Made by a program: the position numbers and the translations under genes
In this document: one piece after another, positions 1 to 64,000 of the stretch
Layout of the letters: each line of letters starts with the position of its first letter
How positions within the stretch are numbered: position 1 is the stretch's first letter
Notes under the pieces: model-generated
Database searches by the model: none
Told to the model about the DNA's origin: nothing
Seen by the model: the letters and a program-made list of their open reading frames with translations, nothing else
Source: Candidatus Rokuibacteriota bacterium
Lineage (GTDB): Bacteria > Methylomirabilota > Methylomirabilia > Rokubacteriales > CSP1-6
Assembly (NCBI GenBank): GCA_016209385.1
Contig: JACQWB010000265.1
Coordinates: 13,977-77,976 of the forward strand
Direction of reading: 5' to 3'
Length of the DNA: 64,000 nt

Positions 1-111
1 GTCCGTCCGATCCCTCAAGAGACTGCCGGTGCTGACCTCTTCCCCTGGGCCCCGGGAGAGATCACGACTTCTCTCGCCCGCTGCCCTGCCGGGGCCTTCC
101 ACATCACCGGG

Positions 112-3100
112 ATGCGCCTCGAGCGTCTAAGCACCAACCGTTGGTGGGGCGACCTCACGGGCTACCGGGAGGACCTCAAGAGCCCGTTCACATTGCAAGG
201 GTTCCGCATCGCGGAAGGCTGGCCCGCGACGGTGACGCTCCCGCCTTACCTCGCCGATCTCGAAGATGGCTGGCGGACCCTGATCGTCGCCGCCGTGGCG
301 GAGATCGCCGAGTCTGTGTTTGCTGACCCCGAGACCTCGAGCAAGAACGTCATCTATGTCTCGGTCTCAGTTCCTGACCACATCCCCGTCGTCACCAAGG
401 TTGGCGGAGACCGCATCACGCCGGGCGACACCTTCGTCGGGATCTACGTCCATCACGCCAAGCGCTACCGCTTCGCCGCGCGGTTCGGCGAGGGGAAGAC
501 CGTGCTGGACCTGGGATGCGGAGTCGGCTACGGGAGCCGGATGCTGGCCCAAACGGCCCGGCAGGTCGTGGGGATCGAAATCTCCGCGGAGGCTGTGACG
601 TACGCCTCGCACGCGTACCACGGTCCCCGGCTTTCGTTCGGCGTCGGTGATGCGCGACAGCTCCCCTTCCCTGACGGCACGTTCGACCTCGTGGTCTGCT
701 TTGAGATGATCGAGCAAATCCGCGAGCAGCAGCAGATGCTGAAGGAGATCGCGCGGGTCCTGCGCCCCGGAGGGCAGCTGATTATCAGCACTCCCAACAA
801 GCTCATCTACGAGCGCTTTCCGGACCCAGACCACTTCCACTGCGGGCTCCTCGAACGGCGAGAATTTGAGCACCTCCTCCGCGCGGAGTTCAGCCAGGTC
901 CAGCTCTGGGCCCAGCCCAGGTTCCGGGATCTCGCTGAGATCACACTCGAGTTCGAAATCGAAAGAGATGTTCACGACGGCCAGGAGATGTTTATCGCCG
1001 TCGCCACTGGATCCCGGCGGGTGGCGGCCTTCTCAGCCAGGCGTGGCATCCCCGAGGGTCAGACGCCGCGGCGGCTCAAGGTTGTCGTGGCCACCGCGGG
1101 TAATCCGATCGCGACCTCCAGCTACTACGAGCGAGCCCTCCGCCGGCACCACGATGTCCGGACGTGGGGCCCGACCATGGACGACGGGACGCTGGGCCAG
1201 TGGCAGGCCGTGGCCGACCAGCACGCTCTCAAGGCCGCCGGCAGCGCGGAAGAGAAGATCGCGCTGCTGCGAGGGCTGATCCGCCCGGCCGATCACCCAT
1301 GCCCCAAGGGGACGCCCGACGTGAGAGAGCTGCTCCGGACCCTTCCGGCCGGGTGGCGCCCGGATCTCTTCCTCTGGATCGACAACGGCCCTGACTTCCT
1401 GCCGCTCGGGCTGGAGGCGCTGGATTGCCCCACAGCCTGCCTCATGGGCGACAGTCACACCCAGCTCGACTGGCGCCTCCGGTACGCGCAGCTCTTCCAG
1501 CACGCCTTCGTGATGTTCAACCGCCAGCACATCCCGGCCTTCCAGGCGGCCGGGTGCGCCAGCGTGCACTGGCTGCCTGCAGCGTGCGATCCCCGCGTCC
1601 ACCGGCGATTCGCCGTGGAGAAGGCCTTCGACGTCGTCTTCGTCGGCCAGACGCTCAGGCAGTGGCACCCTGACCGCGTCCGCCTGCTGGAGCGCCTCGC
1701 CGCGGCAGGTCTGAGCGTCCACGTGGCGACGAAGATCCTCGAGGAGATGGCGCTGGCGTTCGCCCGCGGGCGGCTCGTCTTCAACCGGAGCCTCGCCGGC
1801 GACCTCAACATGCGCGTCTTCGAGGCCCTCGCCACCGGGAGCCTCCTCCTCACCGACAGCCTCGCCCCCGAGTCAGGGCTCGAGGAGCTCCTGCGGGACC
1901 GCGAGCACCTGGTGCTCTACGACGAGGACAACCTGGAAGCGTTAGCCCGCTACTACCTCGACCACGCCGACGAGCGGGAGGCCATCGCCGCGCGGGGCCG
2001 GCTCGAGGTCCTGCGCCAGCACACGTACGCCCACCGCGTCGCCTCGCTCCTCGCGGCGATCCTGGGCGAGGACGCCGAGCCCTCTCCCGCCGCGGCGTCG
2101 GATCTCACGCAGGCCGCGGGTCCTGTCGCCCCCTCCCCACGCCTTCGGCGTCGGGGGCCCAGCCCCACGCTCCTCGCCACCCCCGCCCCACCCGCTTCGC
2201 GGGTACCCGGGGACCCCCGGCTCGTCGCGTGGGGCGCCCCGCTCGCCGCACCACCCGCGGCCCGCGAGGCCGAGCCGGTTAGCCCCGGCGGAGACGCGGC
2301 CCAGCTCGCCGCCTACCACAGCCAGCCTCGTCCCGAGGTCGCCGCGCTGGTGCCGCCGAGTGCCCACCGGATCCTGGATGTGGGCTGCGCCGGCGGAGCG
2401 CTCGGGCGCCTGCTGAAGGACCGGGGCGGCGTGGAGGTCGTGGGAATCGAGGCCAGCGCCGACGTCGCCCGGGTGGCCGCCGGCCACCTGGACCAGGTCT
2501 TCTGTCTCGACCTCGACGACATCCAGAGCCTCCCCTTCCCCGATGGGTGGTTCGACTGCATCGTCTGCGCCGACGTGCTCGAGCACCTGAAAGATCCCGA
2601 GCTGACGCTCGGCGTCCTGCTCCGCTACCTCTCCGCCGAGGGGCGGCTGGTCGCGAGCATCCCGAACGTCCGCCACAGTTCGGTCCTCCTCCCGCTCCTG
2701 GTGGACGGTCGCTGGCGCTATCAGCCGGAGGGGATCCTGGATCGCACCCACCTCAGGTTCTTCACGCTGGCCGAGATCCTGGAGCTGCTGCGAACGGTGG
2801 GCTTGGAGGCGGATTCCCTGAACGCGGTGACCACGCCCCTGCCCGAGGCGTGTAAGGTCCTCCGGGAGGCCGTCGAGCGCCTGGGTGGCGACCCCGCGAG
2901 GTTCGACCAGGAGGCACACGTCGTCCAGTACCTGGTCACGGCCCATCCCGCTGCTCGCCCCAAACCACGCGCGCCTCAGAGCGTGACGACGGCAACGCCC
3001 GCGGCGAGCGTCATCATCCCGGTCTGGAACCGGGCCGAGTACACTCAGGCCTGCCTGGAGGCGCTCGCGCGGACCGCCACGTTCGAGCTGGCCGAGGTCA

Positions 3101-5157
3101 TCGTCGTGGACAACGGGTCCACCGACGAGACCTCCCGGCTCCTGGCCGACTGGGCCGATCGGGTGCGGGTCATCACGAACCGAGAAAACCTCGGTTTCGC
3201 CCGAGCCTCAAACCAGGGCGCGCGGGCAGCGCGCGGGGAGCTCCTCGTCTTCCTGAACAACGACACGGTCCCTCAGCCCGGCTGGCTGGAGGCGCTGGTG
3301 AAGGAGGCCCAGGATCCCACCATCGGGATCGTCGGCGCTCGCCTCCTCTACCCGGGGAGGGAGACCGTGCAGCACGCCGGCATCGTCCTCGGCCCGGACG
3401 GGATCCCGGACCACATCTGGCGCGGGGTTCCTGCCGACGACCCGCGGGTCTCCGAGTCGAGGGATCTCGACATGGTGACCGGCGCCTGCCTCCTCATCCG
3501 GAAGAGCCTCTTCGAGCGCCTGGGCGGCCTCGACGAAGGCTACCGGAACGGCTGCGAGGACGTGGATCTCTGCCTGGCCGCCCGCCGCCAGGGCTACCGG
3601 GTCCGCTACTGCGCTGACGCGATGGTCGAGCACCACGAAGGCATGACCGAGGGGCGCTTCGCCCACGTGCGGGAGAACCTCCAGCGGCTCTTCGCCAAGT
3701 GGGGGCCCACGCTCGAGAGCCTCCCGCGCTATTCAGAAGACGTTCTTCGCCCCGGTCCTTCCCCGGCGCCGGTCACCGCGATCTGGGAGGGAAGCTTCTT
3801 CTGCCACCACAGCCTGGCCGCGGTCAACCGTGAGATCTGCCGCGAGCTGCTGGGCCGCGGCTTGGACCTGGGGCTGGCCAACTACGAGCCTCCCGAGTTC
3901 GACCCCCGCCAGGAGCCGGGGTTGGCGGCTCTGGCAGAGCGTCTCGACCATCGCCCGGCAGGAGCCCGGATCCGCGTACGCCATCGTTTCCCTCCTGATT
4001 TCTCCCGGCCTGCCGAGGAGACGCTCGTGCTCATCCAGCCGTGGGAGTTCGGCGCCGCGCCGGTTGACTGGGTGGAGGGAATTCGGCGGAACGTGGACGA
4101 GCTGTGGGTGCCCTCCCAGTATGTTAAAGATTGTTTCGTCTCGAGCGGCGTCGCCGGCGAGAGCGTCGTGGTGATCCCCAACGGCTTCGACCCGGCCATC
4201 TTCCATCCCGACGCTCCCGCAATGAACCTCCCCACGGCCAAGCGGTTCAAATTCCTCTTCGTGGGCGGGAGTATCTCGCGGAAAGGGATCGATGTGCTGC
4301 TCGCGGCTTACCTCGAGGAGTTCAGCGCGGCCGACGACGTCTGCCTCATCATCAAAGACCAGGCCTACTACCGCCACAGGCTCGACACCGCCCTGGGCGA
4401 CCTCACGCGACGCGCCGACGCGCCCGAGGTCCTCTACTTCTACGATGATGTCCTTCCGCAGCAGATGGCCGGCTACTACCGGGCGGCAGACTGTCTGGTC
4501 CATCCGTTCCGCGGCGAGGGTTTCGGAATGCCGATCCTCGAGGCGATGGCATCCGGCCTGCCGGTCCTGGTCACCGACTACGGTCCGGTCCGGGAGTTCT
4601 GCCCGGAGGATGCCGCCTGGTTCATCCCCTGCCGGACCATCGCCTTCCCGGAGCCGCGCGTTGATCACCTGAAGACGGTCGGCCATCCGGTCTGGGCAGA
4701 GCCTGATCGGACCGCGCTCCGAGCGTTGATGCGGCATGTCTCCGAGCACCCTGAGGAGTGCAGGGCGCGAGGCCGGCGGGCTGCCGAGGCTGCCCACCGC
4801 CGCTTCACCTGGGCCCACGTCGCCGACCGATACGCCGAGAGGCTGACAGCTCTGGCCAGCAGCGATACAGCCGCCGAGCGCGGAATCGGGCCCCTGCTCG
4901 CCAGGGGAATCCACCTCCTCCAGTCCGACAGGCTCAAAGAGGCCGCAGGCGTCTTCCTGGAGGCCGCCCGCCGCGAGCCCCAGAACCTGGAGGCGCTGGT
5001 CGGTGTGGCTCACTGCGCCCTGGCCCTGGGCGAGACCGAGCTGGCGCGCGGGTTCCTCAAACACATCCTGGCCGTGGACCCCGAGCACGAGGGGGCCAGG
5101 GCGAGCCTGGCCGCTCTCGACGTCGCCGAAGCACCTGAGGAGGTGCCGGCACGATGA
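112..5157 (+). CDS. Six-domain glycan-modification megaprotein (1681 aa), ordered N to C: class I SAM methyltransferase, CgeB-like GT-B domain, Pro/Ala-rich linker, second SAM methyltransferase, GT2 glycosyltransferase, GT4 (group 1) glycosyltransferase, TPR. The reading frame is open to window base 1, so the gene may be truncated at its 5' end.
   Basis: SAM-binding motifs VLDLGCGVGYGSRMLA (aa ~133) and ILDVGCAGGALGRLL (aa ~755). GT2 block SVIIPVWNRAEYTQACLEAL...VVDNGSTDET. GT1/GT4 C-terminal motif EGFGMPILEAMASGLPVLVTD. CgeB-like block WRPDLFLWIDNGPDF...AGCASVHWLPAACDP, shared with the ORFs at 8881 and 23556. TPR-like helical C-terminus. No stop in frame between base 1 and the ATG at 112, and no obvious SD. 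Confidence 0.8.
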   Translation: MRLERLSTNRWWGDLTGYREDLKSPFTLQGFRIAEGWPATVTLPPYLADLEDGWRTLIVAAVAEIAESVFADPETSSKNVIYVSVSVPDHIPVVTKVGGDRITPGDTFVGIYVHHAKRYRFAARFGEGKTVLDLGCGVGYGSRMLAQTARQVVGIEISAEAVTYASHAYHGPRLSFGVGDARQLPFPDGTFDLVVCFEMIEQIREQQQMLKEIARVLRPGGQLIISTPNKLIYERFPDPDHFHCGLLERREFEHLLRAEFSQVQLWAQPRFRDLAEITLEFEIERDVHDGQEMFIAVATGSRRVAAFSARRGIPEGQTPRRLKVVVATAGNPIATSSYYERALRRHHDVRTWGPTMDDGTLGQWQAVADQHALKAAGSAEEKIALLRGLIRPADHPCPKGTPDVRELLRTLPAGWRPDLFLWIDNGPDFLPLGLEALDCPTACLMGDSHTQLDWRLRYAQLFQHAFVMFNRQHIPAFQAAGCASVHWLPAACDPRVHRRFAVEKAFDVVFVGQTLRQWHPDRVRLLERLAAAGLSVHVATKILEEMALAFARGRLVFNRSLAGDLNMRVFEALATGSLLLTDSLAPESGLEELLRDREHLVLYDEDNLEALARYYLDHADEREAIAARGRLEVLRQHTYAHRVASLLAAILGEDAEPSPAAASDLTQAAGPVAPSPRLRRRGPSPTLLATPAPPASRVPGDPRLVAWGAPLAAPPAAREAEPVSPGGDAAQLAAYHSQPRPEVAALVPPSAHRILDVGCAGGALGRLLKDRGGVEVVGIEASADVARVAAGHLDQVFCLDLDDIQSLPFPDGWFDCIVCADVLEHLKDPELTLGVLLRYLSAEGRLVASIPNVRHSSVLLPLLVDGRWRYQPEGILDRTHLRFFTLAEILELLRTVGLEADSLNAVTTPLPEACKVLREAVERLGGDPARFDQEAHVVQYLVTAHPAARPKPRAPQSVTTATPAASVIIPVWNRAEYTQACLEALARTATFELAEVIVVDNGSTDETSRLLADWADRVRVITNRENLGFARASNQGARAARGELLVFLNNDTVPQPGWLEALVKEAQDPTIGIVGARLLYPGRETVQHAGIVLGPDGIPDHIWRGVPADDPRVSESRDLDMVTGACLLIRKSLFERLGGLDEGYRNGCEDVDLCLAARRQGYRVRYCADAMVEHHEGMTEGRFAHVRENLQRLFAKWGPTLESLPRYSEDVLRPGPSPAPVTAIWEGSFFCHHSLAAVNREICRELLGRGLDLGLANYEPPEFDPRQEPGLAALAERLDHRPAGARIRVRHRFPPDFSRPAEETLVLIQPWEFGAAPVDWVEGIRRNVDELWVPSQYVKDCFVSSGVAGESVVVIPNGFDPAIFHPDAPAMNLPTAKRFKFLFVGGSISRKGIDVLLAAYLEEFSAADDVCLIIKDQAYYRHRLDTALGDLTRRADAPEVLYFYDDVLPQQMAGYYRAADCLVHPFRGEGFGMPILEAMASGLPVLVTDYGPVREFCPEDAAWFIPCRTIAFPEPRVDHLKTVGHPVWAEPDRTALRALMRHVSEHPEECRARGRRAAEAAHRRFTWAHVADRYAERLTALASSDTAAERGIGPLLARGIHLLQSDRLKEAAGVFLEAARREPQNLEALVGVAHCALALGETELARGFLKHILAVDPEHEGARASLAALDVAEAPEEVPAR

Positions 5158-6362
5158 CCCCATCGGGCCAGCGCCTTTCCCTCTGCATGATCGTGCGCGA
5201 CGAGGAGCAGCGCCTCGCCGGGTGCCTGGCCGCTGCCCGGCCGCAGGTGGACGAGATCGTCGTGGTGGACACGGGCTCCACCGACCGGAGCGCCGAGGTC
5301 GCGTTGGGCTTCGGAGCCAAGGTGGCTCACTGGGCGTGGCGCGACGACTTCGCCGCCGCCCGGAATGAATCCCTCCGTCACGCCACCGGAGACTGGATCC
5401 TCGTCCTCGACGCCGACGAGCGGATCATCGCCGAGGAGTTCACCCAGCTCCATCCGCTCATGGAGCAGCCCGACGTCATCGGCATCGATCTCTGGCTCCG
5501 CTCCGAACTCCCTCCGGGCCAGCCGGCACCCTCGCTGGCGGCGCCGTACTGCCGGCTGTTTCGGAGCCTGCCGGGGGTCCGTTTCACGGGCAGGATCCAC
5601 GAGCAGGTGGCGCCCTCGCTTCGCGCCCTGGGCGGCAGAATCGTTCGCTCACAGGTCGAGATCCTCCATCTGGGTTACGCCGTCCCGGATGACGCCAAGC
5701 TCGCCCGCAACCTCCGCCTCCTCGCCCTGGAGCTGGAGGAGCGCCCGGACAATGCCTTCGTCCTCTTCAACCTCGGGCTGACGCTTGGAGCTCAGGCCCG
5801 GTGGCCCGAGGCGACGGAGGCGCTCCAACGCGCGCTCGCGACCCGGTCGGATCCGCTGGACCCACAGCTCCGGGCCCTGGCCTGGGCCAAGCTCGCCGAG
5901 GCCGCCCTCGCGCAGAGTCGCTGGAGCGATGCGCTGAACGCAAGCCGCCACGCCCAGGAGGGAAACGGCAAGCTGAGCCTCGCGCGCTTCGCCGAGGCCC
6001 GTGCCCGCTTCGAGCTGGGCCATACCAGGGGCGCCGAGGAGATCTTCGCGACCCTGCTCCAGGCCGCTCCGGACGCGCTCGGGATGACGCTCCACCGGCA
6101 CCTGGTGGCTCAGGCCCTCGGGATTGTCCGGCTTCGCCAGGGCGACTTCGCGGGCGCGGCCGACGCCCTCGCGCTCGCGGCGACCGACCGCGAGGATGGC
6201 GAGACGTGCTTCCTTCTGGGGAACGCCTACCTCGGTCTCCGCCGGCTCAATGCCGCCGCCCATTGGTACCGCCGGGCACAGGGCGCCGGGTACCGAGACC
6301 CGAAGCTCGACAAGCGCCTCGGCCTCTGCGAGACGGTCCTCCGAGAGCTGGAGCTGCGCTGA
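5154..6362 (+). CDS. GT2 glycosyltransferase with C-terminal TPR repeats
   Basis: LSLCMIVRDEE...[15 protein letters not shown]...[31 protein letters not shown] is a GT2 core. The C-terminal half is helical TPR-like (LGNAYLGLRRLNAAAHWYRRA). ATGA overlap with the upstream stop. Confidence 0.8.
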   Translation: MTPSGQRLSLCMIVRDEEQRLAGCLAAARPQVDEIVVVDTGSTDRSAEVALGFGAKVAHWAWRDDFAAARNESLRHATGDWILVLDADERIIAEEFTQLHPLMEQPDVIGIDLWLRSELPPGQPAPSLAAPYCRLFRSLPGVRFTGRIHEQVAPSLRALGGRIVRSQVEILHLGYAVPDDAKLARNLRLLALELEERPDNAFVLFNLGLTLGAQARWPEATEALQRALATRSDPLDPQLRALAWAKLAEAALAQSRWSDALNASRHAQEGNGKLSLARFAEARARFELGHTRGAEEIFATLLQAAPDALGMTLHRHLVAQALGIVRLRQGDFAGAADALALAATDREDGETCFLLGNAYLGLRRLNAAAHWYRRAQGAGYRDPKLDKRLGLCETVLRELELR

Positions 6363-6370
6363 GAACCGCG

Positions 6371-8125
6371 ATGGCCGACCCCACAGTCTCCCTCTGCATG
6401 ATCGTCAAGAACGAGGCCGCGGCGCTCCCCCGCTGTCTTGGGAGCGTCGCCGGCTGGGTGGACGAGATCGTGATCGTCGACACGGGCTCGACGGATCGGA
6501 CCCCTGAGATCGCGGTCGGCTTCGGCGCCAGGGTGGTGCACTGGGCCTGGCGGGATGACTTCGCCGCGGCGCGGAACGAATCCCTCCGCCACGCGACCGG
6601 CGACTGGATCCTCGTCCTCGACGCGGACGAGGCGCTCGCCGAGGGCTGCGCGCCCCGGCTGCGCGAGCTGATCCGGAACCCCGAAGCGGTGGCGTACCTG
6701 GTCAAGATTGTCTGCCCTCGCCAGGGCGATGGCGGGCTCGTCCGCCTCAACTGGTTCCCCCGGCTCTTCCGCAATCTCCCAGGGGTGGCCTTCGAGGGCG
6801 TCATCCACGAGCAGGTCATCGGAAGCCTGGCGGGCCGCGGCAGGATCGACTACTCGGACATCATCGTGGAGCACGCGGGGTACACGCTCGCGCCGGCAGA
6901 GCTCAGCGCCAAGGGGGAGCGGAACCTTCGTCTCCTCGAGCGCCAGCTCAACGATGACCCCACCTACGCCCCGGGATGGTTCCAGCTCGCCGAGACCTAC
7001 ATGCTCCTCGGGCGAGTGGACGAGGCCATCGACGCCTACCGACGCGCGCTACGCCTGCTGGAAGTCTCCTCCCTGACGCTCTCACCCCGCGTCGTGGCTC
7101 TGGCCCTCCAGAACCTCGGTGCCGCACACCTGGCACGCGGCGATACCGAGAAGGGAATCGACCATCTCCGCGAAGCCCTCCTGCTCGACCCCGACCTGCC
7201 CCCTGCCCACGTCCACCTGGGCCTCGCTGCGCTGAGGCGCGACGACCCGGGGGAGGCGGAGAAACACTTCGCTCGCGCGCTCGAAATCGCCGACCGCCTG
7301 AATCGCGAGCAGGATCCGGGCCGCGAGTACGAGATCTCGCCGTGGTTGATCCATTACCTTCGCGCCTGCGCGTTGGGGCAGCAGGGCAAGACCGACGCGG
7401 TCCGAGACGGTCTGCTGGCGGCTCTGCGACTCAACCCGGACCACGCGGAGAGCCTGTGGCTGCTTGCGCTGGCCTGCTCGGCCCTCAAAGAGTGGCCGCA
7501 GGCGCTCGAGGCGCTCGAGGCCCTGTCACGGCAGGGGCGGGATGACCTGCCGTACCACCTTCAGCGGGTCCAGGTGCTCCAGGCCCTCGAGCGCCACGAC
7601 GAAGCCGCCGCCGCCGCGCTGAGAGCCCTGGAGCGCGGTGCGGCCTCACGAGAGGCCCTCACGCTTGCCGCTCAGGCCCTGTGCCGGGACGGGCGCTGGA
7701 GCGAGGCAGCCGACGCGTACGAGAAGCTCGCCCGGCTCGTCCCTGACAACCCCCTGCCGCTGCTGGCGCTGGCCCACTGCCGGGAGGCAATGGGCGACCG
7801 GCCCGGTGCGTTCGCCGCGTATGAGCGCGCCGCCGCGATCGCTCCCGACGCCCCGCCCGTGCTCTTCGCGCTCGGGTCCTCGTGCCTGCGCGCGGGCCAG
7901 CTCGACGAAGCCGTGGCCTGCCTCGAGGAGGCGGCCGCCCGGGGCCCTGACCGGCCCGAGTACCTGGTGAACCTGACCCTCGCTCACCTGAAGCGGGGCG
8001 ACATGACACGCGCCCGCGAGGTCCTCGCCGAGCTGAGCGCCCGCGGGAGGGACCTGCCCCAGGCTGCCGAGCTCGACCGCCTCCTCCACCGCGTCGAGTC
8101 CGCCATAGAGGAGTCCTGCCCATGA
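6371..8125 (+). CDS. GT2 glycosyltransferase with long C-terminal TPR domain (paralog of 5154..6362). The six-frame ORF 5801..8125 has a spurious N-terminal extension; the start is taken at the ATG at 6371.
   Basis: [44 protein letters not shown]...[31 protein letters not shown] is near-identical in motif order to the preceding gene. About 380 aa of TPR-like repeats follow. The start lies 9 nt after the upstream stop. Confidence 0.75.
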
Positions 8126-8877
8126 ACCGCGTGATCCACGGCACAGTCACCGTCGGCCCGGGCGTCTCGTTGGGCTGGAACGTCATCCTGCTGCAGGGGG
8201 TCGAGCTGGGCGAAGGCGTCACGATCGGCCACCACACCATCATCTACCCGGGAACCCGCATCGGCGCCCGCACCGTCATCGGCGACCACTGCGTCATCGG
8301 GCGCCGGCCCGTCACGAGCCCGGCGAGCCCACGGCACGCGAAGCAGCTCCCGCCCCTGGAGATCGGGACGGGATGCGTAATCGGAGCCTCGTGCGTGCTG
8401 GTCGCGGGATCCCGGATCGGGGACGGGGTCTTCATCGGCGATCTGGCGTCGATCGACGAACGCTGCCAGGTCAGCGACCACGTCAGCATCGGCCCGAGGG
8501 TCATGGTCGAGCCCGAGAGCTTCATCGGCGAGGCCACCGAGATCCAGGCCGGCTCCCACATCGCCGGCACCACGGTGATCGAGGACCATGTGCTTCTCGG
8601 CGCCCAGGTCACCACGGTCAACGACAACCGGATGGCCAGGGGCGGTGGACAGCGGGGGCCACGGATCCGATCGGGTGTCCGGATCGGCGCCAACGCGACG
8701 ATCCTCGGCGGCCTGACGGTCGGCGAGGACGCGGTGGTGGGCGCCGGCGCCGTCGTGCTCCGCGACGTGCCGAACTACATGGTAGCCGTCGGCGTCCCGG
8801 CCCGCGTCGTCAAAGATGTCGGCGCCGAGCAGCTGCCGACCTCGCCCGGACTTGCGATCACGATCGGCGCTCAGTGA
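8122..8877 (+). CDS. Left-handed beta-helix (hexapeptide-repeat) acetyl/acyltransferase (NeuD/PglD/WbpD-like sugar N- or O-acetyltransferase)
   Basis: Repeated [LIV]GxxxxI hexapeptide units ([55 protein letters not shown]). ATGA overlap with the upstream gene. Confidence 0.8.
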
Positions 8878-8880
8878 GAG

Positions 8881-11019
8881 GTGGCTCCCGTGTCGCCCAT
8901 GACCATCCTCACCTTTAACTGGAGCGAGCCGTTCCTCCACCTGCTGGCGAAGACCGGCCACCAGCTCGTCGTCTGCGACTGGATGCGGCCGTGGAATCCC
9001 GCCCACCGGCCGGTCGCGGCAAACATCCGCCGAGTCTCGTCGGAAGCCGACGCCCGCCAGCTCCTGGCCGACGGGCGTGTGGACTACGGGCTCGCCCTCA
9101 GGGTAGACGATCTCCTCTGGCTTGGCGAAGAGCGGACCCCGACCTTCTTTGTTGCGCGCCATCCGCTCCGCGACCAGGTGGTCGATGGGACTGCCTGGGC
9201 CGCAGGCCGTATCCGCGACCTGGTGGCGACACGTCTGGGAACGCACGGGCGGTTCGTCACAACATCCCCGCTGGTCCACCAGAGCTGGGGATTGGACGGC
9301 CCGGTGATCCCACCCGGGCTCGACCTTGCGGACTACGGCGGCTACACCGGGCACGTCCCGAGCGTGCTGAGCGTCGGTGACCCGGACGACGAGCGGGACT
9401 CGATGCCCGGCCTCGAGTTCCTCAACTCGGTGCTGTCCAACTTCTACTGGACCGTCATCCGCGTGACCCGGTTCCTCCACCACCGTGATGGAGAAGTCTG
9501 GGAGGACCTCAAGGCCGATTACCGCCGCCACCGGCTCTTTGCGTTCGCGCCCCTCGATCCCGACGCGGACGGCTACGGCCTGCCGCTGCTCGAGGCGATG
9601 GCCACAGGAATGCCCGTGGTCACGACGCCGCACCCCACCTCTCCCGTTCGCGAGGGTATCGACGGGTTCGTGGGTGAGGATCAGGAGAGCTTCGCGCGCT
9701 GGACAACCAGGCTTCTGTCGGATCCCGCCCTCGCGCACCGGCTGGGGGAGCAAGCGCGCCGGCGCGTGGCTGAGCTGTTCCCGCTCCAGGCGTTTTGTGA
9801 GCAGTGGGAGCAGGCTCTCTCGCACTGTGGTGGGGACGCCCGCGTCAAGCGTCTGCACCCCGCGGTAGACGCCTTACCGGATCAAGGCAGGACCCCCGCG
9901 ATGTCCGAGACCCGGAGGCGAGTCGTCCACCTCCGCCGCAGGCCCGAACGCCTGAAGATCCTGGTGAGCGTCGGAAACCATCCGACGCTCCCATCGGCGT
10001 ACTACGCGCGCGCGCTTCGCACGCGTCACGACGTGCTGACCTCCGGCCCGCCCCTCGATGACGAGCGGCTGGCCTCGACCCGGCAGGACCTGGAGCTGCG
10101 CAACCCGTTCAGATCGAAGGAGTCCGTCGGCGAAGCGATGGAGCTCCTCCGGCGTCTCAGACGCGCGCCCGACATCCCCATCCTGGAAAAGCACCCCCCG
10201 ATCACGGATCTCCTCGACCGGCTCCCCCGGAACTGGCGGCCGGACCTCTTCATCTGGTTCGACGACGACGTCCGCGACTTCATGCCGCAGGGGGTGGAAC
10301 GCCTCGACTGCCCCACCGCCTGCGTCATCAGCGATTTCCACATCGAGGGCCGCTTCAGGCTCGACCGCGCGCGCGCGTTCGATCACGTGTTCGTCATGTA
10401 CGACCGTCGGCACGTCCGCTACTTCGCGGAGGCCGGCTGCCGGAGCGTGCACTGGCTCCCGACCGCGTGCGATCCGGCGATCCACCGCGGCTTCGACGTC
10501 GAGAAGGCCTTCGATATCGTCTTCATCGGCCAGACCCGGCCCTCGAACAACCCCGACCGCTTCCGCCTACTGACCCGGCTCATGCGCGGTGGGTTCGACG
10601 TATTCGTGACAACCAAGTACCTGGAGGACGCGACGCTCGCCTTCTCCCGCGCGCGGATCGTCTTCAACTGCAGCCTGGTCGGCGGGCTGATCCAGCGGGT
10701 GTTCGAAGCCTGCGCCTCCGGGAGCCTCCTGCTTACCAATCGACTGGCGCCGGAAACCGGGCTCGACGAGCTGCTGCAGGACCGCGTCCACCTGGTCTGC
10801 TACGACGACCACAACTTAGACGCGCTCGCGCAGTACTACCTCGAGCATCCCGACGAGCGCGAGGCAATCGCCCGCGAAGGTCAGCGCGAGGTCCTGGCGC
10901 GCCACACGTACGCCCACCGCGTCGAGAGCCTCTTGACGGCGGTCTTCCGCCCGGCGGCGACCGTCTTACCCCCGGTGCCGACCCGTGGCGCTGTGCTCGT
11001 CCCCGTGAACGCCCCCTGA
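8881..11019 (+). CDS. CgeB-like (DUF3880 + group-1 GT-B) glycosyltransferase, 712 aa
   Basis: C-terminal 350 aa is collinear with aa 320-660 of the megaprotein (NWRPDLFIWFDDDVRDF...CPTACVISDFH...AGCRSVHWLPTACDP...RARIVFNCSLVGGLIQRVFEACASGSLLLTN...LDALAQYYLEHPDEREAIAREGQREV). The N-terminal half contains a GT-B-like E-A-M-A motif (LPLLEAMATGMPVVTTP). GTG start at 8881; an alternative ATG lies at 8899. Confidence 0.7.
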   Translation: MAPVSPMTILTFNWSEPFLHLLAKTGHQLVVCDWMRPWNPAHRPVAANIRRVSSEADARQLLADGRVDYGLALRVDDLLWLGEERTPTFFVARHPLRDQVVDGTAWAAGRIRDLVATRLGTHGRFVTTSPLVHQSWGLDGPVIPPGLDLADYGGYTGHVPSVLSVGDPDDERDSMPGLEFLNSVLSNFYWTVIRVTRFLHHRDGEVWEDLKADYRRHRLFAFAPLDPDADGYGLPLLEAMATGMPVVTTPHPTSPVREGIDGFVGEDQESFARWTTRLLSDPALAHRLGEQARRRVAELFPLQAFCEQWEQALSHCGGDARVKRLHPAVDALPDQGRTPAMSETRRRVVHLRRRPERLKILVSVGNHPTLPSAYYARALRTRHDVLTSGPPLDDERLASTRQDLELRNPFRSKESVGEAMELLRRLRRAPDIPILEKHPPITDLLDRLPRNWRPDLFIWFDDDVRDFMPQGVERLDCPTACVISDFHIEGRFRLDRARAFDHVFVMYDRRHVRYFAEAGCRSVHWLPTACDPAIHRGFDVEKAFDIVFIGQTRPSNNPDRFRLLTRLMRGGFDVFVTTKYLEDATLAFSRARIVFNCSLVGGLIQRVFEACASGSLLLTNRLAPETGLDELLQDRVHLVCYDDHNLDALAQYYLEHPDEREAIAREGQREVLARHTYAHRVESLLTAVFRPAATVLPPVPTRGAVLVPVNAP

Positions 11020-11046
11020 CCGCAAGGGCCGCGGAGAGTCACTGCC

Positions 11047-12372
11047 ATGAGCCCCCCTGTCGATGTGGTCATAATCACCTTCAACAGGATCGACCTCACC
11101 AAGCGCACGATCGAGTGCTACCGGGGCCACGTGCGCCACCCGTACCGGCTCATCTGCGTGGACAACGGCTCCACGGACGGCACGCCCGATTACTTGCGAT
11201 CGGTCGCGGACTTCGTGATCGCCAACTCAGCCAACACGGGGCCCAGCCGGGCACGAAACCTGGGCTACGCGGTCACTACCTCGGAATACGTCCTCTTCAG
11301 CGACAACGACATCGAGTTCGAGGCCGACGTGATCACGCGTCTCGTGACGGCCATGGAGCACGAACCGCGCCTTGGCCTCGTGGCACCTCTGCTGCAGCAC
11401 TATCTCGAAGAGACGGGCAACTTCCCTACGGGAGCCAGCCTCGCCGAGATGACGGCCGTGGCGGCCGCCCGGGCCCCCGCCTCGCTTCAGGACATTCCCC
11501 TCCTGATGTCCACGGTCGTCCTCGCGCGCCGGTCGATGATCGAAGAAATCGGCCCGTGGGACACCGGCTACGGCCTGTACGGCCACGAAGACTCCGACTA
11601 CACGCTGCGGGCGCGCGCGCGAGGTTGGCGCGCCGCCATGGCCCCGGACTGCTATGTCCATCATTCGGGCGCAGGGATCCCCGCCTTGCCGAACCGAGAG
11701 GCCATCGCGGAGCAAAGCCGCCAGGTCCTGCTCCGGCGCTGGGGAATAAAGGGCGCCAACGTGACTGGCATCGTGGACCCGTCCTCTTTCCCCACGCACA
11801 CGCGGTCCGCGCCGTCCCAACTTCGCGATCATCTGAAACTGATCGAGCGATACGCCGCGACGTGCCGGCTCCCCGCCGACTGGCCGGTCATCACCGAGCG
11901 TTTCCTAGCCGTGATGCCGAAGATCGGTCAGGATGTTCTGGTCGTCGGCTGCGGCAGCGGCGAGGCCGTGAAGCAGCTTCGCCATCGATACCGACGCCAC
12001 GCTATCGGCCTCGTCCCAACGCTCAGGCCCGACGACGTGTACGGAGTGCAACAGGGCCACGGCTACGAGCTGCCGTTCGACGACGGGAGCTTGGACGCCG
12101 TGATCGCGCGGCATAGCCTCGAACACAGCCCGATGCCGCTCGTGGATCTCCTGGAGACCCGGCGCGTGCTGAGGCAGAACGGGCTGGCGATTCTGTCGCT
12201 GCCAGCTCCCTCCGACGGCACCCAGCCGTCCCTCCTTCCCCTGGCACTCACCGAGGCTGAGTGGCGACGCTTGTTTGCAATCGCCGGGCTGGCCCTGCTG
12301 CACGCAGACACCGAGCGCGGAGGCGAAGGCCCCGTGCACCGGTACATTCTGCAAAAGGCCGGCGATCCGTAG
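11047..12372 (+). CDS. Bifunctional GT2 glycosyltransferase / class I SAM methyltransferase
   Basis: N-terminal VDVVIITFNRIDLTKRTIECY...CVDNGSTDGT (GT2). C-terminal VLVVGCGSGEAVKQL...LPFDDGSLDAVIARHSLEH (type-11 methyltransferase). Confidence 0.75.
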   Translation: MSPPVDVVIITFNRIDLTKRTIECYRGHVRHPYRLICVDNGSTDGTPDYLRSVADFVIANSANTGPSRARNLGYAVTTSEYVLFSDNDIEFEADVITRLVTAMEHEPRLGLVAPLLQHYLEETGNFPTGASLAEMTAVAAARAPASLQDIPLLMSTVVLARRSMIEEIGPWDTGYGLYGHEDSDYTLRARARGWRAAMAPDCYVHHSGAGIPALPNREAIAEQSRQVLLRRWGIKGANVTGIVDPSSFPTHTRSAPSQLRDHLKLIERYAATCRLPADWPVITERFLAVMPKIGQDVLVVGCGSGEAVKQLRHRYRRHAIGLVPTLRPDDVYGVQQGHGYELPFDDGSLDAVIARHSLEHSPMPLVDLLETRRVLRQNGLAILSLPAPSDGTQPSLLPLALTEAEWRRLFAIAGLALLHADTERGGEGPVHRYILQKAGDP

Positions 12373-12388
12373 GCGGAGGAGCCTGCCC

Positions 12389-13237
12389 ATGCGGCCCGGA
12401 CCCCAAACGACCCTCGCCCCGGAGACGCGGACCGACCCCGCTCCCGCCCTCTCCGCCCGCGCGATCCGCCGGATCGTGCTGGAGCAGGCGAAGCGCGCTA
12501 ACGTGGGACACATCGGCTCTGCGCTTTGTGTCGCCGACATCCTGGCCGCGCTGTACGGAAGCATCCTTCGGATGGCCCACCCGGCCGATCCCAAGCGGGA
12601 CTGCTTCATCCTCTCGAAAGGCCACGCCGCCCTCGCCCTCTACGCGGCCCTCTTCCTGAAAGGGTGGCTCAGCCGCGAGGCGCTCGACACCTATTGCGCG
12701 GACGCGAGCCTCCTGGGGGTACACCCTGACCACGCGCTGCCGGGCGTCGATTTCTCGACGGGCTCGCTCGGTCACGGGCTTCCGATGGGCGCAGGAGTAG
12801 CGCTGGGGGCGCGCCTCCAGCGCTCATCCCGGCGCATCTTCGTCCTGGTAAGCGACGCGGAGTGCAACGAGGGCTCGCTCTGGGAGGCGGTGATGTTCGC
12901 GGCGCACCACCGGCTCGCCAACCTGGTCGCCATCGTGGACCTGAACGGGCAGCAGGCGCTCGGCCGCACCGACGCGATCCTGGCGCTCCCCGGCCTGGAG
13001 GGCCGCTGGCAGGCGTTCGGCTGGGACGCGCACGTCGTCGACGGCCACGACGGGGCCGCAATCGAGCGGACCATCGCCGGGCTCGACACGCGGTCGGGCC
13101 CGCCCCACGTCTTGATCGCGCGCACGGTCTTCGGCAAGGGCGTCTCCTTCATGGAACGGCGCCTCGAGTGGCACTACCTGCCGATGTCGGAGGCGCAGTA
13201 CCGGCAGGCGCTGGCGGAGGTCTGCGGAAACCGATGA
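12389..13237 (+). CDS. Transketolase, N-terminal (ThDP-binding) subunit of a split transketolase
   Basis: GHIGSALCVADILAALYG...LSKGHAALALYAALFLKG...GSLGHGLPMGAGVAL...LVSDAECNEGSLWEA, which is the transketolase pyrophosphate-binding domain. GGAGGA SD lies 9 nt upstream of the ATG. The track ORF 12275..13237 is extended 5'. Confidence 0.8.
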   Translation: MRPGPQTTLAPETRTDPAPALSARAIRRIVLEQAKRANVGHIGSALCVADILAALYGSILRMAHPADPKRDCFILSKGHAALALYAALFLKGWLSREALDTYCADASLLGVHPDHALPGVDFSTGSLGHGLPMGAGVALGARLQRSSRRIFVLVSDAECNEGSLWEAVMFAAHHRLANLVAIVDLNGQQALGRTDAILALPGLEGRWQAFGWDAHVVDGHDGAAIERTIAGLDTRSGPPHVLIARTVFGKGVSFMERRLEWHYLPMSEAQYRQALAEVCGNR

Positions 13238-14163
13238 GGGGCGCGTTCGCGACCGCGCTCATCGAGCTGGCCGCGGCGGATCCGCGGATCCTGCTGCTGA
13301 CCGGCGACCTCGGCTTCATGGTGCTCGAGCCGTTCGCCGAGCGGTTCCCCGAGCGCTTCTTCAACGCGGGCGTCGCCGAACAGAACATGATCGGGCTCGC
13401 CACAGGCCTGGCCAGGAGCGGGTTCATCCCGTTCGTCTATTCGATCGCGACGTTCGCCTCGATGCGCCCGTACGAGTTCATCCGGAACGGGCCGATCCTG
13501 CACCGCCTGCCCGTGCGCATCGTGGGCGTGGGCGCCGGGTTCGAATACGGCCACGCGGGCCCGAGCCACCACGGGCTGGAGGACATCGGCATCATGCGCG
13601 TCCAGCCCGGGCTCACGCTCATCGCTCCGGCGGATCACCGGCAGACGCGCACGGCGCTCCAGAAGACCTGGGACCTGCCGGGCCCGATCTACCTGAGCCT
13701 GGGCAAGGACGACCGGACCATCGTGCCCGGCCTCGACGGTCGCTTCGAGCTGGGCCGGGCCGACCTGGTCCACGACGGCACCGATGTCCTCATGCTCGCC
13801 ACCGGCGCCATCGCGAGCGAGGCCGTCGCCGCCGCGGACGCGCTCGCCCGACACGGGGTCGCGTGCGCCGTGATGGTCGTCGCCAGCCTCAACCCGGCTC
13901 CCACTGACGACCTGCTCGGCGTCCTCGAGCGCTTTTCCGTGGCGCTCACGGTCGAGGCCCACTACGTCGTCGGGGGCCTGGGCTCGCTCGTGTCGGAGAC
14001 GATCGCCGAGCACGGCCTCCGTTGCCGGCTCGTGCGTTGCGGGGCCCGGACGGCCCCGGACGGGCGGTCGGGAAGCAACGCGGCCCTCTCGCGTGCCCAC
14101 GGGCTCTCGCGCGACGCGCTCGTCCGGACCGTGCTCGCCGCGCTGGCCACGGTGACGGTGTAG
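13234..14163 (+). CDS. Transketolase, C-terminal (pyrimidine-binding/C-terminal) subunit
   Basis: MRGAFATALIELAAADPRILLLTGDLGF...FFNAGVAEQNMIGLATGLA...HHGLEDIGIMRVQPGLTLIAPAD. ATGA overlap with the N-terminal subunit. The track ORF 12862..14163 carries a spurious N-terminal extension. Confidence 0.8.
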   Translation: MRGAFATALIELAAADPRILLLTGDLGFMVLEPFAERFPERFFNAGVAEQNMIGLATGLARSGFIPFVYSIATFASMRPYEFIRNGPILHRLPVRIVGVGAGFEYGHAGPSHHGLEDIGIMRVQPGLTLIAPADHRQTRTALQKTWDLPGPIYLSLGKDDRTIVPGLDGRFELGRADLVHDGTDVLMLATGAIASEAVAAADALARHGVACAVMVVASLNPAPTDDLLGVLERFSVALTVEAHYVVGGLGSLVSETIAEHGLRCRLVRCGARTAPDGRSGSNAALSRAHGLSRDALVRTVLAALATVTV

Positions 14164-14165
14164 CG

Positions 14166-15350
14166 ATGGCGCGCCGAGAGGAGGGGCGGTGGGCCCGGCA
14201 CGACGGCGAGTGGCGCGACCCCGCGCAGATCGTCGCCCTCTGGGGCGACGCCGGCGCGCGCGATCCGGGTCTGCTCAGCTACCGGGCCCGGGGAAGCTGG
14301 TGGGAGACGCTCGCGGCGCTGGACGTGACCCTGCTGGTCACGCGGGAGTACGAGCACCTGGTCGTCGCGCTGACCGTCGCCGACGGGGCGCCGCGCGTCT
14401 CCTACCTGCAGGTCCCCCACCCCTCGGGCCTCGCCGTGGACCCGGCCAGCGGCTCGGTCTACCTCGCGAGCACGCGTAACCCGAACGTCGTGTACGAGCT
14501 GGCGCCCGCCGCCGGCCGGCTCGCGCGTCTGGATGTCCGGGCCGACCCGCCGCCCGGCTGCCCGCTCGTTCCGGTCCGGGCGCGCTTCCTGCCCGGCTGC
14601 CTCTACCTCCACGACCTGGCGATGATCGACGGCGCGCTTCACGCGACAGCGGTCGGCCAGAACGCCGTCATCCGCCTGCACGACGACGGCCGGTACGCGC
14701 GCATGTGGTGGCCCCGCTGCATCGAAGCGGCGTCCGGGCCGGTCTTCGGCGGCAACCACCTCCAGCTCAACTCGATCGCCGCGGGCCCGGACCTCGCAAG
14801 CTCGTACTTCTCCGCCTCGGCGGACCGACTCTCCGAGCGCCGGCCGGGTCACAGGAACTTTCCGGTGGACGGGCGAGGCGTCATCTTTTCCGGCGCCACG
14901 CGCGAAGTCGTGGCGCGGGGGCTGACACGGCCCCACTCGGCGCGCCTGGCGAACGGCCGCCTCTGGGTTAACAACAGCGGCTACGGAGAGCTGGGGACGA
15001 TCGAGGACGGCCGCTTCGTCCCGATCCTCAGGCTCCCGGGATGGACGCGCGGGCTCGCGTTTTCGGGATCCGTCGCGTTCGTCGGCACGTCGCGGGTGCT
15101 CCCGCGCTTCCGGCGCTACGCGCCCGGTCTGGACCTGGAGACGAGCCTCTGCGGCGTCCACGCGGTGGACACGGCGTCGGGGCGCGTCCTGGGGAGCCTC
15201 TTCTGGCCGGCGGGGAACCAGATCTTCGCGATCGACTGCGCGCCGACCAAGCTGACCTCCGGTTTCCCGTTCCGGGGCGGACGGCCGCGCTCGCGCCGTC
15301 AGGAACGAGCGCTCTTTTACGCCTTCGCGACCCGCTTCGAGGAGGGTTGA
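14166..15350 (+). CDS. Conserved hypothetical protein (resembles the TIGR03032/DUF4915 uncharacterised family; assigned from memory)
   Basis: The ATG follows the transketolase stop directly. Conserved-looking blocks YLHDLAMIDGALHATAVGQNAVIRL, GGNHLQLNSIAAG, LWVNNSGYGELG. No catalytic motif recognised. The family name is recalled from memory, not searched. Confidence 0.55.
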   Translation: MARREEGRWARHDGEWRDPAQIVALWGDAGARDPGLLSYRARGSWWETLAALDVTLLVTREYEHLVVALTVADGAPRVSYLQVPHPSGLAVDPASGSVYLASTRNPNVVYELAPAAGRLARLDVRADPPPGCPLVPVRARFLPGCLYLHDLAMIDGALHATAVGQNAVIRLHDDGRYARMWWPRCIEAASGPVFGGNHLQLNSIAAGPDLASSYFSASADRLSERRPGHRNFPVDGRGVIFSGATREVVARGLTRPHSARLANGRLWVNNSGYGELGTIEDGRFVPILRLPGWTRGLAFSGSVAFVGTSRVLPRFRRYAPGLDLETSLCGVHAVDTASGRVLGSLFWPAGNQIFAIDCAPTKLTSGFPFRGGRPRSRRQERALFYAFATRFEEG

Positions 15351-15354
15351 CCCG

Positions 15355-16278
15355 GTGACGTCCGACTTCCGGCTCCTCATGATCAGCGCGATGTACGAGA
15401 ACGGGGGCAACGCAACCCACCGGTTCCTCGACGGCCATCCGCAGCTCTTCGTCTATCCGTTCGAATCGCAGCTTGGCACCCGGCTCGTCGGTGACCACCT
15501 GGCTTCCCTCTTCCCCGTGAAGTACCGCTGGCCCGTCTTCGCCCTCCACGCGACGCCCCGCGAGGACTACGAGACCATTATCGATGAGGAGTGCCGCGTC
15601 CGGGCCCGCACCCCCCACGTGAGCAAGTTCCGCCACGTGGCGTTCGACTTCTCCGACGAAGATCGGCGGGCGATCTACGAGCGGTACGTGGGCGAGACCG
15701 GACGGTCGCGCGCCGCCAACGTGGCCGCGTTTTTCCGGGCCACCTTCCACGCGTGGCGGAACCACGCCCGGACCGGCGCGGAGGTGGCGTACGTCGGGTA
15801 CAGCCCCATCGTCGTCGTGGACGCCGACAGGATCCTGGCCGATTTTCCGCAGGCCCACGTGCTTCACGTCGTGCGCAATCCGTGGTCCGCCTACGCCGAC
15901 ACGAAGCGGCGCCCGGTCCCCCTCCCCCTGCCCCAGTACATGCTCGCCTGGACGGTGAGCCAGTACCATGCGCTGATCTTCAGCGAGCGCTTCCCCGGGC
16001 AGGTCCACATCGTCCGGGCCGAAGACATCATGGCCGGCCCCCTCGCCACCCTGGGCACGCTCTGCGACCGCCTGGGGCTCGAGCGCGCAGAGGCCCTCAG
16101 ACGGCCGAGCTGGAACAGCCAACCACTCGAGGAGGTCTACCCGTGGGGGACCCTCCGCGCGGTCACGCCCGAGGCCAACCTGGCCACCGCCCGGGAGCTT
16201 TCGGAGGAGGAGCGCGCGGATATCCGGTCCTTCGCCTGGCAGTACCTCGACGCCTTCGACTACAAGCGGTTCCTCTAG
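15355..16278 (+). CDS. Sulfotransferase-family protein
   Basis: LLMISAMYENGGNATHRFL resembles a 5'-PSB-like loop, and HVLHVVRNPWSAYAD resembles the 3'-PB RNPxD motif. GTG start with a GAGGAGGG SD upstream; an alternative ATG lies at 15379. Confidence 0.65.
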   Translation: MTSDFRLLMISAMYENGGNATHRFLDGHPQLFVYPFESQLGTRLVGDHLASLFPVKYRWPVFALHATPREDYETIIDEECRVRARTPHVSKFRHVAFDFSDEDRRAIYERYVGETGRSRAANVAAFFRATFHAWRNHARTGAEVAYVGYSPIVVVDADRILADFPQAHVLHVVRNPWSAYADTKRRPVPLPLPQYMLAWTVSQYHALIFSERFPGQVHIVRAEDIMAGPLATLGTLCDRLGLERAEALRRPSWNSQPLEEVYPWGTLRAVTPEANLATARELSEEERADIRSFAWQYLDAFDYKRFL

Positions 16279-16344
16279 CAGGGTACTGAAAAACTCGACT
16301 CGAATGCGCCAATCATCCACCCGCACACGGCCGAAGCGCTCCGA

Positions 16345-16363
16345 GCGCGGGCTAGGCCCGCGC
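16345..16363 (+). terminator. Perfect 8-bp GC stem with a 3-nt loop in the sulfotransferase-epimerase intergenic region
   Basis: GCGCGGGC-tag-GCCCGCGC. A second imperfect hairpin GGAAGGGGG-acgaa-GCCCCCCTCC lies at about 16383..16407, just before the epimerase SD. Confidence 0.3.
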
Positions 16364-16417
16364 AACCTCTGGGGGAGGTTCGGAAGGGGGACGAAGCCCC
16401 CCTCCGAGGATGTCTAG

Positions 16418-17455
16418 ATGGCGAAGCGCGTCCTGATCACCGGGGCGGCCGGGTTTGTCGGCGCAAACCTGAGCCGGCGACTCCTCCGCGACGGGCACGA
16501 CCTCCACCTCCTGGTCAGCCGTCGCACCCCGGCTTGGCGGATCGACCCGATCCGGAGCGAGGTCCGGGTGTACGACGTGGATCTCAGGGACGGTGAGACC
16601 GTTGCGCGCGTGGTCCGCGCCATCCGGCCCGAGTGGGTCTTCCACCTGGCCGCCTACGGCGCCTATCCCTCGCAGACGGCCCTTCACCGGATGGTCCAGA
16701 CTAATATCGTCGGCACGATTAACCTGGTGGAGGCGTACCTCAGGACCGGGTGGGAGGCATTCGTCAACACCGGCTCGTCGTCTGAGTACGGCTTCAAGGA
16801 CCACGCGGCGTCAGAGCGGGAGCTGCTCGAGCCGAACAGCCACTACGCGGTGACCAAGGCCTCCGCGACACTCTTCTGCCGCTATACAGCTCGTAGTCGC
16901 GGCGTCCACCTGCCGACACTCCGCCTCTACTCGGTCTACGGGCCGTTTGAAGAGCCGGGGCGGCTCATACCGACGCTGGCCCTTGACGGGCTGGAGGGAA
17001 AGCTGCCGCCGCTGGTGAGCCCCGATGTCGCCCGCGACTATGTCTGCGTCGAAGACGTCACGGACGCCTACCTCCTGGCCGCTGCACGGACCGCCCAGGA
17101 ACCTGGCGCCATCTACAACGTGGGAACCGGCGTTCAGACTCCCCTGCGGGAGGTCGTTGCGCTTGCGCGCCGGGTCCTGGGGATCCCGGTCGAGCCCGCG
17201 TGGGGGTCGATGCCGCCCCGGCAGTGGGACACCCCGGTCTGGGTCTCGGACGCCCGAAGGATCCGGGATGACCTGGGCTGGCGCCCCCGCTACACGCTCG
17301 AGGCCGGCTTCCGCCTCACGGTGAAGTGGTTCCAGGATAACCGCCACCTGCACCGCCTCTACCGGGCGGGCCAGTGCCGCTCGGCCGAAGCCTCACATGG
17401 CCGCGGGGAAGTCTGGGTCAGCTTTTCAGGCCGGGCTGCCGAACACTTCCCCTAG
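16418..17455 (+). CDS. NAD-dependent NDP-sugar epimerase/dehydratase (extended SDR). The C-terminal ~20 aa are encoded by repeat copy A and may be read-through.
   Basis: MAKRVLITGAAGFVGANLSRRL is a Rossmann GxxGxxG motif. YxxxK active site (YAVTKAS). SD 9 nt upstream. Confidence 0.8.
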   Translation: MAKRVLITGAAGFVGANLSRRLLRDGHDLHLLVSRRTPAWRIDPIRSEVRVYDVDLRDGETVARVVRAIRPEWVFHLAAYGAYPSQTALHRMVQTNIVGTINLVEAYLRTGWEAFVNTGSSSEYGFKDHAASERELLEPNSHYAVTKASATLFCRYTARSRGVHLPTLRLYSVYGPFEEPGRLIPTLALDGLEGKLPPLVSPDVARDYVCVEDVTDAYLLAAARTAQEPGAIYNVGTGVQTPLREVVALARRVLGIPVEPAWGSMPPRQWDTPVWVSDARRIRDDLGWRPRYTLEAGFRLTVKWFQDNRHLHRLYRAGQCRSAEASHGRGEVWVSFSGRAAEHFP

Positions 17456-17482
17456 CGAACGCCGGGGCCTCCGGCGAAGGGA
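17415..17482. repeat. Direct repeat copy A (~68 bp). It is about 80% identical to copy B at 18021..18088 and contains TCAGCTTT-N12-GCCGAACA.
   Basis: gggtcagcttttcaggccgggctgccgaacacttcccctagcgaacgccggggcctccggcgaaggga, compared with copy B gggtcagctttccagctctgcctgccgaacactccccatgcgaacgcgcgtggcctccgccgaagggg. Confidence 0.7.
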
Positions 17483-17508
17483 CCGGGCGCAATCTTCTCC
17501 GCAGTCGG

Positions 17509-17931
17509 TTATCCACGGATTCTCTCCTCCAGCTCCTGGATGCGGGCCTGGAGGGCCGCAACCTGGCGCTTCAGCTCTTCCAGGCTCCGCTCGAGGATTT
17601 CCCGCCGGCCTCGCTCATCGACCAGCAGAGTCTCGATCCGCCGGAGGGCCTGGAGGATCGCCTGATATTCTTGCTCCAGTCGTTCGAGGCGGCGGTAGAT
17701 CTCGTCGAAATGCCCCAGGATGTCTCGGAGCTGCTGCTCGATGGTGTCGAACCGCGCTTCGAAGCGCTGCTCCATGGACACAAACCGGCGGTCCATCTCG
17801 ATGAACCTGCGGTCCATCTCAACGAACCGGCCGTCGATCTGGGCAAAGCGGTCGTCAATCTCGCCAAACCGGCGACCGAGGAACTCAACGAGCTGCTGGT
17901 AGTCGCTATTGGGCATTGGGGGAGGTGCCAC
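17509..17931 (-). CDS. Small charged coiled-coil protein with internal 7-aa (21-bp) tandem repeats, of unknown function, lying between the glycan island and the flagellin gene
   Basis: Clean helical, charged sequence ...IDDRFAQIDGRFVEMDRRFIEMDRRFVSMEQRFEARFDTIEQQL...LEELKRQVAALQARIQELEERIRG. The plus-strand ORF over the same DNA translates to Cys/Arg/Pro-rich junk. Start uncertain: GTG at 17931 or ATG at 17916. Confidence 0.5.
   Translation of the reverse strand: MAPPPMPNSDYQQLVEFLGRRFGEIDDRFAQIDGRFVEMDRRFIEMDRRFVSMEQRFEARFDTIEQQLRDILGHFDEIYRRLERLEQEYQAILQALRRIETLLVDERGRREILERSLEELKRQVAALQARIQELEERIRG
17785..17880. repeat. Four to five 21-bp tandem repeats (GCGGTCCATCTCGATGAACCT-like) inside the coiled-coil CDS
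   Basis: Top strand reads gcggtccatctcgatgaacct / gcggtccatctcaacgaaccg / gccgtcgatctgggcaaagcg / gtcgtcaatctcgccaaaccg. These encode the DxRFxEM heptads. Confidence 0.7.
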
Positions 17932-18020
17932 CCGCGGAAACCCGCACCCCTCACTTCTACCCCAGACTCGCCCGCCTGTTCAAGTGTCTCGAAAAAGATG
18001 CACGAGGGTTGTCTCAGGCG

Positions 18021-18088
18021 GGGTCAGCTTTCCAGCTCTGCCTGCCGAACACTCCCCATGCGAACGCGCGTGGCCTCCGCCGAAGGGG
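18021..18088. repeat. Direct repeat copy B, about 130 bp upstream of the flagellin ATG
   Basis: See copy A. The two copies are 606 bp apart and flank the coiled-coil gene. Confidence 0.7.
18024..18051 (+). promoter_or_regulatory. Candidate sigma-28 (FliA)-like promoter for the flagellin gene, inside repeat copy B
   Basis: TCAGCTTT-N12-GCCGAACA, compared with the enteric class-3 consensus TAAAGTTT-N11-GCCGATAA. The -10 half matches 6/8. The identical motif is present in copy A at 17418..17445. Confidence 0.3.
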
Positions 18089-18158
18089 GGTGAGCTGGTG
18101 AGCTGAGACGGGGGCTGCGACACGAGACGAGTCAGCAGAGCGAAATTGCAAACTCTCT

Positions 18159-18192
18159 GGGCACGGATGCCCAGAAGCCGGGCATGCCCGGC
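18159..18192 (+). promoter_or_regulatory. Two adjacent GC hairpins in the flagellin 5' UTR, sharing a GGGCA/TGCCC core
   Basis: GGGCA-cgga-TGCCC at 18159..18172, and the perfect 16-bp palindrome GCCGGGCATGCCCGGC at 18177..18192. These are followed by the AAGGAGGA SD at 18201 and the ATG at 18219. Confidence 0.5.
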
Positions 18193-18218
18193 GAACAACC
18201 AAGGAGGAGAGCTTATCC

Positions 18219-19049
18219 ATGCCAGCTACCGGTGATCTGACACGGATTCGGACCAACCTCGCCGCCCTCAACGCCCTCGAAGCCCTCAGGCAGATCAACT
18301 CGCGCCTGGGCGTCGCCCAGTTGAGGCTCTCGACCGGGAGGCGGATCAACTCCGCGGCCGACGACCCCTCCGGGTTGACCTTGTCTAACAAGCTGGATGT
18401 CCAGGCCCGACGGATGGGCCAGGCCATCAGCAACATCGGCGACGCCGAGAACGTCCTGAACATCGCCGAGGGCGGGCTCCAGAACCTCCAGTCGCTCCTG
18501 AACGAGATGAGCGAAAAGGTCCTGCAGGCGGCCAACGACACCCAGGGCACCAACGAGCGGGCGTCCATCTTCCAGCAGCTCCAGCAGCTCGGGGAAGAGG
18601 TCGACTCGGTCGCCCGGCAGACCCAGTTTAACAACGTGGTCCTCCTGACCAACCAGACCATGACCTTCCAGAGCGGCCCGGACGGCGCCGACATCACCGT
18701 CTTTAGGATCTCAAGCGCCTTCACTTCCGCTGCCCTGTCGGTGAACAACCTGACGGTGGCGAGCCAGACCCTGGCCAGCACCTCGCTGGGCTCGGTCACC
18801 GCGGCTCTCAACTCGGTGTCCACCGTGCTCCAGCAGCTCGGTGCGTCGCTCCAGCGCATGCGCATCAAGGCCGACAACCTCTCGATCGGCAAGCTCAACG
18901 TTATCGCGGCTCAGAGCCGGATCATGGACGCCGACCTGGCGGCCGAGCAGCTTGAATCCTCCAAGCTGCAGATCCTCCAGCAGACGGCCACCGCCATGCT
19001 GGCCGCGGCCAACAACGGGCCAGCGTCGATCCTGGCCCTGTTCCAGTAA
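18219..19049 (+). CDS. fliC: Flagellin, a short 276-aa form containing only the D0/D1 domains
   Basis: N-terminal LTRIRTNLAALNALEALRQINSRLGVAQLRLSTGRRINSAADDPSGLTLSNKL and C-terminal LESSKLQILQQTATAMLAAANNGPASILALFQ are the canonical flagellin N and C helices. Strong SD. Confidence 0.9.
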   Translation: MPATGDLTRIRTNLAALNALEALRQINSRLGVAQLRLSTGRRINSAADDPSGLTLSNKLDVQARRMGQAISNIGDAENVLNIAEGGLQNLQSLLNEMSEKVLQAANDTQGTNERASIFQQLQQLGEEVDSVARQTQFNNVVLLTNQTMTFQSGPDGADITVFRISSAFTSAALSVNNLTVASQTLASTSLGSVTAALNSVSTVLQQLGASLQRMRIKADNLSIGKLNVIAAQSRIMDADLAAEQLESSKLQILQQTATAMLAAANNGPASILALFQ

Positions 19050-19057
19050 GCAAGAAG

Positions 19058-19104
19058 CGCTCGGGGAGCGCGGGAGGTCAGGGCAACCGGCCTCCCCGCT
19101 CTCC
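19058..19104 (+). terminator. GC-rich stem-loop after the flagellin stop. It lacks a clear U-tract, so it may be an intrinsic terminator or attenuator.
   Basis: cgctcggggagcgcgggagg-tcagggcaaccgg-cctccccgctc forms an imperfect 11-12 bp stem. Confidence 0.3.
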
Positions 19105-19141
19105 TGAGCGGGACCAATGAGACAAGGAGGCAAGCGCGAAG

Positions 19142-19465
19142 ATGCCCGCTACTGCTGAAAGCTACGCACGGACGGCATACCTCGAAACCCACACGCGGGG
19201 AATGTCTCCCCAGCAGGTGCTGCTCCAGCTCTACGATATCGCCATCGCCGGCTGCGTGGCCCGGGACATGCGCCGGGCCAGCGCCGCGCTGGTGGAGCTG
19301 ATCGCCGCCCTCGACTTCAGCTATGAGGAGATCGCCCGCGGCCTCTACCGGCTCTACGAGTACGCGCTCCGGGAAGTCAAGGCGGAGCGTTACGAAACTC
19401 CGATCAACATCCTCCGTGAGCTCCGGGACACCTGGGAGCAGGCCTTCGCCGCGATGCCTGGATAG
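19142..19465 (+). CDS. fliS: Flagellar export chaperone FliS
   Basis: 107 aa. LLQLYDIAIAGCV...LIAALDFSYEEIARGLYRLYEYALREV is typical of FliS. AAGGAGG SD. Confidence 0.8.
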   Translation: MPATAESYARTAYLETHTRGMSPQQVLLQLYDIAIAGCVARDMRRASAALVELIAALDFSYEEIARGLYRLYEYALREVKAERYETPINILRELRDTWEQAFAAMPG

Positions 19466-19468
19466 TCC

Positions 19469-20911
19469 ATGGCCGATATCACCGCGATCGGGACCCTCGC
19501 CACGCCGGCTCAGCTGGCCGAGCTGGCCAGGCGGCTCCTGGCGAGGGACCGCGTGCCGCTCCAGGCGCTCCAGGATCGGCAGAGCCTGCTCAACAAGCGC
19601 TCATCGGTCCTGGGGACGCTCCGGGGCAAGCTCTCCCTGCTCAAGGGCGCCCTGGATCAGTTTCTCCAGCCGGGGACCCTCTCCCCCTTCGCGGCCAAGA
19701 GCGCTACCTCGAGCGACACGGCGCTCCTGGGCGCGGCCGCGTCCACGAGCGCGAGCGCGGGAAGCCACACCGTCGTCGTGAACCAGCTCGCGAAGCGAAG
19801 CACGTTCGCGTCGGCGGTCTACACGGACAGCGGCACCGCGATCTCCGGGGCGGGCACCGGGACGTTCAACTTCACGCTGACGATCAACGGCACTGCGTAC
19901 ACGGCCTCGGTCACCGTCAATGCGGGGGACACGGATCGGACGGTTCTCAGTAACGTGGCAACGGCCATCACCAACGCCGTATCCGGGAAAGCCACGGCCG
20001 TCGTGGTGGCTACCGAGAGCGGGAAGTCGCGGCTGTCGCTGGCCAGCACAGAGACGGGGACCGCCAACAATATCGCCTTCACCGACACCGACGGCCTCCT
20101 GGGCCGGCTCGGCCTGACCAACGCGACCGCGGCCACCGACACGGACGGGGGGTACATCTACAAAGACCTCGGCAACCACGAGCTGGACGCCAAGGTCACG
20201 CTCAACGGCCTCACCTACTACCGGGAGTCCAACACGATCTCGGACCTGATCGCGGGGCTCACCTTCACCCTGAAGGCGGCCGATGCCTCGAAAACCGTGA
20301 CGGTCAACGTGGAGCCCGATGCCGACGGCATCCTCGCGAAGATCAAGGACTTCATCACGAAGTACAACGACGTCCTCGACTTCCTCGCCGCGAACAGCGC
20401 GGTGGACACCAAAGCGGGCACGCGCGGGGTTCTGTCGCTGGACCCGGTGGTGTCGGGATTCCGGAGCCAGCTCCGATCGCTGGCGGCGACCGTGGTCGGC
20501 TCGGCGGCGAGCGGCGACCCGAACAGCCTGCCTGCCCTGGGCATTCTGGCCGGCGCCGACGGCAAGCTCTCGATCTCCAACGAGACGACCCTCAAGGACA
20601 CGATCAAGTCCGACCCCACGGCGGTCTCGACGGTCTTCGCGGCGACCTCTGACGGTGTGGCCACCAAGATCGAGGACTTCATCGACGACTACACGGGCGC
20701 CGGCGGCCGCATCAGCGCCACCCAGACCCAGCTCTCGACCCGGATCAGGGGGCTCGACACTCAGATCGCGCGGATGAAGGCAGCGCTGGAGAAAAAACAG
20801 CTCGCGCTCCAGCAGCAGCTCGCCCGTGACCAGTCGGTGCTCGTCGCCCTGAACCGGCAGCTCGCCCAGGTCCAGAAGTTCTTCACCACGCTGTCGGGGA
20901 CGACGACATAG
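19469..20911 (+). CDS. fliD: Flagellar filament cap protein FliD (HAP2)
   Basis: N-terminal helices with SLLNKRSSVLGTLRGKLSLLKGALDQF. C-terminal TQTQLSTRIRGLDTQIARMKAALEKKQLALQQQLARDQSVLVALNRQLAQVQ coiled coil. Confidence 0.85.
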   Translation: MADITAIGTLATPAQLAELARRLLARDRVPLQALQDRQSLLNKRSSVLGTLRGKLSLLKGALDQFLQPGTLSPFAAKSATSSDTALLGAAASTSASAGSHTVVVNQLAKRSTFASAVYTDSGTAISGAGTGTFNFTLTINGTAYTASVTVNAGDTDRTVLSNVATAITNAVSGKATAVVVATESGKSRLSLASTETGTANNIAFTDTDGLLGRLGLTNATAATDTDGGYIYKDLGNHELDAKVTLNGLTYYRESNTISDLIAGLTFTLKAADASKTVTVNVEPDADGILAKIKDFITKYNDVLDFLAANSAVDTKAGTRGVLSLDPVVSGFRSQLRSLAATVVGSAASGDPNSLPALGILAGADGKLSISNETTLKDTIKSDPTAVSTVFAATSDGVATKIEDFIDDYTGAGGRISATQTQLSTRIRGLDTQIARMKAALEKKQLALQQQLARDQSVLVALNRQLAQVQKFFTTLSGTTT

Positions 20912-20927
20912 GAAGGGGGGGACAACG

Positions 20928-21206
20928 ATGGTGGACGCGGTGCGGCCGATCCCGTCGGCGCGAGGAGGCCTCCCCGGTCTGCTCTCCCGGCCCTCGGGGA
21001 GCGGAGGGCCGAGGCCTGAGCCCGACAGGGTCCGGCCAACCTCAACCCGGGTGGCGTTTTCCCCGCGGGAGAACGGGGACATTCTTGTTCGGGTGCTCGA
21101 CGGAGCCACAGGCGAGCTGATCCGGCAGATTCCGCCGGAGGCGGAGCTGAAGCTGGCTGCCGCCGTCACCGCTCTCGCCCGACGCTTCCTGGGTCTGGAT
21201 GGCTGA
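20928..21206 (+). CDS. flaG: FlaG-family flagellar protein
   Basis: 92 aa. The C-terminal block ILVRVLDGATGELIRQIPPEAELKLAAAV matches the FlaG signature (VxVxDxxTGEVIRQIP). Confidence 0.7.
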   Translation: MVDAVRPIPSARGGLPGLLSRPSGSGGPRPEPDRVRPTSTRVAFSPRENGDILVRVLDGATGELIRQIPPEAELKLAAAVTALARRFLGLDG

Positions 21207-21546
21207 CGACCCGCTCGCCCTGGCCAACGCCCTGCAGGCGCTCACCGAAGCGCTGGTGCAGAGCCTGGAGGACGACGCGGGGGATCCCGCGTCCATCGTC
21301 GAGCGTCGGGCGGCTTTGCTGGGCGCTGCTTTCGAAGGACAACCCCTCGACGGGGACCGACGCGCTCAACTCCAGGCTGTTCGGGCCGCGGTTGAAGCGC
21401 TGGAACGATCCGCGCGTAGCACCCTCAGCCAGCGCATCGCCCAGACCAAGGCGGCCCTGATCGCCGTGGAGGCCGGCTGGACAGCGACCCGTACCTATCT
21501 CGAAGAGCGCGCGCTGCCGCCGCTCCTCCTGGATCGGCAAGAGTGA
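21199..21546 (+). CDS. Small all-helical hypothetical protein. It sits where a FliT/FlgN-like chaperone would be expected.
   Basis: 115 aa, helical and acidic. It overlaps the flaG stop by 8 nt and its stop overlaps the downstream GTG. Confidence 0.4.
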   Translation: MADDPLALANALQALTEALVQSLEDDAGDPASIVERRAALLGAAFEGQPLDGDRRAQLQAVRAAVEALERSARSTLSQRIAQTKAALIAVEAGWTATRTYLEERALPPLLLDRQE

Positions 21547-23525
21547 GGCTGGCCACGGCCATGAGCGACGAGGCGCGGACCGACCGCCAATCGGGAGGCC
21601 CGGTCGAGCGACTGGCTCGCCTGGCCCAATCCATCGGCGAGAGTCGCGCGACGACGTCCGCCCTCAGGGCCGTCGCCCGTGCCGCGGCTGACCTTTTCGG
21701 CTTCTCCCGCGTGTGGATCTGGCGAGTCGACCATCGCCACGGTCGCCTGTTGACCCTCGCCGCCATGGACGGCGGCGAGCGGACAGAAGAAATCCTGCTC
21801 CAGTCCGGGCTGCTCAGGACCGTGTGTGAGGACCGCGTGCCGCGCCTTCGGGTGGACGTGAGCGAGGAAAAGCTCGGGGCAAAGCTCGATCTTCCCGGGA
21901 CGGCTGGGATGGCGGGTGCCCTGCTCCCTCTCCTCTCCGGTGGGGAGCTGGAGGGTCTCCTCCTGGGAGTCTGGGAGGGCGGAGGGCCCGGCTGCCTGTC
22001 AAGCCTCCCTGCGCTCCTCACCCTGGCTGCCGAGGCTGGGCTCCTGGTTCGGCTGGACCGGCTCGTCCGGGAGCAGGAGCAGCTCGGGGCACAATACGCC
22101 GCGCTGGCGGACCAGCTCCACGCCGGGGTCGCCGTCATCACGCGGCAACACGACTTCCTCTACACCAACGCTCGCTTCTGGCAGCTCCTTGGCCTCCCCC
22201 CCGAACACGTACAACGGCTCAGCGTGGAGGAGTTGATCCCGGACCCGACCGGACAAGCTCAGGTCCGGGAGTTCCTCCATCAGGCGTGGGCCCAGCCGCG
22301 CGAGAGCACGTTAAGAGGGCTCAGCCTTCGACGGGCGACCGGGCCCGCGGCGACGGTCACCCTCAGCGCTCAGCGGCTCCCGCTCGGAGCCAGCGTGGCC
22401 CTCCAGCTCGTCGTGGCTCAGGCTGCTGATCAACCGCGCGAGGAGCTGGCGGCCGGCGACCCCCTCCGGGCCTTCGGGCTCTACCTGGCCGGCCTGGCCA
22501 ACGATCTCAAGGGGCCCCTGACCGCTTACCTGGGACACTTGAAGCTCCTGGGAGACCGTAAGGACCTGCCGACCGATCTCCGGGAAGCCTTCCATCTCTA
22601 CCGCGAGGTCACGGCCGAGGTTCTCGCGCGAATCTCCCGCACCATGGAATGGGGGAGACGGTTCCCGGTCAAGGAGCCGGTGGACCTTCGGGCCGTGGTG
22701 CAGGACGCCGTGGCCACCATCGAGGGGGGCGATCTCCCCGACACAGTCCAGCTCATCGTGGAGGCCGAGCCCGTCTGGCCGGTCAACGGCATGGCCGACC
22801 AGCTCCAGGTGGCGATCGAGGCGCTGCTCCGGAACGCGTGCGAGGCGCTTGTGGACCGGGGCGGGACGATTCGGGTGAGCTGCACGATGCGGGGCGACAC
22901 GGTGTCGGTCGCGGTCTCGGACTCGGGCGAGGGAATTCCCGAATCGATCCTCCCCTATATCTTCGACCCGTTCTCGTCAACCAAGGGCGCCGGCGAGGGG
23001 CGCGGGCTGGGTCTGGCCATTGTGAAGGAGATTGCCGCCCGCCACGGCGGGAGGGTCGAGGCCCGTTCCGAGCCCGGCCGGGGGACCACGGTCAGCCTCG
23101 CGTTCCCGCGACTGGCCCAGGCAAAAGCCGACGCCGGAAGCCCGGCGAACCGGCAGACCGTCTTGCTCGTGGATGACGATGCGGGGATCCGGGAGAGCTA
23201 CCGGCTCATGCTGGAGGCGGCTCGGTATCGTGTGGCGACGGCCATGGACGCCGACGACGCGCTCCGACAGATCGCCGTGGAGGCACCGGATATCCTCCTC
23301 ATCGACGTCCAGATGCCAGGCCGGGACGGCGTGGCTCTCGTCGAGGCGCTGAGGAAGTGGCATCCGGAATACCTGGGGCGAACCGTGCTCCACACGGCCT
23401 ATGCCCACGAGGCCAGGGTGCGGGACACGGCACGGCGGTGCGGGGTCATGCTGCTCGAGAAGCCCTGCGATCCGGAGATTCTGTTCAAGACGCTCGCCCG
23501 CCTCGGGCGTCGTGACCACGCCTGA
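21543..23525 (+). CDS. Hybrid sensor histidine kinase, with domains GAF, PAS, HisKA, HATPase_c and a C-terminal receiver
   Basis: GAF-like LRAVARAAADLFGFSRVWIWRV. Phosphorylated-His box LANDLKGPLTAYLGHLKLL. ATPase G-boxes DSGEGIPESILPYIFDPFSSTKGAGEGRGLGLAIV. Receiver LLVDDDAGIRESY...DILLIDVQMPGRDG. Start GTG at 21543 or ATG at 21561. Confidence 0.8.
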   Translation: MRLATAMSDEARTDRQSGGPVERLARLAQSIGESRATTSALRAVARAAADLFGFSRVWIWRVDHRHGRLLTLAAMDGGERTEEILLQSGLLRTVCEDRVPRLRVDVSEEKLGAKLDLPGTAGMAGALLPLLSGGELEGLLLGVWEGGGPGCLSSLPALLTLAAEAGLLVRLDRLVREQEQLGAQYAALADQLHAGVAVITRQHDFLYTNARFWQLLGLPPEHVQRLSVEELIPDPTGQAQVREFLHQAWAQPRESTLRGLSLRRATGPAATVTLSAQRLPLGASVALQLVVAQAADQPREELAAGDPLRAFGLYLAGLANDLKGPLTAYLGHLKLLGDRKDLPTDLREAFHLYREVTAEVLARISRTMEWGRRFPVKEPVDLRAVVQDAVATIEGGDLPDTVQLIVEAEPVWPVNGMADQLQVAIEALLRNACEALVDRGGTIRVSCTMRGDTVSVAVSDSGEGIPESILPYIFDPFSSTKGAGEGRGLGLAIVKEIAARHGGRVEARSEPGRGTTVSLAFPRLAQAKADAGSPANRQTVLLVDDDAGIRESYRLMLEAARYRVATAMDADDALRQIAVEAPDILLIDVQMPGRDGVALVEALRKWHPEYLGRTVLHTAYAHEARVRDTARRCGVMLLEKPCDPEILFKTLARLGRRDHA

Positions 23526-23555
23526 CGCGCGGCCGACGAGCCGCCCCATGGATCC

Positions 23556-25418
23556 GTGCGACCTGTGAGCCGCTCCCTGATCCGGCGGCTCCTGTTTGGC
23601 CCGCTCTACGTCGCCACCAACAACCACCCTGACGCGTACGGCGCTCACAGCGCCCTGCTGACAGCGCTCCGGTCCCTCGATACGCTGACATTCGGCGGGC
23701 CGGGCGCGGACATCCCGTACGGTCCGAGCCGGGAGCCGCTCGAGGCGCTGTTCGCCCGTCTGCCTGCGGGGTGGACGCCGGACGCGCTCCTCTGGTGGGC
23801 GCTCGAGTACACTGTGGTCCCGCCGGACCTCTGTCGCGCTCCGATGCCGTCCATCGCGCTCCTCAACGACTGGAACTTCAACCTCTGGGGGACGGCCGGC
23901 GTCCTCGGCATGTTCGATCTCGTGCTCACGGATCGTCCGGGTGCCCGGATCCTGCCGGGCCTCGGCTACGACCACATCGAGGCGTGGCGCGCCCACAGCT
24001 TCGACCCGACCTTCCACCGGCGCCTCGCCGGGATCCCCCGCGACATCGACATCCTGTTCGTCGGGAATCTCAACGGCGAGATCTATCGAGAGCGCTGCCG
24101 CTACGTCGCCCGCCTGGCCAGCCTGGCCGATCAGTATCGGGTCGCGATCGCCGGCGGCGTCCACGGCGAGCCCTACGTCCGCCTGCTCAACCGGGCCCGC
24201 ATCGTGCTCAACCACGGCTACCGGCACGAGCTGAACATGCGGGCCTACGAAGCCGCGGCCTGCGGCGCGCTGCTCCTCCAGGAACGCGGCAACGAGCTGG
24301 AGGAGATTTTCTCGGACGGCGTGCACGCGGTCTTCTACGGGGAGGACGACTTGGAGGAACTGCTCGATTACTACCTCGAGCACGAGGCCGCGCGGGCGGC
24401 CGTGGCGGAGCGCGGCTGCGCCCGCATCCAGGGCGAGACCGCCGCCGACCACCTCGCGACCCTCCTCGACCGGGTCGCGCGTCTGCGGGGTCGCCCGAGG
24501 GCGGCGCGTCAGTTCGGGACCCTCCCCGCCGAGGAGCGCGCCTGGCGGATCGGCCTCAAGGCGTTTCACAGCGCGGACCCTCACGGCGAGGTGCTCGCAA
24601 CCCGGATGCTGGCGACGATCCGGGGGCGGGAGGCGCTGAGTCGCGTGAGCGGGACACTCGCGAGCATCTTCGGAATGGGGGCGGCCAGCAACCCGGCCCG
24701 GAGCGACCTGGCGAGCGCGGCCCGCCAGTGGGCAGCCCGCGCCCTGGCCCTGGACCCCGAGGATCCGATCCACCGCACGCGCGTGGCCGAGCTGGCGCTC
24801 GCCGACGGGGACCGCGCCGCGGCGATCGAGCATTTCCGCGCGGCGACGCACCTCCCCCTGCGCGCGATCTCGCTCCCCTACCCGTATCCGACGGACCGCT
24901 TCCGCGTCGAATGGGACCATGCGGTAGCCGACGCCCCCCGCGAGTTTCGCGCAACGCTTCAGCGCCTGGTCCGGGCCCGGGCCCTCCACCGCCTCGCCGA
25001 CGTCCTCACGGGCGACGGGAAGACGGTCGAGGCGATCGCCCGGCTCGAGCTTTCGAGCGCGCTCGCCCCCCACCTCTGCGGGAACACGCTGGCGCTGGCC
25101 CGTCTCCACGCCCGCACCGGGGATCTGGAGGCCGCCACCGAGCGGTACGCGGAGTACCTGAGCGAGTGCCCGCTCGACCTCATGGCCCGGCAGGAACTTG
25201 GCGACGCGCTGGTCTCGCTGAATGCCCCTCAGGCTGAGGCGTTCCTTGAGGAAACGCTCCGGCTGCTGAGGGCGATGGAGTCGTTCGAGCCGAGTGGCGT
25301 CGGCCATGCCGTGGGGCAGGCCCGTCACGAGGCGAGGCCCGAATTAATCTTGGAGGGAGAAAGCGACCTCGCGGCCATTCCGGTCAGCGAGGCCGGTTTG
25401 CTGGCCGCCACGCCCTAG
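23556..25418 (+). CDS. CgeB-like (DUF3880/GT-B) domain protein with C-terminal TPR repeats, a candidate protein glycosyltransferase
   Basis: Aa ~70-330 are collinear with the CgeB-like blocks of the ORFs at 112 and 8881 (PAGWTPDALLWW..., RARIVLNHGYRHELNMRAYEAAACGALLLQERG...LEELLDYYLEHEAARAAVAERG). The C-terminal 250 aa are TPR-like. GTG start. Confidence 0.7.
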   Translation: MRPVSRSLIRRLLFGPLYVATNNHPDAYGAHSALLTALRSLDTLTFGGPGADIPYGPSREPLEALFARLPAGWTPDALLWWALEYTVVPPDLCRAPMPSIALLNDWNFNLWGTAGVLGMFDLVLTDRPGARILPGLGYDHIEAWRAHSFDPTFHRRLAGIPRDIDILFVGNLNGEIYRERCRYVARLASLADQYRVAIAGGVHGEPYVRLLNRARIVLNHGYRHELNMRAYEAAACGALLLQERGNELEEIFSDGVHAVFYGEDDLEELLDYYLEHEAARAAVAERGCARIQGETAADHLATLLDRVARLRGRPRAARQFGTLPAEERAWRIGLKAFHSADPHGEVLATRMLATIRGREALSRVSGTLASIFGMGAASNPARSDLASAARQWAARALALDPEDPIHRTRVAELALADGDRAAAIEHFRAATHLPLRAISLPYPYPTDRFRVEWDHAVADAPREFRATLQRLVRARALHRLADVLTGDGKTVEAIARLELSSALAPHLCGNTLALARLHARTGDLEAATERYAEYLSECPLDLMARQELGDALVSLNAPQAEAFLEETLRLLRAMESFEPSGVGHAVGQARHEARPELILEGESDLAAIPVSEAGLLAATP

Positions 25419-25438
25419 CCGGGCCGCGGCGAGGCGGG

Positions 25439-25999
25439 TTAGCCGAGAATCGTCTCTACCGTCAGGCTGACGTCGCGGAAGGCTTCCAGGGAGATCGTTT
25501 CGCCGCGCGGGATCCGCCGGAAGTTTCGGTAGCCATCCGGCGTCGGGTCTCTATACTCTTCGACAGTTTCGGTTGAAAGGTCAACGAGCCACGCGTTGGG
25601 AATCCCCGCGCGAGCATACAGGGGAATCTTCACGGTTCGGTCAAACTCCACTGAGGTGTCCGCCACTTCGACCACAAGCCACACGTCCTCCGGTCCCGGG
25701 TGCGCCTGGGCATAGAAGTCAGGCCGGGGTCGAAGCAGGGCGAGGTCGGGCTGGGGTTCAGAGTGGAGACCAAGACCCAGAGGGCTTTGGACGGACACCG
25801 TGATCCGTTGACCGAGAAGCGAGTTGAACAGGTGACCCAGACGCCGTACGCACGCGGCATGGCGGGCGCCGATAGGGGTCATCTCAATTATCTCCCCTTC
25901 GATGAGCTCCACGCGATCATCTTCGGAGAAGACACCCGCCTGGCCCATCCGATGGTACTCCTCGACACTGAACCGGCGCCTGAGAAGCTGAACGTCCAT
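25439..25999 (-). CDS. Uma2-family (DUF820) putative restriction-endonuclease-like protein
   Basis: MDVQLLRRRFSVEEYHRMGQAGVF...RVELIEGEIIEM...PDLAL...VWLVVEV is the Uma2 signature. ATG at 25999 carries a purine-rich RBS; an alternative ATG lies at 26023. The track ORF is extended to 26095. Confidence 0.7.
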   Translation of the reverse strand: MDVQLLRRRFSVEEYHRMGQAGVFSEDDRVELIEGEIIEMTPIGARHAACVRRLGHLFNSLLGQRITVSVQSPLGLGLHSEPQPDLALLRPRPDFYAQAHPGPEDVWLVVEVADTSVEFDRTVKIPLYARAGIPNAWLVDLSTETVEEYRDPTPDGYRNFRRIPRGETISLEAFRDVSLTVETILG

Positions 26000-26091
26000 C
26001 GCCTTTTTCCTTGCTCCGACCATATGACGGAAAGAGAGGGTCGTCAAGTGTATCGGATCTGCTGCGCTCCAAGTTCTGTGGCTGACAGCAA

Positions 26092-26592
26092 TCATCCACC
26101 TTGTGGGCGGGCTAGGCGCTGGCGGACCAGCGCGGGGAGGTAGCCCGGGTCGGCAGCCGCGTCGGCTTTCGACACGAACTCGACGCCGGCGTGCCGGAGC
26201 TCCGGAGCCGGCGGCGCGTCACCCGTCACCACCATCACCGGCACGTCCCGGAGTCCCGACTCCTTGGCCATGGCTCCGATCAGATCCATTCCCGACCGGA
26301 GCGATCCCCCTTCCGGAACGCGGAGCCAGAGGTCCACGATCACGAGGGCGGGCCGGAGACGTCGGATCCCCTCGAGCCCGTCGTCGGCGGTGTCGCTCGA
26401 GGCGGTGCGGAAGCCCCCGCGCTGGAGAAAGAGCTGGAAGCAGCGGGCCAGCTCGGGATCGTCATCGATCACCAAGACCAACGGCGCGCCGTCCGGACCC
26501 TGTGGATCCCAGGGTCCCTGAGTCAGTTGCGACCCCTCACCATCGCGGTCCCTCACCCGTCGCGTGTCGCCCGGTCGTGAACCCGTCCTCAA
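26092..26592 (-). CDS. Single-domain response-regulator receiver (CheY-like), paralog of 28417..28872
   Basis: PLVLVIDDDPELARCFQLFLQRGGFRTASS...PALVIVDLWLR...VPVMVVTGD is the receiver fold, with an acidic pocket DDD and a phospho-acceptor D in IVDL. Confidence 0.65.
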   Translation of the reverse strand: MRTGSRPGDTRRVRDRDGEGSQLTQGPWDPQGPDGAPLVLVIDDDPELARCFQLFLQRGGFRTASSDTADDGLEGIRRLRPALVIVDLWLRVPEGGSLRSGMDLIGAMAKESGLRDVPVMVVTGDAPPAPELRHAGVEFVSKADAAADPGYLPALVRQRLARPQGG

Positions 26593-26648
26593 GTCTTGCC
26601 GATACCCGGCTCGCCCCGGCGCCCGAGTTCGGCCCTTCCATGGTCATT

Positions 26649-26677
26649 ATGCCCCGGCGAAGGGCATGAGATACAAT
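26649..26677 (+). promoter_or_regulatory. Candidate promoter/operator for the MNT-HEPN pair: palindrome ATGCCC-N7-GGGCAT, then a TACAAT -10-like hexamer
   Basis: atgccccggcgaagggcat at 26649..26667, and tacaat at 26672..26677, 14 nt before the ATG at 26691. Confidence 0.3.
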
Positions 26678-26690
26678 GCGGGGCAGCGCA

Positions 26691-27185
26691 ATGAGCCTTC
26701 TGCAAAGGTACGAGGATCTGCTGGAGCAGCTCTTGGTGGAAGTCACGGCCACCTACGGGCCCAGGCTGGTCGCGTGCGCCGTGTTCGGCTCCGTGGGGCG
26801 CGGCACGCCACGCGGCGACTCGGACATTGACCTCCTCCTCGTGGTGCGGGGCCTGCCGCGGGGCCGGCTCAAACGCGTGGAGGAGTTCCTGGTGGTCGAG
26901 AGCCGCCTCGATCCGGCGCTGAAGCCCGCGGAGCCCGGAGGCGCCCCGATTGGGCTCTCGCCCGTCTTCAAAACCCCCGAGGAGGTGGAAGCCGGCAGCC
27001 CACTGTTTCTCGACATGGTCGAGGACGCGAGGATCCTGTACGACCCCGAGGGCTTCTTGGCCGCGCATCTGGACCTGCTCCGTATCCGGCTTCGCGAGCT
27101 TGGCGCCCGACGGGTCCGCTCGGGGAACGCCTGGTACTGGGACCTCAAGCCGGACCTCAAGCCCGGCGAGGTGTTTACGCTGTGA
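26691..27185 (+). CDS. MNT-type minimal nucleotidyltransferase (antitoxin-like partner of HEPN)
   Basis: FGSVGRGTPRGDSDIDLLLVV is the GS-x9-DxD polymerase-beta nucleotidyltransferase motif. Start at the second in-frame ATG (26691; track 26676). Confidence 0.7.
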   Translation: MSLLQRYEDLLEQLLVEVTATYGPRLVACAVFGSVGRGTPRGDSDIDLLLVVRGLPRGRLKRVEEFLVVESRLDPALKPAEPGGAPIGLSPVFKTPEEVEAGSPLFLDMVEDARILYDPEGFLAAHLDLLRIRLRELGARRVRSGNAWYWDLKPDLKPGEVFTL

Positions 27186-27592
27186 CGAACCAGAGCCTCG
27201 CCCGGAGCTACCTGGTCAAAGCCCAGAAGCGACTCAAAGCCCTCGCGGTCCTTCGGGACGAGGGGGCGTACTCGGACGTCATCCGCGAGGCCCAGGAGCT
27301 GGTTGAGCTGGCCCTGAAGGGAATGCTTCGGGCGGCGGGCATCGAGCCGCCGAAGTTTCACGACGTCGGAGGACTGCTCCTCGAGCACGCGCGGAAGTTC
27401 TCCCAGGCGGCGCGTGAGCAGCTGCCCCGAACGCGCGTATCAGGATGCGGCGTGGGTGGTCACCCTCGCCAGCGAGGTGATCGAACCGAGGCAAGTCGGG
27501 ACTTGACAGCTCTGTTCCTGTCCCCTCCTGCCTACCGCGAGGGCCAGGTGGCCAGCCAGCGAACCCTAGGAAACCTTGGATGCACCGCCTGA
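27182..27592 (+). CDS. HEPN-domain protein (toxin-like partner of MNT). The C-terminal third may be frameshifted.
   Basis: ATGA overlap with the MNT gene. The helical N-terminal 85 aa (ARSYLVKAQKRLKALAVLRDEGAYSDVIREAQELVELALKGMLRAAGIEPPKFHDVGGLLLEH) are HEPN-like. The tail after REQLP is Gly/Arg-rich and overlaps the convergent PIN gene by 61 nt. Confidence 0.55.
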   Translation: MTNQSLARSYLVKAQKRLKALAVLRDEGAYSDVIREAQELVELALKGMLRAAGIEPPKFHDVGGLLLEHARKFSQAAREQLPRTRVSGCGVGGHPRQRGDRTEASRDLTALFLSPPAYREGQVASQRTLGNLGCTA

Positions 27593-27975
27593 TAGAACGG
27601 TTCATCCGCAGTAACCAAGTCCGCGTCCGTCGCAACGCTGAGGGCAAGGAAGAGCGCATCGTAGATGCTCTGCTGGTGCTCCAGGCCCAGGCGGTACGCC
27701 ATGGCAAGAAGGGGTAGACTCGGGACGATTTCGAACGGGATGGAGGCGAATGCCGAGAGAACGGCGGCTCCGTCCTCTGGATCAAGCCCCTCAAACATCA
27801 CGCGCTTCCAGACCACATTGGCGAACTCCGGATAGACGAGGTCTGGCCCCAGGGGGTGGTAGATGCCTGTCTGGAAGAGTTGACGGAGCCGGAGCGCTTG
27901 GTCCGAATAGGGTTCATCGAAGAACCACTTCACCGCCACGCTCGTGTCAACCGCCACACGTTGGACCGTGCTCAT
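27532..27975 (-). CDS. vapC: PIN-domain toxin VapC
   Basis: VAVDTSVAVKWFFDE carries the first acidic D of the PIN fold, with conserved D/E further on. 4-nt overlap with the upstream antitoxin. Confidence 0.75.
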   Translation of the reverse strand: MSTVQRVAVDTSVAVKWFFDEPYSDQALRLRQLFQTGIYHPLGPDLVYPEFANVVWKRVMFEGLDPEDGAAVLSAFASIPFEIVPSLPLLAMAYRLGLEHQQSIYDALFLALSVATDADLVTADEPFYQAVHPRFPRVRWLATWPSR

Positions 27976-28214
27976 CGCTGTCGGTCTTCCCGGAGGAGGG
28001 GAGCGCTGTCCTTAAACGTGCCGTACCCGGCTCGCAGTCGTTCCCTGAGGGTATCGACCATTTCCCACGCTGCCTGTGGGCCTTCGGGCCTTCCGAGAAC
28101 CTGTTCGAGGATCACCGCCGCTTCCTGGGTCACCGAGCGCCGGTTTCGCCTAGCACGCTTCTTTAGCCTTTGGTAGATCACTGCCGGAAGTGTCCGAATA
28201 TAAAGGGTCGCCAT
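27972..28214 (-). CDS. vapB: RHH (FitA/VapB-like) antitoxin
   Basis: MATLYIRTLPAVIYQRLKKRARRNRRSVTQEAAVILEQ matches the FitA-type plasmid-stability antitoxin N-terminus. GGAGGGG SD. Confidence 0.7.
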   Translation of the reverse strand: MATLYIRTLPAVIYQRLKKRARRNRRSVTQEAAVILEQVLGRPEGPQAAWEMVDTLRERLRAGYGTFKDSAPLLREDRQR

Positions 28215-28300
28215 GGAACCCCTCCAGAAATGTTCTCAAGTTCCATCATTTTGTGATCATTTTACCACATAATGCTAACACATTATATATTTGGGGCAAC
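28215..28300 (-). promoter_or_regulatory. AT-rich promoter/operator region of vapBC (the only AT-rich stretch in the window)
   Basis: ccatcattttgtgatcattttaccacataatgctaacacattatatatttgg. Direct repeats ATCATTTT x2 around a TGATCA palindrome. TAAAAT/TATAAT-like hexamers on the minus strand. Confidence 0.45.
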
Positions 28301-28416
28301 AGAGGACGAGCCCTGTGGGAAGCCGTGGGCGCGGGACGGGAGCTGGGCGACCTCCTGGTAGAGCGGGGCGCGCCGGAGGCCGAGCCGCTACTCCCGGAGA
28401 CGTTACGCCTGCTCCG

Positions 28417-28872
28417 TCACCCGCCAGCCTCGGCCCGCCGATCAGCCGGCGGCGACGCCAGTCGGCGTCGGACCAGATCGGGGAGGCGTGTTGGGTCGGC
28501 CGCGGCGGCGGCCTTCGCGACGAACTGAACCGCGCGGTCCCCGAACTGGTCGGGCTCCGGGACGTCGCCCGTCATGACGATCACGCGCAGGTCTCGGAGC
28601 GCTGGGTCCTCGCCGAGCGCCCGGATCAGGTCGGCCCCGGACTGGAGCGCCGCTCCCTCCCGGCTGCGGAGCCACAGGTCCACGATCGCGAGCGCCGGCC
28701 TGAGCGTCCGGATCCCGTCGAGGCCATCCGAGGCGGTCTCGGCGGACGCGGTCCGGAAGCCGCCCCGCTGGAGGAAGAGCTGGAAGCAGCGGGCCAGGTC
28801 CGCATCGTCCTCGACTAGGAAGACGAGCGGGGCACTCTCCGGGCCCTGGGCGATCCAGCGCGTCTGACTCAC
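28417..28872 (-). CDS. Single-domain response-regulator receiver (CheY-like), paralog of 26092..26592, translationally coupled to the lasso-cluster nucleotidyltransferase
   Basis: PLVFLVEDDADLARCFQLFLQRGGFRTASAETASDGLDGIRTLRPALAIVDLWLR. GTG start with a GGAGG SD 7 nt upstream, 13 nt after the stop of the upstream gene. The track ORF is extended to 28941. Confidence 0.65.
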   Translation of the reverse strand: MSQTRWIAQGPESAPLVFLVEDDADLARCFQLFLQRGGFRTASAETASDGLDGIRTLRPALAIVDLWLRSREGAALQSGADLIRALGEDPALRDLRVIVMTGDVPEPDQFGDRAVQFVAKAAAAADPTRLPDLVRRRLASPPADRRAEAGG

Positions 28873-28885
28873 GCGGCGACCTCCG

Positions 28886-30076
28886 TCAGCCGGGGTCTCC
28901 GGCCGCGCGGCGCCCGGGCGGGAGCAGCAGCGTCGTGGCACCCTTCGCGGCCTCCCGACCGAAGCCGCACACGCGGCGGGCGTACGCTGCGCCGAGCTGC
29001 CGTCTGCGGGTGAGCCCGTACTGCAGCAGCATGAATTCGGGCGACGGCGCGAGCAGGGCGAGCGCGTAACGGAGCTTCGCGCGGAGCCCCTTGAGGGCGA
29101 ACAGCATGCCCAGGCTCTCCACCCCGTCCACGCGCGACCCCTGGGCCAGCAGGCGAAGCAGCCGGCCCTCGAGCGATCGCGGACGTTCCAGCCTCAACCG
29201 ATCGAGGAGCGGATCCGGCATCGGCGTGGCAAAGAGTGCCCTCACCGTTCCCAGGACGCGCCCGAGAAGAAACTCGAGCCGCGTCTGGTGAGCGAGCGAC
29301 AGAAACCACGACCAGTCAACGAGGGCCGCCTCCCTGCGCAGGAGCTGATCGATCTCATAATACCAGAGCAGCGGGGCGGTCCCGTCCCGATGGGTCAGGT
29401 GAAGACAGAGGTGGAAGAGCAGCTCGTCCGCGGGGAGCACCCGGGTCTGGAGGCCGACAACCTGCCCTCCCAGGCACCGCGCCAAGAGCTGGTCCGTCTC
29501 CAGCCGGTCCACGAATGGCGGGTAGGTCAGCGTCCAGTGGGGCTCGACGATGATCCAGCCGTGACGGTCTTTGAAGAACTTGAGGGTGTAGGAGAAGGCC
29601 CGGGCGAAGCCCGGCCGGCGGTCCATCTCCGCAAATCCCAGGCTTCGGAGAAGCCCGCCCACGTCCGCCAGGTCCGCCTTCCTCACGAGGAGATCGATGT
29701 CCCCCATGGGGCGGGCCGTGATGTCGCCGTAGAGCCGCTCCGCCAGGGCCAGGCCCCGCAGCGGCGCGCACGCCAGCTTGCGCTCGTCGAAGGCCCTGAG
29801 GATGCTCGCCAGCTCGTCAGCCAGGATCAGGTTCCGGGCGGCAGAGCCGGCGGCCTGCGCTTCGAGCCGCTCCGCGAGCCCAGCCGGAAGCTGCCCGCCG
29901 ATCTCGGATCCCCTGAGCCGACGGTGGAGGAGCGGGGTGAATCCGTGCGTGGCTGCGTCGCTGACGATCGCTTCCCAGTCTGCCGGGGTCGGTGCGGGGA
30001 GCGTCGCGGGATCAGCGCCGCGAAGCAGTCCCATCAGGAAGGGGTGGACCATCAAGGCAGCCTCCGAAGCCCTCAT
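28886..30076 (-). CDS. PF14907-type nucleotidyltransferase-family protein, of the kind that often accompanies lasso-peptide clusters
   Basis: GDIDLLVRKADLADVGGLLRSLGF is a nucleotidyltransferase hG[GS]/DxD-like motif. 396 aa. 4-nt overlap with the upstream ABC gene. Confidence 0.65.
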   Translation of the reverse strand: MRASEAALMVHPFLMGLLRGADPATLPAPTPADWEAIVSDAATHGFTPLLHRRLRGSEIGGQLPAGLAERLEAQAAGSAARNLILADELASILRAFDERKLACAPLRGLALAERLYGDITARPMGDIDLLVRKADLADVGGLLRSLGFAEMDRRPGFARAFSYTLKFFKDRHGWIIVEPHWTLTYPPFVDRLETDQLLARCLGGQVVGLQTRVLPADELLFHLCLHLTHRDGTAPLLWYYEIDQLLRREAALVDWSWFLSLAHQTRLEFLLGRVLGTVRALFATPMPDPLLDRLRLERPRSLEGRLLRLLAQGSRVDGVESLGMLFALKGLRAKLRYALALLAPSPEFMLLQYGLTRRRQLGAAYARRVCGFGREAAKGATTLLLPPGRRAAGDPG

Positions 30077-31917
30077 CGCCGAACCTGCCCGGCGCCAGGG
30101 ACGCGCGACCGCTGGGGCCCGCAGTCTTCCCCGTGTTCACGCTCGGCGCCTTGCGCCTGCCACAGGGCGCGAAACCGCCCGCGCTCCCGCGCGATCAGAA
30201 TCCCCCAGGTTCCTGACTCCGCGAGGCGCCCGTCCTCGATCACGTAGATGATGTCGGCCTCCCGTACCGCGGAGAGCCGGTGGCTGATGACCACCAGTGT
30301 CAGCCTGCCGCGAAGGTTCCCCATCGCCTGTCGGATGCGTCGCTCGTTCTCAGAGTCCAGCGCGCTGACCGCTTCGTCCAGGATCAGGAGGCACGGCTTC
30401 CGGAGCAGCGCCCGGGCCAGGGCCAGACGCTGCCGTTCGCCCCCCGAGAGGAGCACGCCCCGATCGCCGACCATCGTGTCCAGTCCCTTCGGCAGTCTCG
30501 CCACGAACTCCTCGGCCGCTGCCAGGCTCAACGCCTCCCGGACCTCATCATCCGTCGCGCCTGGCGCCGCCCAGAGCAGGTTAGCGCGGACCGTGTCGTG
30601 GAAGAGAAAGGTCTCCTGGGTGACATAACCGATGCGGTCCCGCCAGGCTCCCACCCGCTCGGGAGTCAGCGGCACGCCGTCAACCAGCACGCGCCCGTCA
30701 TCGGGCGTGACCAGCCCGATGATCAGGTCGGCGATCGTGCTCTTGCCGCTCCCGGACGGGCCCACGATCGCGGTCGTCCGGCCGGCAGGAATACTCAGCT
30801 CGAGCTCGCGAATGACCGGGAGGCCGTCGTAGGCGAAGGAGACCCGATCCAGCCTGATGGCTGAGTTCAGCTCGACCGACTCGGCTCTGCGGGACCGGGG
30901 TTCCACCGCAGCCTCGCAGCGCCGCTGCATCTCCACGATCGACGCGAACGCCGGCAGCAGATTCACGAAGCTCTGATAGCTCTGCTGCACGCTGGCGAAC
31001 TTGGGCATCAGCCGTCCGAAGAGGAAGAGGAACAGGAGCAGCTCGGCGGCCGACAGGGCGAGCAGCTCGAGGGCCACGTACAGGATCGCGCTCAGGAGGC
31101 CCACCGAGCCGACCTCGAACCAGTACCTGACGTCAGCCTGGTTGCGGACGGCCCGCAGGTACATGTCCCGCACCCGCGCGCTGAGCCGCGCAAACAGCTC
31201 GGCGTGACGCTCCTCGGCCCCATAGCTCTTCGCGATCTTCATGCCGCCGAGATGCTCCGTCACGGCCGCGTACAAGTGGTTCGTCGCCTCGGAGAGCCCC
31301 TCGCCCGCCACGTGGGCCACCCGAGTCCGGCCCCTGAGCCCGACCATCAGCGCGACACCGCTGGCACAGATGACCGCTGTCATCATAAGCGAGAGCCTCA
31401 TCGCGAACCCGACATAGACAAGGACGACCACGGCGCTCGCCACCGAATGCAGCAGGCAGTGCGTCGCCCCGCCGACCCGTTCCACCTCGGCGGTCAGGAC
31501 ATGGGTGAAGTCCGCCGAGCGGCTCCGCGAAAAGAAGGGCCAGCTCGTATTAGCGATCGCCCGATAGAGCCGTGTCCGCAACGACGCCACAAACCCGTGC
31601 TCCACGCCGAGGCTGACGGTCGTCTGCCAGCGGGCCAGGAGCCCGTACAGGTTGACGATCAGCGCATAGGCGCCGAGCACGGCCACCAGGGTCGGGCCCA
31701 CGCCGGCCGCCGCAAAGATCGAGGAGACGAAGCGGGCGATCGCGCTCACGCCGCCCTGCTGAACATCCAGGCCGACGAGCTGGAGCAGCGGCACGAGCAT
31801 GAGGACCCCGATCCCTTCGGTCAGCCCCAGGCCGAGCATCAACCCGAGGGCCAGCGCGACCTTCCATCGCATCACGCCGACCAGGGTTGCCAGGTAGGAG
31901 CGGAAAGACTGGCGCAT
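30073..31917 (-). CDS. Fused TMD-NBD ABC exporter (lasso-peptide D protein, McjD-like)
   Basis: Walker A GPSGSGKST. ABC signature LSGGERQRLALARALL. Walker B LLILDEAVSALD. Six-helix N-terminal TMD. Confidence 0.85.
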   Translation of the reverse strand: MRQSFRSYLATLVGVMRWKVALALGLMLGLGLTEGIGVLMLVPLLQLVGLDVQQGGVSAIARFVSSIFAAAGVGPTLVAVLGAYALIVNLYGLLARWQTTVSLGVEHGFVASLRTRLYRAIANTSWPFFSRSRSADFTHVLTAEVERVGGATHCLLHSVASAVVVLVYVGFAMRLSLMMTAVICASGVALMVGLRGRTRVAHVAGEGLSEATNHLYAAVTEHLGGMKIAKSYGAEERHAELFARLSARVRDMYLRAVRNQADVRYWFEVGSVGLLSAILYVALELLALSAAELLLFLFLFGRLMPKFASVQQSYQSFVNLLPAFASIVEMQRRCEAAVEPRSRRAESVELNSAIRLDRVSFAYDGLPVIRELELSIPAGRTTAIVGPSGSGKSTIADLIIGLVTPDDGRVLVDGVPLTPERVGAWRDRIGYVTQETFLFHDTVRANLLWAAPGATDDEVREALSLAAAEEFVARLPKGLDTMVGDRGVLLSGGERQRLALARALLRKPCLLILDEAVSALDSENERRIRQAMGNLRGRLTLVVISHRLSAVREADIIYVIEDGRLAESGTWGILIARERGRFRALWQAQGAEREHGEDCGPQRSRVPGAGQVRR

Positions 31918-31918
31918 G

Positions 31919-32881
31919 TCAGAAGCGGCGGAGGTCCGACTCGAGCGCCGCGCGGACGGCCGGCAGCCGCGCGAGATCTCGCGGGAAGGCGAGGAGCCTG
32001 ACGGGAATCCGGGCGACGAGCCGCGCCGTCAGGTCGAACTGACGTGCGAGCCGTTCCGGTTCAACAATCACGGCGTTGAAGGTGTTCTTCAGCAGCGCGA
32101 GAAAGGCCTGGCGCGGAGCGAGCGGCCGGATCGTCACCCTTGCGCGTCGCGTATTCTGCGCCGGCGGCGTCAACACGTAGATCGCCTTCAGGGGCGCGGC
32201 GCCCAGCCAGGACATCTTCCACGCGAGCCGGATAACGAGTTTGGGCGTGAGGGGATTCATCGGGGTGCCCACGACCCCATCGCCGAACACGCGTTTGGCA
32301 ACCTCGGGAAAGAGCTTGATCCGTGGCGGGCCAGGCCACGCCCGGAAGCTGTGGCCGTTTTCTTCCACCACCAGGAGGTCGTCGGTCAGCAACGAATGCC
32401 CGGCCTGGAGAAAGGCCGCCCCAAGGCTCGACTTCCCGTAGCCGCAGTCGCCGACGAAGGCCACGGCCTTCCCGTCGACGACCACGACAGTCGCGTGGAG
32501 GGAATCGATGCCCTGCTTCAGGAGGGCGAACGAGAGGACCTGACCCAGCAGGTAGGTCTGAAACGCCTCGACGCTCCCGCCGTCGAGCGACCGGCCGGCG
32601 ATTCTACGCCCATCGGCCGAGATCACGAACTCGAACAGGCCCGACCATCGCAAATAACACGAGCCGTCGTCGAGCGACGCGTACCTGAACCAGGAAACGT
32701 CGTTCCGCTCGCCGCCGATCGTGCGATGGACTCGAGGGAAGAGCGATGCCGGTGCGCGGACCACCTCGGCGTCCACGCGGCCGCACCCGGCTACGCGACG
32801 ACACGGGAGCGGGATCACGCTCCGGACACTTAGCCCGTACGCCTGGTAGGCATACCGGCGTCTGGATCTCGACCGTGGCAC
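31919..32881 (-). CDS. HPr-kinase/phosphorylase-related kinase, a lasso-peptide tailoring kinase candidate
   Basis: P-loop VGDCGYGKSSLGAAFLQAGHSLLTDD matches the HprK C-terminal-domain Walker A. GTG start with an AGGAGG SD 5 nt upstream, immediately after the precursor ORF stop. Confidence 0.7.
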   Translation of the reverse strand: MPRSRSRRRYAYQAYGLSVRSVIPLPCRRVAGCGRVDAEVVRAPASLFPRVHRTIGGERNDVSWFRYASLDDGSCYLRWSGLFEFVISADGRRIAGRSLDGGSVEAFQTYLLGQVLSFALLKQGIDSLHATVVVVDGKAVAFVGDCGYGKSSLGAAFLQAGHSLLTDDLLVVEENGHSFRAWPGPPRIKLFPEVAKRVFGDGVVGTPMNPLTPKLVIRLAWKMSWLGAAPLKAIYVLTPPAQNTRRARVTIRPLAPRQAFLALLKNTFNAVIVEPERLARQFDLTARLVARIPVRLLAFPRDLARLPAVRAALESDLRRF

Positions 32882-32894
32882 CCCGGCCTCCTGA

Positions 32895-33044
32895 TTAACC
32901 TGTACCGGCCCTCGTCTTCGGGCCGGCCACGTTCGCCTCGCTCCTGTTCTTGGCCCCGCCCCTCGTGAGCGTTCGCAAGTCGCCGTAGCAGCGGAGTCGG
33001 GGCGGGGTGTACGGCTTTTTGGCCGGGCGGTTTAGCTTATTCAT
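32895..33044 (-). CDS. Candidate lasso-peptide precursor (A peptide), 49 aa, absent from the six-frame track
   Basis: Translation: MNKLNRPAKKPYTPPRLRCYGDLRTLTRGGAKNRSEANVAGPKTRAGTG*. The leader contains Y-T-P-P-R-L-R-C-Y-G (YxxPxLxxxG) and Thr at -2 (LTR|G). The core starts with Gly and has Glu8 as ring acceptor. GGGGGAG SD 8 nt upstream. It lies in the 164-bp gap between the cyclase and kinase genes. Confidence 0.6.
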   Translation of the reverse strand: MNKLNRPAKKPYTPPRLRCYGDLRTLTRGGAKNRSEANVAGPKTRAGTG

Positions 33045-33045
33045 C

Positions 33046-34923
33046 TCAACATCTCCCCCAGAATTTCTCGAGCCAGCGGTCCACGCTCACCAAGAACCAC
33101 ACCTCCCATCGAAGCTCCCTCTCCCCCCGGAGATAGCGGGTCACCAGCTCGTGCGCTCGCTCCAGGTCCACGTAGCGCCCCATCCGTCCCGAGCGATCCT
33201 CGAGCGGGGCGGGCGGATCACGGCGACAGAGAGCGGTCAGGTTTCGATCCATCGGATCGGTCCAGTCTCCCTTCCCCTGTCTCGACCGGATCGTGTCAGG
33301 CACGATCCCCTGCATCGATCGTCGCAAGATCCATTTTCGCTCGCCATCGCGCGTCCTCCGCTCCCAGGGGATCGAGAGGACGAACTCCACGAGCCGACTG
33401 TCCAGGAACGGATATCTGAGCTCCATGCCCCACCGGGCCACAGCCCGTTCGTCCACCTCGACCTTCAGGACATAGTAGGCCCCGGTCACGGAGACGTGTG
33501 TGTCAGCCTGGACGCAGGACGGGAACGGCAGCCGAACGCGCGGCTCGCGGATGCGCTCCCGCAGCCCGACCTCGCGGGCCAGGTGCGGGCGGATCCAGCT
33601 CGGTGGGGCGCGGCGGGCCGCCCGCTTGCCCCAGTACTTGAGCCGGGACGGGAGAAGGCTGGCGAGCGCCAGCTGGGCAAACTCCCACGGCTGGCCGCCG
33701 TACCAGCGGGCCAGCTCGCCGGTCTCGCGGATGAACCGTCCGGGCTTCAGCGTGCGCAGCAGATCGGCCAGGTAACCGATCTCGTCCAGGAGCTGGTCTC
33801 CACCGTCACCCGACAGGAGTACCCGGCACCCCCAGGCGTCAACCGACTCCAGCGAGGCGAGGCCGCTCTGGCGGTTCGCCGCGACGATCGGGCTCTCGAC
33901 CGACCAGAGGAGATCGTCAAGCCGGTAGAGCGGGTCGTCGTCCGACGCGTGGATCTCGTGCACCTTGACACCCGAGGCCCGGCCCACCGCCCGGACGTAC
34001 CGCCGCTCGTCAGAATCCGGGTGATCTGAAAAGAGCGTGAAGGCGTCCAGCGAGGGGGAGACCGCCCCGCCGTCGGCGAAGACCCGCGCGGCGGTACAGA
34101 CGATCGCCGACGAGTCCAGACCGCCGCTCACGAAGGCGCCGATCGGGAAGTCGCTGCGCGTGCGACACCTCACAGCCTCCGTGAAAAGGGAGCGGAAGTG
34201 CTCGGCGTATTCCTCGTCGCGGGCGTACCGGGTCTCCCGTGGCGGATCGACGGCCCAGTAACGCTCGATCCAAAGGCGTCCCTCCTCGAGCACGAGGAGG
34301 TGGCCGGGCGGGAGCCGATGGATTCCGCGGAAGAAGGTCCGCGCGTGATCCCCCTCCCGGAACTCCCTGAGCAAAAAGGCCAGGATCATCTCGTCGTCAG
34401 GTTCCGGCATCCGGTCAAGAACGGCGAGAATGGGCTTCGTCTCCGAGCTGATCAGCAGGGTGACGCCGTCCCACGTGTAGTGAAGCGGTTTGAGCCCGAG
34501 CCGGTCTCTCGCACAGAGAAGCCTCCCCCTTCGGCCATCCCAGAGCGCGAACGCAAACTCCCCGATGATTCTTCCCAGGGCGCCCGCTCCCCACTGCCTG
34601 TACGCCTCCAGCGTCAGCTCAGGATCGGTCTGACCCGAAAGCGGACGTCGCTCCGCCTTCAGGGCTGCGATCAGTTCCTCCCGGTTGTCGAGCCGGCCAT
34701 CCCAGACCAGCCGGCACGTGCCCTGGGAGTCAACCACTGGCTGCTCCTCGTGGAGAGACTCCGGGGTCGTGTAGAGGAGCCGATGAGCCAGCCCGACTGG
34801 CCCGCTCACCCACCGGCCCTCGCCATCGGGGCCCCGATGGGCCATGGCCCCCGACATCCGCTCCAGGAGACTCGGATCCACGGCCAGTCCGTAAGCGTGA
34901 CAGATCCCCACAAGCCCGCTCAT
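33046..34923 (-). CDS. Asparagine-synthetase-like lasso cyclase (C protein), copy 2
   Basis: Class-II amidotransferase and AsnB synthetase domains (SGGLDSS PP-loop). The N-terminus is MSGLVGICH: the nucleophilic Cys2 of true AsnB (compare MCGIAG at 48164) is replaced by Ser, as expected for lasso cyclases. Confidence 0.8.
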   Translation of the reverse strand: MSGLVGICHAYGLAVDPSLLERMSGAMAHRGPDGEGRWVSGPVGLAHRLLYTTPESLHEEQPVVDSQGTCRLVWDGRLDNREELIAALKAERRPLSGQTDPELTLEAYRQWGAGALGRIIGEFAFALWDGRRGRLLCARDRLGLKPLHYTWDGVTLLISSETKPILAVLDRMPEPDDEMILAFLLREFREGDHARTFFRGIHRLPPGHLLVLEEGRLWIERYWAVDPPRETRYARDEEYAEHFRSLFTEAVRCRTRSDFPIGAFVSGGLDSSAIVCTAARVFADGGAVSPSLDAFTLFSDHPDSDERRYVRAVGRASGVKVHEIHASDDDPLYRLDDLLWSVESPIVAANRQSGLASLESVDAWGCRVLLSGDGGDQLLDEIGYLADLLRTLKPGRFIRETGELARWYGGQPWEFAQLALASLLPSRLKYWGKRAARRAPPSWIRPHLAREVGLRERIREPRVRLPFPSCVQADTHVSVTGAYYVLKVEVDERAVARWGMELRYPFLDSRLVEFVLSIPWERRTRDGERKWILRRSMQGIVPDTIRSRQGKGDWTDPMDRNLTALCRRDPPAPLEDRSGRMGRYVDLERAHELVTRYLRGERELRWEVWFLVSVDRWLEKFWGRC

Positions 34924-36815
34924 GACTTACCTCTTCGTTCTGAGTTCCACTCGGGAAACCACTGCCGGAGCCACACCTCCAGCCTTGCGAAATTCCACAA
35001 GAGGTTCCGATGTCGCCCCTGCGTCCACACGTAGCGCTCCCGGAGCCGTTCGGCTTCCCGGCGGCTGACGTAGCGAAAGACCCGCCCGTCGGAACCGAAC
35101 AGGTCGCGCTCCAGCCGCTTCGCCTCCAGCTCAGTGGGCAGCCGGCCATTCATCACTGGGACGAACTGCGCGACCTCTTCGCGTTGCCTCACCGGCGCGA
35201 TGGCCGCCAGCGCGCGCTGGACGAACTGCTTTCGATAGCCGGGTGCCAGCGTCACGGCCGACGGCACGGCGAGGAAGAATTCCACCAGCCGTCGGTCCAG
35301 GTACGGGTGGCGGCACTCCAGCGAGAAGGCTGAGACCATCCCGTCCATCTGGTTCAGCGCGAGCGCCATCGCCGGTCGCGTGAGCGCGCGGTAGGTGGTT
35401 TCCTGGCACAGCGTCGGGAATCTCCGCCGCTCCCTCGGCATCGTCCACCGGTCCAGCCCGACCCGCGTGGCAAACTCGGCGTCGATCCAGCGGGGGAGCT
35501 GGCGCTTCACCCCAGCCCTGAAGAGCCGGCGGAGTCCAGGCGGAAATTGATCCCAGACGAGCGCCAGGACGGTCCGCCCGGAGCCAGTTCCGCCGTAGGC
35601 CGTCGAGCTGAGCCGGGCATGCCGGACCAGCGTTCCGAGCTGGAGCGAATGGAGAAGGTCCGCAAGATACCCCGCCTCGGCACGCTGGCTCAACTCGTCC
35701 GCTCCAAACCCTGTCAGCAGGACCCGGCAGCCCCGCGCCGCCGCCGGCCCGACGAGCGCCGGAATCGTGAGGGCAGGATCGTGGTGAGGGGTCTCGGCGC
35801 AGTCGAGGAAGAGCTCGAACAACGTGATCGGCCCGTCCGCTCCCTCAGGACGAACGAAGTGGACCTCGGTGCCGTATCTCCTGGCCAGGTGCTGGATCGC
35901 GTCCCACTCCTCCTGCAGGAACCCTTCGGCCAGCAGGGTGAACGCCGCCAGTTCGGGAACGCCCACATCCGCCAGCCGGAGCGTCTCTGCCGTCGCAGTG
36001 ACTAACGTCGAGTCGATTCCTCCGCTGAGCAGCAGTCCCACCGGCGAGCAGCTCCGGAGACGGCAGCGCACCGCCTCGCGGAAGAGCGCTGCGAACGCCT
36101 CGAGATAGTCCTCTTCCTTCGCGTACCGGGCCTGACGCGACGGATCCACGTCCCAGTAGCGCTCGATCGAGAGACCTGAGTCTGCCAGGCGAAGGACGTG
36201 GCCCGGTCTCAACTGCTTGATCCCCTCAAAGAAGGTCGCCTCGGGGTCGCGAAAGCCCATCAGGAGGTAATCGGCGATCATCGCCTCGTTTGGCCGCCTG
36301 GCGATCGCCGGATCGGCGAACAGCGCCTTCACCTCCGAGCCAAAGAGGAGCCGCTGGCCGGCCCAGTGGTAGTAGAAGGGTTTGACCCCGATCGGGTCTC
36401 GCGCGCACACGAGCTCCCGCCGTCTGCCGTCCCAGAGCGCGAACGCGAACTCGCCGACGATCCGCCTCACGCAGCCCGCGCCCCACTGCCCGTAGGCCTC
36501 CAGAACCAGCTCAGGATCGGTCAATCCTTCCTGATCGTGTCGGTCGATCTTCAGCGCCGCGATCAGCTCCTCACGGTTGTCGACCCGCCCATCCCAGGCG
36601 AGCTGGCAGGTCCCGTGAGCGTCCGCCAGCGGCTGCTTCTCGTGGAGCGACTCCGGGGTGGTGTGGAGCATCCGATGGCCCAGCCCGACCGGCCCTGCCA
36701 CCCACTGGCCCTCGCCGTCCGGGCCGCGATGCGCGAGGATGTCGGTCATGCGCTGGAGGAGCGCCGGGTCGGCCGGGCGCCCACCGCTGTGACAGATTCC
36801 GGCAATCGCGCTCAT
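34920..36815 (-). CDS. Asparagine-synthetase-like lasso cyclase (C protein), copy 1
   Basis: MSAIAGICH N-terminus (Cys2 replaced by Ser). SGGIDST PP-loop. 631 aa. ATGA overlap with copy 2. Confidence 0.8.
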   Translation of the reverse strand: MSAIAGICHSGGRPADPALLQRMTDILAHRGPDGEGQWVAGPVGLGHRMLHTTPESLHEKQPLADAHGTCQLAWDGRVDNREELIAALKIDRHDQEGLTDPELVLEAYGQWGAGCVRRIVGEFAFALWDGRRRELVCARDPIGVKPFYYHWAGQRLLFGSEVKALFADPAIARRPNEAMIADYLLMGFRDPEATFFEGIKQLRPGHVLRLADSGLSIERYWDVDPSRQARYAKEEDYLEAFAALFREAVRCRLRSCSPVGLLLSGGIDSTLVTATAETLRLADVGVPELAAFTLLAEGFLQEEWDAIQHLARRYGTEVHFVRPEGADGPITLFELFLDCAETPHHDPALTIPALVGPAAARGCRVLLTGFGADELSQRAEAGYLADLLHSLQLGTLVRHARLSSTAYGGTGSGRTVLALVWDQFPPGLRRLFRAGVKRQLPRWIDAEFATRVGLDRWTMPRERRRFPTLCQETTYRALTRPAMALALNQMDGMVSAFSLECRHPYLDRRLVEFFLAVPSAVTLAPGYRKQFVQRALAAIAPVRQREEVAQFVPVMNGRLPTELEAKRLERDLFGSDGRVFRYVSRREAERLRERYVWTQGRHRNLLWNFARLEVWLRQWFPEWNSERRGKS

Positions 36816-36824
36816 CTCACTGGC

Positions 36825-37268
36825 TCACCGCGAATGGAACAGCGGCTCATATCGCCCGGCCTCCTGACCGCCGAGGATCGGCTCGCCGGCGTAATCGAGC
36901 CAGGCGTGTGCCCTGAGCTTCCCCTCCTCGCGCGACACGCCGATCCGCAAGGCTGTCGGGATGCCCCACCGCCCGAGGAGCCACGAGAGGACGAGCGCCT
37001 TTTTCAGGCAGGTGGGGTTGACCGGCGCGTACCGGCCGGCAACCTCCACGAGCCAGACCACGCGAGCCAGGGATGCGGGGCGGCCCGAGGCCGGGGTCGC
37101 ACCCGTCGTGCGGGAGAGCTTCCGGTGGAGCCCCAGCAGCCGCTTGAAGCTCAGGACTCTCAGCGCCAGCTCCACGAGGAGAAAGAGCCCCCAGGCCTCG
37201 GCGAGGATGGCCCGCTCGCCGGGAGGGAGCCGGAATAAATTCCGCAGCCGCTCACTCAACGATTTCAA
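36825..37268 (-). CDS. Lasso-peptide B2 protein (transglutaminase-like cysteine protease)
   Basis: CLKKALVLSWLLGRWGIPTALRIGV...LRAHAWL carries the conserved Cys...His catalytic pair of the McjB C-terminal domain. 147 aa. Confidence 0.75.
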   Translation of the reverse strand: MKSLSERLRNLFRLPPGERAILAEAWGLFLLVELALRVLSFKRLLGLHRKLSRTTGATPASGRPASLARVVWLVEVAGRYAPVNPTCLKKALVLSWLLGRWGIPTALRIGVSREEGKLRAHAWLDYAGEPILGGQEAGRYEPLFHSR

Positions 37269-37551
37269 CTAAGTCGTTCTCCCGCAGTCGCGTGATGAAC
37301 TGGAGCAGATCGTCCGTGCAGCGTGGCTCCGCGACCGCGTACTCCTCCAGGAGCGCGTCACGCACCGCGCGCAGCGAGGCGTGCTCCCGGACGAGTTGCC
37401 AGATCCGCGTACCGGCCGGATCCAGGCCGAAGTAGACGCCGGTCTCGAGATTGAGGATGACGATCTCGCCCCCCAGATCGTGAAAGACGACGTCGTCTCG
37501 GATCCGGACTCGAGATGCGAGCGACAGTTCTCTCGCCAGCGCGGCACTCAT
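37252..37551 (-). CDS. Lasso-peptide B1 protein (PqqD-like RRE leader-recognition domain)
   Basis: MSAALARELSLASRVRIRDDVVFHDLGGEIVILNLETGVYFGLDPAGTRIWQLV is a PqqD-family fold. 99 aa. The start codon overlaps the stop of the upstream WecA-like gene. The track shows this only as the tail of a longer ORF. Confidence 0.7.
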   Translation of the reverse strand: MSAALARELSLASRVRIRDDVVFHDLGGEIVILNLETGVYFGLDPAGTRIWQLVREHASLRAVRDALLEEYAVAEPRCTDDLLQFITRLRENDLVEIVE

Positions 37552-38702
37552 CACAATAGCCTCCCCTTTCGCTCCAGGATCGTGAGGATCAGGAAGATGC
37601 TGAGGGCCTGGCAGAGCAGCAGGAAGGCGGAGAGCGCGGACGCCATCAGGAGGACCGTCGCCCCCACGCTGAGGCAGATGCTCAGCGCGTAGATCAACAG
37701 CACCGCGTGCTCTCGCCGCCCCAAGAGGTGCTCCATGCGGTGGTGGAGGTGGTCCCGCCCCACGTACTCGATCCATCCCCGGACGCCCTTCACCTTCCCC
37801 GAGACCACGCGATCCACGGTGATGTAGATCATGTCGTAGATGAACACGCCAAAGATGAGAATCGGCGCGGCCAGGTCCACGATCGTGTTCTCGGCCCACT
37901 CTCCCATCACGGCCAGCGACGCCAGCACGAACCCCAGGAAATTGGCCCCGGCGTCTCCCAGGAAGATCGTGGCGCGATCGCCCGGACGGAAATTGTAGGG
38001 GAGGAACCCGAGGGTGCTCCCGAGCAGAGCCGCCGCGACCCATCCGAGGAACACCTGCTGGCTCTGGTAGGCGATGATCCCCAGGAAGAAGGCGGCGATG
38101 GCGGCCAGGCCGGGAGCCAGGCCGTCCATCCCGTCCAGGAAGTTCATGGCGTTGGTGAGCCCCACGATCCAGAGGATGGTCAGGAAGATATTCAGCGCCT
38201 GCCCCCAGAGGGCACGGGTCGGAAACAGCGTCAGCGAGATCCCCGAGGCGATGACGATCCCTGTCGCGAGCAGCATGATGGCCAGCTTGAAGACAGCAGG
38301 GAGCGGGCGGACGTCGTCGACGCGGCTGATACAGATCACCAGTGTCCCGCCGGTCAGCAACCCCCAGAGGGCCGGCGTCAGGATCGAGTTCGCCAGCAGG
38401 CTGATCAGGAAGGCGAGATAGATCGCGACCCCGCCCAGCAGCGGAATCGGCTCGCCGTGGAGCTTCCGCGAATCCGGCCGGTCAACGATCCCCATCGCCA
38501 GCGCGAAGGCTCGAACCGGCCTGACCAAGAGGAAGGAGAGGAGGAACGAGAACAGGACGATGTAGAGCCACCTCAACCCTTCCTGGAAGAAGAAGCTCTT
38601 CACCGGGAAAAGGAAGAGCAGGAGCAACACGACGACGCCCAGGAGATACAGGAGCTGCCCCGCCGGGAGGGAGATCGTCGAGACACGAATGGCGGATCTC
38701 AC
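37551..38702 (-). CDS. WecA/MraY-family (GT4 polyprenyl-phosphate HexNAc-1-phosphate) initiating transferase
   Basis: Ten or more TM helices. Cytoplasmic loop motifs DDVxxL-like (ISRVDDVRPL) and NxxNxxDGxDGL (NAMNFLDGMDGLA). Confidence 0.8.
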   Translation of the reverse strand: MRSAIRVSTISLPAGQLLYLLGVVVLLLLFLFPVKSFFFQEGLRWLYIVLFSFLLSFLLVRPVRAFALAMGIVDRPDSRKLHGEPIPLLGGVAIYLAFLISLLANSILTPALWGLLTGGTLVICISRVDDVRPLPAVFKLAIMLLATGIVIASGISLTLFPTRALWGQALNIFLTILWIVGLTNAMNFLDGMDGLAPGLAAIAAFFLGIIAYQSQQVFLGWVAAALLGSTLGFLPYNFRPGDRATIFLGDAGANFLGFVLASLAVMGEWAENTIVDLAAPILIFGVFIYDMIYITVDRVVSGKVKGVRGWIEYVGRDHLHHRMEHLLGRREHAVLLIYALSICLSVGATVLLMASALSAFLLLCQALSIFLILTILERKGRLL

Positions 38703-39766
38703 CGGAAGCTCTCGAGCGCGGCTGCCACGACGCGCTCGATCTCCGCGTCCGTGAGGGAGGGATAGAGGGGAAGGGAGACAGCCTTCTCCCAGGCTTCTTC
38801 AGCGCCGGGAAATCCTCCCAGGCCGAGATACCAGTGAAGCGGTCGAAACACCGGTTGCCGCGCCTCCACGCCGCAGGTCTGAAGCCGGGCGAGGTAGTGG
38901 TCCGCGTCCCATGGCCCCTTGACCACGTAGCGGTAGTAGATCCGCGCTCGATCCTGAGGCGCGGCGGGAGGCTTCAGGTTCAGCGCGTGAAGCTGCTCGG
39001 CATAGAAGGACGCGATCGCCTCCCGCCGCTTGAGGAACTCGGGCAGCCGCTCGAGCTGAGCGAGCCCCAGGGCGGCCTGAAGGTCGGTCAGCTTGTAGTT
39101 GAAGCGCGGTCGGTCAGCGTCCTTTTGGTCGTACGCTCTGAGATCCCGCGCCATCGCCAAGATCCGCTCGTCGTTCGAGAGGAGCATCCCGCCTTCCCCG
39201 GTGGTGATGACCTTTGTGGCATAGAAGGAGAAGACCGAGGCTTCCCCGATACTTCCCACCGGCTCTCCCCGGTAGAACGCCCCCAGAGCATGCGCCGCCG
39301 CCTCGATGACGGGGAGCCCCAACGCCTTCAGCTCATCGAGGTCGGCGGGCAGGCCGAAGGAGTGGACCACGATCAGCGCCTTGGCCCTGGCCGAGCGCGC
39401 CTTGCGCGCCGCCGCCGGGTCTATGTTGAAGCTCTCGGGATCCGAGTCGACGAGGCGCGGGGCCGCCCGGACAGCTCTGACAGCGTGGAGCAGGGCCGAG
39501 CACGCGTAGGTTGGAAGGAGGACCTCGTCCCCGTCGCCGATGTTCAGCGCGAGCAGCGCGAGGTGAAGGGCTGCCGTCCCCGAGCTGCAGGCCACCGCGC
39601 CGCGAACCCCGACCAGCCGCGCCACCTCCCGCTCGAACGCGGCGACGCGGGCCCCCTGAGCGATGGAGCCGGACCTGACCACCTGGGCGAGGGCGTGAGC
39701 CTCGGCCTCGCCCAATGTGGGCCGCGAGTGAGAGATGGGAGCCCGTGTTGGCACGTCAGTCACCAT
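38699..39766 (-). CDS. DegT/DnrJ/EryC1/StrS-family PLP-dependent sugar aminotransferase
   Basis: AGAKPVFVD-like blocks ...GDEVLLPTYACSALLHAV..., SFYATKVITTGEGGMLLSND (PLP-lysine region), LRAYDQ. The ATG at 39766 gives a 355-aa product. The track ORF has a 100-aa Pro/Arg-rich false extension. Confidence 0.8.
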   Translation of the reverse strand: MVTDVPTRAPISHSRPTLGEAEAHALAQVVRSGSIAQGARVAAFEREVARLVGVRGAVACSSGTAALHLALLALNIGDGDEVLLPTYACSALLHAVRAVRAAPRLVDSDPESFNIDPAAARKARSARAKALIVVHSFGLPADLDELKALGLPVIEAAAHALGAFYRGEPVGSIGEASVFSFYATKVITTGEGGMLLSNDERILAMARDLRAYDQKDADRPRFNYKLTDLQAALGLAQLERLPEFLKRREAIASFYAEQLHALNLKPPAAPQDRARIYYRYVVKGPWDADHYLARLQTCGVEARQPVFRPLHWYLGLGGFPGAEEAWEKAVSLPLYPSLTDAEIERVVAAALESFR

Positions 39767-40373
39767 TGAGGAAGAGGCGCAAGGGCACGAAGCCCTCCGC
39801 GTTGCGGACCCTCCCCTGGATCCCGCGGAAGTGGGCGGCCGCCCGGGCCAGATCCAGGATGATGAGGCCCTCGACGCCCGTCTTCGCGACCTGGGAGGCA
39901 TGGGCGCCCAGGGCCGCCAGCTTCTGCTCCAGCACAGCGTCGATATCGACGAAGACCGAGGGGGTGAAGTTGGCCGTGGTCGGGCCTTCGTAGAGCAGGA
40001 CGTTGCGCGCATACCGGGAGGCCGTGACGACCGAGGTGGAGAGGTGCCGGTGGTCCTGATGGGTATCGTCACCGAAGTGCGCGAAGATCAGGTCCGGCTT
40101 GACGCGGTGAAGGAACCCCTCCACCTTCTGGATGAGGTCGCGATCCAGGGCGACCTCGGTGTCCGCGTAGCCGCCCCAGAAGATCTCCTGAGCTCCGAGC
40201 AGCTTCGCGGCCGCCTCCTGCTCCCGCCGTCGCTCCATCGCGTCCCCTCCCTGTGCGCCGTCCGTGAGGACCAGGAGGTGGACATCATGACCCTTCAGCG
40301 CGTACTTGATGAGAGCCCCACCGCAGCCGAACTCGATGTCATCCGGATGGGCACCGATCGCGAGGATGTTCAA
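39756..40373 (-). CDS. PIG-L/LmbE-family N-acetylglucosaminyl deacetylase
   Basis: NILAIGAHPDDIEFGCGGALIKY is the PIG-L HPDDE motif. A TTG start at 40373 is preferred, with an AAGGGAGGGGAG SD 6 nt upstream. A start at the upstream in-frame ATG (40490) would overlap the WbqC gene by about 120 nt. The track ORF is extended further, to 40565. Confidence 0.6.
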   Translation of the reverse strand: MNILAIGAHPDDIEFGCGGALIKYALKGHDVHLLVLTDGAQGGDAMERRREQEAAAKLLGAQEIFWGGYADTEVALDRDLIQKVEGFLHRVKPDLIFAHFGDDTHQDHRHLSTSVVTASRYARNVLLYEGPTTANFTPSVFVDIDAVLEQKLAALGAHASQVAKTGVEGLIILDLARAAAHFRGIQGRVRNAEGFVPLRLFLNGD

Positions 40374-41065
40374 CCGACTCCCCTCCCTTGCCTGAGAACA
40401 GAAAGACTCTGCGAACCGCAGTTGAACAACAGGTCCACGACAGAAAGGTTCGGCTCGAAGGGCCCGAATCGCTGGGGATACGCCGGACATCGAAAGTCCT
40501 GGAAGGCGAGCCGGATCCCCGCGTCGGCGAAGCGCTGGCGGTCCAGGTAGTCCAGCCCCCCGCATCCGGAGAGATAGGTGTCCCCCCCGAGAGCCTGACA
40601 GATCGCGATCAGCCGCTCGGTCTTCCCCTCCGCTTCACGAAGCGCCAGGGAAGAAGCCGGGACCAGCTTCGTCTGGATCCCGAGCGCGTCGACCAGATAC
40701 CCGAGGGTCTCGAGGGCCAGATCGATGAGCTGCGCCCACTGCCGGGAATAGACCTCCTCGAAGAACGCCCGGTGGGTTTCGAAGAACGGGGCGGCTGCGT
40801 AATTCAGGACCAGCGCCTGGAGGTGCTTCCGCGACCAGCGTGCGCGGTTGTTCACCCCGACCTCGGAAATCGCCTGGGGGAAGCGATGAAGGACGGGCAC
40901 GGTGAGCCACTGCCAGCCGGCGGCTGTCTTGATCCGGTTCCGGTTCTGCCACTCGTTCTTCTTGAACTGGACATGGTCGAGGAGCACGAAGCAGTCGGCT
41001 CGATCCATCTTGTCGAAGTAGCCCAGCCAGGGCAGGTACTGGGGCTGGTGCACCGCCACCTTCAT
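40370..41065 (-). CDS. WbqC-family protein (O-antigen-cluster protein of unknown function)
   Basis: MKVAVHQPQYLPWLGYFDKMDRADCFVLLDHVQFKKNEWQNRNRI is the characteristic WbqC N-terminus. Confidence 0.7.
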   Translation of the reverse strand: MKVAVHQPQYLPWLGYFDKMDRADCFVLLDHVQFKKNEWQNRNRIKTAAGWQWLTVPVLHRFPQAISEVGVNNRARWSRKHLQALVLNYAAAPFFETHRAFFEEVYSRQWAQLIDLALETLGYLVDALGIQTKLVPASSLALREAEGKTERLIAICQALGGDTYLSGCGGLDYLDRQRFADAGIRLAFQDFRCPAYPQRFGPFEPNLSVVDLLFNCGSQSLSVLRQGRGVG

Positions 41066-42528
41066 GCGCGCCTCCGGACGAAAATCGGATTGGAGAGGAG
41101 CCGGTGGGGTTTCTTGATGTCGATCCTGAAGAACTCGCGGCTCCCCGGCGCGGGCGGGGTCGCCTGCACGACCGTCTGGAACGGGGTCCTGCTCTCGAGG
41201 ACCGAGAGCACTCGGCCGGAGCGGATCAGCCTCAGGGTGAAGGGCACCTCCCGCCCGTCGCTGGCGGCGATCCGGAGGCTGACCAGCACGGGCCCTCGCC
41301 CGTGGGCTTCCAGCTCCCCTCCCATCGGCGTCCGCACGCGGCCGTCCTGGCCAACGGAGAAGTCCTCGAGCACGAGCGAGTACTCGGGCACCGGCGTGAC
41401 GGCGTAGTGCCGCCCCGCCCTGAGGGCCGAGAGGACACCCTCCCGAGAGCGTTCACGAACCAGGAAGATCGTCAGGACGTCGCCGAGCTGCTTCGCGGGG
41501 CCGTGGTAGCCCAGCTCGCCGATTCCCCAGGCTGGTCGAGTCCGGCGTCCCTGAGCGTACTCCAGGAGGAGCCGGTCCCAGTGCCGCCCTGGCTCTGTGA
41601 AGGTCACGTGGTCACCGTAGAGAGCCCCGAATCCCGTGTACCCGTGGCTCTGGAGCAGCGCCTCCGGGTACGGGTCGGTCCGGACCACCACCTGCCCCAG
41701 CCGGCCCATGTCGATGCGCTCGAAGTCCCGCGCCTCGGGAAAGGACCAGAGGACGGCCCCGCCCCGGGATTCGGCGTATTCGATCACACGCTGGTACGGC
41801 CCGATCCCCAGGCTCCCCTGGTACGCGTTGAGCTCCGAACCGGCGAAGGCCTCGAGCACGAGGAGCACGCCGAGCCCGATGGCCGACCATCCAGCCAGGC
41901 GGTACCGCGCCGGGACTTTGAGGGTGAAACGGGTCAGCCTGATCTCTCGGGCTCGCCGCGCTGTCAGCAAGCGAAGCCCGCAGCCGATCACCCCGACGGC
42001 CAAGGACAGCTTGAACACGCCCGCCCACCCGAACCCTGAAGCGCTCCCGTTTCCAATGGCCGGGATCTGCTCGTGGCTTTCGGCGCTGGAAAGGCCGACC
42101 ACCAGGAGGTTCTTCTGGACATCCCACAGGGTGAGATCTCCGCGCAGCGGGGAGCCGGTCCAGTAGTAGTGGGGGATGACTTCGACGCCGGGGATCAGGA
42201 TCACGTCGGGAAACCTCGCCTGGGCCGCCTCGACAGAGCGGAGCCACTGCCCGTTCCCAAGCCCCAGGACGGAAGGCCTTTCCACGACCTTCTTGACGAG
42301 GCCCCGGAAAGGAAAGAGGCCGTACTCGAACCGGAGGACGAAGTTCTCGGACAAGATCACGGCCCCGATCCCTTCCCGTCGCGCCGCTTCAACGACCTCA
42401 TCCAGGGAGCGGGAGCCGGTGGAGGCGGTCGTGTGAACATGGACCACGCCCTTCACCTGAAGGAGTGCGGTCTCGGCTTCCCCTGCCAGGAAGACGACCC
42501 CAAGGCCGGCGAGGATGAGCGCCTTCAT
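41062..42528 (-). CDS. PHP-domain protein with signal peptide and internal TM helices, a possible CpsB-type phosphoesterase
   Basis: VVHVHTTASTGSRSLDEVVEAARREGIGAVILSENF is the PHP HxH metal-binding start. Hydrophobic segments lie near aa 150-230. Confidence 0.5.
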   Translation of the reverse strand: MKALILAGLGVVFLAGEAETALLQVKGVVHVHTTASTGSRSLDEVVEAARREGIGAVILSENFVLRFEYGLFPFRGLVKKVVERPSVLGLGNGQWLRSVEAAQARFPDVILIPGVEVIPHYYWTGSPLRGDLTLWDVQKNLLVVGLSSAESHEQIPAIGNGSASGFGWAGVFKLSLAVGVIGCGLRLLTARRAREIRLTRFTLKVPARYRLAGWSAIGLGVLLVLEAFAGSELNAYQGSLGIGPYQRVIEYAESRGGAVLWSFPEARDFERIDMGRLGQVVVRTDPYPEALLQSHGYTGFGALYGDHVTFTEPGRHWDRLLLEYAQGRRTRPAWGIGELGYHGPAKQLGDVLTIFLVRERSREGVLSALRAGRHYAVTPVPEYSLVLEDFSVGQDGRVRTPMGGELEAHGRGPVLVSLRIAASDGREVPFTLRLIRSGRVLSVLESRTPFQTVVQATPPAPGSREFFRIDIKKPHRLLSNPIFVRRRA

Positions 42529-43742
42529 CGCGTCGGCTCCGCGCGGTCAAGCAGCCCGCGGTAGAGGTCCTCGATCCTCTCAAGCATGACCCCGACGCTA
42601 TAGCCGGCCGCCCGCTTACTGCCCGCGCTGGCGAGCCTCAGCCTGAGCGCCGGATCGAGAAGGAGGACCTCGATGCCCCTGACCAGGGCCGCTGCGCTGC
42701 CGGCTTCGACAAGTAGCCCTGCCTCGCCGTCCCCCAGGATGTCAGGGATCCCGCCGGTCCGCGACGCGACAATGGGCAGGCCGGCCGCCATGGCCTCCAC
42801 CAATGCCCTGCCCATCCCCTCGTTGAGTGACGGGAGGACGAAGAGGTCGAAGGCATGCAGGAGGACGGAGGGGTCATCCCGCCAACCCAGGAAGAGCACC
42901 CGATCCGCCACGCCCCAGCGTTGGGCGAGACTGCGGAGGGCAGCAGTCAGCTCTCCGTCACCCACGAGGGCCAGGGAGAGCGCTGGGAACCGCGGGGCGA
43001 GTCGTACAAACGCCTCAAGCAGGTGGATATGTCCCTTGACAGGCTCGAGTCGTCCGACAGACCCGATCAGGAATGCGTCATCGGGAACCCCGAGGGAGGC
43101 GCGGATCCCTGAACGCCGGGAGCGGAGCGATTCGGTGCCGAACCGTTCGATGTCGACCCCGCTGGGGATGCTGACGAACTGTCCGGGCTTCCCGATCTTC
43201 AGCGCCAGATGATCCCGGATCTCCTGCTCCGTCAGCCCGATGATCCGATCGGTGAAGGTTGCGGCCCAGCGCTCCAGGAGGATGAAGAGTCTGGTCAGCA
43301 TCCTTCCGGCGTAACCCGTAAAGACGTGGCCGTGCGGGGTGTGAACGAGATGGGGAACCCCGGCCAGCCGCGCCGCGACCCTCCCCAGGATTCCGGCCTT
43401 CGACGAATGGGTGTGGACGATGTCGAACCTCCCCCGCCGGATGAGCCGGCAGATCTTCACGAGTGCCACTAGGTCCTTCAGGGGCGAGATATGGCGCACC
43501 AGCTCGCCGACTTCTGTCATCTCCACCTTTCCCCGAAGCTCCCGGGCCTCGGGCGGCAACTCCCGTGTCGCGCCGTAGATCAGGCTCGACCGGAAGGGCG
43601 ACGAGAGGCCAGCCACGGTCAGGAGCGTGTTCGTGGTCGAGCCTCCCGGGTCCAGGCGGGTGATGAGGTGGAGAACCCGCACCACGGGGGTTCCCAGCCT
43701 CCCCGCCCGGTCCTCGAGGCCCCTTTCCAGTGTCTCCAGCAT
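42525..43742 (-). CDS. GT4 (group 1) glycosyltransferase
   Basis: VRVLHLITRLDPGGSTTNTL...EGMGRALVEAMAAGLPIVASRTGGIPDIL. The start is uncertain; the track ORF extends to 43877. Confidence 0.7.
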   Translation of the reverse strand: MLETLERGLEDRAGRLGTPVVRVLHLITRLDPGGSTTNTLLTVAGLSSPFRSSLIYGATRELPPEARELRGKVEMTEVGELVRHISPLKDLVALVKICRLIRRGRFDIVHTHSSKAGILGRVAARLAGVPHLVHTPHGHVFTGYAGRMLTRLFILLERWAATFTDRIIGLTEQEIRDHLALKIGKPGQFVSIPSGVDIERFGTESLRSRRSGIRASLGVPDDAFLIGSVGRLEPVKGHIHLLEAFVRLAPRFPALSLALVGDGELTAALRSLAQRWGVADRVLFLGWRDDPSVLLHAFDLFVLPSLNEGMGRALVEAMAAGLPIVASRTGGIPDILGDGEAGLLVEAGSAAALVRGIEVLLLDPALRLRLASAGSKRAAGYSVGVMLERIEDLYRGLLDRAEPTR

Positions 43743-43951
43743 CGAGAGATCCTCGGAGGGGGGCTCCGCCCCCCTTCCGAACCTCCCCCAGAGGTTGCGC
43801 GGGCCAAGCCCGCGCTCGGAGCGCTTCGGCCGTGTCCAGGTGGACGATTGGAGCATTCGAGTGGAGCTTTCCAGCACCCTGCTCTAGTCCCTCTGGCTAT
43901 CGCCGGGCTGCCCGTATCGGGGCGCGTAGCAGCCGAGCGTCGTGATAGGGA

Positions 43952-45172
43952 TCACGCCCCGCACCTGGTCTTCTCCTCGACGCGATCGATCAGGTCGAGA
44001 AGCTCTTGTTCCAGCCGGTCGATGATCCGATCCCAGCCGAAGCAGGCTGAGGCGTAGATCCGGCAGCGCTTCCGCAGGGCCTCATAGCGCTGGGGATCAG
44101 CCCGGAACTGTCGGAGGTGGCCTCGAATTCCCTGGGCGATGGCCTCAGGGCGGGTTCCCCCGAACACCAGATCGGGCTCGAGCCCTCCGAGGACTTCGGG
44201 GATCGCCCCCACCGGGGTCCCCAGGACCGGCGTCCCACAGGCGAGGGCCTCCACCGCCACCAGGCCGAATCCTTCCAGCTCCTTCGATGGGAGGACGAAG
44301 AAGTCCGCCGCCTGGTAGAGCAACGGGAGCCGCTCTTCGGGCACGTACCCCTCGAACCGGACGGCCCGCTCCAGACCCAACCGGTGGGCGAGGTCCCTGA
44401 GAGCGCCTTCGATCGGACCCTCGCCCCCAACGATCAGGATGACATCGTCCAGGGTCTTGACGACGCTCTGCATCGCCTGCAGGAGATGATCAAGCCCCAT
44501 CCGCGGTTCCAGGTTCCGGATCGTGAGGAGCACGGGGCTCCGGAGAGGCAGCCCGAGCATTTCCTTCACCGCGAGCCGGTCGTGGACGGGCCTGAACTGA
44601 TCGAGGTCAACGCCGCCTGGCACGATGGCCGCCCGGCCGTTGAGCCCGCGATGCTCCGCCTCGAGCCGACCCGCCATGAAGCGGCTCAGCACGAAAATCC
44701 GGCGGCAGGCCTTTAACACGAACCGCTCGACGCTCCGCCGGAGGAGCCTCCCGCCCGCATGAAGATTCAAGTATGAGCTGCGGGATTTCCCATCGGGAAC
44801 CCGAGCCGCGTACTCCTCGCCCCACGGCGAGAGGAACACACACGCCTTCGGGAGGTGGCGGCTTCCCGGCGCCAGGAGTACGCCGAGGCCGGAAAGGGGC
44901 TGGTGGAAGATGAGGACATCGAAGCGGACGTGGCGGGCGAGGATCCGAAAGAGGCGGAAGGACCCCAAGCAGGAGCGAAGTGATCGCCGGTAGCGGTAGA
45001 CCCGCACCCCTCCGATCTCTTCGACGGCGTTTCCCCGGCCGTCACGGGTTCCGGCGATGAGGTACACGCTGTGACCCCGTTTGGCCAGGCCCTGGCAATG
45101 GCCAGCGAGCAGTCGCTCCGCGCCGCTTCTCCCTGTCATCAGGTCAACGTCCGAGACCACCAGGACATTCAC
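43952..45172 (-). CDS. GT4 (group 1) glycosyltransferase
   Basis: MNVLVVSDVDLMTGRSGAERLLAGHCQGLAKRGHSVYLIAG...EGFGLVAVEALACGTPVLGTPVGAIPEVL. Confidence 0.8.
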   Translation of the reverse strand: MNVLVVSDVDLMTGRSGAERLLAGHCQGLAKRGHSVYLIAGTRDGRGNAVEEIGGVRVYRYRRSLRSCLGSFRLFRILARHVRFDVLIFHQPLSGLGVLLAPGSRHLPKACVFLSPWGEEYAARVPDGKSRSSYLNLHAGGRLLRRSVERFVLKACRRIFVLSRFMAGRLEAEHRGLNGRAAIVPGGVDLDQFRPVHDRLAVKEMLGLPLRSPVLLTIRNLEPRMGLDHLLQAMQSVVKTLDDVILIVGGEGPIEGALRDLAHRLGLERAVRFEGYVPEERLPLLYQAADFFVLPSKELEGFGLVAVEALACGTPVLGTPVGAIPEVLGGLEPDLVFGGTRPEAIAQGIRGHLRQFRADPQRYEALRKRCRIYASACFGWDRIIDRLEQELLDLIDRVEEKTRCGA

Positions 45173-46299
45173 CGGGCTTCCTTCTCCAAAAGCGTGGTGT
45201 AGAATGCTTCGACCTCGTCGACCATCCGCTCGACGGTGAACCGATCCTCAATCAGTTTCCGGCCCGCCCCTCCTAGCCGACGTGCCAGCTCGGGATCCTT
45301 CACGAGCGAGACGATCGCGTCGGCCAGGGCGACGGGATCCCGAGGGCGCACGAGGAGCCCGGCGCCCCCGTGCTGGACGACCTCGGCGACGCCGTCGATC
45401 CTGGTCGCCACAACGGGCCGGGCCATGGCCAGAGCCTCGAGCAGGACCCGCGGGAGTCCCTCGAGGATCGAGGGGAGCGCGAAGACATCCATCAGGGACA
45501 GGAGGTGGGGGACGTCCTCCCGAAACCCGGCGAAGCGACACGCGTGAAGGCCCAGCTCGCGGCTCAACCCTTCCAGGCTCCGCCGGAACGGCCCGTCCCC
45601 CACGATCAGGACCTGGACGTTGGGAATCGACCTCTGCGCCAGCGACGCGGCCTGGAGAAAGACGTGCTGGGCCTTCTGGTAGACCAGCCTGCCGATGGTC
45701 CCCACCACCGGCGCTCCGGGCTCCAGTGCCAGCTCTCGCCTCAACCCGAATCCGTTCTGGCCCTCCGGGCTGAAGGCCTCAAGCTCGACACCGCTGTAGA
45801 TCCTCCTCACCTTCGCCTCGGGGATCCGGTGGCCCTCGACCAGGGTCTTTCGCACCGCGTCGGAAACGGCGATGAAGCCATCGGTGAGCCGCTCTGTCAG
45901 CCGGATCACCCTTCGATAGAGCGCGCGCTTCAGCGCGGACACCTCGTAGCCGTCGACGAACATGGCCACCGTGGAGACGACCAGAGGTCTGCCGGCCAGC
46001 CTGGCAGCGATACGGGCAGCGAAGTCGGCGCGGGCGCCCATGCTGTGGACCAGGTCAACCTGCTCGTGCCGCATGATGGCGGAGAGACGGAGGATCCGCA
46101 TGAGGCTCAGCTGCCGGCGGAAGTCCAGGGGCCGGATCGGAACCGCCATGGATTGGAGCCGCCTCCCCAGCAGACCGCCGGGGGCGCAGGCGAAGCGGAT
46201 CTCGTAGCGGTCGCGCAATGCCTCCGCGAGCTGGGCAAAGCCTCGCTCGCCGCCCCCAAACTCCAGGTTGTCGATGACGTAGAGGATCTTCGCCTTCAT
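45169..46299 (-). CDS. GT4 (group 1) glycosyltransferase
   Basis: MKAKILYVIDNLEFGGGERGF...EGLPRVLLEALAMARPVVATRIDGVAEVV. Start at the second Met. Confidence 0.75.
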   Translation of the reverse strand: MKAKILYVIDNLEFGGGERGFAQLAEALRDRYEIRFACAPGGLLGRRLQSMAVPIRPLDFRRQLSLMRILRLSAIMRHEQVDLVHSMGARADFAARIAARLAGRPLVVSTVAMFVDGYEVSALKRALYRRVIRLTERLTDGFIAVSDAVRKTLVEGHRIPEAKVRRIYSGVELEAFSPEGQNGFGLRRELALEPGAPVVGTIGRLVYQKAQHVFLQAASLAQRSIPNVQVLIVGDGPFRRSLEGLSRELGLHACRFAGFREDVPHLLSLMDVFALPSILEGLPRVLLEALAMARPVVATRIDGVAEVVQHGGAGLLVRPRDPVALADAIVSLVKDPELARRLGGAGRKLIEDRFTVERMVDEVEAFYTTLLEKEAR

Positions 46300-48164
46300 C
46301 TCCGCGTCCGGTGCCACAGTTCCAGGACCAAGAGCTTCCAGAGAAGCGGCGACCAGTCGGCGCGCCGCTGCCGGTGAGCGTCCAGAAGCGCCTCCACGAA
46401 CGGCGCCCGGAGATAGCCGCGGCCCCGCGCCGTCCCATCCAGGAGAAGGTCGGCGGCCATCTCCCTCAGGTCTTCACGGAGCCAGCGCGCCACCGGAGGG
46501 TCGAACCCCCGCTTCGGAAGGCTCAGGAGATCCGCCGGCAGGATCCCGCTGAGGGCTTTTTTCAAGATGAACTTGCGCCTGAGCCCGCGGAGCTTGAAGG
46601 AGCCGGGGATCCCGAAGGCGAATTCGACGAAGCGATGATCGAGAAACGGCGAGCGCGCCTCCAGGCCGTGGGCCATGGTGGCCATGTCCATCTTGTAGAG
46701 GAGGTCGTCAGGGAGGAAGCCGCTCGCGTCGGCAGCGAGCATCCGGTTCACCCTGTCCTCGATCGGGATGGCTCGGTAGCGCTCGGCCAGCAGGTCGGGC
46801 GGATTCCCGATGGCGGCCCTGAAGTCGGCCGTGTAGAGCTTCGCCCGCGCGGTCTCCTCGAGGGTGCCCGAGAGGACGGCGTAGCGCTCGGGGTGCGACA
46901 ACGACGCTGACCGACAGATCGCCTGGAGGCTCGTGAGCCGCCGGGTCTCCGGGGCCAGGCGTCGGAGGAACGAGATGCTCCGATCCAGAAGGCCGTCGTG
47001 AAACGGCCGCGGCAGAACCCCGAGCCAGCCCGCCGCCCGGTTCTGCCAGTACTTTCCGTAACCGGCGAACGTCTCGTCTCCGCCATCGCCGTTCAGAGCC
47101 ACGGTCACGTGCTCCCGCGCGAAGCGGGCCAGATACCACGTGGGGATGATCGACGGGTCTCCGAACGGCTCGTCCAGGTGGCAGACCAGCCGCGGCAGAA
47201 GACCGACGGCGTCGGGCTTGACGACCAGCTCGTGATGGGCTGTCCCGAAGGCCCGCGCCACGCGCCGCGCCCGTTCCAGGTCGTCGCCGTCGCCCTCGAA
47301 GCCCACCGCGAACGTCCTGACAGGCGCGGGGGAGACCTCCGCCATCAGGGCCACCACGGCGCTCGAGTCGATCCCACCGCTCAGGAAGGCTCCGACGGGC
47401 ACATCGCTCGCCATCCTCAGCCGGACCGCCTCCTGCAGGCGCTGGACCAGCTCCTGGCAGAGCGCCTGCTCGTCGCCATCCTGGCCCGCCGAGGCTCCGA
47501 CCTGCCAGTACGGCTTGATCCTCAGCATGTCTCCGCTCAGCAGCAAGAGGTGGGCCGGGGGGAGCTTTCGGATGGATCGGAAGATCGTCAGGGGATGCGG
47601 GATGTAGCGGTAGGAGAGGTAGTAGTGGAGGGCGAGCGGATCTACCTCCTGCGCCATCCCATCGGCGAGGATCGCCTTCATCTCGGAGGCAAACCGGAAG
47701 GTTCGGCCGTCGAAGGCGTAGAAGAGGGGCTTTTTCCCGAGCCGGTCGCGGGCGAGGAGCAGCCGGCGCCGTCGTCTGTCCCAGAGCGCGAAGGCGAACA
47801 TCCCGCGAAGCCGCTCGACCGCTCCGGGGCCCTCCTCCTCGTAGAGGTGGACGAGGATCTCGGTGTCGGTCCGAGACCGGAACCGGTGCCCCTTCGTTTC
47901 CAGCTCGGCTCTGAGCTCGGGGAAGTTGTAGATCTCCCCGTTAAAGACGACCCAGATGCTGCCGTCCTCGTTCGCGAGGGGCTGCTGCCCCGCCGGCGAG
48001 AGGTCGAGAATGGCGAGCCGGCGGGCGGCGAGACCGAGCCCGCCGTCGAGGAGGACGGACTGATCATCGGGGCCGCGGTGGGCCAGGAGGCGCGCCATGC
48101 GCTCGAGCGCCTCCGGCTCGACCGGCTCGCCGCCGAGATTCAGCTTGCCGGCGATCCCGCACAT
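46296..48164 (-). CDS. asnB: Asparagine synthetase B (glutamine-hydrolysing) / WbpS-like polysaccharide amidotransferase
   Basis: MCGIAG N-terminal nucleophile. GAFLSGGIDSS PP-loop. Start at Met10 of the track ORF. Confidence 0.85.
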   Translation of the reverse strand: MCGIAGKLNLGGEPVEPEALERMARLLAHRGPDDQSVLLDGGLGLAARRLAILDLSPAGQQPLANEDGSIWVVFNGEIYNFPELRAELETKGHRFRSRTDTEILVHLYEEEGPGAVERLRGMFAFALWDRRRRRLLLARDRLGKKPLFYAFDGRTFRFASEMKAILADGMAQEVDPLALHYYLSYRYIPHPLTIFRSIRKLPPAHLLLLSGDMLRIKPYWQVGASAGQDGDEQALCQELVQRLQEAVRLRMASDVPVGAFLSGGIDSSAVVALMAEVSPAPVRTFAVGFEGDGDDLERARRVARAFGTAHHELVVKPDAVGLLPRLVCHLDEPFGDPSIIPTWYLARFAREHVTVALNGDGGDETFAGYGKYWQNRAAGWLGVLPRPFHDGLLDRSISFLRRLAPETRRLTSLQAICRSASLSHPERYAVLSGTLEETARAKLYTADFRAAIGNPPDLLAERYRAIPIEDRVNRMLAADASGFLPDDLLYKMDMATMAHGLEARSPFLDHRFVEFAFGIPGSFKLRGLRRKFILKKALSGILPADLLSLPKRGFDPPVARWLREDLREMAADLLLDGTARGRGYLRAPFVEALLDAHRQRRADWSPLLWKLLVLELWHRTRR

Positions 48165-49648
48165 AGCTTCGACCTGCTGATGAGACTCCACGCCTCGAGA
48201 TCCTCGGCCTCAAGCCCCATGCGCCTGAGGAGGAACGGATAGAGGAGCCAGATCCCTCCCGCCGCGACGAGCCGCGGCACAGGTTTCTCGCCGACGAGAG
48301 GCGCGAGAACTAGCTGCAACGCCGCGACCACCAGGGCGACTAGGATGGGCTTGACGATGGCTCGGGTATAGGGCTGGAGCCCGGTGAACCGCCACGCCAT
48401 CCAGACGTTGGCGAGGTTGCTCGACGCAATGGTCAGGCCGGTGGCGACGGCCGCGCCGAAGAGCCCGAACAGGGGGATCAGGGAGGCATTCAGCGCCAGG
48501 CCTAGCGCCCCGACCGCCAGTGACGAGTACAGCACTGCGTCAGATCTCCCAGCCATGAGGACCAGGTCCCCGGCCGACCCGGTGCCCGTCATGACCAGCG
48601 TCGCCACCGAGAGGATGAGAAGCGCGGGGGCCGCCTCCACGAAGCCCTGGCCGAAGAGCGCCAGGAGCGACTCGGCGTTCGTGACGGTGTAAAGGAAGAG
48701 CGGCACAGAGAGGATGAGCACCCAGCGCGTAGAGCGCTGGTAGAGCCGCCCCACCTCGGCGAGATCGCCCTGGCCGTCTAGCGCATAGATCTTCGGCGCG
48801 AACACGGCGCCGACCGCCGTCAGGAACATCGCGCCCAGGCCCGCCAGCCGGCCTACCGCGCCGTAGAGGCCTACCTCCGCTGTGCTCAGGTAGTAGCCGA
48901 GGAGGAGCGTGTCCGCCCACTGGAGGGCGAACCCCACCAGGTTGCTGACGAACAACGGGAGCGAAAAGGCCATGAGCGCGCCGAAACGGAACTCGAGGGA
49001 GGCACGGGAGAAGAGAGGGAAGGCGAACGAGAGCCAGATGATACCCACCAGCGCCGTCGTGACTGCGGCCAGGAGGTGCGAGGCGGCAGCCGCGACGAGG
49101 TGCCAGCCGAGCAGGCCCAGGCCCGCGAAAACCGCGATGCGCAGCAGTGGGTCGAGCAGGTACTGGATCACGGAGAGTGCGGCGGGCCGCCTCAGCGCCT
49201 GAAGAGTGCTCACCGAGAGCGTTGCCAGCGTGGTGAACGGAAGCGCGAGCGCAAATACGGGGAGCAGCCACGCGAGGTCGGACGCTTTAAACCAGGCGGC
49301 TGCTGAGGGTGTGAGCGCGAGAAGGCCTACACCCGCGAGGAGGCTTCCCCCCAGCCCGACCAGGCTCCCGCCCACAAACGTCCCCCTGACGCGCCCCAGG
49401 TCGCCCCGCCCCTCGGCCGTCGCCGATTCGCGGAGGACCCACCACCGGAGCCCCAGGTCTGCCAGAAGCGACGCAAACGTGAAGAGCGCTAGACCAAGGA
49501 GGAAGGCTCCGTACCCGACGGGGCCGAGGACGCGGCCGAGGAGGAGATGGTAGAAGAAGCTCAGGGCTCTCCCCACCAGCTGCCCGGCGAAGACGACCCC
49601 GGCTCCGATCAGGAGCTGAACGCTTTCCGGCGCACGTCCCGCGGTCAT
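48140..49648 (-). CDS. Wzx-like MOP-family oligosaccharide flippase
   Basis: 12-14 TM helices. Start at Met17, which abuts the stop of the upstream GT2 gene. Confidence 0.75.
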   Translation of the reverse strand: MTAGRAPESVQLLIGAGVVFAGQLVGRALSFFYHLLLGRVLGPVGYGAFLLGLALFTFASLLADLGLRWWVLRESATAEGRGDLGRVRGTFVGGSLVGLGGSLLAGVGLLALTPSAAAWFKASDLAWLLPVFALALPFTTLATLSVSTLQALRRPAALSVIQYLLDPLLRIAVFAGLGLLGWHLVAAAASHLLAAVTTALVGIIWLSFAFPLFSRASLEFRFGALMAFSLPLFVSNLVGFALQWADTLLLGYYLSTAEVGLYGAVGRLAGLGAMFLTAVGAVFAPKIYALDGQGDLAEVGRLYQRSTRWVLILSVPLFLYTVTNAESLLALFGQGFVEAAPALLILSVATLVMTGTGSAGDLVLMAGRSDAVLYSSLAVGALGLALNASLIPLFGLFGAAVATGLTIASSNLANVWMAWRFTGLQPYTRAIVKPILVALVVAALQLVLAPLVGEKPVPRLVAAGGIWLLYPFLLRRMGLEAEDLEAWSLISRSKLCAGSPAS

Positions 49649-50544
49649 GATCGGCCTTCCCGGCGCCCGCCATTCGGCCGCAGCGTCTGGAGCCATAGGA
49701 CATAGGCGCGCCAGAAGCTCCGGCAGTTCCTGATCGCGTGGCCGAATTCAGCGCGCGCGCGCCTCGGCTCGCACTTCGCGAGGAGGTGGAGCCCGTGGTG
49801 GTAATGGGCTGACGCGCGATATCGCCTGACCAGGCTCGCGTGCTGGGGAAATCGCACTGCCAGCTCCGCGGCCACGATGAGCCGATCCAGGACCATCCGC
49901 CCGTCCTGCCAGGCGTTCCGCGAGTGGTACCGAAGGCTGGCGAGGGGGAGGGGGAGGTAGCTGAACCGAAACTCGGCAGCAAGACGGACGAGTAACTCAT
50001 AATCATCGCAGCCGTACAGCCGCTCGTCGAATCCGCCGACCTTTTTGAAGCACTCGTGGCGGATCATTGTCGTCATGATCGGAACCGCGACCCCGTGGCG
50101 CAGGAAGCGCTCCAGCAGCCATCCCTCCGGCTGCGGCCCGTCGAAGCGTCGGCCGATGATCCTGCCAGTTGCGTCGATGTGCTCGGCGTTGGTGTAGACC
50201 GCCCCGACCTGCGGGTCGTGGCTTAGCCGGGATACCTGAAGGGCGAGCTTGTCCGGATGCCAGAGGTCGTCCTGGTCGAGAATGCAGATGGCCTCCCCCT
50301 TCGCCTCCATCAACCCGCGGTTCCGCGCGCCGGGAATCCCCCGGTTCGGCTGCTCGACGTACCGGAGGCGCGGATCATTGAACGAGCGCACGATCTCGCC
50401 GGAGCGATCCGCGGAGCCGTCGTTGATCACGATCAGCTCGTGCTCGGTGTGGGATTGGGCGAGGACACTTCGGATCGTCTCGGCGATCCAGCGCTCGCCG
50501 TTGTAACAGGTCAGAATCACGCTCACCAACGCCGGGTCGGCCAT
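49645..50544 (-). CDS. GT2 glycosyltransferase
   Basis: VSVILTCYNGERWIAETIRSVLAQSHTEHELIVINDGSADRS. DxD in ILDQDDLWHPDK. Confidence 0.75.
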   Translation of the reverse strand: MADPALVSVILTCYNGERWIAETIRSVLAQSHTEHELIVINDGSADRSGEIVRSFNDPRLRYVEQPNRGIPGARNRGLMEAKGEAICILDQDDLWHPDKLALQVSRLSHDPQVGAVYTNAEHIDATGRIIGRRFDGPQPEGWLLERFLRHGVAVPIMTTMIRHECFKKVGGFDERLYGCDDYELLVRLAAEFRFSYLPLPLASLRYHSRNAWQDGRMVLDRLIVAAELAVRFPQHASLVRRYRASAHYHHGLHLLAKCEPRRARAEFGHAIRNCRSFWRAYVLWLQTLRPNGGRREGRS

Positions 50545-50549
50545 ATGCC

Positions 50550-51242
50550 TCACTCGTCCGGCTCGAGGCTGAAAACGAAGTGCACCGCGAAGAGCCCTGG
50601 CCACGCGCGAGCCACCCGCTCGGCCGCCAGCGTCATCAGCGCGGCGACCCTTCCGGGGCGGGCCCGCTGGCGCGCAGCCACACGGTTTCCCAGGGGCACG
50701 TCCCAGGCGATGCGTTCCGTGACCACGCGGTACCCACCGGCATGGCAGAGCGCCAGCGCTGATTCGTACGAAAAGAAGCGCAGGTGGGTCTCGTCCATGA
50801 GCCCAGTCGGTTCGTACCTAAACTCGCCGCGAACCAGGCGCAATCGCATCCGCCACGTCAGGAAATTCGGGATCGAGGCATACACGCGGCCACAGCGGCC
50901 CAGCTTCCCGCGGAGGGCCCGGAGGAGGCGCTCCGGCTCGCGCAGATGCTCGAGAATGTCCGAGCAGACGATCGCGGCGAATCCGTCAGGCAGTATCGCG
51001 ACAATGTCCGGATCCTCCAGGTCGCCGACGATGACGTCGTCGCACACCTCTTTGGCCAGGGCGGCAAGGGCGGGATCGCGCTCGACGCCGACGACGTAGC
51101 AGCCGTTGGTCTTGAGCAGGGCAGCGATGCGGCCGCCAGCGCACCCCACGTCGAGGACGCGCACGCCGGCTGGAACGGCCCGCGCAATCATGACCTGCGG
51201 CCGCTTGAAGTCGTTTGGGGCGATCGGCTCCACGTACTTCAC
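50550..51242 (-). CDS. Class I SAM-dependent methyltransferase
   Basis: VLDVGCAGGRIAALLKTNGCYVVGVERD...CSDILEHLREP. Confidence 0.75.
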   Translation of the reverse strand: MKYVEPIAPNDFKRPQVMIARAVPAGVRVLDVGCAGGRIAALLKTNGCYVVGVERDPALAALAKEVCDDVIVGDLEDPDIVAILPDGFAAIVCSDILEHLREPERLLRALRGKLGRCGRVYASIPNFLTWRMRLRLVRGEFRYEPTGLMDETHLRFFSYESALALCHAGGYRVVTERIAWDVPLGNRVAARQRARPGRVAALMTLAAERVARAWPGLFAVHFVFSLEPDE

Positions 51243-51248
51243 GCTCGT

Positions 51249-52484
51249 CTATCCTCCGATGGGGGCAGCCTGATGCGGGACCGCGGGCCGAGCCGCCTCG
51301 ACAAGCTCGCGGCAGACCTCTTCGACCCGGGCGAGCACAACATCGCTGGCGTACAGGCGCATGGCCCGTTCGCGCGCCGCTTGCCCCGTTCCCGTGGCCA
51401 GCCGCGGGGCGTCGAGGAGCCGGACCATGCTCTGGGCCAGCTCCTGCGTGTCGCCCGGACGGACGAGGAAGCCGGCGTTCCCGATCGCCTCGGGGACGCC
51501 GCCGATCCAGCTCGCGATCACGGGGAGGGCCGAGGCCATCGCCTCCAGCACCACATACGGGAGGCCCTCGATCCTCAGGCTGGGAAAGAGGAACGCATCA
51601 GCCGCCTGGTAGTACGTCGGCATTCGGGTCGGAGCGACCGCACCGACGAAGCGGACCCGCTCGTTCGCCCCCAACGCACGGGCCTGCTGCACCAGCGCGG
51701 GACGGTAGGGCCCATCCCCGACGATCAGGAGGAACGGATGACGAGCCTTTGAACAGCATTGGGCGAACGCTTCAAGGCCGACCTGCAGCCCCTTCTGCTT
51801 CGTCAATACCGACGCCATCAGGAAGACGAAGGCGTCCGACGGCATCTCGTGGGCGCTGCGCACCTCGCGCCGCAGTGAGGGATCGGGCCTGAACCGATCG
51901 ACGTCCACCCACGGGGGGAGCAGCCGGAGGGCTTCTTCGGGGACCCGGTACCAGCGCCGGATGAGCCCCATGACTCGCCGGTTGACAACGCCGAGCCTTC
52001 GGGCTCGCACGACAAGGGGACGCTCGCGGGCCAGCGCATAGTAGGTCAGCTCCGGAATTTTTATCGCGGGATACTTGAGGGCGCCCGTCGCTCCCTGGAT
52101 CTGCCTGAACTCGCTCACCAGGTGGTCCAGGGTGAAGCCATGGAGGATCGGCAAGTGGGGCACGTGTCGGAGATATCCGTCCGACGCGCCGGCAAGGTCT
52201 TCGCTGACGACCAGATCAAAGGGCTGCTCGGCTTCGAGCCGTTCGAGGGCAACCGCGCTTTCCCGCCACCAGGAGCGGCTGTAGACACCGCTCCGCGTCC
52301 CGGGGAGGAAGTGGATCTCGACGCCATCCCGGCAGACGACCGCGGGCTGCCCGGGCAGCGAGGTGGTCACGACCACGACCTCGTGGGCGCGCTCGCAAAG
52401 GCCACGCGCAAGCTCCTCGGCGTGGACCTGGAGCCCACCCAGGCCATGGGCCAGCGTCTGTTTCGTCAGGAGGGCGATCCGCAT
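51249..52484 (-). CDS. GT4 (group 1) glycosyltransferase
   Basis: MRIALLTKQTLAHGLGGLQVHAEELARGL...EGLPYVVLEAMASALPVIASWIGGVPEAI. Confidence 0.8.
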   Translation of the reverse strand: MRIALLTKQTLAHGLGGLQVHAEELARGLCERAHEVVVVTTSLPGQPAVVCRDGVEIHFLPGTRSGVYSRSWWRESAVALERLEAEQPFDLVVSEDLAGASDGYLRHVPHLPILHGFTLDHLVSEFRQIQGATGALKYPAIKIPELTYYALARERPLVVRARRLGVVNRRVMGLIRRWYRVPEEALRLLPPWVDVDRFRPDPSLRREVRSAHEMPSDAFVFLMASVLTKQKGLQVGLEAFAQCCSKARHPFLLIVGDGPYRPALVQQARALGANERVRFVGAVAPTRMPTYYQAADAFLFPSLRIEGLPYVVLEAMASALPVIASWIGGVPEAIGNAGFLVRPGDTQELAQSMVRLLDAPRLATGTGQAARERAMRLYASDVVLARVEEVCRELVEAARPAVPHQAAPIGG

Positions 52485-53350
52485 AGGGTGTAGTTCCGCT
52501 CGCGCCTGTTCCCCGGTTCGGCAAGCACGTGGGCGATGGAGACGTTCGGAGGCTCGTCCAGATACCGTGGCCGGTACCCGCTCCGCCTGAGCGTGGAGAG
52601 CGTGAGCTGGTTTTCCGAGGGATCGCCATCGAGCTCAACGACGACGAGCGGGCGGTCCTCGGCGAGAACCCGTCGCATGCCGGCCAGCACCGCCGCCTCC
52701 GCACCCTCCACGTCGATCTTGACGAACCCGACACGGGTCCCGGTCGCCTCCAGGTAGGCGTCGAGCGCGGTGGCCGGTACCTCGATGCCGTCTCCGGGGC
52801 CGTGAACGATGGAGGCGCTCCCCGTGAGCAGATGCTCGCGGCGCCGGTAGAGACGAAGCGTGCCCGTCCGGTCCGTGACCGCCATCTGCTCCAGGGTCAC
52901 ATTGGCGTACTGGTTGAGACGCACGTTCTCCCGCAGGATCACGAAATTCTCGGGGAGCGGCTCGAAGGCGATGACCCGACCCTGGGCGCCCACGAGCTTT
53001 GCCAGGAGCAGCGTGAAGTAGCCCACGTTGGCCCCGACATCCACCGCCAGCCACCCGGGACGGATAACGGCCTGTACCGCCTGGACCACCTCGCGCTCGT
53101 AGGTGCCGAAGGCGTAGCTCGCCTGCATCCGCCAGTTCACGCGCATCCGGTGCCCTTCGAGAGGGCGGGCGAGCGGGACGACGGTGAGCTGCACGGGCGC
53201 GACGAGGTCGAGGAGGCGACGCACGGCTGGCCTGAGGGGCGAGTGCCACAGCCTCTCCCGCCAGGACGCCGGCAGCTTGTCCGCCATTCGAATCAGACGA
53301 TCAATCGGCGCCATGCCAGTGTCCCGAAGCCTTTCCAGACCGCGCGCCAA
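52466..53350 (-). CDS. FkbM-family methyltransferase
   Basis: AVDVGANVGYFTLLLAKLVGAQGRVIAFEPLPENF...FVKIDVEGAEAAVLAGM is the FkbM signature. Confidence 0.75.
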   Translation of the reverse strand: MARGLERLRDTGMAPIDRLIRMADKLPASWRERLWHSPLRPAVRRLLDLVAPVQLTVVPLARPLEGHRMRVNWRMQASYAFGTYEREVVQAVQAVIRPGWLAVDVGANVGYFTLLLAKLVGAQGRVIAFEPLPENFVILRENVRLNQYANVTLEQMAVTDRTGTLRLYRRREHLLTGSASIVHGPGDGIEVPATALDAYLEATGTRVGFVKIDVEGAEAAVLAGMRRVLAEDRPLVVVELDGDPSENQLTLSTLRRSGYRPRYLDEPPNVSIAHVLAEPGNRRERNYTLCGSPS

Positions 53351-54119
53351 GCCGCCAGGCCCGCCTGAGGTAGAGGGCCAGCACTGCGCCCAGGTCGAGA
53401 GCGCTCACGGCGAAGCTCACCAGCAGAAACGCCTCCGCCTGGCCGGCGAGGACGGCCAGGAGCAGGACGACGTCGTGCCCCTGGAGATCCGTGAGGTTGT
53501 AGTAGAGGCGGTAGTACCAGCGGCCCGCGTGCCCTGTCGCGTGCCGTGCGCGCTTGTCCTCCTCCCACACCTCCCCGAAACAGAGGTGGAAGCTCTGGCG
53601 AATCTGAGGGACCAGCAACTTCAGGATCGTGGTCGCGGCCCCGACTGCCAGAATGAATTCCCCTTGGCCCGACCCGGCCGCCCGCGCGAGGCCGATGCCG
53701 AGGGCAAAGTAGGGAAGGACGAAGGCGGGGGCCGCCAGGCCGTCGAGGAAGCGACCCAACGCGTTCGACGTCCCCCGGAGCCGGGCCAGGGCGCCGTCCA
53801 CGCAGTCAAGGAGGCTGAAGAGGACGAGGAGGATGGACCCGGTCAGCAAGCCCGCGAACGACCCGTGAACCAGCAGGAGGAGGCTTGCCAGCGAAACCAG
53901 ATAGGACAGCAGTGTCAGCTCGTTCGCTGTGACCCGGGCGGGGAGGAGCCAGCACACGAAGAGCGAGGCGGGCCGATAGATGTAGGCAATCGACGGGTAA
54001 GTTCGGTCCCAGCGGCGCTTCTCGTCCGAGTAACTGGCCAGAATCGTCTCCCATCGGCTTCTCGCCTTCATCGCCACTCGCTCCCGCGGCGCGGGCAAAT
54101 GAATGACCGTCAGCGGCAT
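53301..54119 (-). CDS. CDP-alcohol phosphatidyltransferase-family membrane protein
   Basis: DCVDGALARLRGTSNALGRFLDGLAAPAF matches D-G-x2-A-R-x8-G-x3-D-x3-D. Multiple TM helices. Confidence 0.7.
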   Translation of the reverse strand: MPLTVIHLPAPRERVAMKARSRWETILASYSDEKRRWDRTYPSIAYIYRPASLFVCWLLPARVTANELTLLSYLVSLASLLLLVHGSFAGLLTGSILLVLFSLLDCVDGALARLRGTSNALGRFLDGLAAPAFVLPYFALGIGLARAAGSGQGEFILAVGAATTILKLLVPQIRQSFHLCFGEVWEEDKRARHATGHAGRWYYRLYYNLTDLQGHDVVLLLAVLAGQAEAFLLVSFAVSALDLGAVLALYLRRAWRLGARSGKASGHWHGAD

Positions 54120-55858
54120 GGTGCGTCCAACGAGGTATGGGGGTCCCGTGCCGGAACTGGCGGTGCCGAGGCGCGCGTTTCCTGGCGGTGCGAGGGATGG
54201 GCTGCGCCGTACTCATTTGCCCATGCCCGGCAGGTCCGCCGGTCGGCGCGGCGCTGGAGCAGCAGGAGCACCAAAAAGTACGGGAGCCCCGCGACAGCCA
54301 GAAGCCAGGCAAACCCGACCGGTATTCCGACGAGGCAGGCGAACACCAGGACCAGGGCGATGCTGGACATGCCGGCCACACGCCAGAGGCAGAGCGGAAG
54401 GGCCTGGAGCTCCCAGTACCTCCGCCGCCCGCTCAGGTCCACGGGGCCCAGCTCCACGAGCCGTGCCCGCCAGGGGTTCAGCCAGGTGAGCGCTTGGTGC
54501 ATGAGCCCGAGGCGAACCGCGTAGTAGCGGAACAAGAGCCCGATCAGGCGACCGCGCCAGCCTCGCCCGTGCTCGCCCGCTGACGCGACGATCCGCTCCC
54601 GACCCTCGCGGATCCCGCCACCGGCTCCCCGTTCCGCCACGCTCCGGTAGTCCTCGCTGTAGAAGTACTGGGAGGCCGTCAGGAGAAGGGCCGCCGCGAA
54701 GCTGACGGCGAGGAGTACCAGCCTGGCCGGCAAACCGAGGTCGCTCCGCCAGACCGCGAGACCAAGCGCAACGGAAACCAGGAGGAAGGTCAGGTCGTCA
54801 GACGTGTGATCCAAGACTTCTCCCCGGAGACTCGCGAGGCCTTTTGTGCGGGCAAGCTGGCCGTCGGCACAGTCCACGACGATGGCCAGCTGGAGAAGCA
54901 GGGCCCCCATGATGAGCGCGGGCCACCCCGCGAGGCTCAACAGGGTCGCCGCGGCCAGGCCGAGCAGGCAGGACACGGCGGTCAACTGGTTGGGGGTCAC
55001 CGTGGTCGGCCCGAGCCAGCGGACGATCCGATCAGCCGCCGGCCGGTTCAGGAAGCGGTCCGTGACGTCCTCGACCCGTTCCGGATATGGCCAACGCCCG
55101 CGCTCGACCACCGCCGCCGCGTGGACCACGAAGGGATCGACGAGGGGAGCCAGAAACGGGACCGCGCTCGCCCCCTGGGTGAGGCGGAGGGCCAGGCGGT
55201 AGCCGCCGAGCTTGGTCAGGACTTTGAACCCGACTGCAACCATCCGCTGGAGAGGGGTCAGCGCTGCCAGTGGCCTCAGGTTCAGGTGGAGCTGGACGGG
55301 AACCGCGCGTGCCTCGGGAAAGACCCGTCGGACATGATCGAGGAACGCGCCCGGCGTCTGGAAGTCATGGCCTGGCCAGTACCACCCCGACCGCCCGGCG
55401 GGCACAATCCTGCTAGTGACCAGGATGGTGGGCTGCCGCCCGTTCGCGCCGTCCACGATCCGCCTCAGCACACGCTGGCTATCCTCGGGCGCCAGCCAGT
55501 AGATCGCATCGAGCCAGCAGATCAGCTCGAAGCGCGTGAACCAGTCCGAGGGCAACTCCCGCACGTCGCCGGCCTGGAACGAGACGGTCGGGAGCTTCAG
55601 CCGCGCCCGCTCGATCACCCGGCTTGACAAATCAAGGCCGGTGACCTTTTCGGCGACCCGGCAGAGTCGGGCGGCGAAATCTCCCTCCCCGCAAGCCAGA
55701 TCCACCGCTGTCCTGACGGGCTCGCGCGGCAGGAGGCGCTCGAGTTCGGCGTACCGGACCCGCTTCTCCGGTATCGTCCGGGCGCCCCAGGGGTCCTCCT
55801 GCCTCCGGTAGAGGGCGTCCAGAGCTTCCTGTGTGCTGGGGAGGGGATCGGCGGTCAT
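54110..55858 (-). CDS. Fusion of a class I SAM methyltransferase (N-terminus) with a CDP-alcohol phosphatidyltransferase (C-terminus)
   Basis: N-terminal VDLACGEGDFAARLCR...ICWLDAIYWL. C-terminal DCADGQLARTKGLASLRGEVLDHTSDDL. Start at the ATG giving MTADPLPST; the track ORF is extended to 55957. Confidence 0.7.
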   Translation of the reverse strand: MTADPLPSTQEALDALYRRQEDPWGARTIPEKRVRYAELERLLPREPVRTAVDLACGEGDFAARLCRVAEKVTGLDLSSRVIERARLKLPTVSFQAGDVRELPSDWFTRFELICWLDAIYWLAPEDSQRVLRRIVDGANGRQPTILVTSRIVPAGRSGWYWPGHDFQTPGAFLDHVRRVFPEARAVPVQLHLNLRPLAALTPLQRMVAVGFKVLTKLGGYRLALRLTQGASAVPFLAPLVDPFVVHAAAVVERGRWPYPERVEDVTDRFLNRPAADRIVRWLGPTTVTPNQLTAVSCLLGLAAATLLSLAGWPALIMGALLLQLAIVVDCADGQLARTKGLASLRGEVLDHTSDDLTFLLVSVALGLAVWRSDLGLPARLVLLAVSFAAALLLTASQYFYSEDYRSVAERGAGGGIREGRERIVASAGEHGRGWRGRLIGLLFRYYAVRLGLMHQALTWLNPWRARLVELGPVDLSGRRRYWELQALPLCLWRVAGMSSIALVLVFACLVGIPVGFAWLLAVAGLPYFLVLLLLQRRADRRTCRAWANEYGAAHPSHRQETRASAPPVPARDPHTSLDAPCR

Positions 55859-57033
55859 CGCCTCCCCCAGTTCCGGATCGCCTCCAGGAAGAGCCCCTCC
55901 ATTCGCTCGGCCACATGGGCCCACGAGTAGCGGGCTTCCACGAAGCGCCGGCCCCATGTTCCGAGCGCGTACCGCTTGGCCTGGTCCGCCAGAAGCTCCG
56001 ACACCGCATCGGCCAGGGCATGGGGATCGTCCGGTGGAACCGCCATGGCCGCCCGGCTCTCCCGAATCAGCTCGGCGAGGTCAGGGAGGTCGCTGGCCAC
56101 CACCGGCCGCGCGCAGGCCCAGTAGTCGAAGAGCTTCAACGGCGAGGTGGGCCCGCGGCGCGCGACCATCGGGGCCAGGGCCACGTCCATGGCATTGATG
56201 CAGAGGGGCACCTGCCGGTAAGGCACCTGCCCGGTGAAGCGAAACGCCGCGCTCAGCCCCTTCGCCCGCACCATGCCTTCCCAGGCCGGGCGCATCTCGC
56301 CATCGCCCACGAGGAGGAAGAGCGCGCGGGGGCAGCGCTCCAGGATGGAGGGCGCGGCTTCGATCAGGGTCTGGAGACCCTGGTAGCCGAAAAACGTTCC
56401 CGCGAACCCCACCGTCGGACGGTCAGGCTCGAGACCGATCCGCTCGCGGGCCAGCGCGGGAGGGACGGGTCGCATCTGCTCCAGGTTCGCGCCGTTCGGC
56501 AGGACCCTGATCTTTTCCGCCGGGAGCCCGTACCGGTTCCTCAGGACACGGCCGAGCTCCTCGGAGACGGCCGCGACGAAGTCCGCTCTGGGGAGGATTG
56601 ACCGGTAGAACGCCCTGGCCCATGCCGCCCTGACCCGGTGGCCGCCGAGCTCCGCGTGATGCGCGGAATCGCCGTTCAGCTCGAAGATGAGCGGGCGCCG
56701 GAGGAGCCGGGCGAGGAGCAACGGAGCGGGCGAGAGACCGCCGGTGACGTAAATGAGATCCGGGCGGGCCGCGCGCGCGGTCCAGAGTGCGCTCACGAGG
56801 AAGAGAAGCTGGACGAGGAGCGGCCGAAGCCCGGGCAGATCGAGGAACGGAAGCCGCACCACCTCAGCGCTGGTCTCCTCCGGTGTCCGCGTAAGCCTCG
56901 GGCAGAAGACGATGACCCGGTGCCCCCGCCGCCCCAGAGCTTCTGCCTTTTCCCAGGTCGCCCGAAAGCCGCCCATGTCGCACCGGACGCGCCGATCGTA
57001 CTGATAGGAGAGCCAGAAGATCGTGAGCCTCAT
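55855..57033 (-). CDS. GT4 (group 1) glycosyltransferase
   Basis: MRLTIFWLSYQYD...GHRVIVFCP...a C-terminal GT-B motif. ATGA overlap with the upstream gene. Confidence 0.8.
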   Translation of the reverse strand: MRLTIFWLSYQYDRRVRCDMGGFRATWEKAEALGRRGHRVIVFCPRLTRTPEETSAEVVRLPFLDLPGLRPLLVQLLFLVSALWTARAARPDLIYVTGGLSPAPLLLARLLRRPLIFELNGDSAHHAELGGHRVRAAWARAFYRSILPRADFVAAVSEELGRVLRNRYGLPAEKIRVLPNGANLEQMRPVPPALARERIGLEPDRPTVGFAGTFFGYQGLQTLIEAAPSILERCPRALFLLVGDGEMRPAWEGMVRAKGLSAAFRFTGQVPYRQVPLCINAMDVALAPMVARRGPTSPLKLFDYWACARPVVASDLPDLAELIRESRAAMAVPPDDPHALADAVSELLADQAKRYALGTWGRRFVEARYSWAHVAERMEGLFLEAIRNWGRR

Positions 57034-58433
57034 CGGACCTGTCTCCGGACCTCTGGCCTCGACGCCGGCGCGGGAGGCAGACGCTCCACCTCCGGGATCA
57101 TCACGACCATCCCGGCCAGAAACCAGAACGGCTCCATGATCCGCACGATGATGAACGTGTTCGCGCCGATGGAGTGAGCAACCAGGGCGACGAGACCGGC
57201 CAGGAAGCCCAGGGCCACGCCCTTGAACAGCGGGTCCCGGGTCGTCTTGAGGATGGAGCGGGTCTGGCGGAGCAGGCTGAACTGAAGCCAGAGGAAGGCT
57301 GACAGCCCGACGAGGCCGGTCTCCACGAGGACCCGGGGATACTGGGCGTCGATGAAGCGGTAGCCGGTGACGCCGTAGCCGAACAGGGGATGGGCGGTCC
57401 AGTCCTCGAAGAACGCCTGGCGCCAGTCCCTCAGCCGGGCCGACGTGGAGGTGTCGAGGCGGACCTCGCCGAGCTGGACCTGCTCCGAGTGGAACGGCTG
57501 GGTGATGGTGTAGAGGACGCGGTCGACCACCGCCTTCGGGGTCACGACCGGCAACAGCGCCAGCGCGAGCGCGAAGAGCGCGGCCAGGAAGCGCTTTCGC
57601 TCGCTCCAGGCAAACAGCGCGCCGGCCAATGCGATCAGGGCGAGATAGGAGGCCCGCGAGAGGGTGAAGAGCAGCGGGAGGAGGATCAGGGCAGCCGAGC
57701 CGGCGAGCAGGACCTTCCTCCGGAGAGAGTCGCTCGTGAGGTAGAGCCCCGCGACGACAGCGAGCATCAGGACTAGATATCCGCCGAACGTGTTCGGCTC
57801 GCCCCTCGATCCCTCGAAGGGCGCGGAGACCCGGCCGCCCGACGGGATCTGGAGGATGCCGATCAGGGCTGACACGGCGGCCGTGGACAGGAGGGCGACG
57901 AGAAAGCGCTCGTACTGTCTCCGCTCGCGGAGGTTGTTGACCACCATGAAATAGATCACGACGTACTGGACGTACTTCAGGACGAAGAGGGCGCCCGCCA
58001 GGATCTTCACCTGCCCCAGGATCATCCCCAGGCCTGTCGCGAAGAAGGCGGCGAACGTGTACGCGGCGATCTGCCGGTTGAGCGGCGTCCTGAAGAGGAG
58101 GCCGAGCTCCTTGTACAGCGCCGTCTTCCCGAGCCAGGCCAGGCCGACGACGGCGAGGAGGAGGTCGTCCAGGCGAAAGGTGAGGCCCCGTCCCAGCCCC
58201 GCCTCCGCGCCGAGCTCGCCCAGGATCACCTCCGGGCCGAGCAGCATGGAGAAGATCAGGAGATAGAGGGCCAGCTCGTTGCTGGCGGCGGCGATGATCA
58301 GGACCGCGAGGCTGAGCCCGACCCCCAAAGCGGCGGGCACGGACAGCTTGGCCAGGACAGCGCTCATCAGGACGGCGAGGGAGACGGCGGCGAGCAGCGA
58401 CCCCGCCGTTGCGGTCTCCGCCTGCATCCGCAT
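57030..58433 (-). CDS. O-antigen ligase/polymerase-family (Wzy/WaaL-like) membrane protein
   Basis: Ten or more TM helices, with a large periplasmic loop near aa 300-360. It sits between the BY-kinase and a GT4, as in EPS loci. Confidence 0.65.
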   Translation of the reverse strand: MRMQAETATAGSLLAAVSLAVLMSAVLAKLSVPAALGVGLSLAVLIIAAASNELALYLLIFSMLLGPEVILGELGAEAGLGRGLTFRLDDLLLAVVGLAWLGKTALYKELGLLFRTPLNRQIAAYTFAAFFATGLGMILGQVKILAGALFVLKYVQYVVIYFMVVNNLRERRQYERFLVALLSTAAVSALIGILQIPSGGRVSAPFEGSRGEPNTFGGYLVLMLAVVAGLYLTSDSLRRKVLLAGSAALILLPLLFTLSRASYLALIALAGALFAWSERKRFLAALFALALALLPVVTPKAVVDRVLYTITQPFHSEQVQLGEVRLDTSTSARLRDWRQAFFEDWTAHPLFGYGVTGYRFIDAQYPRVLVETGLVGLSAFLWLQFSLLRQTRSILKTTRDPLFKGVALGFLAGLVALVAHSIGANTFIIVRIMEPFWFLAGMVVMIPEVERLPPAPASRPEVRRQVR

Positions 58434-58434
58434 G

Positions 58435-61131
58435 TCAGCGCCCCGAGGCTCGGCTAACGACCCGGAATCCCTCGACCTCCCCGTCCAGGATCAGATCCCA
58501 CCCGAACACCTCGGCTTCTCCACGAGTGTGAAACGCGCCGACCAGGACCCGCCACCAGCGGTCATCGCCCAAGGTCCGCACCTCGCTGACGGCCGCCCGC
58601 AGGCCCTCAGCCCGGTATCGGGCGACGTGCCGGTCGGCGTTTGCCCTTGTCCGGAAGACGCCAACCTGGACTGCGTAGGTGGGTCGCTCTGGCCCCTTGG
58701 GCCTCTCGGGGTCATCGGATCTGCGGAGGTCCGGGGATGGCTCGGCCTGAGCCGGGACCTCCACGCGTGCGCGCGCGACGGGCACCGGAGGGGCGGTACC
58801 CGGGCTGGCCGAGTCCGCCAGCTCCCTCGAGTCGGGAAAGAGGTCGAACTCGCCGGCCCACCAGGCCCAAACCCCCGCCGTAAGGGCCAGGAGAAACAGC
58901 GGCGCCAGCACCACCGCTCCCACGACACTCTTGCGGTGCGAGGCCAAAAGACTCGCCCAGCCCGTGGCAGGGGCGGGTCGCCGGCTCCTATCGCCGTACC
59001 GGTAGCGGTAGTAGGCCATCTCGGCATAGTCCGGGCTGACCTCCGCCCTCACCCCGGTCAGGCACACGCCGACGATGCGAGCCCGCGCCGCCTGCAGCAG
59101 GGTCTTCGCCCGTCTGAGGGCGGCTCGGGCGGCGCTTCCGACGCGAACGACAACGAGCGTCCCGTCGACGCGCGAGCCGAGGATCGCGGGATCAGCGACC
59201 GGCAGGACCGGCGCACAGTCGAGCACGACGTAGTCGTACCGCTGGCGGACCTCGTCCAGGAGGTTTGTCACTCCTTCGGTGCTCAAGAACTCCGTGGGGT
59301 TCGGGGGCTGGCGGCCGCTCGGGAGCAGGAAGAGGTTGTCGATGCCCCGCCGGTCGACGAGGCCCTCCACGCCCGCAACCCCGAGGACGAAGTCGGGGAA
59401 GCCCCGGATCGCCTCCTCGAGCCGGGCGTTGCCGACCAGCACCTCCGTCAGCCCGGGGTCCTTCGGGATCCCGAAGGCGTGGTGGAGGAACGGGTTCCGA
59501 AGATCGGCCTCCACGAGGAGGGTCCGTTTGCCGAGTTGGCTCAGGGCGATCGCCAGGTTGATAGCGACCGTGGTCTTGCCCTCCATCTGGGTCGAGCTCG
59601 TCACCATGATGGTTTTGGAGCCGCCCTCGAGCCCCGAAAAGAGGAGGTTGGTCCGAAGGCCCCGGAAGGCCTCGGCGATCCGGGATGCCGGAAGGAAGAG
59701 GCTGATCAAGAACCCGTAGCGTTCCTCGGTCGCCTTGTCGAGGACCACCGCCTCACCCTTTTCCTCGGACAGCGCCGCCCGGACGTCGAGATGGGGGATC
59801 ACGCCGAGCACGGACGTCTCCAGGAGCGACTCCACCTCGTCGATGGCGCCGATCGAAGTGTCGAGCGTCTCGACGACGAAGGCGAGAACGAACCCGACGA
59901 CGATGCCAATGACGAGCCCGACGGCGGCTTTCGGCACCGCCTGCGGTGCGTTGATCGGGCGAAGCGGCCCCACCGCCGGCCTGACGAGGCTCACCTCCCC
60001 GACCTGCTCCTTCTCTTTGATCAGGGTCTCCTGATGCTTCTCCTTCAGGAGCGAAAAGATGCGCTCGCTGACCTTCACCTCCCGCTCCATCCGGGCGATC
60101 TCGAGGGCCGCCTCGGGAATGGTGGCCTGCTGCTGCTTCAGGCGGCCGATGCTCCGCCCCAGCTCGTCCGCCCGGGCCTGCAACGCCTGGACCCTGCCGG
60201 TCAAGGCTTCCCGCAGCTTCTCACGGACATTGGCGATCCGGGCGTCGAGCTGTTTCACCTGGGGATGGGCGGGGAGGAAGGAGAGCAGCAGGTTTTCCCG
60301 CTCGAGCGTGAGGTCGGACAGGGACGCGTAGAGCTTGGCCTGGGCCGGGTCGGCGGCGTCGGGCGAGAGCTCCGTCGGGCGCGCCGGCGACTTCCCGTCT
60401 CCGAGCAGCCTGACCTGCGCCTCCGTTTCGCCCACGGCCCGCCTGACCCTCGCGTAGTCCACCTCGAGGCCAGCGAGGCGGTTCAGGATCCCTTTGGTCT
60501 CTTCCGGCAGCAGGAGGATCGCGTTGGCCTCCTGATACGCTTTCAGCCCGTCCTCGGACTGCCGGAGCTTTGCGCCGACCCCCTCGAGCTGCTTCTCGAT
60601 GAACTCCCGCGCCTCCCGGACCTGCCGGTTGCGCGTCGCGTAGTTGTCCTCGCGGAACGCCTCGGCCAGGCTGTTGGCGATCCGCACCGCGTCGTCGGGA
60701 TCGGGGGCGGTCGCGCTGATCTCGATGAGGTTGGTGGCCTCGACCCGTTTCACCTCCACCTGGTCCTGGAGGTCCTGGAGCACCTGGAGATAGGCGGGCG
60801 TCGCCTGGATCCGTTCCGCAGTGGCGTCCCCAGGGATGAGCCCCAGTTTCTTGGCGGCCGCGCTCATGACCGGGAAGCCCTTGATCAGGGCGGCCTGGGT
60901 GCCCAGGTTCCCATCCGGGTTGTACGCGACGAGCTCCTGGAGGAGCCCGGTGACGCTGAGAGCCCGCTCCACCCGCACGACCGCCGTCGCTCGATAGAGG
61001 GGCGTGGGGGCCTGGAGGAACGCCAGCGTGAAGGAGAAGACGCCGAAGAGGAGCGGGACGAGGATGACGATCCCCCGCCGGCGGCGGAGGATCCTGAAAT
61101 AATCTCTGAGGTTGATGTCGTACTGGGCCAT
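58435..61131 (-). CDS. Wzc-like polysaccharide co-polymerase / BY tyrosine autokinase with a C-terminal SPOR-like extension
   Basis: MAQYDINLRDYFRILRRRRGIVIL is a typical Wzc N-terminus, followed by a long periplasmic coiled coil. Walker A SSTQMEGKTTVAINLAIALSQ. Walker A' VEADLRNP. Walker B VVLDCAPVLPVAD. The final ~80 aa (PTYAVQVGVFRTRANADRHVARYRAEGLRAAVSEV...WWRVLVGAF) are SPOR-like. Confidence 0.8.
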   Translation of the reverse strand: MAQYDINLRDYFRILRRRRGIVILVPLLFGVFSFTLAFLQAPTPLYRATAVVRVERALSVTGLLQELVAYNPDGNLGTQAALIKGFPVMSAAAKKLGLIPGDATAERIQATPAYLQVLQDLQDQVEVKRVEATNLIEISATAPDPDDAVRIANSLAEAFREDNYATRNRQVREAREFIEKQLEGVGAKLRQSEDGLKAYQEANAILLLPEETKGILNRLAGLEVDYARVRRAVGETEAQVRLLGDGKSPARPTELSPDAADPAQAKLYASLSDLTLERENLLLSFLPAHPQVKQLDARIANVREKLREALTGRVQALQARADELGRSIGRLKQQQATIPEAALEIARMEREVKVSERIFSLLKEKHQETLIKEKEQVGEVSLVRPAVGPLRPINAPQAVPKAAVGLVIGIVVGFVLAFVVETLDTSIGAIDEVESLLETSVLGVIPHLDVRAALSEEKGEAVVLDKATEERYGFLISLFLPASRIAEAFRGLRTNLLFSGLEGGSKTIMVTSSTQMEGKTTVAINLAIALSQLGKRTLLVEADLRNPFLHHAFGIPKDPGLTEVLVGNARLEEAIRGFPDFVLGVAGVEGLVDRRGIDNLFLLPSGRQPPNPTEFLSTEGVTNLLDEVRQRYDYVVLDCAPVLPVADPAILGSRVDGTLVVVRVGSAARAALRRAKTLLQAARARIVGVCLTGVRAEVSPDYAEMAYYRYRYGDRSRRPAPATGWASLLASHRKSVVGAVVLAPLFLLALTAGVWAWWAGEFDLFPDSRELADSASPGTAPPVPVARARVEVPAQAEPSPDLRRSDDPERPKGPERPTYAVQVGVFRTRANADRHVARYRAEGLRAAVSEVRTLGDDRWWRVLVGAFHTRGEAEVFGWDLILDGEVEGFRVVSRASGR

Positions 61132-61138
61132 GCGCCCC

Positions 61139-62200
61139 TCAGCGGGCCACGGTCCCCAGCAGCTGGATCTGCAAGGGAATCGACAGGGGAAGGGCGAGGA
61201 ACTCGAGCGTGGGCCGGAGCTTGGCGAGGAACGCGTTCCAGTTCCCGATGGGGCTCCGCGGCAGCAGGACGAGATCGTTCGCCTGAAGCGGGATGTCCTG
61301 GCTCTGGTCTCCCTGTTCGATCACCTGGCGGAAATCGACCTCCACGACACGAGGGTTGTTCAGGCTCCCGCGTACGATGCGGGCGCTCCTCAGGACCGCG
61401 ACCGCCGTCGGCCCGCCCGCCTGAGCCAGGGCCTGCGAGAGGCGCATGTCCGGCATCAGCGGAAAGGCCCCGGGGGTCTTGACCTCGCCAAGGACAAAGA
61501 CCTTCTTCTCGTCCGCCGGACCGCGGGGTGGGATGAACACCACGTCTCCCGCGTCGAGGACGAAGTCGCGGATGGCGTGGCCGTCGGAGAGGAGGTGGAA
61601 GAGGTTGACGGCGAGCGAGCCGCCGTCCTGGCGGAGCACGCGTACCCGCTCCAGGTTCGCGTTGGGCGCGGGGCCGCCGGCTTCGGCCAGGAGATCCAGG
61701 AGGGTGGTTCGCCCCTTCAGGGGGAACGATCCGGCCTTCCCGCCCACAGCCCCGAGCACAGCGCCGCGCTTGCTGTTGTATTCCCTGACGAGCACCTCAA
61801 CGCTCAGCTGCCTGTAAAATGGGCTCAGGATCCGGCGGATCTCCTCGGCAGCCTGGTCCGTTGTCCGCCCGCCCACCTTCGCCTCGAGGAAGGCGACGCT
61901 CACCATCCCGTTCGCCTTCACCGCGGCCGTCTGCCGTTCCTGGGCCAGCCCCCGCGTCAGCAGGATCTCCACGAGGTCACCGGGCCCGATCTTGTATTGA
62001 GGGACCCCGTTGAGGGTCACGAAGGTCTGATTCTCCGTCACGGGCTGGGGGAGCGGCGACGCTGCCTGGGCCTCGGCCGCGGCCGGCAGCGGGACGGTCA
62101 GGGCGTCCGTGGCCCGGGGAGGCGGAGGGAGCTGAGCCGCACAGGCCGAGCCCAGCAGGAGCAGCACCGCGAGCAGGCACACGTTCCGACACGCGTTCAC
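61139..62200 (-). CDS. Wza/GumB-like outer-membrane polysaccharide export protein
   Basis: Signal peptide ending LLLGSAC, a possible lipobox. Poly_export block YKIGPGDLVEILL and an SLBB-like repeat. Confidence 0.8.
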   Translation of the reverse strand: MNACRNVCLLAVLLLLGSACAAQLPPPPRATDALTVPLPAAAEAQAASPLPQPVTENQTFVTLNGVPQYKIGPGDLVEILLTRGLAQERQTAAVKANGMVSVAFLEAKVGGRTTDQAAEEIRRILSPFYRQLSVEVLVREYNSKRGAVLGAVGGKAGSFPLKGRTTLLDLLAEAGGPAPNANLERVRVLRQDGGSLAVNLFHLLSDGHAIRDFVLDAGDVVFIPPRGPADEKKVFVLGEVKTPGAFPLMPDMRLSQALAQAGGPTAVAVLRSARIVRGSLNNPRVVEVDFRQVIEQGDQSQDIPLQANDLVLLPRSPIGNWNAFLAKLRPTLEFLALPLSIPLQIQLLGTVAR

Positions 62201-63294
62201 GGGAGGGCCTCCTCAGCGACGGAGTCCTCGATCTGGTGGAGGGGGCTCTGGCGGAGGTCGACCACCACGGGCTCCTCGAGCCAGCTCCCTCGGCGGACCA
62301 CGAGGGCCACGACCGGACGGAGCGGGACATCCTTGTTCGTCCTCACGACGCGCGCGATCTCCCCTGTGTTCAGGCGGACCAGGCTCCCCACCGGGAACAT
62401 GGACAGCGACCGGATCAACGCCTTGAGGATCCGGTCGGGGAGAGTTGCCCGCTCGCGCTGGAGGATCTCCCCGAGGCCCTCCAGGGGCCCGCGGAAGGGC
62501 CGACGATGGACCAGGCTCGCGTAGAGCCCCGCCAGGCGGATGATCGCGGCGTACTCGTCCATCCGGTCTTCGGAGTGGCGCGGGCGTTCCGCCTTCTGGT
62601 AGAGCTTCTCGACGACCTCGGCCAGCCAGGCGTACTGGGGCCCGAGCTGCCTCAGCCGCTTCGCGCCGTCGCGGCGGTGGGTCTCGACGAGGGCCCGTTC
62701 GGCCGCGGCCAAGGGCTCCCGCATCCCCACCACTTCCCGCGGCGTCCAGGCCGTCCCGATGTCCGCGAGCAATGCGGCCAGGCCCAGCTTGTACAGCTCC
62801 TCCGGAGCGTAGCCCAGCTCGAGCCCCATCTTGAGCGACAGGATGCAGACGTTGACCGCCTCCCGCGCCGGGCTCCGCGACAGGCCGCCTGCGGCGAAGA
62901 ACGGGACCAGTAGGGCATCACCGGTCTCCAGGTTCTGGAGCAGGCTCTCCACCGTCTTTCCAGCGCCGGCGATGGGAAAGTCGGCAGCGTTCCTGGCCGT
63001 CTCCAGGAGATCTTCCACGGTCTCCACCGCGGCCTGGAGCACCCGGCTGGCGGCCTCAAAATCCTCCAGCCGGGGACTGCCTCGGTCGGGCTTCGGCAGG
63101 CTTGAGGGCTGATCAGGCACCGGGCCGGAATCCGCGCACGGGGCCGGGGGCGGCCCGCGGTCTGGCGGCGGAGACGCCGGCTCCAGCCGCCGGCGGAGCA
63201 GGTCGCTGAGCCTGCGGGAGCCCGTACTGACCTCGCGCGGAGGCCCGCCGGGCTGCTGCCCGCCGCGCCGGACGATGTCGCTCAGCCTCGCCAT
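62197..63294 (-). CDS. HD-GYP-like domain protein with a degenerate HD motif, a probable c-di-GMP-related regulator
   Basis: VNVCILSLKMGLELGYAPEELYKLGLAALLADIGT aligns with the HD-GYP block HxxxVAxL...LLHDIGK, but has N/A in place of H and D. The N-terminal 80 aa are Pro-rich. Confidence 0.45.
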   Translation of the reverse strand: MARLSDIVRRGGQQPGGPPREVSTGSRRLSDLLRRRLEPASPPPDRGPPPAPCADSGPVPDQPSSLPKPDRGSPRLEDFEAASRVLQAAVETVEDLLETARNAADFPIAGAGKTVESLLQNLETGDALLVPFFAAGGLSRSPAREAVNVCILSLKMGLELGYAPEELYKLGLAALLADIGTAWTPREVVGMREPLAAAERALVETHRRDGAKRLRQLGPQYAWLAEVVEKLYQKAERPRHSEDRMDEYAAIIRLAGLYASLVHRRPFRGPLEGLGEILQRERATLPDRILKALIRSLSMFPVGSLVRLNTGEIARVVRTNKDVPLRPVVALVVRRGSWLEEPVVVDLRQSPLHQIEDSVAEEALP

Positions 63295-63305
63295 CTCCCC
63301 ATCAC

Positions 63306-64000
63306 CTACACAAAGGCCAGGGCCGCCTCCACCACGGAGGCGTCCACCGCTTCGGCTCGTCGCTTCCAGCCGTCGTAGAGGCAGAGGTCGCAGAGGTTGT
63401 TGATGCTGCGCGGGATACCGCCCGTCTCGCGGTAGACCAGGTCCATGGCCTGGTCCGTGAAGATCGGCGCCGTCGCCCCGGCTTTCTTCAAGCGAAACGT
63501 GATATAGAAGGCGGTCTCCTCCGGGTTGAGAAAGCTCAGGTTGAGGCGGAAGGCAATCCGCTGGTTCAGCGAGGGCAACCTGGCGAGCCGCGTCCGCAGT
63601 TCGGGCAGCCCGAGCAGGATCAGCGAGAGGAGGTAGCGGTCGTTGAGCTGAAAATTCAGGAGCATCCGCAGGTCTTCGAAGACCGCTTCATCCGCGATCG
63701 TCTGCGCCTCGTCGACGATGAGGACCGTCGCAGCTCCCCGCTCGGCGTTGGCCAGGAGGTGATCAGCGAGCGCGCGGAGGAGGACGGATCGGTGGGGGCT
63801 GGGACGGGAGAGGCCAAGCTGCAGGGCGATCTCATGGAGCAGATCCCGCCCCGCCAGGGCGGGGTTGATGACGAGCCCGACGTCGTACTTGCTCGCGTCG
63901 AGTTGCGAGAGGAAGACACGGCCCAAGGTGCTCTTGCCGCACCCGACCTCGCCGGTGAGCAGCGCGGCACCCTTGCCGTGGTCGACGACATACGGGAGCC
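63306..64000 (-). CDS. ExeA/GspA-like AAA ATPase (the kind associated with exosortase/PEP-CTERM EPS loci). The N-terminus lies beyond the window end.
   Basis: Walker A LLTGEVGCGKSTLGRV. Walker B TVLIVDEAQT. The frame is open to base 64000. The track M at 63926 is an alternative-start artefact. Confidence 0.7.
   Translation of the reverse strand, partial: LPYVVDHGKGAALLTGEVGCGKSTLGRVFLSQLDASKYDVGLVINPALAGRDLLHEIALQLGLSRPSPHRSVLLRALADHLLANAERGAATVLIVDEAQTIADEAVFEDLRMLLNFQLNDRYLLSLILLGLPELRTRLARLPSLNQRIAFRLNLSFLNPEETAFYITFRLKKAGATAPIFTDQAMDLVYRETGGIPRSINNLCDLCLYDGWKRRAEAVDASVVEAALAFV

Follow-up and report, generated by a model that had tools for sequence, protein, structure and literature searches.

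Gene content of the locus

The window, by which we mean the whole 64,000-nucleotide stretch that we analysed, comes from a Candidatus Rokubacteria (Methylomirabilota) MAG, an uncultured soil or groundwater bacterium. Positions 1-17455 of the plus strand hold a co-directional block of genes, each overlapping or nearly abutting the next, that encode soluble glycosyltransferases (GTs), methyltransferases (MTs), an acetyltransferase, a split transketolase, a sulfotransferase-family protein and an epimerase. The gap from the end of this island (17455) to a downstream flagellin gene is 0.76 kb, and the flagellar genes are followed by a gene for a CgeB-like GT joined to a TPR-like superhelix:

1..5157, +, megaprotein, C-terminal 1718 of 2047 aa (Pfam; frame open to base 1; 100% identical to deposited protein P0046)
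466-882, megaprotein methyltransferase domain MT1 (aa 119-257; Pfam)
1045-2097, megaprotein CgeB-like GT-B domain (PF13524, E 2e-30)
2338-2814, megaprotein MetW-like methyltransferase domain MT2 (aa 743-901; Pfam)
2998-3648, megaprotein GT2 domain (aa 966-1137; Pfam, E 7e-35)
3754-4827, megaprotein GT4 GT-B domain (Pfam, aa 1376-1497)
4915-5115, megaprotein TPR domain (TPR_19; aa 1602-1668; Pfam)
5154..6362, +, GT2-TPR paralogue A, 402 aa, candidate GmaR-type protein glycosyltransferase (Pfam GT2 and TPR)
6371..8125, +, GT2-TPR paralogue B, 584 aa, long TPR array after a GmaR-type GT2 domain (Pfam)
8122..8877, +, hexapeptide (left-handed beta-helix) acetyltransferase, NeuD/PglB/VioB-like (Pfam Hexapep, E 3e-33)
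8881..11019, +, 712-aa protein with two GT-B modules (PF13524, E 4e-30; PF13692, E 1e-14)
11047..12372, +, GT2-methyltransferase fusion, 441 aa (Pfam GT2, E 8e-22; Methyltransf_11, E 1e-10)
12389..13237, +, split transketolase, N-terminal (ThDP-binding) subunit (Transketolase_N, E 4e-34; start refined)
13234..14163, +, split transketolase, C-terminal (pyrimidine-binding and C) subunit (Transket_pyr, E 3e-30; Transketolase_C, E 3e-18)
14166..15350, +, DUF4915/TIGR03032 protein (PF16261, E 1.6e-49)
15355..16278, +, sulfotransferase-family protein, Sulfotransfer_3 (PF13469, E 1.3e-12, 48.8 bits; cut-off 27)
16418..17455, +, SDR nucleotide-sugar epimerase/dehydratase, 345 aa (Pfam Epimerase, E 5e-46)
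18219..19049, +, flagellin, 276 aa, D0/D1 only, presumed acceptor (Pfam Flagellin_N and Flagellin_C)
19142..19465, +, FliS-like flagellin chaperone (Pfam FliS, E 1.5e-10)
19469..20911, +, FliD filament cap (Pfam FliD_N and FliD_C)
21199-21546, 115-aa ORF in the position that FliT occupies in relatives
23556..25418, +, CgeB-like GT-B (aa ~12-295) with TPR-like superhelix (aa ~296-575), 620 aa (PF13524, E 1.6e-24)

A preliminary description of this DNA had outlined a 16-kb co-directional block, which is borne out and in fact extends over positions 1-17455. Most of the gene content that it proposed was recovered as well: two GT2-TPR paralogues (Pfam; 47% identity over 268 aa), a second CgeB-like GT, a GT2-MT fusion, a split transketolase, a sulfotransferase-family protein and an epimerase (Pfam; PDB 6yak and 4zrm), together with a short, D0/D1-only flagellin of 276 aa in which Pfam finds only Flagellin_N and Flagellin_C. 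Its gene list left out the DUF4915 gene.

Between the island and the flagellin gene lies a minus-strand coiled-coil ORF (17509-17931) with direct repeats on both sides. We prefer this ORF to one on the plus strand (17374-18093), which has no Pfam match and a low-complexity translation and is probably spurious. Because of the minus-strand ORF, the island adjoins the flagellin gene but does not form one uninterrupted operon with it; together with the direct repeats, this ORF means that co-transcription of the island with flagellin is not implied here. The flagellin gene has a strong ribosome-binding site (AAGGAGG). A cluster of Ser/Thr residues at about aa 165-200 of its product is conserved, and positions 169, 170, 179, 187, 189, 192 and 199 are invariant in an alignment of three Rokubacteria flagellins (that of the window and two from the related contig L054). 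The FliS-like gene has the same position in L054 and in a second relative, QRah8SQH. The 115-aa ORF has no Pfam match and no similarity to the FliT of L054 (E 0.23), so its assignment as FliT is positional only.

None of the island proteins has a membrane segment (no 19-residue hydrophobic window exceeds 1.6, except in a buried transketolase helix), and Pfam reveals no flippase, polymerase or phosphoglycosyl transferase within 1-17455. The island also has no nucleotidyltransferase for sugar activation, and its proteins all score below the cut-offs of the NCBIfam models. Horizontal transfer was considered as the origin of the island and rejected: its GC content (0.67-0.72) is that of the rest of the window, and there is thus no compositional sign of transfer.

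A giant fused enzyme and two relatives of GmaR

The first gene of the island had been described as encoding a 1681-aa six-domain megaprotein. Pfam supports the six domains, but the length and the domain count are artefacts of the window edge: the reading frame is open to base 1 and the full protein, deposited as P0046, has 2047 aa, so that 329 residues with one further, N-terminal GT-B domain lie upstream of the window. The megaprotein of the related contig L001 is 57-67% identical to that of the window over aa 312-1656. For the flagellin, GT2-TPR paralogue A and the 620-aa protein of the window, an exact-sequence look-up gave no deposited record.

The two GT2-TPR genes follow directly. The start of paralogue A (ATGA) overlaps the megaprotein stop, and that of paralogue B was refined to the ATG at 6371; orthologues of B in L001, L054 and QRah8SQH are 579-584 aa long. 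In both proteins the TPR array is immediately C-terminal to the GT domain, with several Pfam TPR families above threshold. The GT domain of GmaR (PDB 22ao, 204 aa) matches paralogue B at E 7.5e-35 and paralogue A at E 5e-26; the VDTGSTD motif is identical, DADE (DxD) aligns with DADE and HEQ is also conserved. GmaR (Lmo0688) of Listeria monocytogenes, which puts GlcNAc onto flagellin (PMC9638930), likewise has an N-terminal GT2 (GT-A) domain of ~190 aa followed by TPRs, is soluble and cytoplasmic, and is encoded beside flagellar genes. Given the homology of A and B to GmaR, a canonical type of flagellin glycosyltransferase is probably present here in two copies. Unlike GmaR, these are paralogues embedded in a far larger set of GTs and MTs, a context that implies an oligosaccharide and not just one GlcNAc.

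The resemblance is to the catalytic module of GmaR. For the linker/antirepressor part, no PDB chain but the 204-aa GT chain matched paralogue A at E <= 1e-4, and the antirepressor part was absent from the 60 PDB matches listed for paralogue B. No MogR-type repressor gene is evident. A and B are therefore relatives of that module and not orthologues of the thermosensor. The second-best PDB relative of both is SunS (E 8e-20 for B, E 7e-16 for A). The SunS/ThuS peptide S-glycosyltransferases share the order of GT2 and helical TPR-like domain and glycosylate a polypeptide in the cytoplasm. SunS is also the best NCBIfam match of A and B, yet at 58-71 bits against a cut-off of 350. In contrast to SunS/ThuS loci, no glycocin precursor or bacteriocin genes adjoin A and B, and the context is flagellar.

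Three CgeB-like domains

All three domains that had been called CgeB-like score above the PF13524 (Glyco_trans_1_2) gathering cut-off of 25 (106.1, 105.2 and 86.9 bits), so the failure of HMM assignment that the preliminary description had named as a refutation did not occur. Long motif blocks had been thought to run through all of them; these are shared by the megaprotein and the 712-aa protein (WRPDLF, CPTAC, SVHWLP, VFN.SL) but not by the 620-aa protein, the CgeB-like domain of which is a homologue with 31% identity and diverged motifs (for example, WTPD and RARIVLN). The domains of the megaprotein and the 712-aa protein are 53% identical, and on sequence grounds the latter protein is a recent paralogue of the CgeB-like domain of the former. 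Within it, a GT4-type C-terminal half (aa 204-295) precedes the CgeB-like domain (aa ~360-700). The domains found here resemble CgeB in family score and GT-B fold. They differ from this spore maturation protein in having no sporulation context and in being fused to TPRs or to other catalytic domains. A literature search found no report tying the CgeB/PF13524 family to flagellin glycosylation, and nothing pertinent on DUF3880 or on FgtA together with tetratricopeptides.

An AlphaFold2 model of the 620-aa protein (hereafter CgeB-TPR) has a GT-B fold of the GT4 type followed by a helical repeat. By architecture it can be likened to FlmG of Caulobacter crescentus and Brevundimonas (pseudaminic/legionaminic acid), which has the same two parts. 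In FlmG, a TPR array serves the acceptor and a GT-B domain the donor (PMC7591256; bioRxiv 10.1101/2022.03.25.485807), and the TPR domain binds flagellin (PMC7591256). The order of TPR and then GT-B in FlmG is reversed here, with GT-B at aa ~12-295 and the helical repeat at 296-575. The FlmG system is also similar in its short flagellin (about 275 aa) and in cytoplasmic modification before export, which is predicted for the system described here. Genes for pseudaminic or legionaminic acid biosynthesis (NeuB/PseI-type and others) do not occur among the Pfam matches of the window's genes, and Maf/DUF115 (PF01973) is absent from the Pfam matches of all genes scanned.

Accessory enzymes

Downstream of the GT2-TPR genes is a variable accessory block (8122-17455, 9.3 kb) comprising the acetyltransferase, the double GT-B protein, the GT2-MT fusion, the split transketolase, the DUF4915 protein, the sulfotransferase-family protein and the epimerase. 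The acetyltransferase had been called NeuD-like. Its hexapeptide family is clear and NeuD/PglB/VioB (TIGR03570) is its best NCBIfam model, although at 120 bits the score is below the cut-off of 160.8. The N-terminal transketolase subunit matches a split-chain transketolase (PDB 6yak) at E 3.6e-58, and the C-terminal subunit starts in an ATGA overlap with it; our literature search found nothing that combines transketolase with flagellin glycosylation or glycosylation islands. The DUF4915 protein scores below the TIGR03032 cut-off and has no relative in a PDB sequence search. A PDB sequence search also gave no match for the sulfotransferase-family protein, in which, on inspection of the sequence, the 5'-PAPS-binding (5'-PSB) motif is diverged rather than canonical. 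The SDR protein is closest in the PDB to UDP-glucose 4-epimerase (4zrm, E 9e-40). Judged by domains alone, the glycan would be methylated, acetylated and possibly sulfated.

Gene order in related contigs

A CgeB-like gene comes directly after flgK-flgL-fliW-csrA in each of five independent related contigs; fliW-csrA are, as established in Bacillus, regulators of flagellin translation. Three of the relatives (L001, L054 and QRah8SQH) have the order flg(F)G-A-H-I-J-M-N-K-L-fliW-csrA, CgeB-like gene, megaprotein, GT2-TPR of ~400 aa and GT2-TPR of ~580 aa. In L001 the start of the CgeB-like gene overlaps the csrA stop, and in L054 and QRah8SQH the two GT2-TPR genes are followed by fliC-fliC-fliS-fliD-fliT. 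The CgeB-like gene is also immediately 3' of csrA in L002 and L006; in L002 it is the sole GT beside the flagellar genes, with no GT2-TPR or megaprotein after it. A further contig, L011, has CgeB-TPR and the megaprotein fused in one polypeptide of 2766 aa, followed by both GT2-TPR genes.

The core module thus consists of a CgeB-like GT-B/TPR protein, a megaprotein of ~2000 aa (GT-B, MT, CgeB-like GT-B, MT, GT2, GT4 and TPR) and two GmaR-type GT2-TPR proteins, and in relatives it is located in the late flagellar cluster, between flgK-flgL-fliW-csrA and the flagellin genes. The window differs in that the CgeB-TPR gene has moved away, to 23556-25418, and the accessory block has been added; accessory content varies between the window, L001 and L054. 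The conserved gene order in relatives makes the flagellar link strong. The wider family is not tied to flagella, given that flagellar genes occur within 10 kb in only 2 of ~45 more distant loci (from Armatimonadota, Sericytochromatia and other groups). One CgeB-TPR homologue with 44% identity, P0008, lacks flagellar genes in the 10 kb to each side of it.

A probable flagellin glycosylation system

On the evidence of gene content and order, the locus is probably a flagellin O-glycosylation island of this Candidatus Rokubacteria (Methylomirabilota) bacterium. O-glycosylation of flagellin or another protein, as initially suggested, is strongly supported by the conserved flagellar gene order, the lack of membrane proteins and the separateness of a Wzx/Wzy locus. 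The solubility of all island proteins points to modification in the cytoplasm, where newly made flagellin would be glycosylated before export via the flagellar type III system. Flagellin would be held by the TPR arrays, a role demonstrated by experiment in FlmG and suggested for GmaR, while one or both of the GmaR-type inverting GT2 domains would put the first sugar on Ser/Thr in the S/T-rich segment (about aa 165-200). The megaprotein, CgeB-TPR and the 712-aa protein could extend this to an oligosaccharide through their GT2 and GT-B domains, the latter GT4-type or CgeB-like and probably retaining, with O-methylation by the fused methyltransferase domains. The accessory enzymes would supply or decorate sugars by 4-epimerisation and acetylation, possibly with addition of a two-carbon ketol unit by the transketolase and sulfation by the sulfotransferase-family protein.

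Could the same enzymes instead make a lipid-linked or secreted polysaccharide (LPS O-antigen, capsule or EPS), next to flagellin genes by coincidence? The window does contain a complete Wzx/Wzy locus 20-45 kb downstream (37.5-62.2 kb, minus strand; WecA-like, Wzx, Wzy/ligase, Wzc, Wza, GT4s and methyltransferases) through which such a product might be exported, and GT2, GT4, methyltransferase, acetyltransferase and epimerase genes are typical of polysaccharide loci too. However, that locus lies on the opposite strand, with GTs of its own, and is separated from the island by unrelated genes; the island encodes no membrane protein; four of the GT polypeptides carry TPR protein-binding arrays; and in several independent contigs the core genes are inside the flagellar cluster, with no polysaccharide export genes nearby. 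We regard a polysaccharide product as very improbable. Another protein target (hook-associated protein, FliD, pilin or S-layer), or a cytoplasmic polymethylated oligosaccharide comparable to the mycobacterial methylmannose polysaccharides, is unlikely, as the Rokubacteria module sits between fliW-csrA and the flagellin genes and GmaR, the closest characterised GT2-TPR relative, acts on flagellin.

Within a flagellin glycosylation system, the enzyme that starts the glycan is less clear-cut. CgeB-TPR had been proposed as a non-canonical flagellin glycosyltransferase; its architecture of GT-B and TPR stands, but that proposal treated the two GmaR-type GT2-TPR proteins as accessories. As the initiating enzyme, CgeB-TPR would form a third class after the GmaR and FlmG types, with the GT2-TPR proteins acting later or at other sites. 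In five related contigs, its gene alone of the module is joined to the csrA operon, and in L002 it is the only GT gene adjoining flagellar genes; in the protein, a complete GT-B fold is linked to a TPR-like superhelix, the two parts of FlmG. Yet the domain order is opposite to that of FlmG, homologues outside Rokubacteria are mostly away from flagellar genes, and the full module conserves two GmaR-homologous enzymes, both of which are encoded here. Initiation by CgeB-TPR is therefore possible but doubtful. On sequence, A and B are at least as likely to start the glycan, and CgeB-TPR may be an elongating rather than an initiating enzyme.

This kind of system is known; the very large fused enzymes are what is unusual here. 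The islands of Pseudomonas, Clostridioides difficile and Campylobacter, which have a variable block of GT, MT and sugar-modifying genes beside fliC-fliS-fliD that differs between close relatives, are similar in this arrangement and in the turnover of accessory content. In contrast to them, the locus described here has no Maf or nonulosonic-acid genes, fuses catalytic domains to an extreme degree (2047-2766 aa) and includes a split transketolase, a DUF4915 gene and a sulfotransferase-family gene.

Flagellin glycosylation influences filament assembly, motility, phage recognition and immune recognition. To our knowledge, the known classes of flagellin glycosyltransferase are few (Maf, FlmG and the GmaR/GT2-TPR type). 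With this locus, the GmaR type would reach into an uncultured phylum of soil and groundwater, where it is part of a conserved module with very large fused GT/MT enzymes and CgeB-TPR proteins in the flagellar operon. A broader proposal, which we offer tentatively and consider less than even in probability, is that a soluble assembly line of ~12 catalytic domains in four polypeptides, each with a TPR array, builds the Rokubacteria flagellin glycan, and that CgeB-TPR, co-transcribed with fliW-csrA, represents a third flagellin GT class, FlmG-like in logic but with reversed order and a different GT-B family. The triad of CgeB-TPR, GT4 and GT2-TPR in Armatimonadota and Sericytochromatia would then reflect widespread cytoplasmic protein O-glycosylation in uncultured phyla. 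Direct action of CgeB-TPR on flagellin would make it a new class of enzyme. The accessory block, with its transketolase, DUF4915 protein and sulfotransferase-family protein, points to unusual sugar chemistry, and the fused megaproteins (2047-2766 aa) could serve as natural models for the organisation of successive glycosylation and methylation steps on a protein.

Gene order in related flagellar clusters

We retrieved the genomic contexts of homologues of a 620-aa protein in the window that joins a CgeB-like domain (PF13524, a GT-B glycosyltransferase fold) to TPRs, and of a multidomain megaprotein. Three related contigs, L001 (84 kb), L054 (82.5 kb) and QRah8SQH (52 kb), share the order flgG-flgA-flgH-flgI-flgJ-flgM-flgN-flgK-flgL-fliW-csrA, followed by a module of four genes that encode a CgeB-like protein (573–589 aa), a megaprotein (1643–2053 aa) and two GT2-TPR proteins (~400 and ~580 aa). 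In L054 and QRah8SQH, two flagellin genes (products of 275–276 aa), fliS, fliD and fliT come next. The CgeB-like gene lies directly 3' of csrA in L002 and L006 (Rokuibacteriota genome) and overlaps the csrA stop codon in L001; the csrA-adjacent gene product of L054 is 40% identical to the 620-aa protein over its full length. In L011, a Methylomirabilia MAG, a single fused polypeptide of 2766 aa (10013–18313) combines the CgeB-TPR protein with the megaprotein; it has three PF13524, four GT2 and one methyltransferase domain plus TPRs, and both GT2-TPR genes lie downstream. Upstream is a sugar-modification set: GHMP kinase, SDRs, split transketolase, two radical-SAM enzymes (one B12-binding), TylF methyltransferase and DegT aminotransferase. 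This gene order and the fusion indicate that the four genes form one functional module, which belongs to the late flagellar cluster in this lineage.

The window carries a rearranged version of this locus, which we mapped using Pfam, NCBIfam and inspection of start codons:

1–5157, +, megaprotein
5154–6362, +, GT2-TPR A
6371–8125, +, GT2-TPR B
8122–8877, +, hexapeptide acetyltransferase
8881–11019, +, 712-aa double GT-B protein
11047–12372, +, GT2-methyltransferase
12389–13237 and 13234–14163, +, split transketolase (two genes)
14166–15350, +, DUF4915/TIGR03032 protein
15355–16278, +, Sulfotransfer_3 protein
16418–17455, +, SDR epimerase
17509–17931, minus, small coiled-coil ORF
18219–19049, +, flagellin
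19142–19465, +, FliS-like protein
19469–20911, +, FliD
21199–21546, +, 115-aa ORF
21543–23525, +, hybrid histidine kinase/response regulator (GAF/PAS)
23556–25418, +, CgeB-like/TPR protein (620 aa)

Here the CgeB-TPR gene follows the kinase gene, there is a single flagellin gene, and a 9.3-kb accessory block (8122–17455) occupies a variable slot. In L001 that slot contains a 162-aa ORF, and in L054 it contains genes for an HD protein and a B12-radical-SAM enzyme. Stop and start codons overlap at 5154/5157, 8122/8125 and 13234/13237, which implies translational coupling through the island, and GC content is 66–72% across the entire window. A kinase/response regulator follows fliD-(fliT) both in the window (GAF/PAS hybrid) and in QRah8SQH (PAS), suggesting a conserved regulator tied to the flagellar cluster. 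Directly after the CgeB-TPR gene, a minus-strand gene for a Uma2-family putative endonuclease (25439–26095) sits at the boundary at which gene order departs from that of related contigs.

An ORF at 17374–18093 is not credible. The gap between island and flagellin gene instead holds the minus-strand ORF, the product of which is a heptad-rich coiled-coil protein, flanked by a direct repeat of ~42–70 nt (17410–17451 and 18016–18057, 81% identical). The epimerase gene overlaps the first of the two copies at its 3' end. The repeat-bracketed segment may be a small insertion that separates fliC from the island.

Glycosyltransferases and accessory enzymes

Nearly all domain calls of the preliminary description were borne out with strong E-values. 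Its megaprotein of 1681 aa and six domains requires extension: the frame is open to base 1 and runs past the left edge of the window, and the deposited full-length protein (P0046) has 2047 aa, the N-terminal ~320 of which form an additional GT-B domain that lies outside the window. P0046 matches PF13524 in three stretches and Glyco_trans_1_4 in two, and the true order is GT-B, methyltransferase, CgeB-like GT-B, methyltransferase, GT2, GT4, TPR. The window and L001 megaproteins are 57–67% identical over residues 312–1656, with a swapped N-terminal module (methyltransferase in the window, GT1_4 domain in L001). Of the three CgeB-like domains to which the preliminary description assigned shared sequence motifs, only those of the megaprotein and 712-aa protein (53% identical) contain the literal strings, whereas the motifs of the 620-aa protein have diverged, with collinear alignment to the other two at 31% identity.

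Both GT2-TPR paralogues match the crystallised catalytic domain of GmaR (22ao; E = 7.5e-35 and 5e-26) and conserve its VDTGSTD, DADE (DxD) and HEQ motifs; the next-best relatives are the peptide S-glycosyltransferases SunS and ThuS. GmaR, from Listeria, comprises a glycosyltransferase (~180 aa) and TPRs and puts GlcNAc on flagellin (PMC9638930). On this homology, two predicted copies of a known flagellin glycosyltransferase type, previously unrecognised here, are present.

Among the accessory proteins, the transketolase subunits match a split-chain transketolase (6yak, E = 3.6e-58) and the SDR is nearest to UDP-glucose 4-epimerase (E = 9e-40). The sulfotransferase-family protein exceeds the Pfam threshold with an atypical, diverged 5'-PAPS-binding motif (YENGGNAT); the usual motif is of the R/K-S-G-T-T type. 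Directly upstream (the pair spans 14166–16278) is the DUF4915/TIGR03032 gene, missing from the earlier gene list, for which we found no characterised relative. No protein of solved structure is related in sequence to either product.

Polysaccharide or protein modification

A set of glycosyltransferases and sugar-modifying enzymes could also constitute a polysaccharide locus. We reject this reading because no island protein contains a membrane-helix-like hydrophobic 19-residue window, and the island lacks a flippase, polymerase, initiating phosphoglycosyl transferase and exporter. Moreover, the window has a complete Wzx/Wzy-type locus elsewhere (37551–62200, minus strand), which is equipped with its own glycosyltransferases; unrelated genes lie between it and the island. 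It encodes WecA-like (PF00953), DegT, PIG-L and WbqC proteins, several GT4s, AsnB, Wzx, a GT2, methyltransferases, two CDP-alcohol phosphatidyltransferases, a Wzy/O-antigen ligase-like protein, Wzc-like and Wza. The Wzc-like protein (58435–61131) has a C-terminal SPOR peptidoglycan-binding domain. A further minus-strand set (28886–38043: NTP_transf_5 nucleotidyltransferase, ABC exporter, HPr-kinase-like protein, two asparagine-synthase homologues and a PqqD-domain protein) resembles lasso-peptide/RiPP clusters.

Judged from gene content and order, the island is probably a flagellin glycosylation system; we hold any single step of the following scheme with much less confidence. Flagellin would be synthesised at a late stage of flagellar assembly (in relatives, under the control of FliW-CsrA) and captured in the cytoplasm by TPR arrays. 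A GmaR-type inverting GT2 would place the first sugar on Ser/Thr of a conserved S/T-rich D1 segment, in which T169, S170, T179, S187, S189, S192 and S199 are invariant in an alignment of three flagellins. GT-B and GT2 domains would extend the glycan, fused methyltransferases would methylate it, and accessory enzymes would vary its structure through epimerisation, acetylation and, possibly, two-carbon transfer and sulfation.

The wider family

In the 10 kb on either side of P0008, a 44%-identical homologue of the 620-aa protein, there are no flagellar genes. A search of GTDB species genomes for a single conserved peptide pattern gave 48 loci, the majority of them in Armatimonadota (Chthonomonadales), Sericytochromatia and other uncultured groups. 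About 20 of these keep a triad of CgeB-TPR, GT4 and GmaR-like GT2-TPR, the latter two often fused into one ~1230-aa protein. The triad loci (L005/L029, L009–L052) usually lack flagellar genes within 10 kb and sometimes have DegT, hexapeptide acetyltransferase and GFO_IDH genes nearby. Flagellar rod genes occur within 10 kb in only two of the loci. In the family at large, the targets may thus be other proteins, or the flagellin genes may be located away from these loci. Only for the Rokubacteria/Methylomirabilota branch do we regard the flagellar assignment as secure.

Both flagellin glycosylation islands and flagellin glycosyltransferases of the GT2-TPR type are already known. The literature that we searched contains no link between CgeB-family GT-B/TPR proteins and flagella. 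What is new is their occurrence in a flagellar setting, together with an unusual accessory gene set, extreme domain fusion (polypeptides of 2047–2766 aa) and a conserved four-gene module inside the flagellar cluster of an uncultured phylum.

Follow-up and report, generated by a model that had tools for sequence, protein, structure and literature searches.

Class-3 flagellar promoters of the FliA/SigD/WhiG type, such as those of E. coli fliC and B. subtilis hag, follow a sigma-28 consensus in which a -10 element of the GCCGATAA type is preceded at a distance of about 11 nt by a -35 element of the TAAA(GTTT) type, the TAAA lying 15 nt from the -10; transcription begins about 6-8 nt 3' of the -10 and requires the sigma-28 protein. 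Many bacteria carry flagellin genes in tandem, each under its own promoter, and in B. subtilis the hag leader has two sites for CsrA, of which one lies in a hairpin and the other covers the Shine-Dalgarno sequence. For Rokubacteria we know of no experimental promoter data. The motif table of PMC4183435 includes sites that end in GCCGATAA. In E. coli the majority of FliA sites lie inside genes; these are active, give rise to unstable RNAs and show no conservation (Fitzgerald et al., PMC4183435; bioRxiv 10.1101/188474), and intragenic FliA promoters in E. coli and Salmonella are mostly without function (bioRxiv 10.1101/188474).

Here we analyse a 64-kb stretch of DNA (the window) from a Candidatus Rokubacteria lineage, in which a block at the flagellin promoter (copy B) recurs about 600 bases upstream (copy A). 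Our main reading, to which we give a probability of roughly 0.62, is that copy A arose secondarily, as a duplicate of copy B particular to this lineage, the latter copy being a sigma-28-type flagellin promoter, and that it is an orphan promoter, probably a by-product and not a conserved device. The features that matter for the argument are as follows.

16418-17455, forward strand: gene for an NAD-dependent sugar epimerase/dehydratase of 345 aa (Pfam PF01370, E = 4.8e-46)
17396-17484, no strand assigned: segment of ~89 nt specific to the window in comparison with the related locus L001, comprising copy A, ~14 nt to its left and 3 nt to its right (from the alignment, junctions read by eye)
17415-17481, forward strand: copy A, putative duplicate promoter block, with a -35-like element TCAGCTTT at 17418-17425, a -10-like element GCCGAACA at 17438-17445 and a predicted start near 17452-17454
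17509-17931, reverse strand: small coiled-coil gene, likely true start ATG at 17916 (135 aa)
17954-18000, reverse strand: the coiled-coil gene's own sigma-70-like promoter block, with -10 TAGAAG at 17954-17959, -35 TTGAAC at 17978-17983, then GAGACAC and a T-tract to ~18000
18021-18087, forward strand: copy B, predicted native flagellin promoter block, including the initial ~30 nt of the leader; -35-like element TCAGCTTT at 18024-18031, -10-like element GCCGAACA at 18044-18051, predicted start near 18058
18058-18218, forward strand: predicted flagellin 5' leader, with a purine-rich, Shine-Dalgarno-like box (18082-18093), a GGA-loop hairpin (18157-18174), a second hairpin (18177-18192) and an AAGGAGG ribosome-binding site (18201-18207)
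18219-19049, forward strand: flagellin gene (Pfam Flagellin_N, Flagellin_C)
19142-19465, forward strand: fliS (Pfam FliS)
19469-20911, forward strand: fliD (Pfam FliD_N, FliD_C)
20928-21206, forward strand: flaG (Pfam FlaG)

An earlier note on this DNA had described direct repeats of about 68 bp and about 80% identity with the same sigma-28-like motif in each, and both observations are borne out. In a gapped local alignment the two copies share ~84% identity over 66 aligned columns (9 mismatches, 2 single-base gaps) and score 77, compared with 19.0 +/- 2.8 and a maximum of 30 for 300 dinucleotide shuffles of both flanking regions; the repeat is thus confirmed to be real and far above chance. 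It is 67-72 nt long and spans the -35, the -10 and ~30 nt of the 5' leader; the ungapped part found by the repeat search runs from 17410 to 17451 and from 18016 to 18057, and upstream of 17410 the test for homology was not significant. Both copies contain an exact TCAGCTTT-N12-GCCGAACA (17418-17445 in A, 18024-18051 in B), and these are the only two matches to the motif with up to 3 mismatches in the 64 kb, where 0.33 would be expected by chance. All 9 mismatches and both gaps fall outside the 8 + 8 motif bases, for which we estimate a chance of ~0.03. Copy A is also no artefact of the MAG assembly, since the independently assembled Logan contig L062 (run SRR12113401) is 100% identical to the window over 16379-17580 and includes it.

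The motif TCCGCTT/TCAGCTTT-N12-GCCGAACA is found 5' of the flagellin genes in ~10 related metagenomic loci (L001, L040, L043, L044, L046, L047, L049, L050 and L051 among them), which encode flagellins of 62-87% protein identity and whose upstream regions share the ungapped register GGGTC(C/A)GCTT(C/T)-N-TGCCGAACAC. The distance from the -10 to the start codon is 155-188 nt in the type 1 loci, that is, those with the same promoter and leader type as the window, 61 nt in L040 and 73 nt in L051. A scoring matrix trained on 15 non-window sites only gives 23.6 bits to copy A and the same to copy B; no other site in the window scores above 16.2, and in 20 shuffled windows the best site averaged 16.0 bits and never exceeded 19.1. 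Strong matrix matches in the related loci lie nearly all 5' of flagellin genes; one match outside the training set, with the canonical GCCGATAA, lies 5' of fliS in L047, and no orphan copy of the block was found in ~133 kb of these loci. The search for further copies that the earlier note had proposed, upstream of other flagellar genes, thus returns only A and B in the window, and in the related loci flagellin promoters together with the single fliS site. Judged by this conservation at orthologous positions, copy B is the native, conserved flagellin promoter of this Candidatus Rokubacteria lineage, and it is placed, as had been proposed, to drive the flagellin gene: with the end of its -10 at 18051 and the flagellin start codon (ATG) at 18219, the leader is ~160 nt long and contains two clear hairpins.

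We infer from the motif and its position that this promoter depends on sigma-28. Copy B lies where such a promoter would be expected, 5' of late flagellar genes and at orthologous sites, and it resembles class-3 flagellar promoters in its two-block form, with a GCCGA-containing -10 and a T-rich -35 about 12 nt further upstream, placed 5' of flagellin and conserved across orthologues; copy A has no flagellar gene directly downstream. Set against the enteric consensus (the host here being a member of Rokubacteria), the -10 GCCGAACA matches GCCGATAA at 6/8 positions and the -35 TCAGCTTT matches TAAAGTTT at 5/8, and where class-3 promoters have TAAAGTTT and an N11 spacer, those described here have TCAGCTTT or TCCGCTTC and N12. 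The FliA-like character that had been claimed for the motif is supported in that the repeat carries a flagellin-type, sigma-28-like element; the 5/8 match in the -35 and a spacer that is 1 nt longer speak against it. In the annotated parts of the window, no gene for a fliA/sigD-type sigma factor was found.

The predicted leader folds with -72.4 kcal/mol (z = -2.15), and its GGA-loop hairpin is conserved with compensatory changes. It shares with the B. subtilis hag leader a conserved hairpin with GGA in the loop (GCACGGAUGC) and the AAGGAGG ribosome-binding site; it differs in that no csrA or fliW was found in the window or the related loci (for csrA, a tblastn search with an approximate E. coli CsrA sequence gave nothing significant), and the hairpin lies outside the repeat. 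An Rfam search of 16000-20000 returned no match. A 5'-terminal stem-loop within the repeat was considered and rejected, RNAalifold giving only a weak 4-bp consensus helix and part of the stem lying upstream of the predicted start. Taken together, these loci allow the flagellin promoter and leader of Rokubacteria, an uncultured phylum, to be compared for the first time; the picture comprises a sigma-28-like TCCGCTT-N12-GCCGAACA, a purine-rich box that is conserved, and a hairpin with GGA in its loop ahead of the ribosome-binding site.

The epimerase ORF ends within copy A, and copy A points into the coiled-coil gene on the antisense strand, exactly as the earlier note had placed it. The final 14 codons of that ORF and its stop codon (TAG, 17453-17455) lie within the repeat, and the part of the coiled-coil gene that the repeat faces is the 3' end. 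Epimerase homologues are ~322 aa long and cover 91% of the query, the window protein having a C-terminal tail ~20 residues longer: 8-14 residues follow the conserved LY motif in the homologues, L001 included, and 31 follow it in the window protein. A likely origin of this tail can be read from L001, which is the sole syntenic relative, since the epimerase homologues (P0122) are not syntenic. L001 has ~82% nucleotide identity to the window and the same order of epimerase, coiled-coil gene, flagellin, fliS and fliD; it has copy B and lacks ~89-95 nt exactly at the site of copy A, and its spacer shows no significant similarity to the repeat that would indicate a remnant. The window-specific segment begins after the codon TCA (17393-17395), which aligns with the TGA stop of L001, and because it starts at the ancestral stop codon the epimerase ORF is prolonged by 20 codons, the inserted segment encoding the additional tail. 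At the right edge of the indel (~17484) the boundary matches the end of the homology between A and B (17481), and on the left the insert opens with ~14 nt that bear a weak resemblance to the region 5' of B, although the test for homology was not significant. Of the other loci, L042 is 97% identical to the window but begins at 18428 and is apparently chimeric upstream, and L040 has a different upstream region.

Copy A thus appears to be derived relative to L001, and we infer from this one relative that the event was an insertion in the lineage of the window. In a three-way comparison of A, B and the B of L001, unique changes number ~7-8, 4-5 and 5, respectively, which points to a duplication near the split of the two lineages and is compatible with loss in L001. 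In the model we favour, ~70-90 nt would have been inserted directly 3' of the ancestral stop codon of the upstream epimerase, that stop (TGA in L001) would have become TCA, and the ORF would continue for 20 codons into the insert. As the promoter elements of A are unchanged, it is predicted to recruit the same holoenzyme as B; from a start near 17452, transcripts would extend to the right in the direction of the flagellin gene, crossing the convergent coiled-coil gene in antisense. The most likely outcome would be a by-product transcript, with at most mild interference with the coiled-coil gene during flagellin expression, and the lack of copy A in L001 argues against a conserved role. The duplicated FliA promoter that the earlier note had put forward as one of two explanations stands as regards the duplication, both elements of the B block being intact in A and B being conserved, with sigma-28 dependence and an antisense RNA from A as its predicted parts.

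A close parallel is with the intragenic and orphan FliA promoters of E. coli and Salmonella (Fitzgerald et al., PMC4183435; bioRxiv 10.1101/188474), where a sigma-28-type motif likewise lies in or at the end of an unrelated gene, antisense to a neighbour, and is likewise not conserved in the nearest relative. The E. coli sites, however, are chance matches in coding DNA, whereas copy A is ~70 nt copied from a real flagellin promoter and the start of its leader, and its host ORF has been lengthened. It illustrates clearly how, in nature, a short block with a promoter can be copied into the end of the gene next to it, leaving an orphan promoter and a longer protein, and it exemplifies duplication, alongside chance mutation, as a source of intragenic or antisense promoters. 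Since copy A is absent from the closest relative, we regard it as a modest evolutionary curiosity and not as a new kind of element, and the duplicated block reveals no new mechanism.

It is possible, if unlikely, that copy A has been kept for a function, be it as a second, distal sigma-28 promoter giving a long flagellin transcript, as a dedicated antisense or transcriptional-interference switch that turns the coiled-coil gene off while late flagellar genes are expressed, or as a sigma-28 decoy. Both promoter elements have been kept perfectly while the spacer and flanks diverged, the matrix score equals that of B, and a terminator scan found no terminator-like site between A and the flagellin gene. 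Against this, copy A is not conserved in L001, the homologues of the coiled-coil gene elsewhere have no tie to flagella, and comparable sites in E. coli and Salmonella are mostly functionless (bioRxiv 10.1101/188474). Perfect conservation of the motif could nonetheless mean function, in which case the by-product reading would be too dismissive.

A more specific and rather improbable proposal is that the duplication wired the coiled-coil gene into flagellin control. By one route, sigma-28-driven antisense RNA from A could shut down the coiled-coil gene during flagellin production. By the other, the 3' UTR of the coiled-coil mRNA could base-pair with the flagellin leader over its initial ~30 nt: the reverse complement of A lies 27-57 nt after the coiled-coil stop and may therefore be part of that 3' UTR, and the predicted duplex between it and the flagellin leader has -60.6 kcal/mol, compared with -40.5 +/- 4.6 for shuffles, with a gain on cofolding of ~-20 kcal/mol. 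If true, this would be an interaction between an mRNA 3' UTR and a 5' leader created by the copying of a promoter.

The other explanation offered by the earlier note was insertion of the coiled-coil gene as a cassette, with duplication of the target, such that the gene and its promoter would have entered an ancestral flagellin promoter and leader region and duplicated a target of ~68 bp to give A and B. The gene itself is real, given its more than 1100 homologues (1133 at E <= 1e-3), and its codon GC pattern is typical of coding sequence; no curated family in Pfam or NCBIfam reaches its cut-off, generic coiled-coil matches being sub-threshold only. A promoter block like GAGACACTTGAAC-N17/18-TAGAAG also lies 5' of the homologues in L001, L002, L005, L065 and L066, all in unrelated contexts. 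The gene and this promoter form a module of ~500 nt (17509 to ~18003) that recurs in unrelated contexts and sits between the repeats in the window, both of which would suit a cassette. The repeats, however, do not abut the module, from which they are separated by spacers of 26 nt (A side) and ~17 nt (B side). In L001 this module occupies the corresponding position, accompanied by copy B and by neither A nor a remnant of it, and a subsequent deletion would need to have taken out precisely the repeat; the presence of the gene there without A means that insertion with target duplication is not supported. The homologues in four other genomic contexts (L002, L003 and L005 among them) have no flanking direct repeats. 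Transposases usually duplicate 2-14 bp of target, far below the 68 bp needed here, and no transposase, integrase or terminal inverted repeat was found between the repeats, where the coiled-coil gene is the only ORF with homologues. We thus give this explanation little credence.

Equally, there is only a slim chance that copy A is the relic of a lost tandem flagellin gene, the upstream gene having been replaced by the coiled-coil gene and its promoter left stranded. The arrangement fliC1-fliC2-fliS-fliD is common in the relatives (L044-L053), each flagellin gene having its own sigma-28-like promoter, and the likeness to the window lies in a flagellin-type promoter repeated within a few hundred bases. 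However, the two tandem promoters and leaders of the relatives are of two distinct types that cannot be aligned, whereas A and B are both of the fliC1 type and near-identical in kind, and copy A precedes an unrelated gene in reverse orientation. In addition, the interval between A and B holds no flagellin coding remnant (best tblastn match, E = 0.67), the stop codon of the coiled-coil gene is just 26 nt away from A, and L001 lacks copy A.

That the block is not a promoter at all, and instead a dispersed repeat of the REP/MITE kind, a protein-binding site or a terminator hairpin, is very hard to credit, for although the unique changes of A create a perfect 6-bp GC hairpin (CGCCGG-GGCCT-CCGGCG, 17460-17476) between convergent genes, no U-tract follows it, the terminator scan found nothing there and Rfam has no match for the block, which in the window and the related loci shows neither the many copies at unrelated intergenic sites nor the palindromic form of REP/MITE elements, being present in two copies in 64 kb, without orphans in the ~133 kb of related loci, where it keeps a constant distance and orientation 5' of flagellin genes, and not palindromic overall.

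In a collection of genome contigs without the source genome, 34 matches to TCAGCTTT-N11-TGCCGAACAC were found, all in unrelated phyla, which we attribute to chance. None of these loci has flagellin, fliS or fliD near the match, and the recurrent ones among those examined lie inside conserved coding sequence, for example in fabB-like genes.

The duplicated block has one copy at the 3' end of an epimerase gene and one before a flagellin gene, with a coiled-coil gene separating the two; the window has a G+C content of 68%, and this part of it is laid out as follows.

15355-16278: sulfotransferase
16418-17455, + strand: NAD-dependent epimerase/dehydratase
17415-17481: copy A of the direct repeat
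17509-17931, minus strand: coiled-coil protein, 135-140 aa
17954-18000, minus strand: conserved block upstream of the coiled-coil gene (T-tract, then GAGACACTTGAAC-N17/18-TAGAAG-like)
18021-18087: copy B of the direct repeat
18219-19049: flagellin, followed by FliS, FliD and FlaG

In a gapped local alignment the two copies are ~84% identical (9 mismatches, two gaps of one base each). The alignment scores 77, whereas dinucleotide-shuffled versions of both regions score 19.0 ± 2.8 and 30 at most; the ~68-bp repeat pair described in an earlier note is borne out, as is the sigma-28-like motif assigned there to both copies. This motif, TCAGCTTT-N12-GCCGAACA, is exact in A and B, which are the only matches with up to 3 mismatches in the whole 64 kb. 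A Logan contig of independent assembly (L062, run SRR12113401) matches 16379-17580 at 100% identity, copy A included, which rules out an artefact of the MAG assembly as the source of the duplication. The epimerase is 100% identical to an NCBI protein labelled Candidatus Rokubacteria bacterium.

A protein-guided scan of metagenome contigs provided 22 flagellin loci. The same two-block motif is found upstream of the flagellin gene in relatives at 62-87% protein identity, where the upstream regions align without gaps as GGGTC(C/A)GCTT(C/T)...TGCCGAACAC, and the distance from the -10 block to the start codon is 155-188 nt in loci sharing the promoter/leader type of the window (type 1). A position matrix trained on 15 sites, none of them from the window, scored both copies at 23.6 bits; the next best window site on either strand reached 16.2, and in 20 shuffled windows the best site averaged 16.0 and never exceeded 19.1. 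Copy B can accordingly be regarded as the flagellin promoter, as had been proposed. The search for further copies that the note called for yielded none in the window, while in ~133 kb of related loci strong matrix matches were essentially flagellin promoters. By its GCCGA core, its spacing and its place before flagellin genes, the motif fits promoters of the sigma-28 (FliA/SigD) class. Its -35 half represents a lineage variant. Annotation, where it covered the window, revealed no fliA gene. We infer that the block depends on sigma-28, in line with the suggestion of a duplicated FliA-type promoter, and predict that the repeat is this promoter plus ~30 nt of transcribed leader.

A fliC1-fliC2-fliS-fliD tandem with two distinct promoter/leader types is usual in relatives (L044-L053), with type 1 before fliC1 and a second type, TCCGA(A/T)-N12-GCCGATCAC, before fliC2; the window and its syntenic relative L001 have one flagellin gene only, with a promoter of the fliC1 type. 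In one tandem locus (L047, 2778-2807) a sigma-28-like site outside the training set, with the canonical -10 GCCGATAA, lies between fliC2 and fliS, a sign that fliS-fliD may have a late promoter of their own there; the matrix scored no equivalent in the fliC-fliS spacer of the window.

Only one syntenic relative was found, L001, a JGI metagenome contig of ~82% nucleotide identity. It carries an epimerase gene, a coiled-coil gene (91% identical), flagellin, fliS and fliD in this order, and both motif halves are exact in its copy B. The distance from the epimerase to the stop codon of the coiled-coil gene is 53 nt there, compared to 148 nt in the window, and this 53-nt spacer has no significant similarity to the repeat. 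The L001 epimerase ends in ...SDEAA-TGA, whereas the window has ...SAEA-TCA at 17393-17395 with the reading frame running on, and homology picks up again at ~17484-17486 (GGGCGCAA). These junctions define a window-specific stretch of ~17396-17484, almost all of which is taken up by copy A (17410/17415-17481); the end of A/B homology coincides with the right edge of this stretch. Because the TGA position is now TCA, the epimerase ORF continues to a TAG at 17453-17455 inside copy A, 31 residues past the conserved LY motif; homologues (~322 aa) end 8-14 residues past it, L001 likewise. The simplest history would be a duplicative insertion in the lineage of the window, placing ~90 nt of flagellin promoter region directly after the epimerase stop codon, a direction that rests on one relative. 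A rough three-way count of unique changes (~7-8 in A, 4-5 in B, 5 in the copy B of L001) dates the duplication to around the time when the two lineages separated. Loss of copy A in L001 is a possible alternative. The three closest flagellin relatives show three different upstream layouts.

All differences between A and B fall outside both motif octamers (rough probability of such a pattern ~0.03), so that copy A is expected to be recognised no less well than B. Its predicted transcript would start near 17452 and run antisense through the coiled-coil gene and, since no terminator-like site was found between copy A and the flagellin gene, could extend into the flagellin leader. Intragenic sites make up more than half of the FliA sites in E. 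coli (PMC4183435); most of these intragenic sites are active, give unstable RNAs, lack conservation and were considered unlikely to have a function (bioRxiv 10.1101/188474). Given this precedent, the lack of copy A in L001 and the occurrence of coiled-coil homologues in unrelated metabolic contexts, we consider a by-product or mildly interfering transcript most likely. A selected role is possible; an antisense role is not conserved in L001. We thus predict that copy A is an orphan intragenic promoter made by duplication; like the flagellar late promoter it derives from, this is a known kind of feature, of which we have a new example here.

Copy A might instead be the relic of a second flagellin gene's promoter, as the tandem is common in relatives; however, the two promoters there are of different, non-alignable types while A and B are of one type, and no flagellin remnant was found between them. 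The earlier note also considered a coiled-coil cassette inserted with target duplication. With 1133 homologues at E ≤ 1e-3, the coiled-coil ORF is a real gene, though no curated family cut-off was reached; the family (>1100 members) occurs in scattered genomic contexts. Its upstream block, which resembles a promoter of the sigma-70 type and may include a regulator site, also precedes the homologues in L001 and in four loci of other context (L002, L005, L065, L066), so that the gene behaves as a module of ~500 nt. The cassette is nonetheless not supported: in L001 the gene is present but the left repeat is not, the homologues checked in other contexts (L002, L003, L005) lack flanking repeats, neither a mobility gene nor an inverted terminus was found, and the repeat exceeds the length expected of a target duplication and is separated from the module by spacers. 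A REP-like repeat or terminator is contradicted by the presence of two copies only in the window, always in promoter geometry, and by the missing U-tract after the perfect hairpin at 17460-17476, which is unique to copy A.

Other repeats were also seen. A 144-nt non-coding segment occurs twice, inverted and 27 kb apart (16277-16420 and 43740-43883, 91% identity); its copies end exactly at the ATG of the epimerase (16418, +) and of a GT4 glycosyltransferase (42525-43742, minus), and contain GC-rich hairpins followed by a GAGGA ribosome-binding site, without a match in Rfam. With copy A on its other side, the epimerase is thus flanked by duplicated regulatory-looking blocks. Three pairs of internal direct repeats (5246-5420 / 6457-6631, 1380-2021 / 10263-10904 and 26111-26410 / 28457-28756), given as 68-85% identity and 175-300 nt, are located among the glycosylation genes and close to a Uma2-family gene (25439-26095), and are probably paralogous gene segments. 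A contig 97% identical to 18428-19331 (L042, 1-1921) is joined in frame, upstream of the homology and at flagellin residue 71, to a Rieske-like ORF that is unrelated; a chimeric assembly is probable, a real rearrangement possible.

The start of the flagellin leader, GCGAACGC...GGCCTCC...GAAGGGGGGTGA, is partly conserved among relatives, and RNAalifold gave at most a weak 4-bp consensus helix for it. Further down, a GCACGGA(A/U)GC-loop hairpin at 18157-18174 is followed by an AAGGAGG ribosome-binding site at 18201-18207. The hairpin is conserved in L001 and seven related flagellin loci (L043, L044, L046, L047, L049, L050, L051), and its stem covaries, with 90% of cells paired, compensatory changes in 3/6 pairs and a score of 0.337, compared to 0.109 ± 0.039 for shuffles (0/500 reach 0.337). 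The arrangement resembles the B. subtilis hag leader with its two CsrA sites; a csrA-like gene was not found in the window or in related loci. A purine-rich, Shine-Dalgarno-like box (GAAGGGGGGTGA, 18082-18093) lies ~25-40 nt into the leader, far from the start codon, and is conserved at the same position in L001, L043, L044, L046, L047, L049 (as GGGGAGGAGGTGA), L050 and L040. No conserved leader ORF follows it; possible roles of the box are the binding of ribosomes or CsrA and the stabilisation of the mRNA.

Follow-up and report, generated by a model that had tools for sequence, protein, structure and literature searches.

We found that the region of a Rokubacteria MAG in which two paralogous receiver genes flank a pair of toxin–antitoxin (TA) modules is most probably a hypervariable junction between two conserved Rokubacteria gene blocks, at which TA and other accessory genes have been accreted and have decayed piecemeal. 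The region lies in a 64,000-nt stretch of DNA, referred to as the window, whose numbering is used for all positions (Table 1). On its left, the conserved block is a flagellar one that consists of flagellin, FliD, two small ORFs and, as the final gene, a hybrid histidine kinase (HK)/receiver gene, the stop codon of which is the left boundary of the junction. The window loses collinearity with all four relatives at position 23526, and in five of the five sampled lineages the shared gene order stops precisely at the HK stop codon, with a different sequence following in each. The right-hand block, a lasso-peptide-like cluster, is opened by the NTP_transf_5 nucleotidyltransferase gene and has the terminal order ABC exporter, NTP_transf_5 and receiver.

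Gene organization of the junction

The genes listed in a previous sequence-only reading of this DNA were all recovered, with receiver A, a minimal nucleotidyltransferase (MNT)/HEPN pair, VapB/VapC and receiver B forming the bracketed islet and a Uma2 (DUF820) gene lying directly outside. The gene following HK, which encodes a glycosyltransferase with TPR (GT-TPR), is missing from the junction in the relatives L005 and L136; in L135 a homologue with 46% identity (BLASTP, E=3e-131) is found beside HK in reversed orientation. A promoter scan of the intergenic stretch upstream of vapB returned a sole site at 28262..28291, which is on the opposite (+) strand. The neighbours of the islet are flagellar, histidine-kinase, lasso-peptide-like and glycosyltransferase genes, and no defence systems are among them.

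Table 1. Features of the junction and the genes that border it (window positions)
Feature	Position	Strand	Evidence and remarks
Hybrid histidine kinase (HK)/receiver gene	21543..23525	+	Pfam-annotated orthologues on L005, L134-L136
GT-TPR (Glyco_trans_1_2 glycosyltransferase + TPR)	23556..25418	+	Pfam E=1.6e-24; GC3 89%, host-like
Uma2 (DUF820), PD-(D/E)xK nuclease-like	25439..25999 (ORF to 26095)	-	Pfam Uma2 1.5e-33; GC3 70.6%
Receiver A (MBI4611271.1), CheY-like single-domain receiver	26092..26592	-	Pfam Response_reg 3.3e-09
MNT, predicted antitoxin	26676/26691..27185	+	Pfam NTP_transf_2 2.5e-06; PDB 1wot minimal NTase
HEPN remnant	27182..27592	+	Genuine N-terminal half 27182..27429, then frameshifted tail
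Deletion junction in HEPN	27427..27429		101-nt deletion vs L003, 3-nt CGG microhomology
VapC, PIN-domain toxin (predicted)	27532..27975	-	Pfam PIN 9e-11; PDB 2fe1 alignment; GC3 74%
VapB, FitA-like RHH antitoxin	27972..28214	-	Pfam FitA-like_RHH 2.1e-09; GC3 64%
Intergenic stretch including AT-rich vapBC leader with short repeats	28215..28416	-	58% GC; conserved in L001-L004
Receiver B (MBI4611275.1), single-domain receiver	28417..28872/28941	-	Pfam Response_reg
NTP_transf_5 nucleotidyltransferase	28886..30076	-	Pfam 9.1e-49; orthologues and contexts in relatives

Divergence of the two receiver genes

Receivers A and B are single-domain ORFs in direct orientation, as had been described, and are in register at an offset of 2346 nt; both match Pfam Response_reg (BLASTP E=4e-57). 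Exactly two copies of the shared DNA segment GGAAGCAGCGGGCCAG were found, at 26436 and 28782 (chance expectation 0), and a second segment reported as shared, CTGGAGGAAGAGCTGGAAGCAGC, is exact in B but carries one mismatch in A. The identity of ~80% estimated by eye proved too high, and the paralogs are far more divergent, an outcome that the sequence-only reading had itself named as refuting, with 68% identity over the 300-nt ungapped repeat and 69.0% nucleotide and 61% amino acid identity over 144 aligned codons (dS ~0.85). Alignment of the two genes delimited the duplication to the CDS: the homology runs from start codon to stop codon only, the flanks do not align, and a test for a recent segmental duplication gave no high identity reaching into them. 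Because the dS between A and B falls within the range of 0.57–0.92 for orthologues of the window and L005, the duplication is considered to be old. A and B thus appear to be ancient paralogs that arose by a single duplication, in the simplest case in tandem, at about the time of the split from the nearest sampled relative.

Receiver B is 76.9% identical to the single receiver of L005 in nucleotides and 76% in amino acids (dS 0.82), while the dS between A and the L005 receiver is 0.93, and the branching of the three receiver lineages is nearly a trichotomy. By synteny, B is the positional orthologue of the L005 receiver and closes the ABC/NTP_transf_5 operon 13 nt past NTP_transf_5. Receiver A shows erosion. 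In the window its homology to B and the L005 receiver covers 26092..26526, a CTG stands in place of their start codon, so that the ancestral start codon has been lost, and its true start is uncertain (TTG 26592, GTG 26556 or TTG 26481); its orthologue in L138 (dS 0.28) begins with ATG and is truncated by a 218-nt deletion; and in L136 it is absent.

As in CheY-like single-domain response regulators, the receiver fold (PF00072) is present, the genes adjoin a hybrid histidine kinase and flagellar genes, and the acidic pocket DD, the phospho-acceptor D (IVDLW), T/S (TGD/SGD) and K (xKA) are invariant in the alignment of all three full-length members, with omega of 0.21–0.34. They differ from those regulators in Pfam scores that barely pass the threshold (37.3 and 33.3 bits; cut-off 30.2), in an unusually long loop past the phospho-acceptor Asp (DLWLRxPEGGSLxSG) and in their distribution. 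An exhaustive profile search returned only two representatives at E≤1e-30, and the subfamily is tiny and lineage-specific, limited to a few Rokubacteria contigs.

Decay and probable recent exchange of the MNT/HEPN pair

MNT is divergent from receiver A, has a promoter/operator-like palindrome beside it at about 26645..26675, holds the nucleotidyltransferase motif GSx10DxD (FGSVGRGTPRGDSDIDLL) and overlaps the start of HEPN by 4 nt with its stop codon. An intact HEPN allele of 141 aa was found on L003, a near-identical metagenome contig, which aligns to the window in two blocks (1..869 and 968..2136) that overlap by 3 nt on the window side. The deletion takes out Pfam HEPN profile positions of about 68–117, and the profile is covered at positions 2–67 of 117 in the window versus 2–114 in the L003 allele. 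Since the C-terminal half of HEPN has been lost to this frameshifting deletion, the module in the window appears to be dead and its MNT an orphan. L001 and L002 match the window over the junction with 100% identity, and L004 stops exactly at 27429. The frameshifted tail enters vapC by 61 nt, an apparent gene overlap that was created by the deletion. Only three protein accessions lie between those of receivers A and B, which fits a HEPN with no assigned protein.

The pair resembles type VII HepT/MntA and MNT/HEPN pairs in the gene order of MNT followed by HEPN with a 4-nt overlap, in the motif of MNT and in the full-length Pfam HEPN (PF05168) match of the intact allele. It differs in the truncated and frameshifted HEPN of the window, in the score of its MNT, only 22.4 bits against the NCBIfam MntA equivalog cut-off of 60 bits, and in the intact L003 allele, which nowhere contains the R-x(4-6)-H RNase motif and has the conserved segment RRERELAFYG. 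As the intact allele is without this canonical motif, a toxic-RNase role for the original pair is unproven.

Between the window and L136, MNT is 89.6% identical in nucleotides with a dS of 0.28 and HEPN has a dS of 0.24, compared with 0.84 for HK and 1.15 for Uma2 in the same genome pair. Given that a dS of ~0.25 stands against 0.84–1.15 in the flanking genes, the comparison points to a recent exchange of MNT/HEPN among Rokubacteria lineages. Local constraint instead of transfer could in principle give such low values, though synonymous sites are rarely so constrained.

The vapBC pair and Uma2

VapB is encoded upstream of VapC, and the two genes share 4 nt (27972..27975) at the vapB stop and the vapC start. 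The Pfam PIN match of VapC spans profile positions 2–116 of 120, and its residues D10, E50, D106 and D124 align with the PIN acidic positions of PAE0151 (2fe1). The antitoxin-first order of the two-gene operon, its 4-nt overlap, the FitA-like RHH and PIN domains and the AT-rich leader with short repeats are all shared with FitAB-like type II VapBC systems. The window pair differs from them in having no NCBIfam equivalog match, and PAE0151, the sole solved PIN protein matched, is distant (E=1e-4), VapC being a predicted toxin here.

The true start of Uma2 is probably the ATG at 25999, as the corresponding Met is where its orthologues in L136 and L138 begin, and the promoter scan placed a promoter-like site of its own at 26047..26019. 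The match to PF05685 is full-length (116.2 bits versus a cut-off of 27; profile positions 1–172 of 172), PD...EV..D...K-type residues are visible, and the protein resembles the solved Uma2-like structures 9y1l and 6okh. To our knowledge, the Uma2/DUF820 family has no established function. It has been listed merely as a predicted PD-(D/E)xK family (PMC3424549). GC3 was 64% in vapB, 74% in vapC and 71% in Uma2, versus 87% in MNT/HEPN and 83–92% in the backbone genes, although in genes this short a low GC3 is no more than suggestive.

In both the window and L138, receiver A lies immediately upstream of Uma2 in the same orientation and points away from MNT. Such an arrangement could be read as functional coupling, in which the receivers, especially A, would switch the nuclease or the TA genes under the control of phosphorylation, as part of a signalling-regulated defence or stress module, and PADLOC gave the receivers weak matches (E about 1e-5 to 1e-6) to the receiver-like N-terminal part of SduA. 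These matches are, however, generic receiver-fold similarity, and the genes part company in the relatives: L136 retains Uma2 and MNT/HEPN without any receiver, L005 retains a receiver without Uma2 or MNT/HEPN, and L138 has an intact Uma2 beside its truncated receiver A. With the promoter-like site of Uma2 itself also against it, we regard coupling as extremely unlikely.

Gene content in related lineages

The relatives compared were short metagenome contigs of 1–8 kb, and two large collection scans for further ones returned no close relatives. An empty site, by which the cassette interpretation was to be checked, was found in L005 and L006, where a lone receiver lies 19 nt from the convergent HK gene and there are no TA genes, Uma2 or second receiver, which supports an accessory status of the TA genes at this locus. 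The missing block nevertheless exceeds the receiver bracket, as it spans 4.9 kb in L005 (23527..28416) and also carries GT-TPR and Uma2. In L136, Uma2 abuts HK and is accompanied by MNT/HEPN; vapBC is missing there, and no receiver separates Uma2 from MNT/HEPN. L138 has MNT, the truncated receiver A and Uma2. The right-hand sides of the L136 and L138 loci lie outside their contigs. The locus is arranged differently in the more distant relatives L129, L130 and L132.

Both an ancestral state and a deletion product fit the arrangement in L005, and no outgroup among the sampled relatives decides between them. If the window arrangement of both receivers, GT-TPR and Uma2, either including the TA genes or lacking them, were ancestral, the relatives would be deletion products, L005 and L006 having lost ~4.9 kb and L136 receiver A, with L138 part-way. 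Deletions are seen directly at this locus in HEPN (101 nt) and in the L138 receiver A (218 nt), genes recur at the junction, as do GT-TPR beside HK in L135 and Uma2 in L136, and the near-trichotomy of receivers would fit a duplication that preceded the split. On the other hand, the positions that the L005 receiver shares with A are intermixed along the alignment with those it shares with B, so that it is no B-5'/A-3' chimera, and a simple recombinational deletion between A and B is therefore excluded. Only the 19-nt spacer is left in L005, with no remnant of the block, and the low GC3 of vapBC and the young MNT/HEPN favour gains. We consider an ancestral window arrangement possible but rather unlikely.

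Comparison with mobile and defence elements

The sequence-only reading had interpreted the islet as a small mobile or defence cassette inserted by, or causing, the duplication of the receiver gene. MNT/HEPN and vapBC, with or without Uma2, would then have entered in or beside a receiver as one cassette, and the two receivers would be the footprints of one event, their duplication being its product or its mediator. The receivers do form direct repeats around the TA genes, and L005 and L006 lack the cassette and have only one receiver, but the age mismatch between the receivers (dS 0.85) and MNT/HEPN (~0.25 against L136) largely refutes this scenario. Also against it are the limitation of the repeat homology to the CDS, the 4.9-kb indel that overshoots the bracket, the GC3 that differs from piece to piece and the presence of part of the set without receivers in L136. 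No recombinase, integrase or transposase gene was found, every long ORF at 21.5–32.9 kb belonging to another family, and there were no terminal or inverted repeats, no target-site duplications and no bracketing repeats besides the receiver CDSs themselves. The tRNA and Rfam scans of the locus gave no matches, and plasmid or phage similarity was limited to one Uma2 fragment. A single mobile or defence element was rejected on the age mismatch, the GC3 differences and the lack of a recombinase or terminal repeats, and insertion as one cassette is very unlikely.

The description of the gene combination as typical of defence islands also found little support. PADLOC matched Uma2 to PDC-S03 (7.7e-15), the only family that this gene reached, and MNT to PDC-S09 (PDC-S09/PDC-M05A), all of which are unvalidated candidate families; it returned no recognised defence system, and the neighbours are not defence genes. 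In common with defence islands and variable hotspots, the content differs in five related lineages between conserved flanks and includes TA and nuclease-like genes. The junction differs from them in its very small size (3–5 kb) and in having no recognised defence system, integrase or tRNA.

Proposed history of the locus

Under the preferred reading of a hypervariable junction with piecemeal gain and decay, the receivers would stem from the old duplication, with phospho-acceptor residues kept in both copies under purifying selection, and would presumably accept phosphoryl groups, in the manner of CheY, from the hybrid kinase next to them. vapBC and Uma2, with their atypically low GC3, would have arrived separately from the other pieces, and MNT/HEPN would have arrived separately by recent exchange among Rokubacteria lineages. 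Judging from family membership, VapB (RHH) would bind and neutralise the PIN RNase VapC and autoregulate the operon, and the MNT partner would neutralise the HEPN partner. The C-terminal half of HEPN has been lost to the 101-nt deletion, and receiver A is eroding. The position of the receivers around the TA genes would then mark where new DNA is tolerated, with no mechanistic link between insertion and duplication.

It is conceivable, but quite unlikely, that the 3' end of HK is a dedicated Rokubacteria recombination hotspot that swaps small TA/nuclease cassettes between lineages, MNT/HEPN recently and vapBC and Uma2 from lower-GC donors, with toxin-inactivating deletions segregating in natural populations and receiver A maybe recruited as a regulator of Uma2 or MNT. 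In sum, the locus represents ordinary genome plasticity rather than a novel mobile or defence element.

Gene organization of the region

The window, with a GC content of 68.4%, belongs to an 89,703-bp contig from a MAG of Candidatus Rokubacteria. A gene map built from the ORF listing and Pfam essentially agreed with the gene calls and coordinates of the sequence-only reading, in which a single mobile or defence cassette had been inserted by, or had caused, duplication of a CheY-like receiver gene. The window begins with a very long ORF (112..5157, +) that encodes 1681 aa. Receiver B is the final gene of a lasso-peptide-like biosynthetic cluster (28886..37540, -), which also holds the ABC exporter and NTP_transf_5 genes and is embedded in a long same-strand polysaccharide run. 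The same lasso-like core was found in four contigs of related lineages (L129-L132), with a Transglut_core3 gene annotated in L129, L131 and L132, and in distant relatives the core is paired with Wza/Wzz/Wzy export genes.

Features of the region (window coordinates unless a contig is named)
Feature	Coordinates	Strand	Remark
Flagellin	18219..19049	+	
FliD	19469..20911	+	
Hybrid histidine kinase/receiver (HK)	21543..23525	+	
End of synteny	23526; L005 3509; L134 4575; L135 5297; L136 1851		HK stop codon
Glycosyltransferase-TPR protein (GT-TPR)	23556..25418	+	
Uma2	25439..25999	-	
Receiver A	26092..26592	-	MBI4611271.1
MNT	26691..27185	+	
HEPN	27182..27592	+	
VapC (PIN)	27532..27975	-	
VapB (FitA-like RHH)	27972..28214	-	
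Receiver B	28417..28872	-	MBI4611275.1
NTP_transf_5	28886..30076	-	
ABC exporter	30073..31917	-	
HPr-kinase-related protein	31919..32881	-	
Asparagine-synthase-like cyclase	33046..34923	-	
Asparagine-synthase-like cyclase	34920..36815	-	
Putative B2 protease-like ORF	36825..37268	-	AHAW motif
PqqD/RRE domain	~37252..37540	-	
Polysaccharide run: GT4 (Glycos_transf_4), DegT aminotransferase, WbqC, several GT1 glycosyltransferases	37551..46317	-	

An old duplication within a narrow receiver subfamily

Receivers A and B share an ungapped repeat of 300 nt with 68% identity, and their codon alignment (144 codons) gave 69.0% nucleotide and 61% amino acid identity, with a dS of 0.85 and an omega of 0.34. 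The earlier estimate of ~80% had been drawn from a single highly conserved stretch (RCFQLFLQRGGFRTAS); the strings quoted as common to the two genes are present, and copy A departs from one of them at a single position. When the genes were aligned as DNA with 100-nt flanks, the homology was bounded by the start codon and the stop codon. The single receiver of the related contig L005 has 76% amino acid identity to B and 70% to A (dS 0.82 and 0.93, respectively), and orthologous genes of the window and L005 genomes have dS values of 0.57-0.92. Because the three receiver lineages (A, B and L005) form a near-trichotomy, the duplication is about the same age as the speciation. Two other histories were considered and rejected: a chimeric L005 receiver with the 5' end of B and the 3' end of A, since A-like and B-like sites are interspersed, and gene conversion between A and B, since dS did not drop markedly in any region (the N-terminal half has 0.70, compared with 0.85 overall).

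Among 5.8 billion proteins, a word-indexed search identified three members of the receiver subfamily. When 1.84 billion representatives were searched exhaustively with a profile HMM, two reached E<=1e-30, and the match ranking next (100 bits) was a generic receiver domain belonging to a hybrid kinase. Scanning GTDB genomes with the receiver alignment returned only generic receivers of at most 44% identity (42 loci, the source genome not among these), and no recorded gene matched the 129-aa product of receiver A exactly. Following the phospho-acceptor Asp, the beta3-alpha3 loop of the subfamily is unusually long (DLWLRxPEGGSLxSGxDLI in A and B), and the Pfam scores of these receivers barely exceed the threshold.

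All residues of the phospho-acceptor site are kept in the receivers, with an omega of 0.18-0.34, and the adjacent hybrid kinase is their probable phosphoryl donor. The receiver A codon homologous to the GTG/ATG start of B, L005 and the related contig L138 is CTG (26524..26526), preceded immediately upstream by a 9-nt insertion relative to L138, and the start chosen by NCBI is a TTG at 26481; receiver A may be poorly translated.

A hypervariable junction between two conserved blocks

Related loci were short metagenome contigs retrieved by exact-protein look-ups, except for L138, which came from the exhaustive search. Four contigs (L001-L004) were 99.8-100% identical to the window, and the backbone of two others (L005 and L006) had 74-80% DNA identity to it. 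In the latter two, ABC, NTP_transf_5 and a single receiver are followed after 19 nt by a convergent HK and then by FliD and FliS, with no counterpart of 4.9 kb of the window (23527..28416). An empty site with one receiver therefore exists, as the insertion proposal had called for, but the absent block exceeds the receiver bracket and includes GT-TPR and Uma2. GT-TPR, Uma2 and receiver A may have been gained in the window lineage or lost in L005; three contigs with more distant NTP_transf_5 orthologues (L129, L130 and L132) have neither a receiver nor HK at the equivalent place and therefore cannot polarise the indel.

In every lineage, collinearity stops exactly at the HK stop codon, and the downstream sequence differs lineage by lineage. 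In L136, HK (72.7% nucleotide identity to the window) is followed by a convergent Uma2, a divergent MNT with an intact HEPN and then an unrelated gene, and the contig contains neither a receiver nor vapBC. In L135, a GT-TPR gene with 46% identity adjoins HK in the opposite orientation, while the sequence after HK in L134 is unique to that contig. L138 (JGI 3300009444) carries the 5' end of MNT, an orthologue of receiver A (87% nucleotide identity, dS 0.28) and Uma2; here a 218-nt deletion (equivalent to window ~26082..26299) truncates the receiver (211..567) and joins it in frame to the Uma2 leader, giving an ORF that overlaps the Uma2 start by 4 nt.

Separate histories of the toxin-antitoxin and nuclease genes

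Between the window and L136, dS was 0.84 for HK and 1.15 for Uma2 versus 0.28 for MNT and 0.24 for HEPN (intact HEPN allele used), and the high-identity segment common to both has its left end a short way before MNT, at window 26645. The low dS and this boundary indicate that the MNT/HEPN cassette was exchanged recently between lineages. GC3 was 83-92% in backbone genes, 81% and 88% in the receivers and 87% in MNT and HEPN; the values of 71% in Uma2, 74% in vapC and 64% in vapB suggest that Uma2 and vapBC have separate, foreign origins. A palindrome (GCCCCGGCGAAGGGC) and a TACAAT box conserved just upstream of MNT (window 26645..26675; L136 2567..2600) are probably an autoregulated promoter/operator of the MNT/HEPN operon. 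The palindrome coincides with the left end of the segment shared with L136.

The sequence-only reading had overlooked a defect in HEPN: the ORF carries a 101-nt deletion with a 3-nt microhomology at window 27427..27429 (L003 870..967), which shifts the frame and extends the ORF 61 nt into vapC. The ORF covers Pfam profile positions 2-67 of 117, versus 2-114 for the 141-aa allele of L003, a JGI contig that, the deletion aside, has 1 SNP relative to the window in 2 kb. The deletion is common to the window, L001 and L002 (contigs of two sequencing runs) and absent from L003, a distribution that suggests one population polymorphic for a toxin-inactivating deletion. Another JGI contig (L004, 3300009691, 923 nt) terminates exactly at the deletion junction (window 27429); coexistence of the two HEPN alleles in the sample would produce such an end by breaking the assembly graph. 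Only three NCBI protein accessions lie between the two receivers, which fits HEPN having been handled as a pseudogene.

Since the Rx4-6H motif was absent even from the intact HEPN allele and MNT scored below the MntA equivalog cut-off, the pair is a predicted MNT/HEPN module rather than a demonstrated HepT/MntA system; a PDB search with the intact HEPN gave no match. VapB and VapC have the sequence characteristics of a predicted type II toxin-antitoxin pair. The Uma2 protein matches an uncharacterised PD-(D/E)xK family over its full length (PMC3424549).

No mobile-element signature, and defence matches to candidate families only

PADLOC HMM matches were to candidate families only, PDC-S03 (Uma2) and PDC-S09 (MNT), and a literature search on PDC-S03, PDC-S09, Uma2 and DUF820 found no functional validation. 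In PHROGs, Uma2 matched one family of unknown function and nothing else matched. The region yielded no recombinase gene, tRNA, Rfam element or boundary repeat, and the terminator scan, along with the tRNA and Rfam scans, gave nothing relevant to mobile elements. In plasmid DNA the sole match was a 193-nt piece of Uma2, on a plasmid of Leptolyngbya, and phage DNA gave no match. We also found no functional tie between the receivers and the toxin-antitoxin genes: L005 has a receiver without toxin-antitoxin genes, and L136 has Uma2 and MNT/HEPN without a receiver.

The bracketed arrangement is real, with the receiver identity overestimated and the HEPN defect missed, and the proposal of one mobile or defence cassette tied to the receiver duplication finds no support. 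The region is best read as a hypervariable junction of two conserved operon blocks, combining an old receiver duplication with ordinary toxin-antitoxin and nuclease genes gained, exchanged and eroded piece by piece.

Outside annotation, where the analysis corrects the impression of a mobile defence cassette flanked by receivers, the significance is slight. In an uncultured phylum, the region is a clean, small natural case of toxin-antitoxin modules accreting, being exchanged and decaying where operons meet, and one toxin gene (HEPN) is captured in both its intact and its deleted state on near-identical contigs. Students of Rokubacteria signalling may find interest in the receivers, a narrow CheY-like subfamily specific to the lineage and attached to a lasso-peptide-like cluster adjoining flagellar genes.
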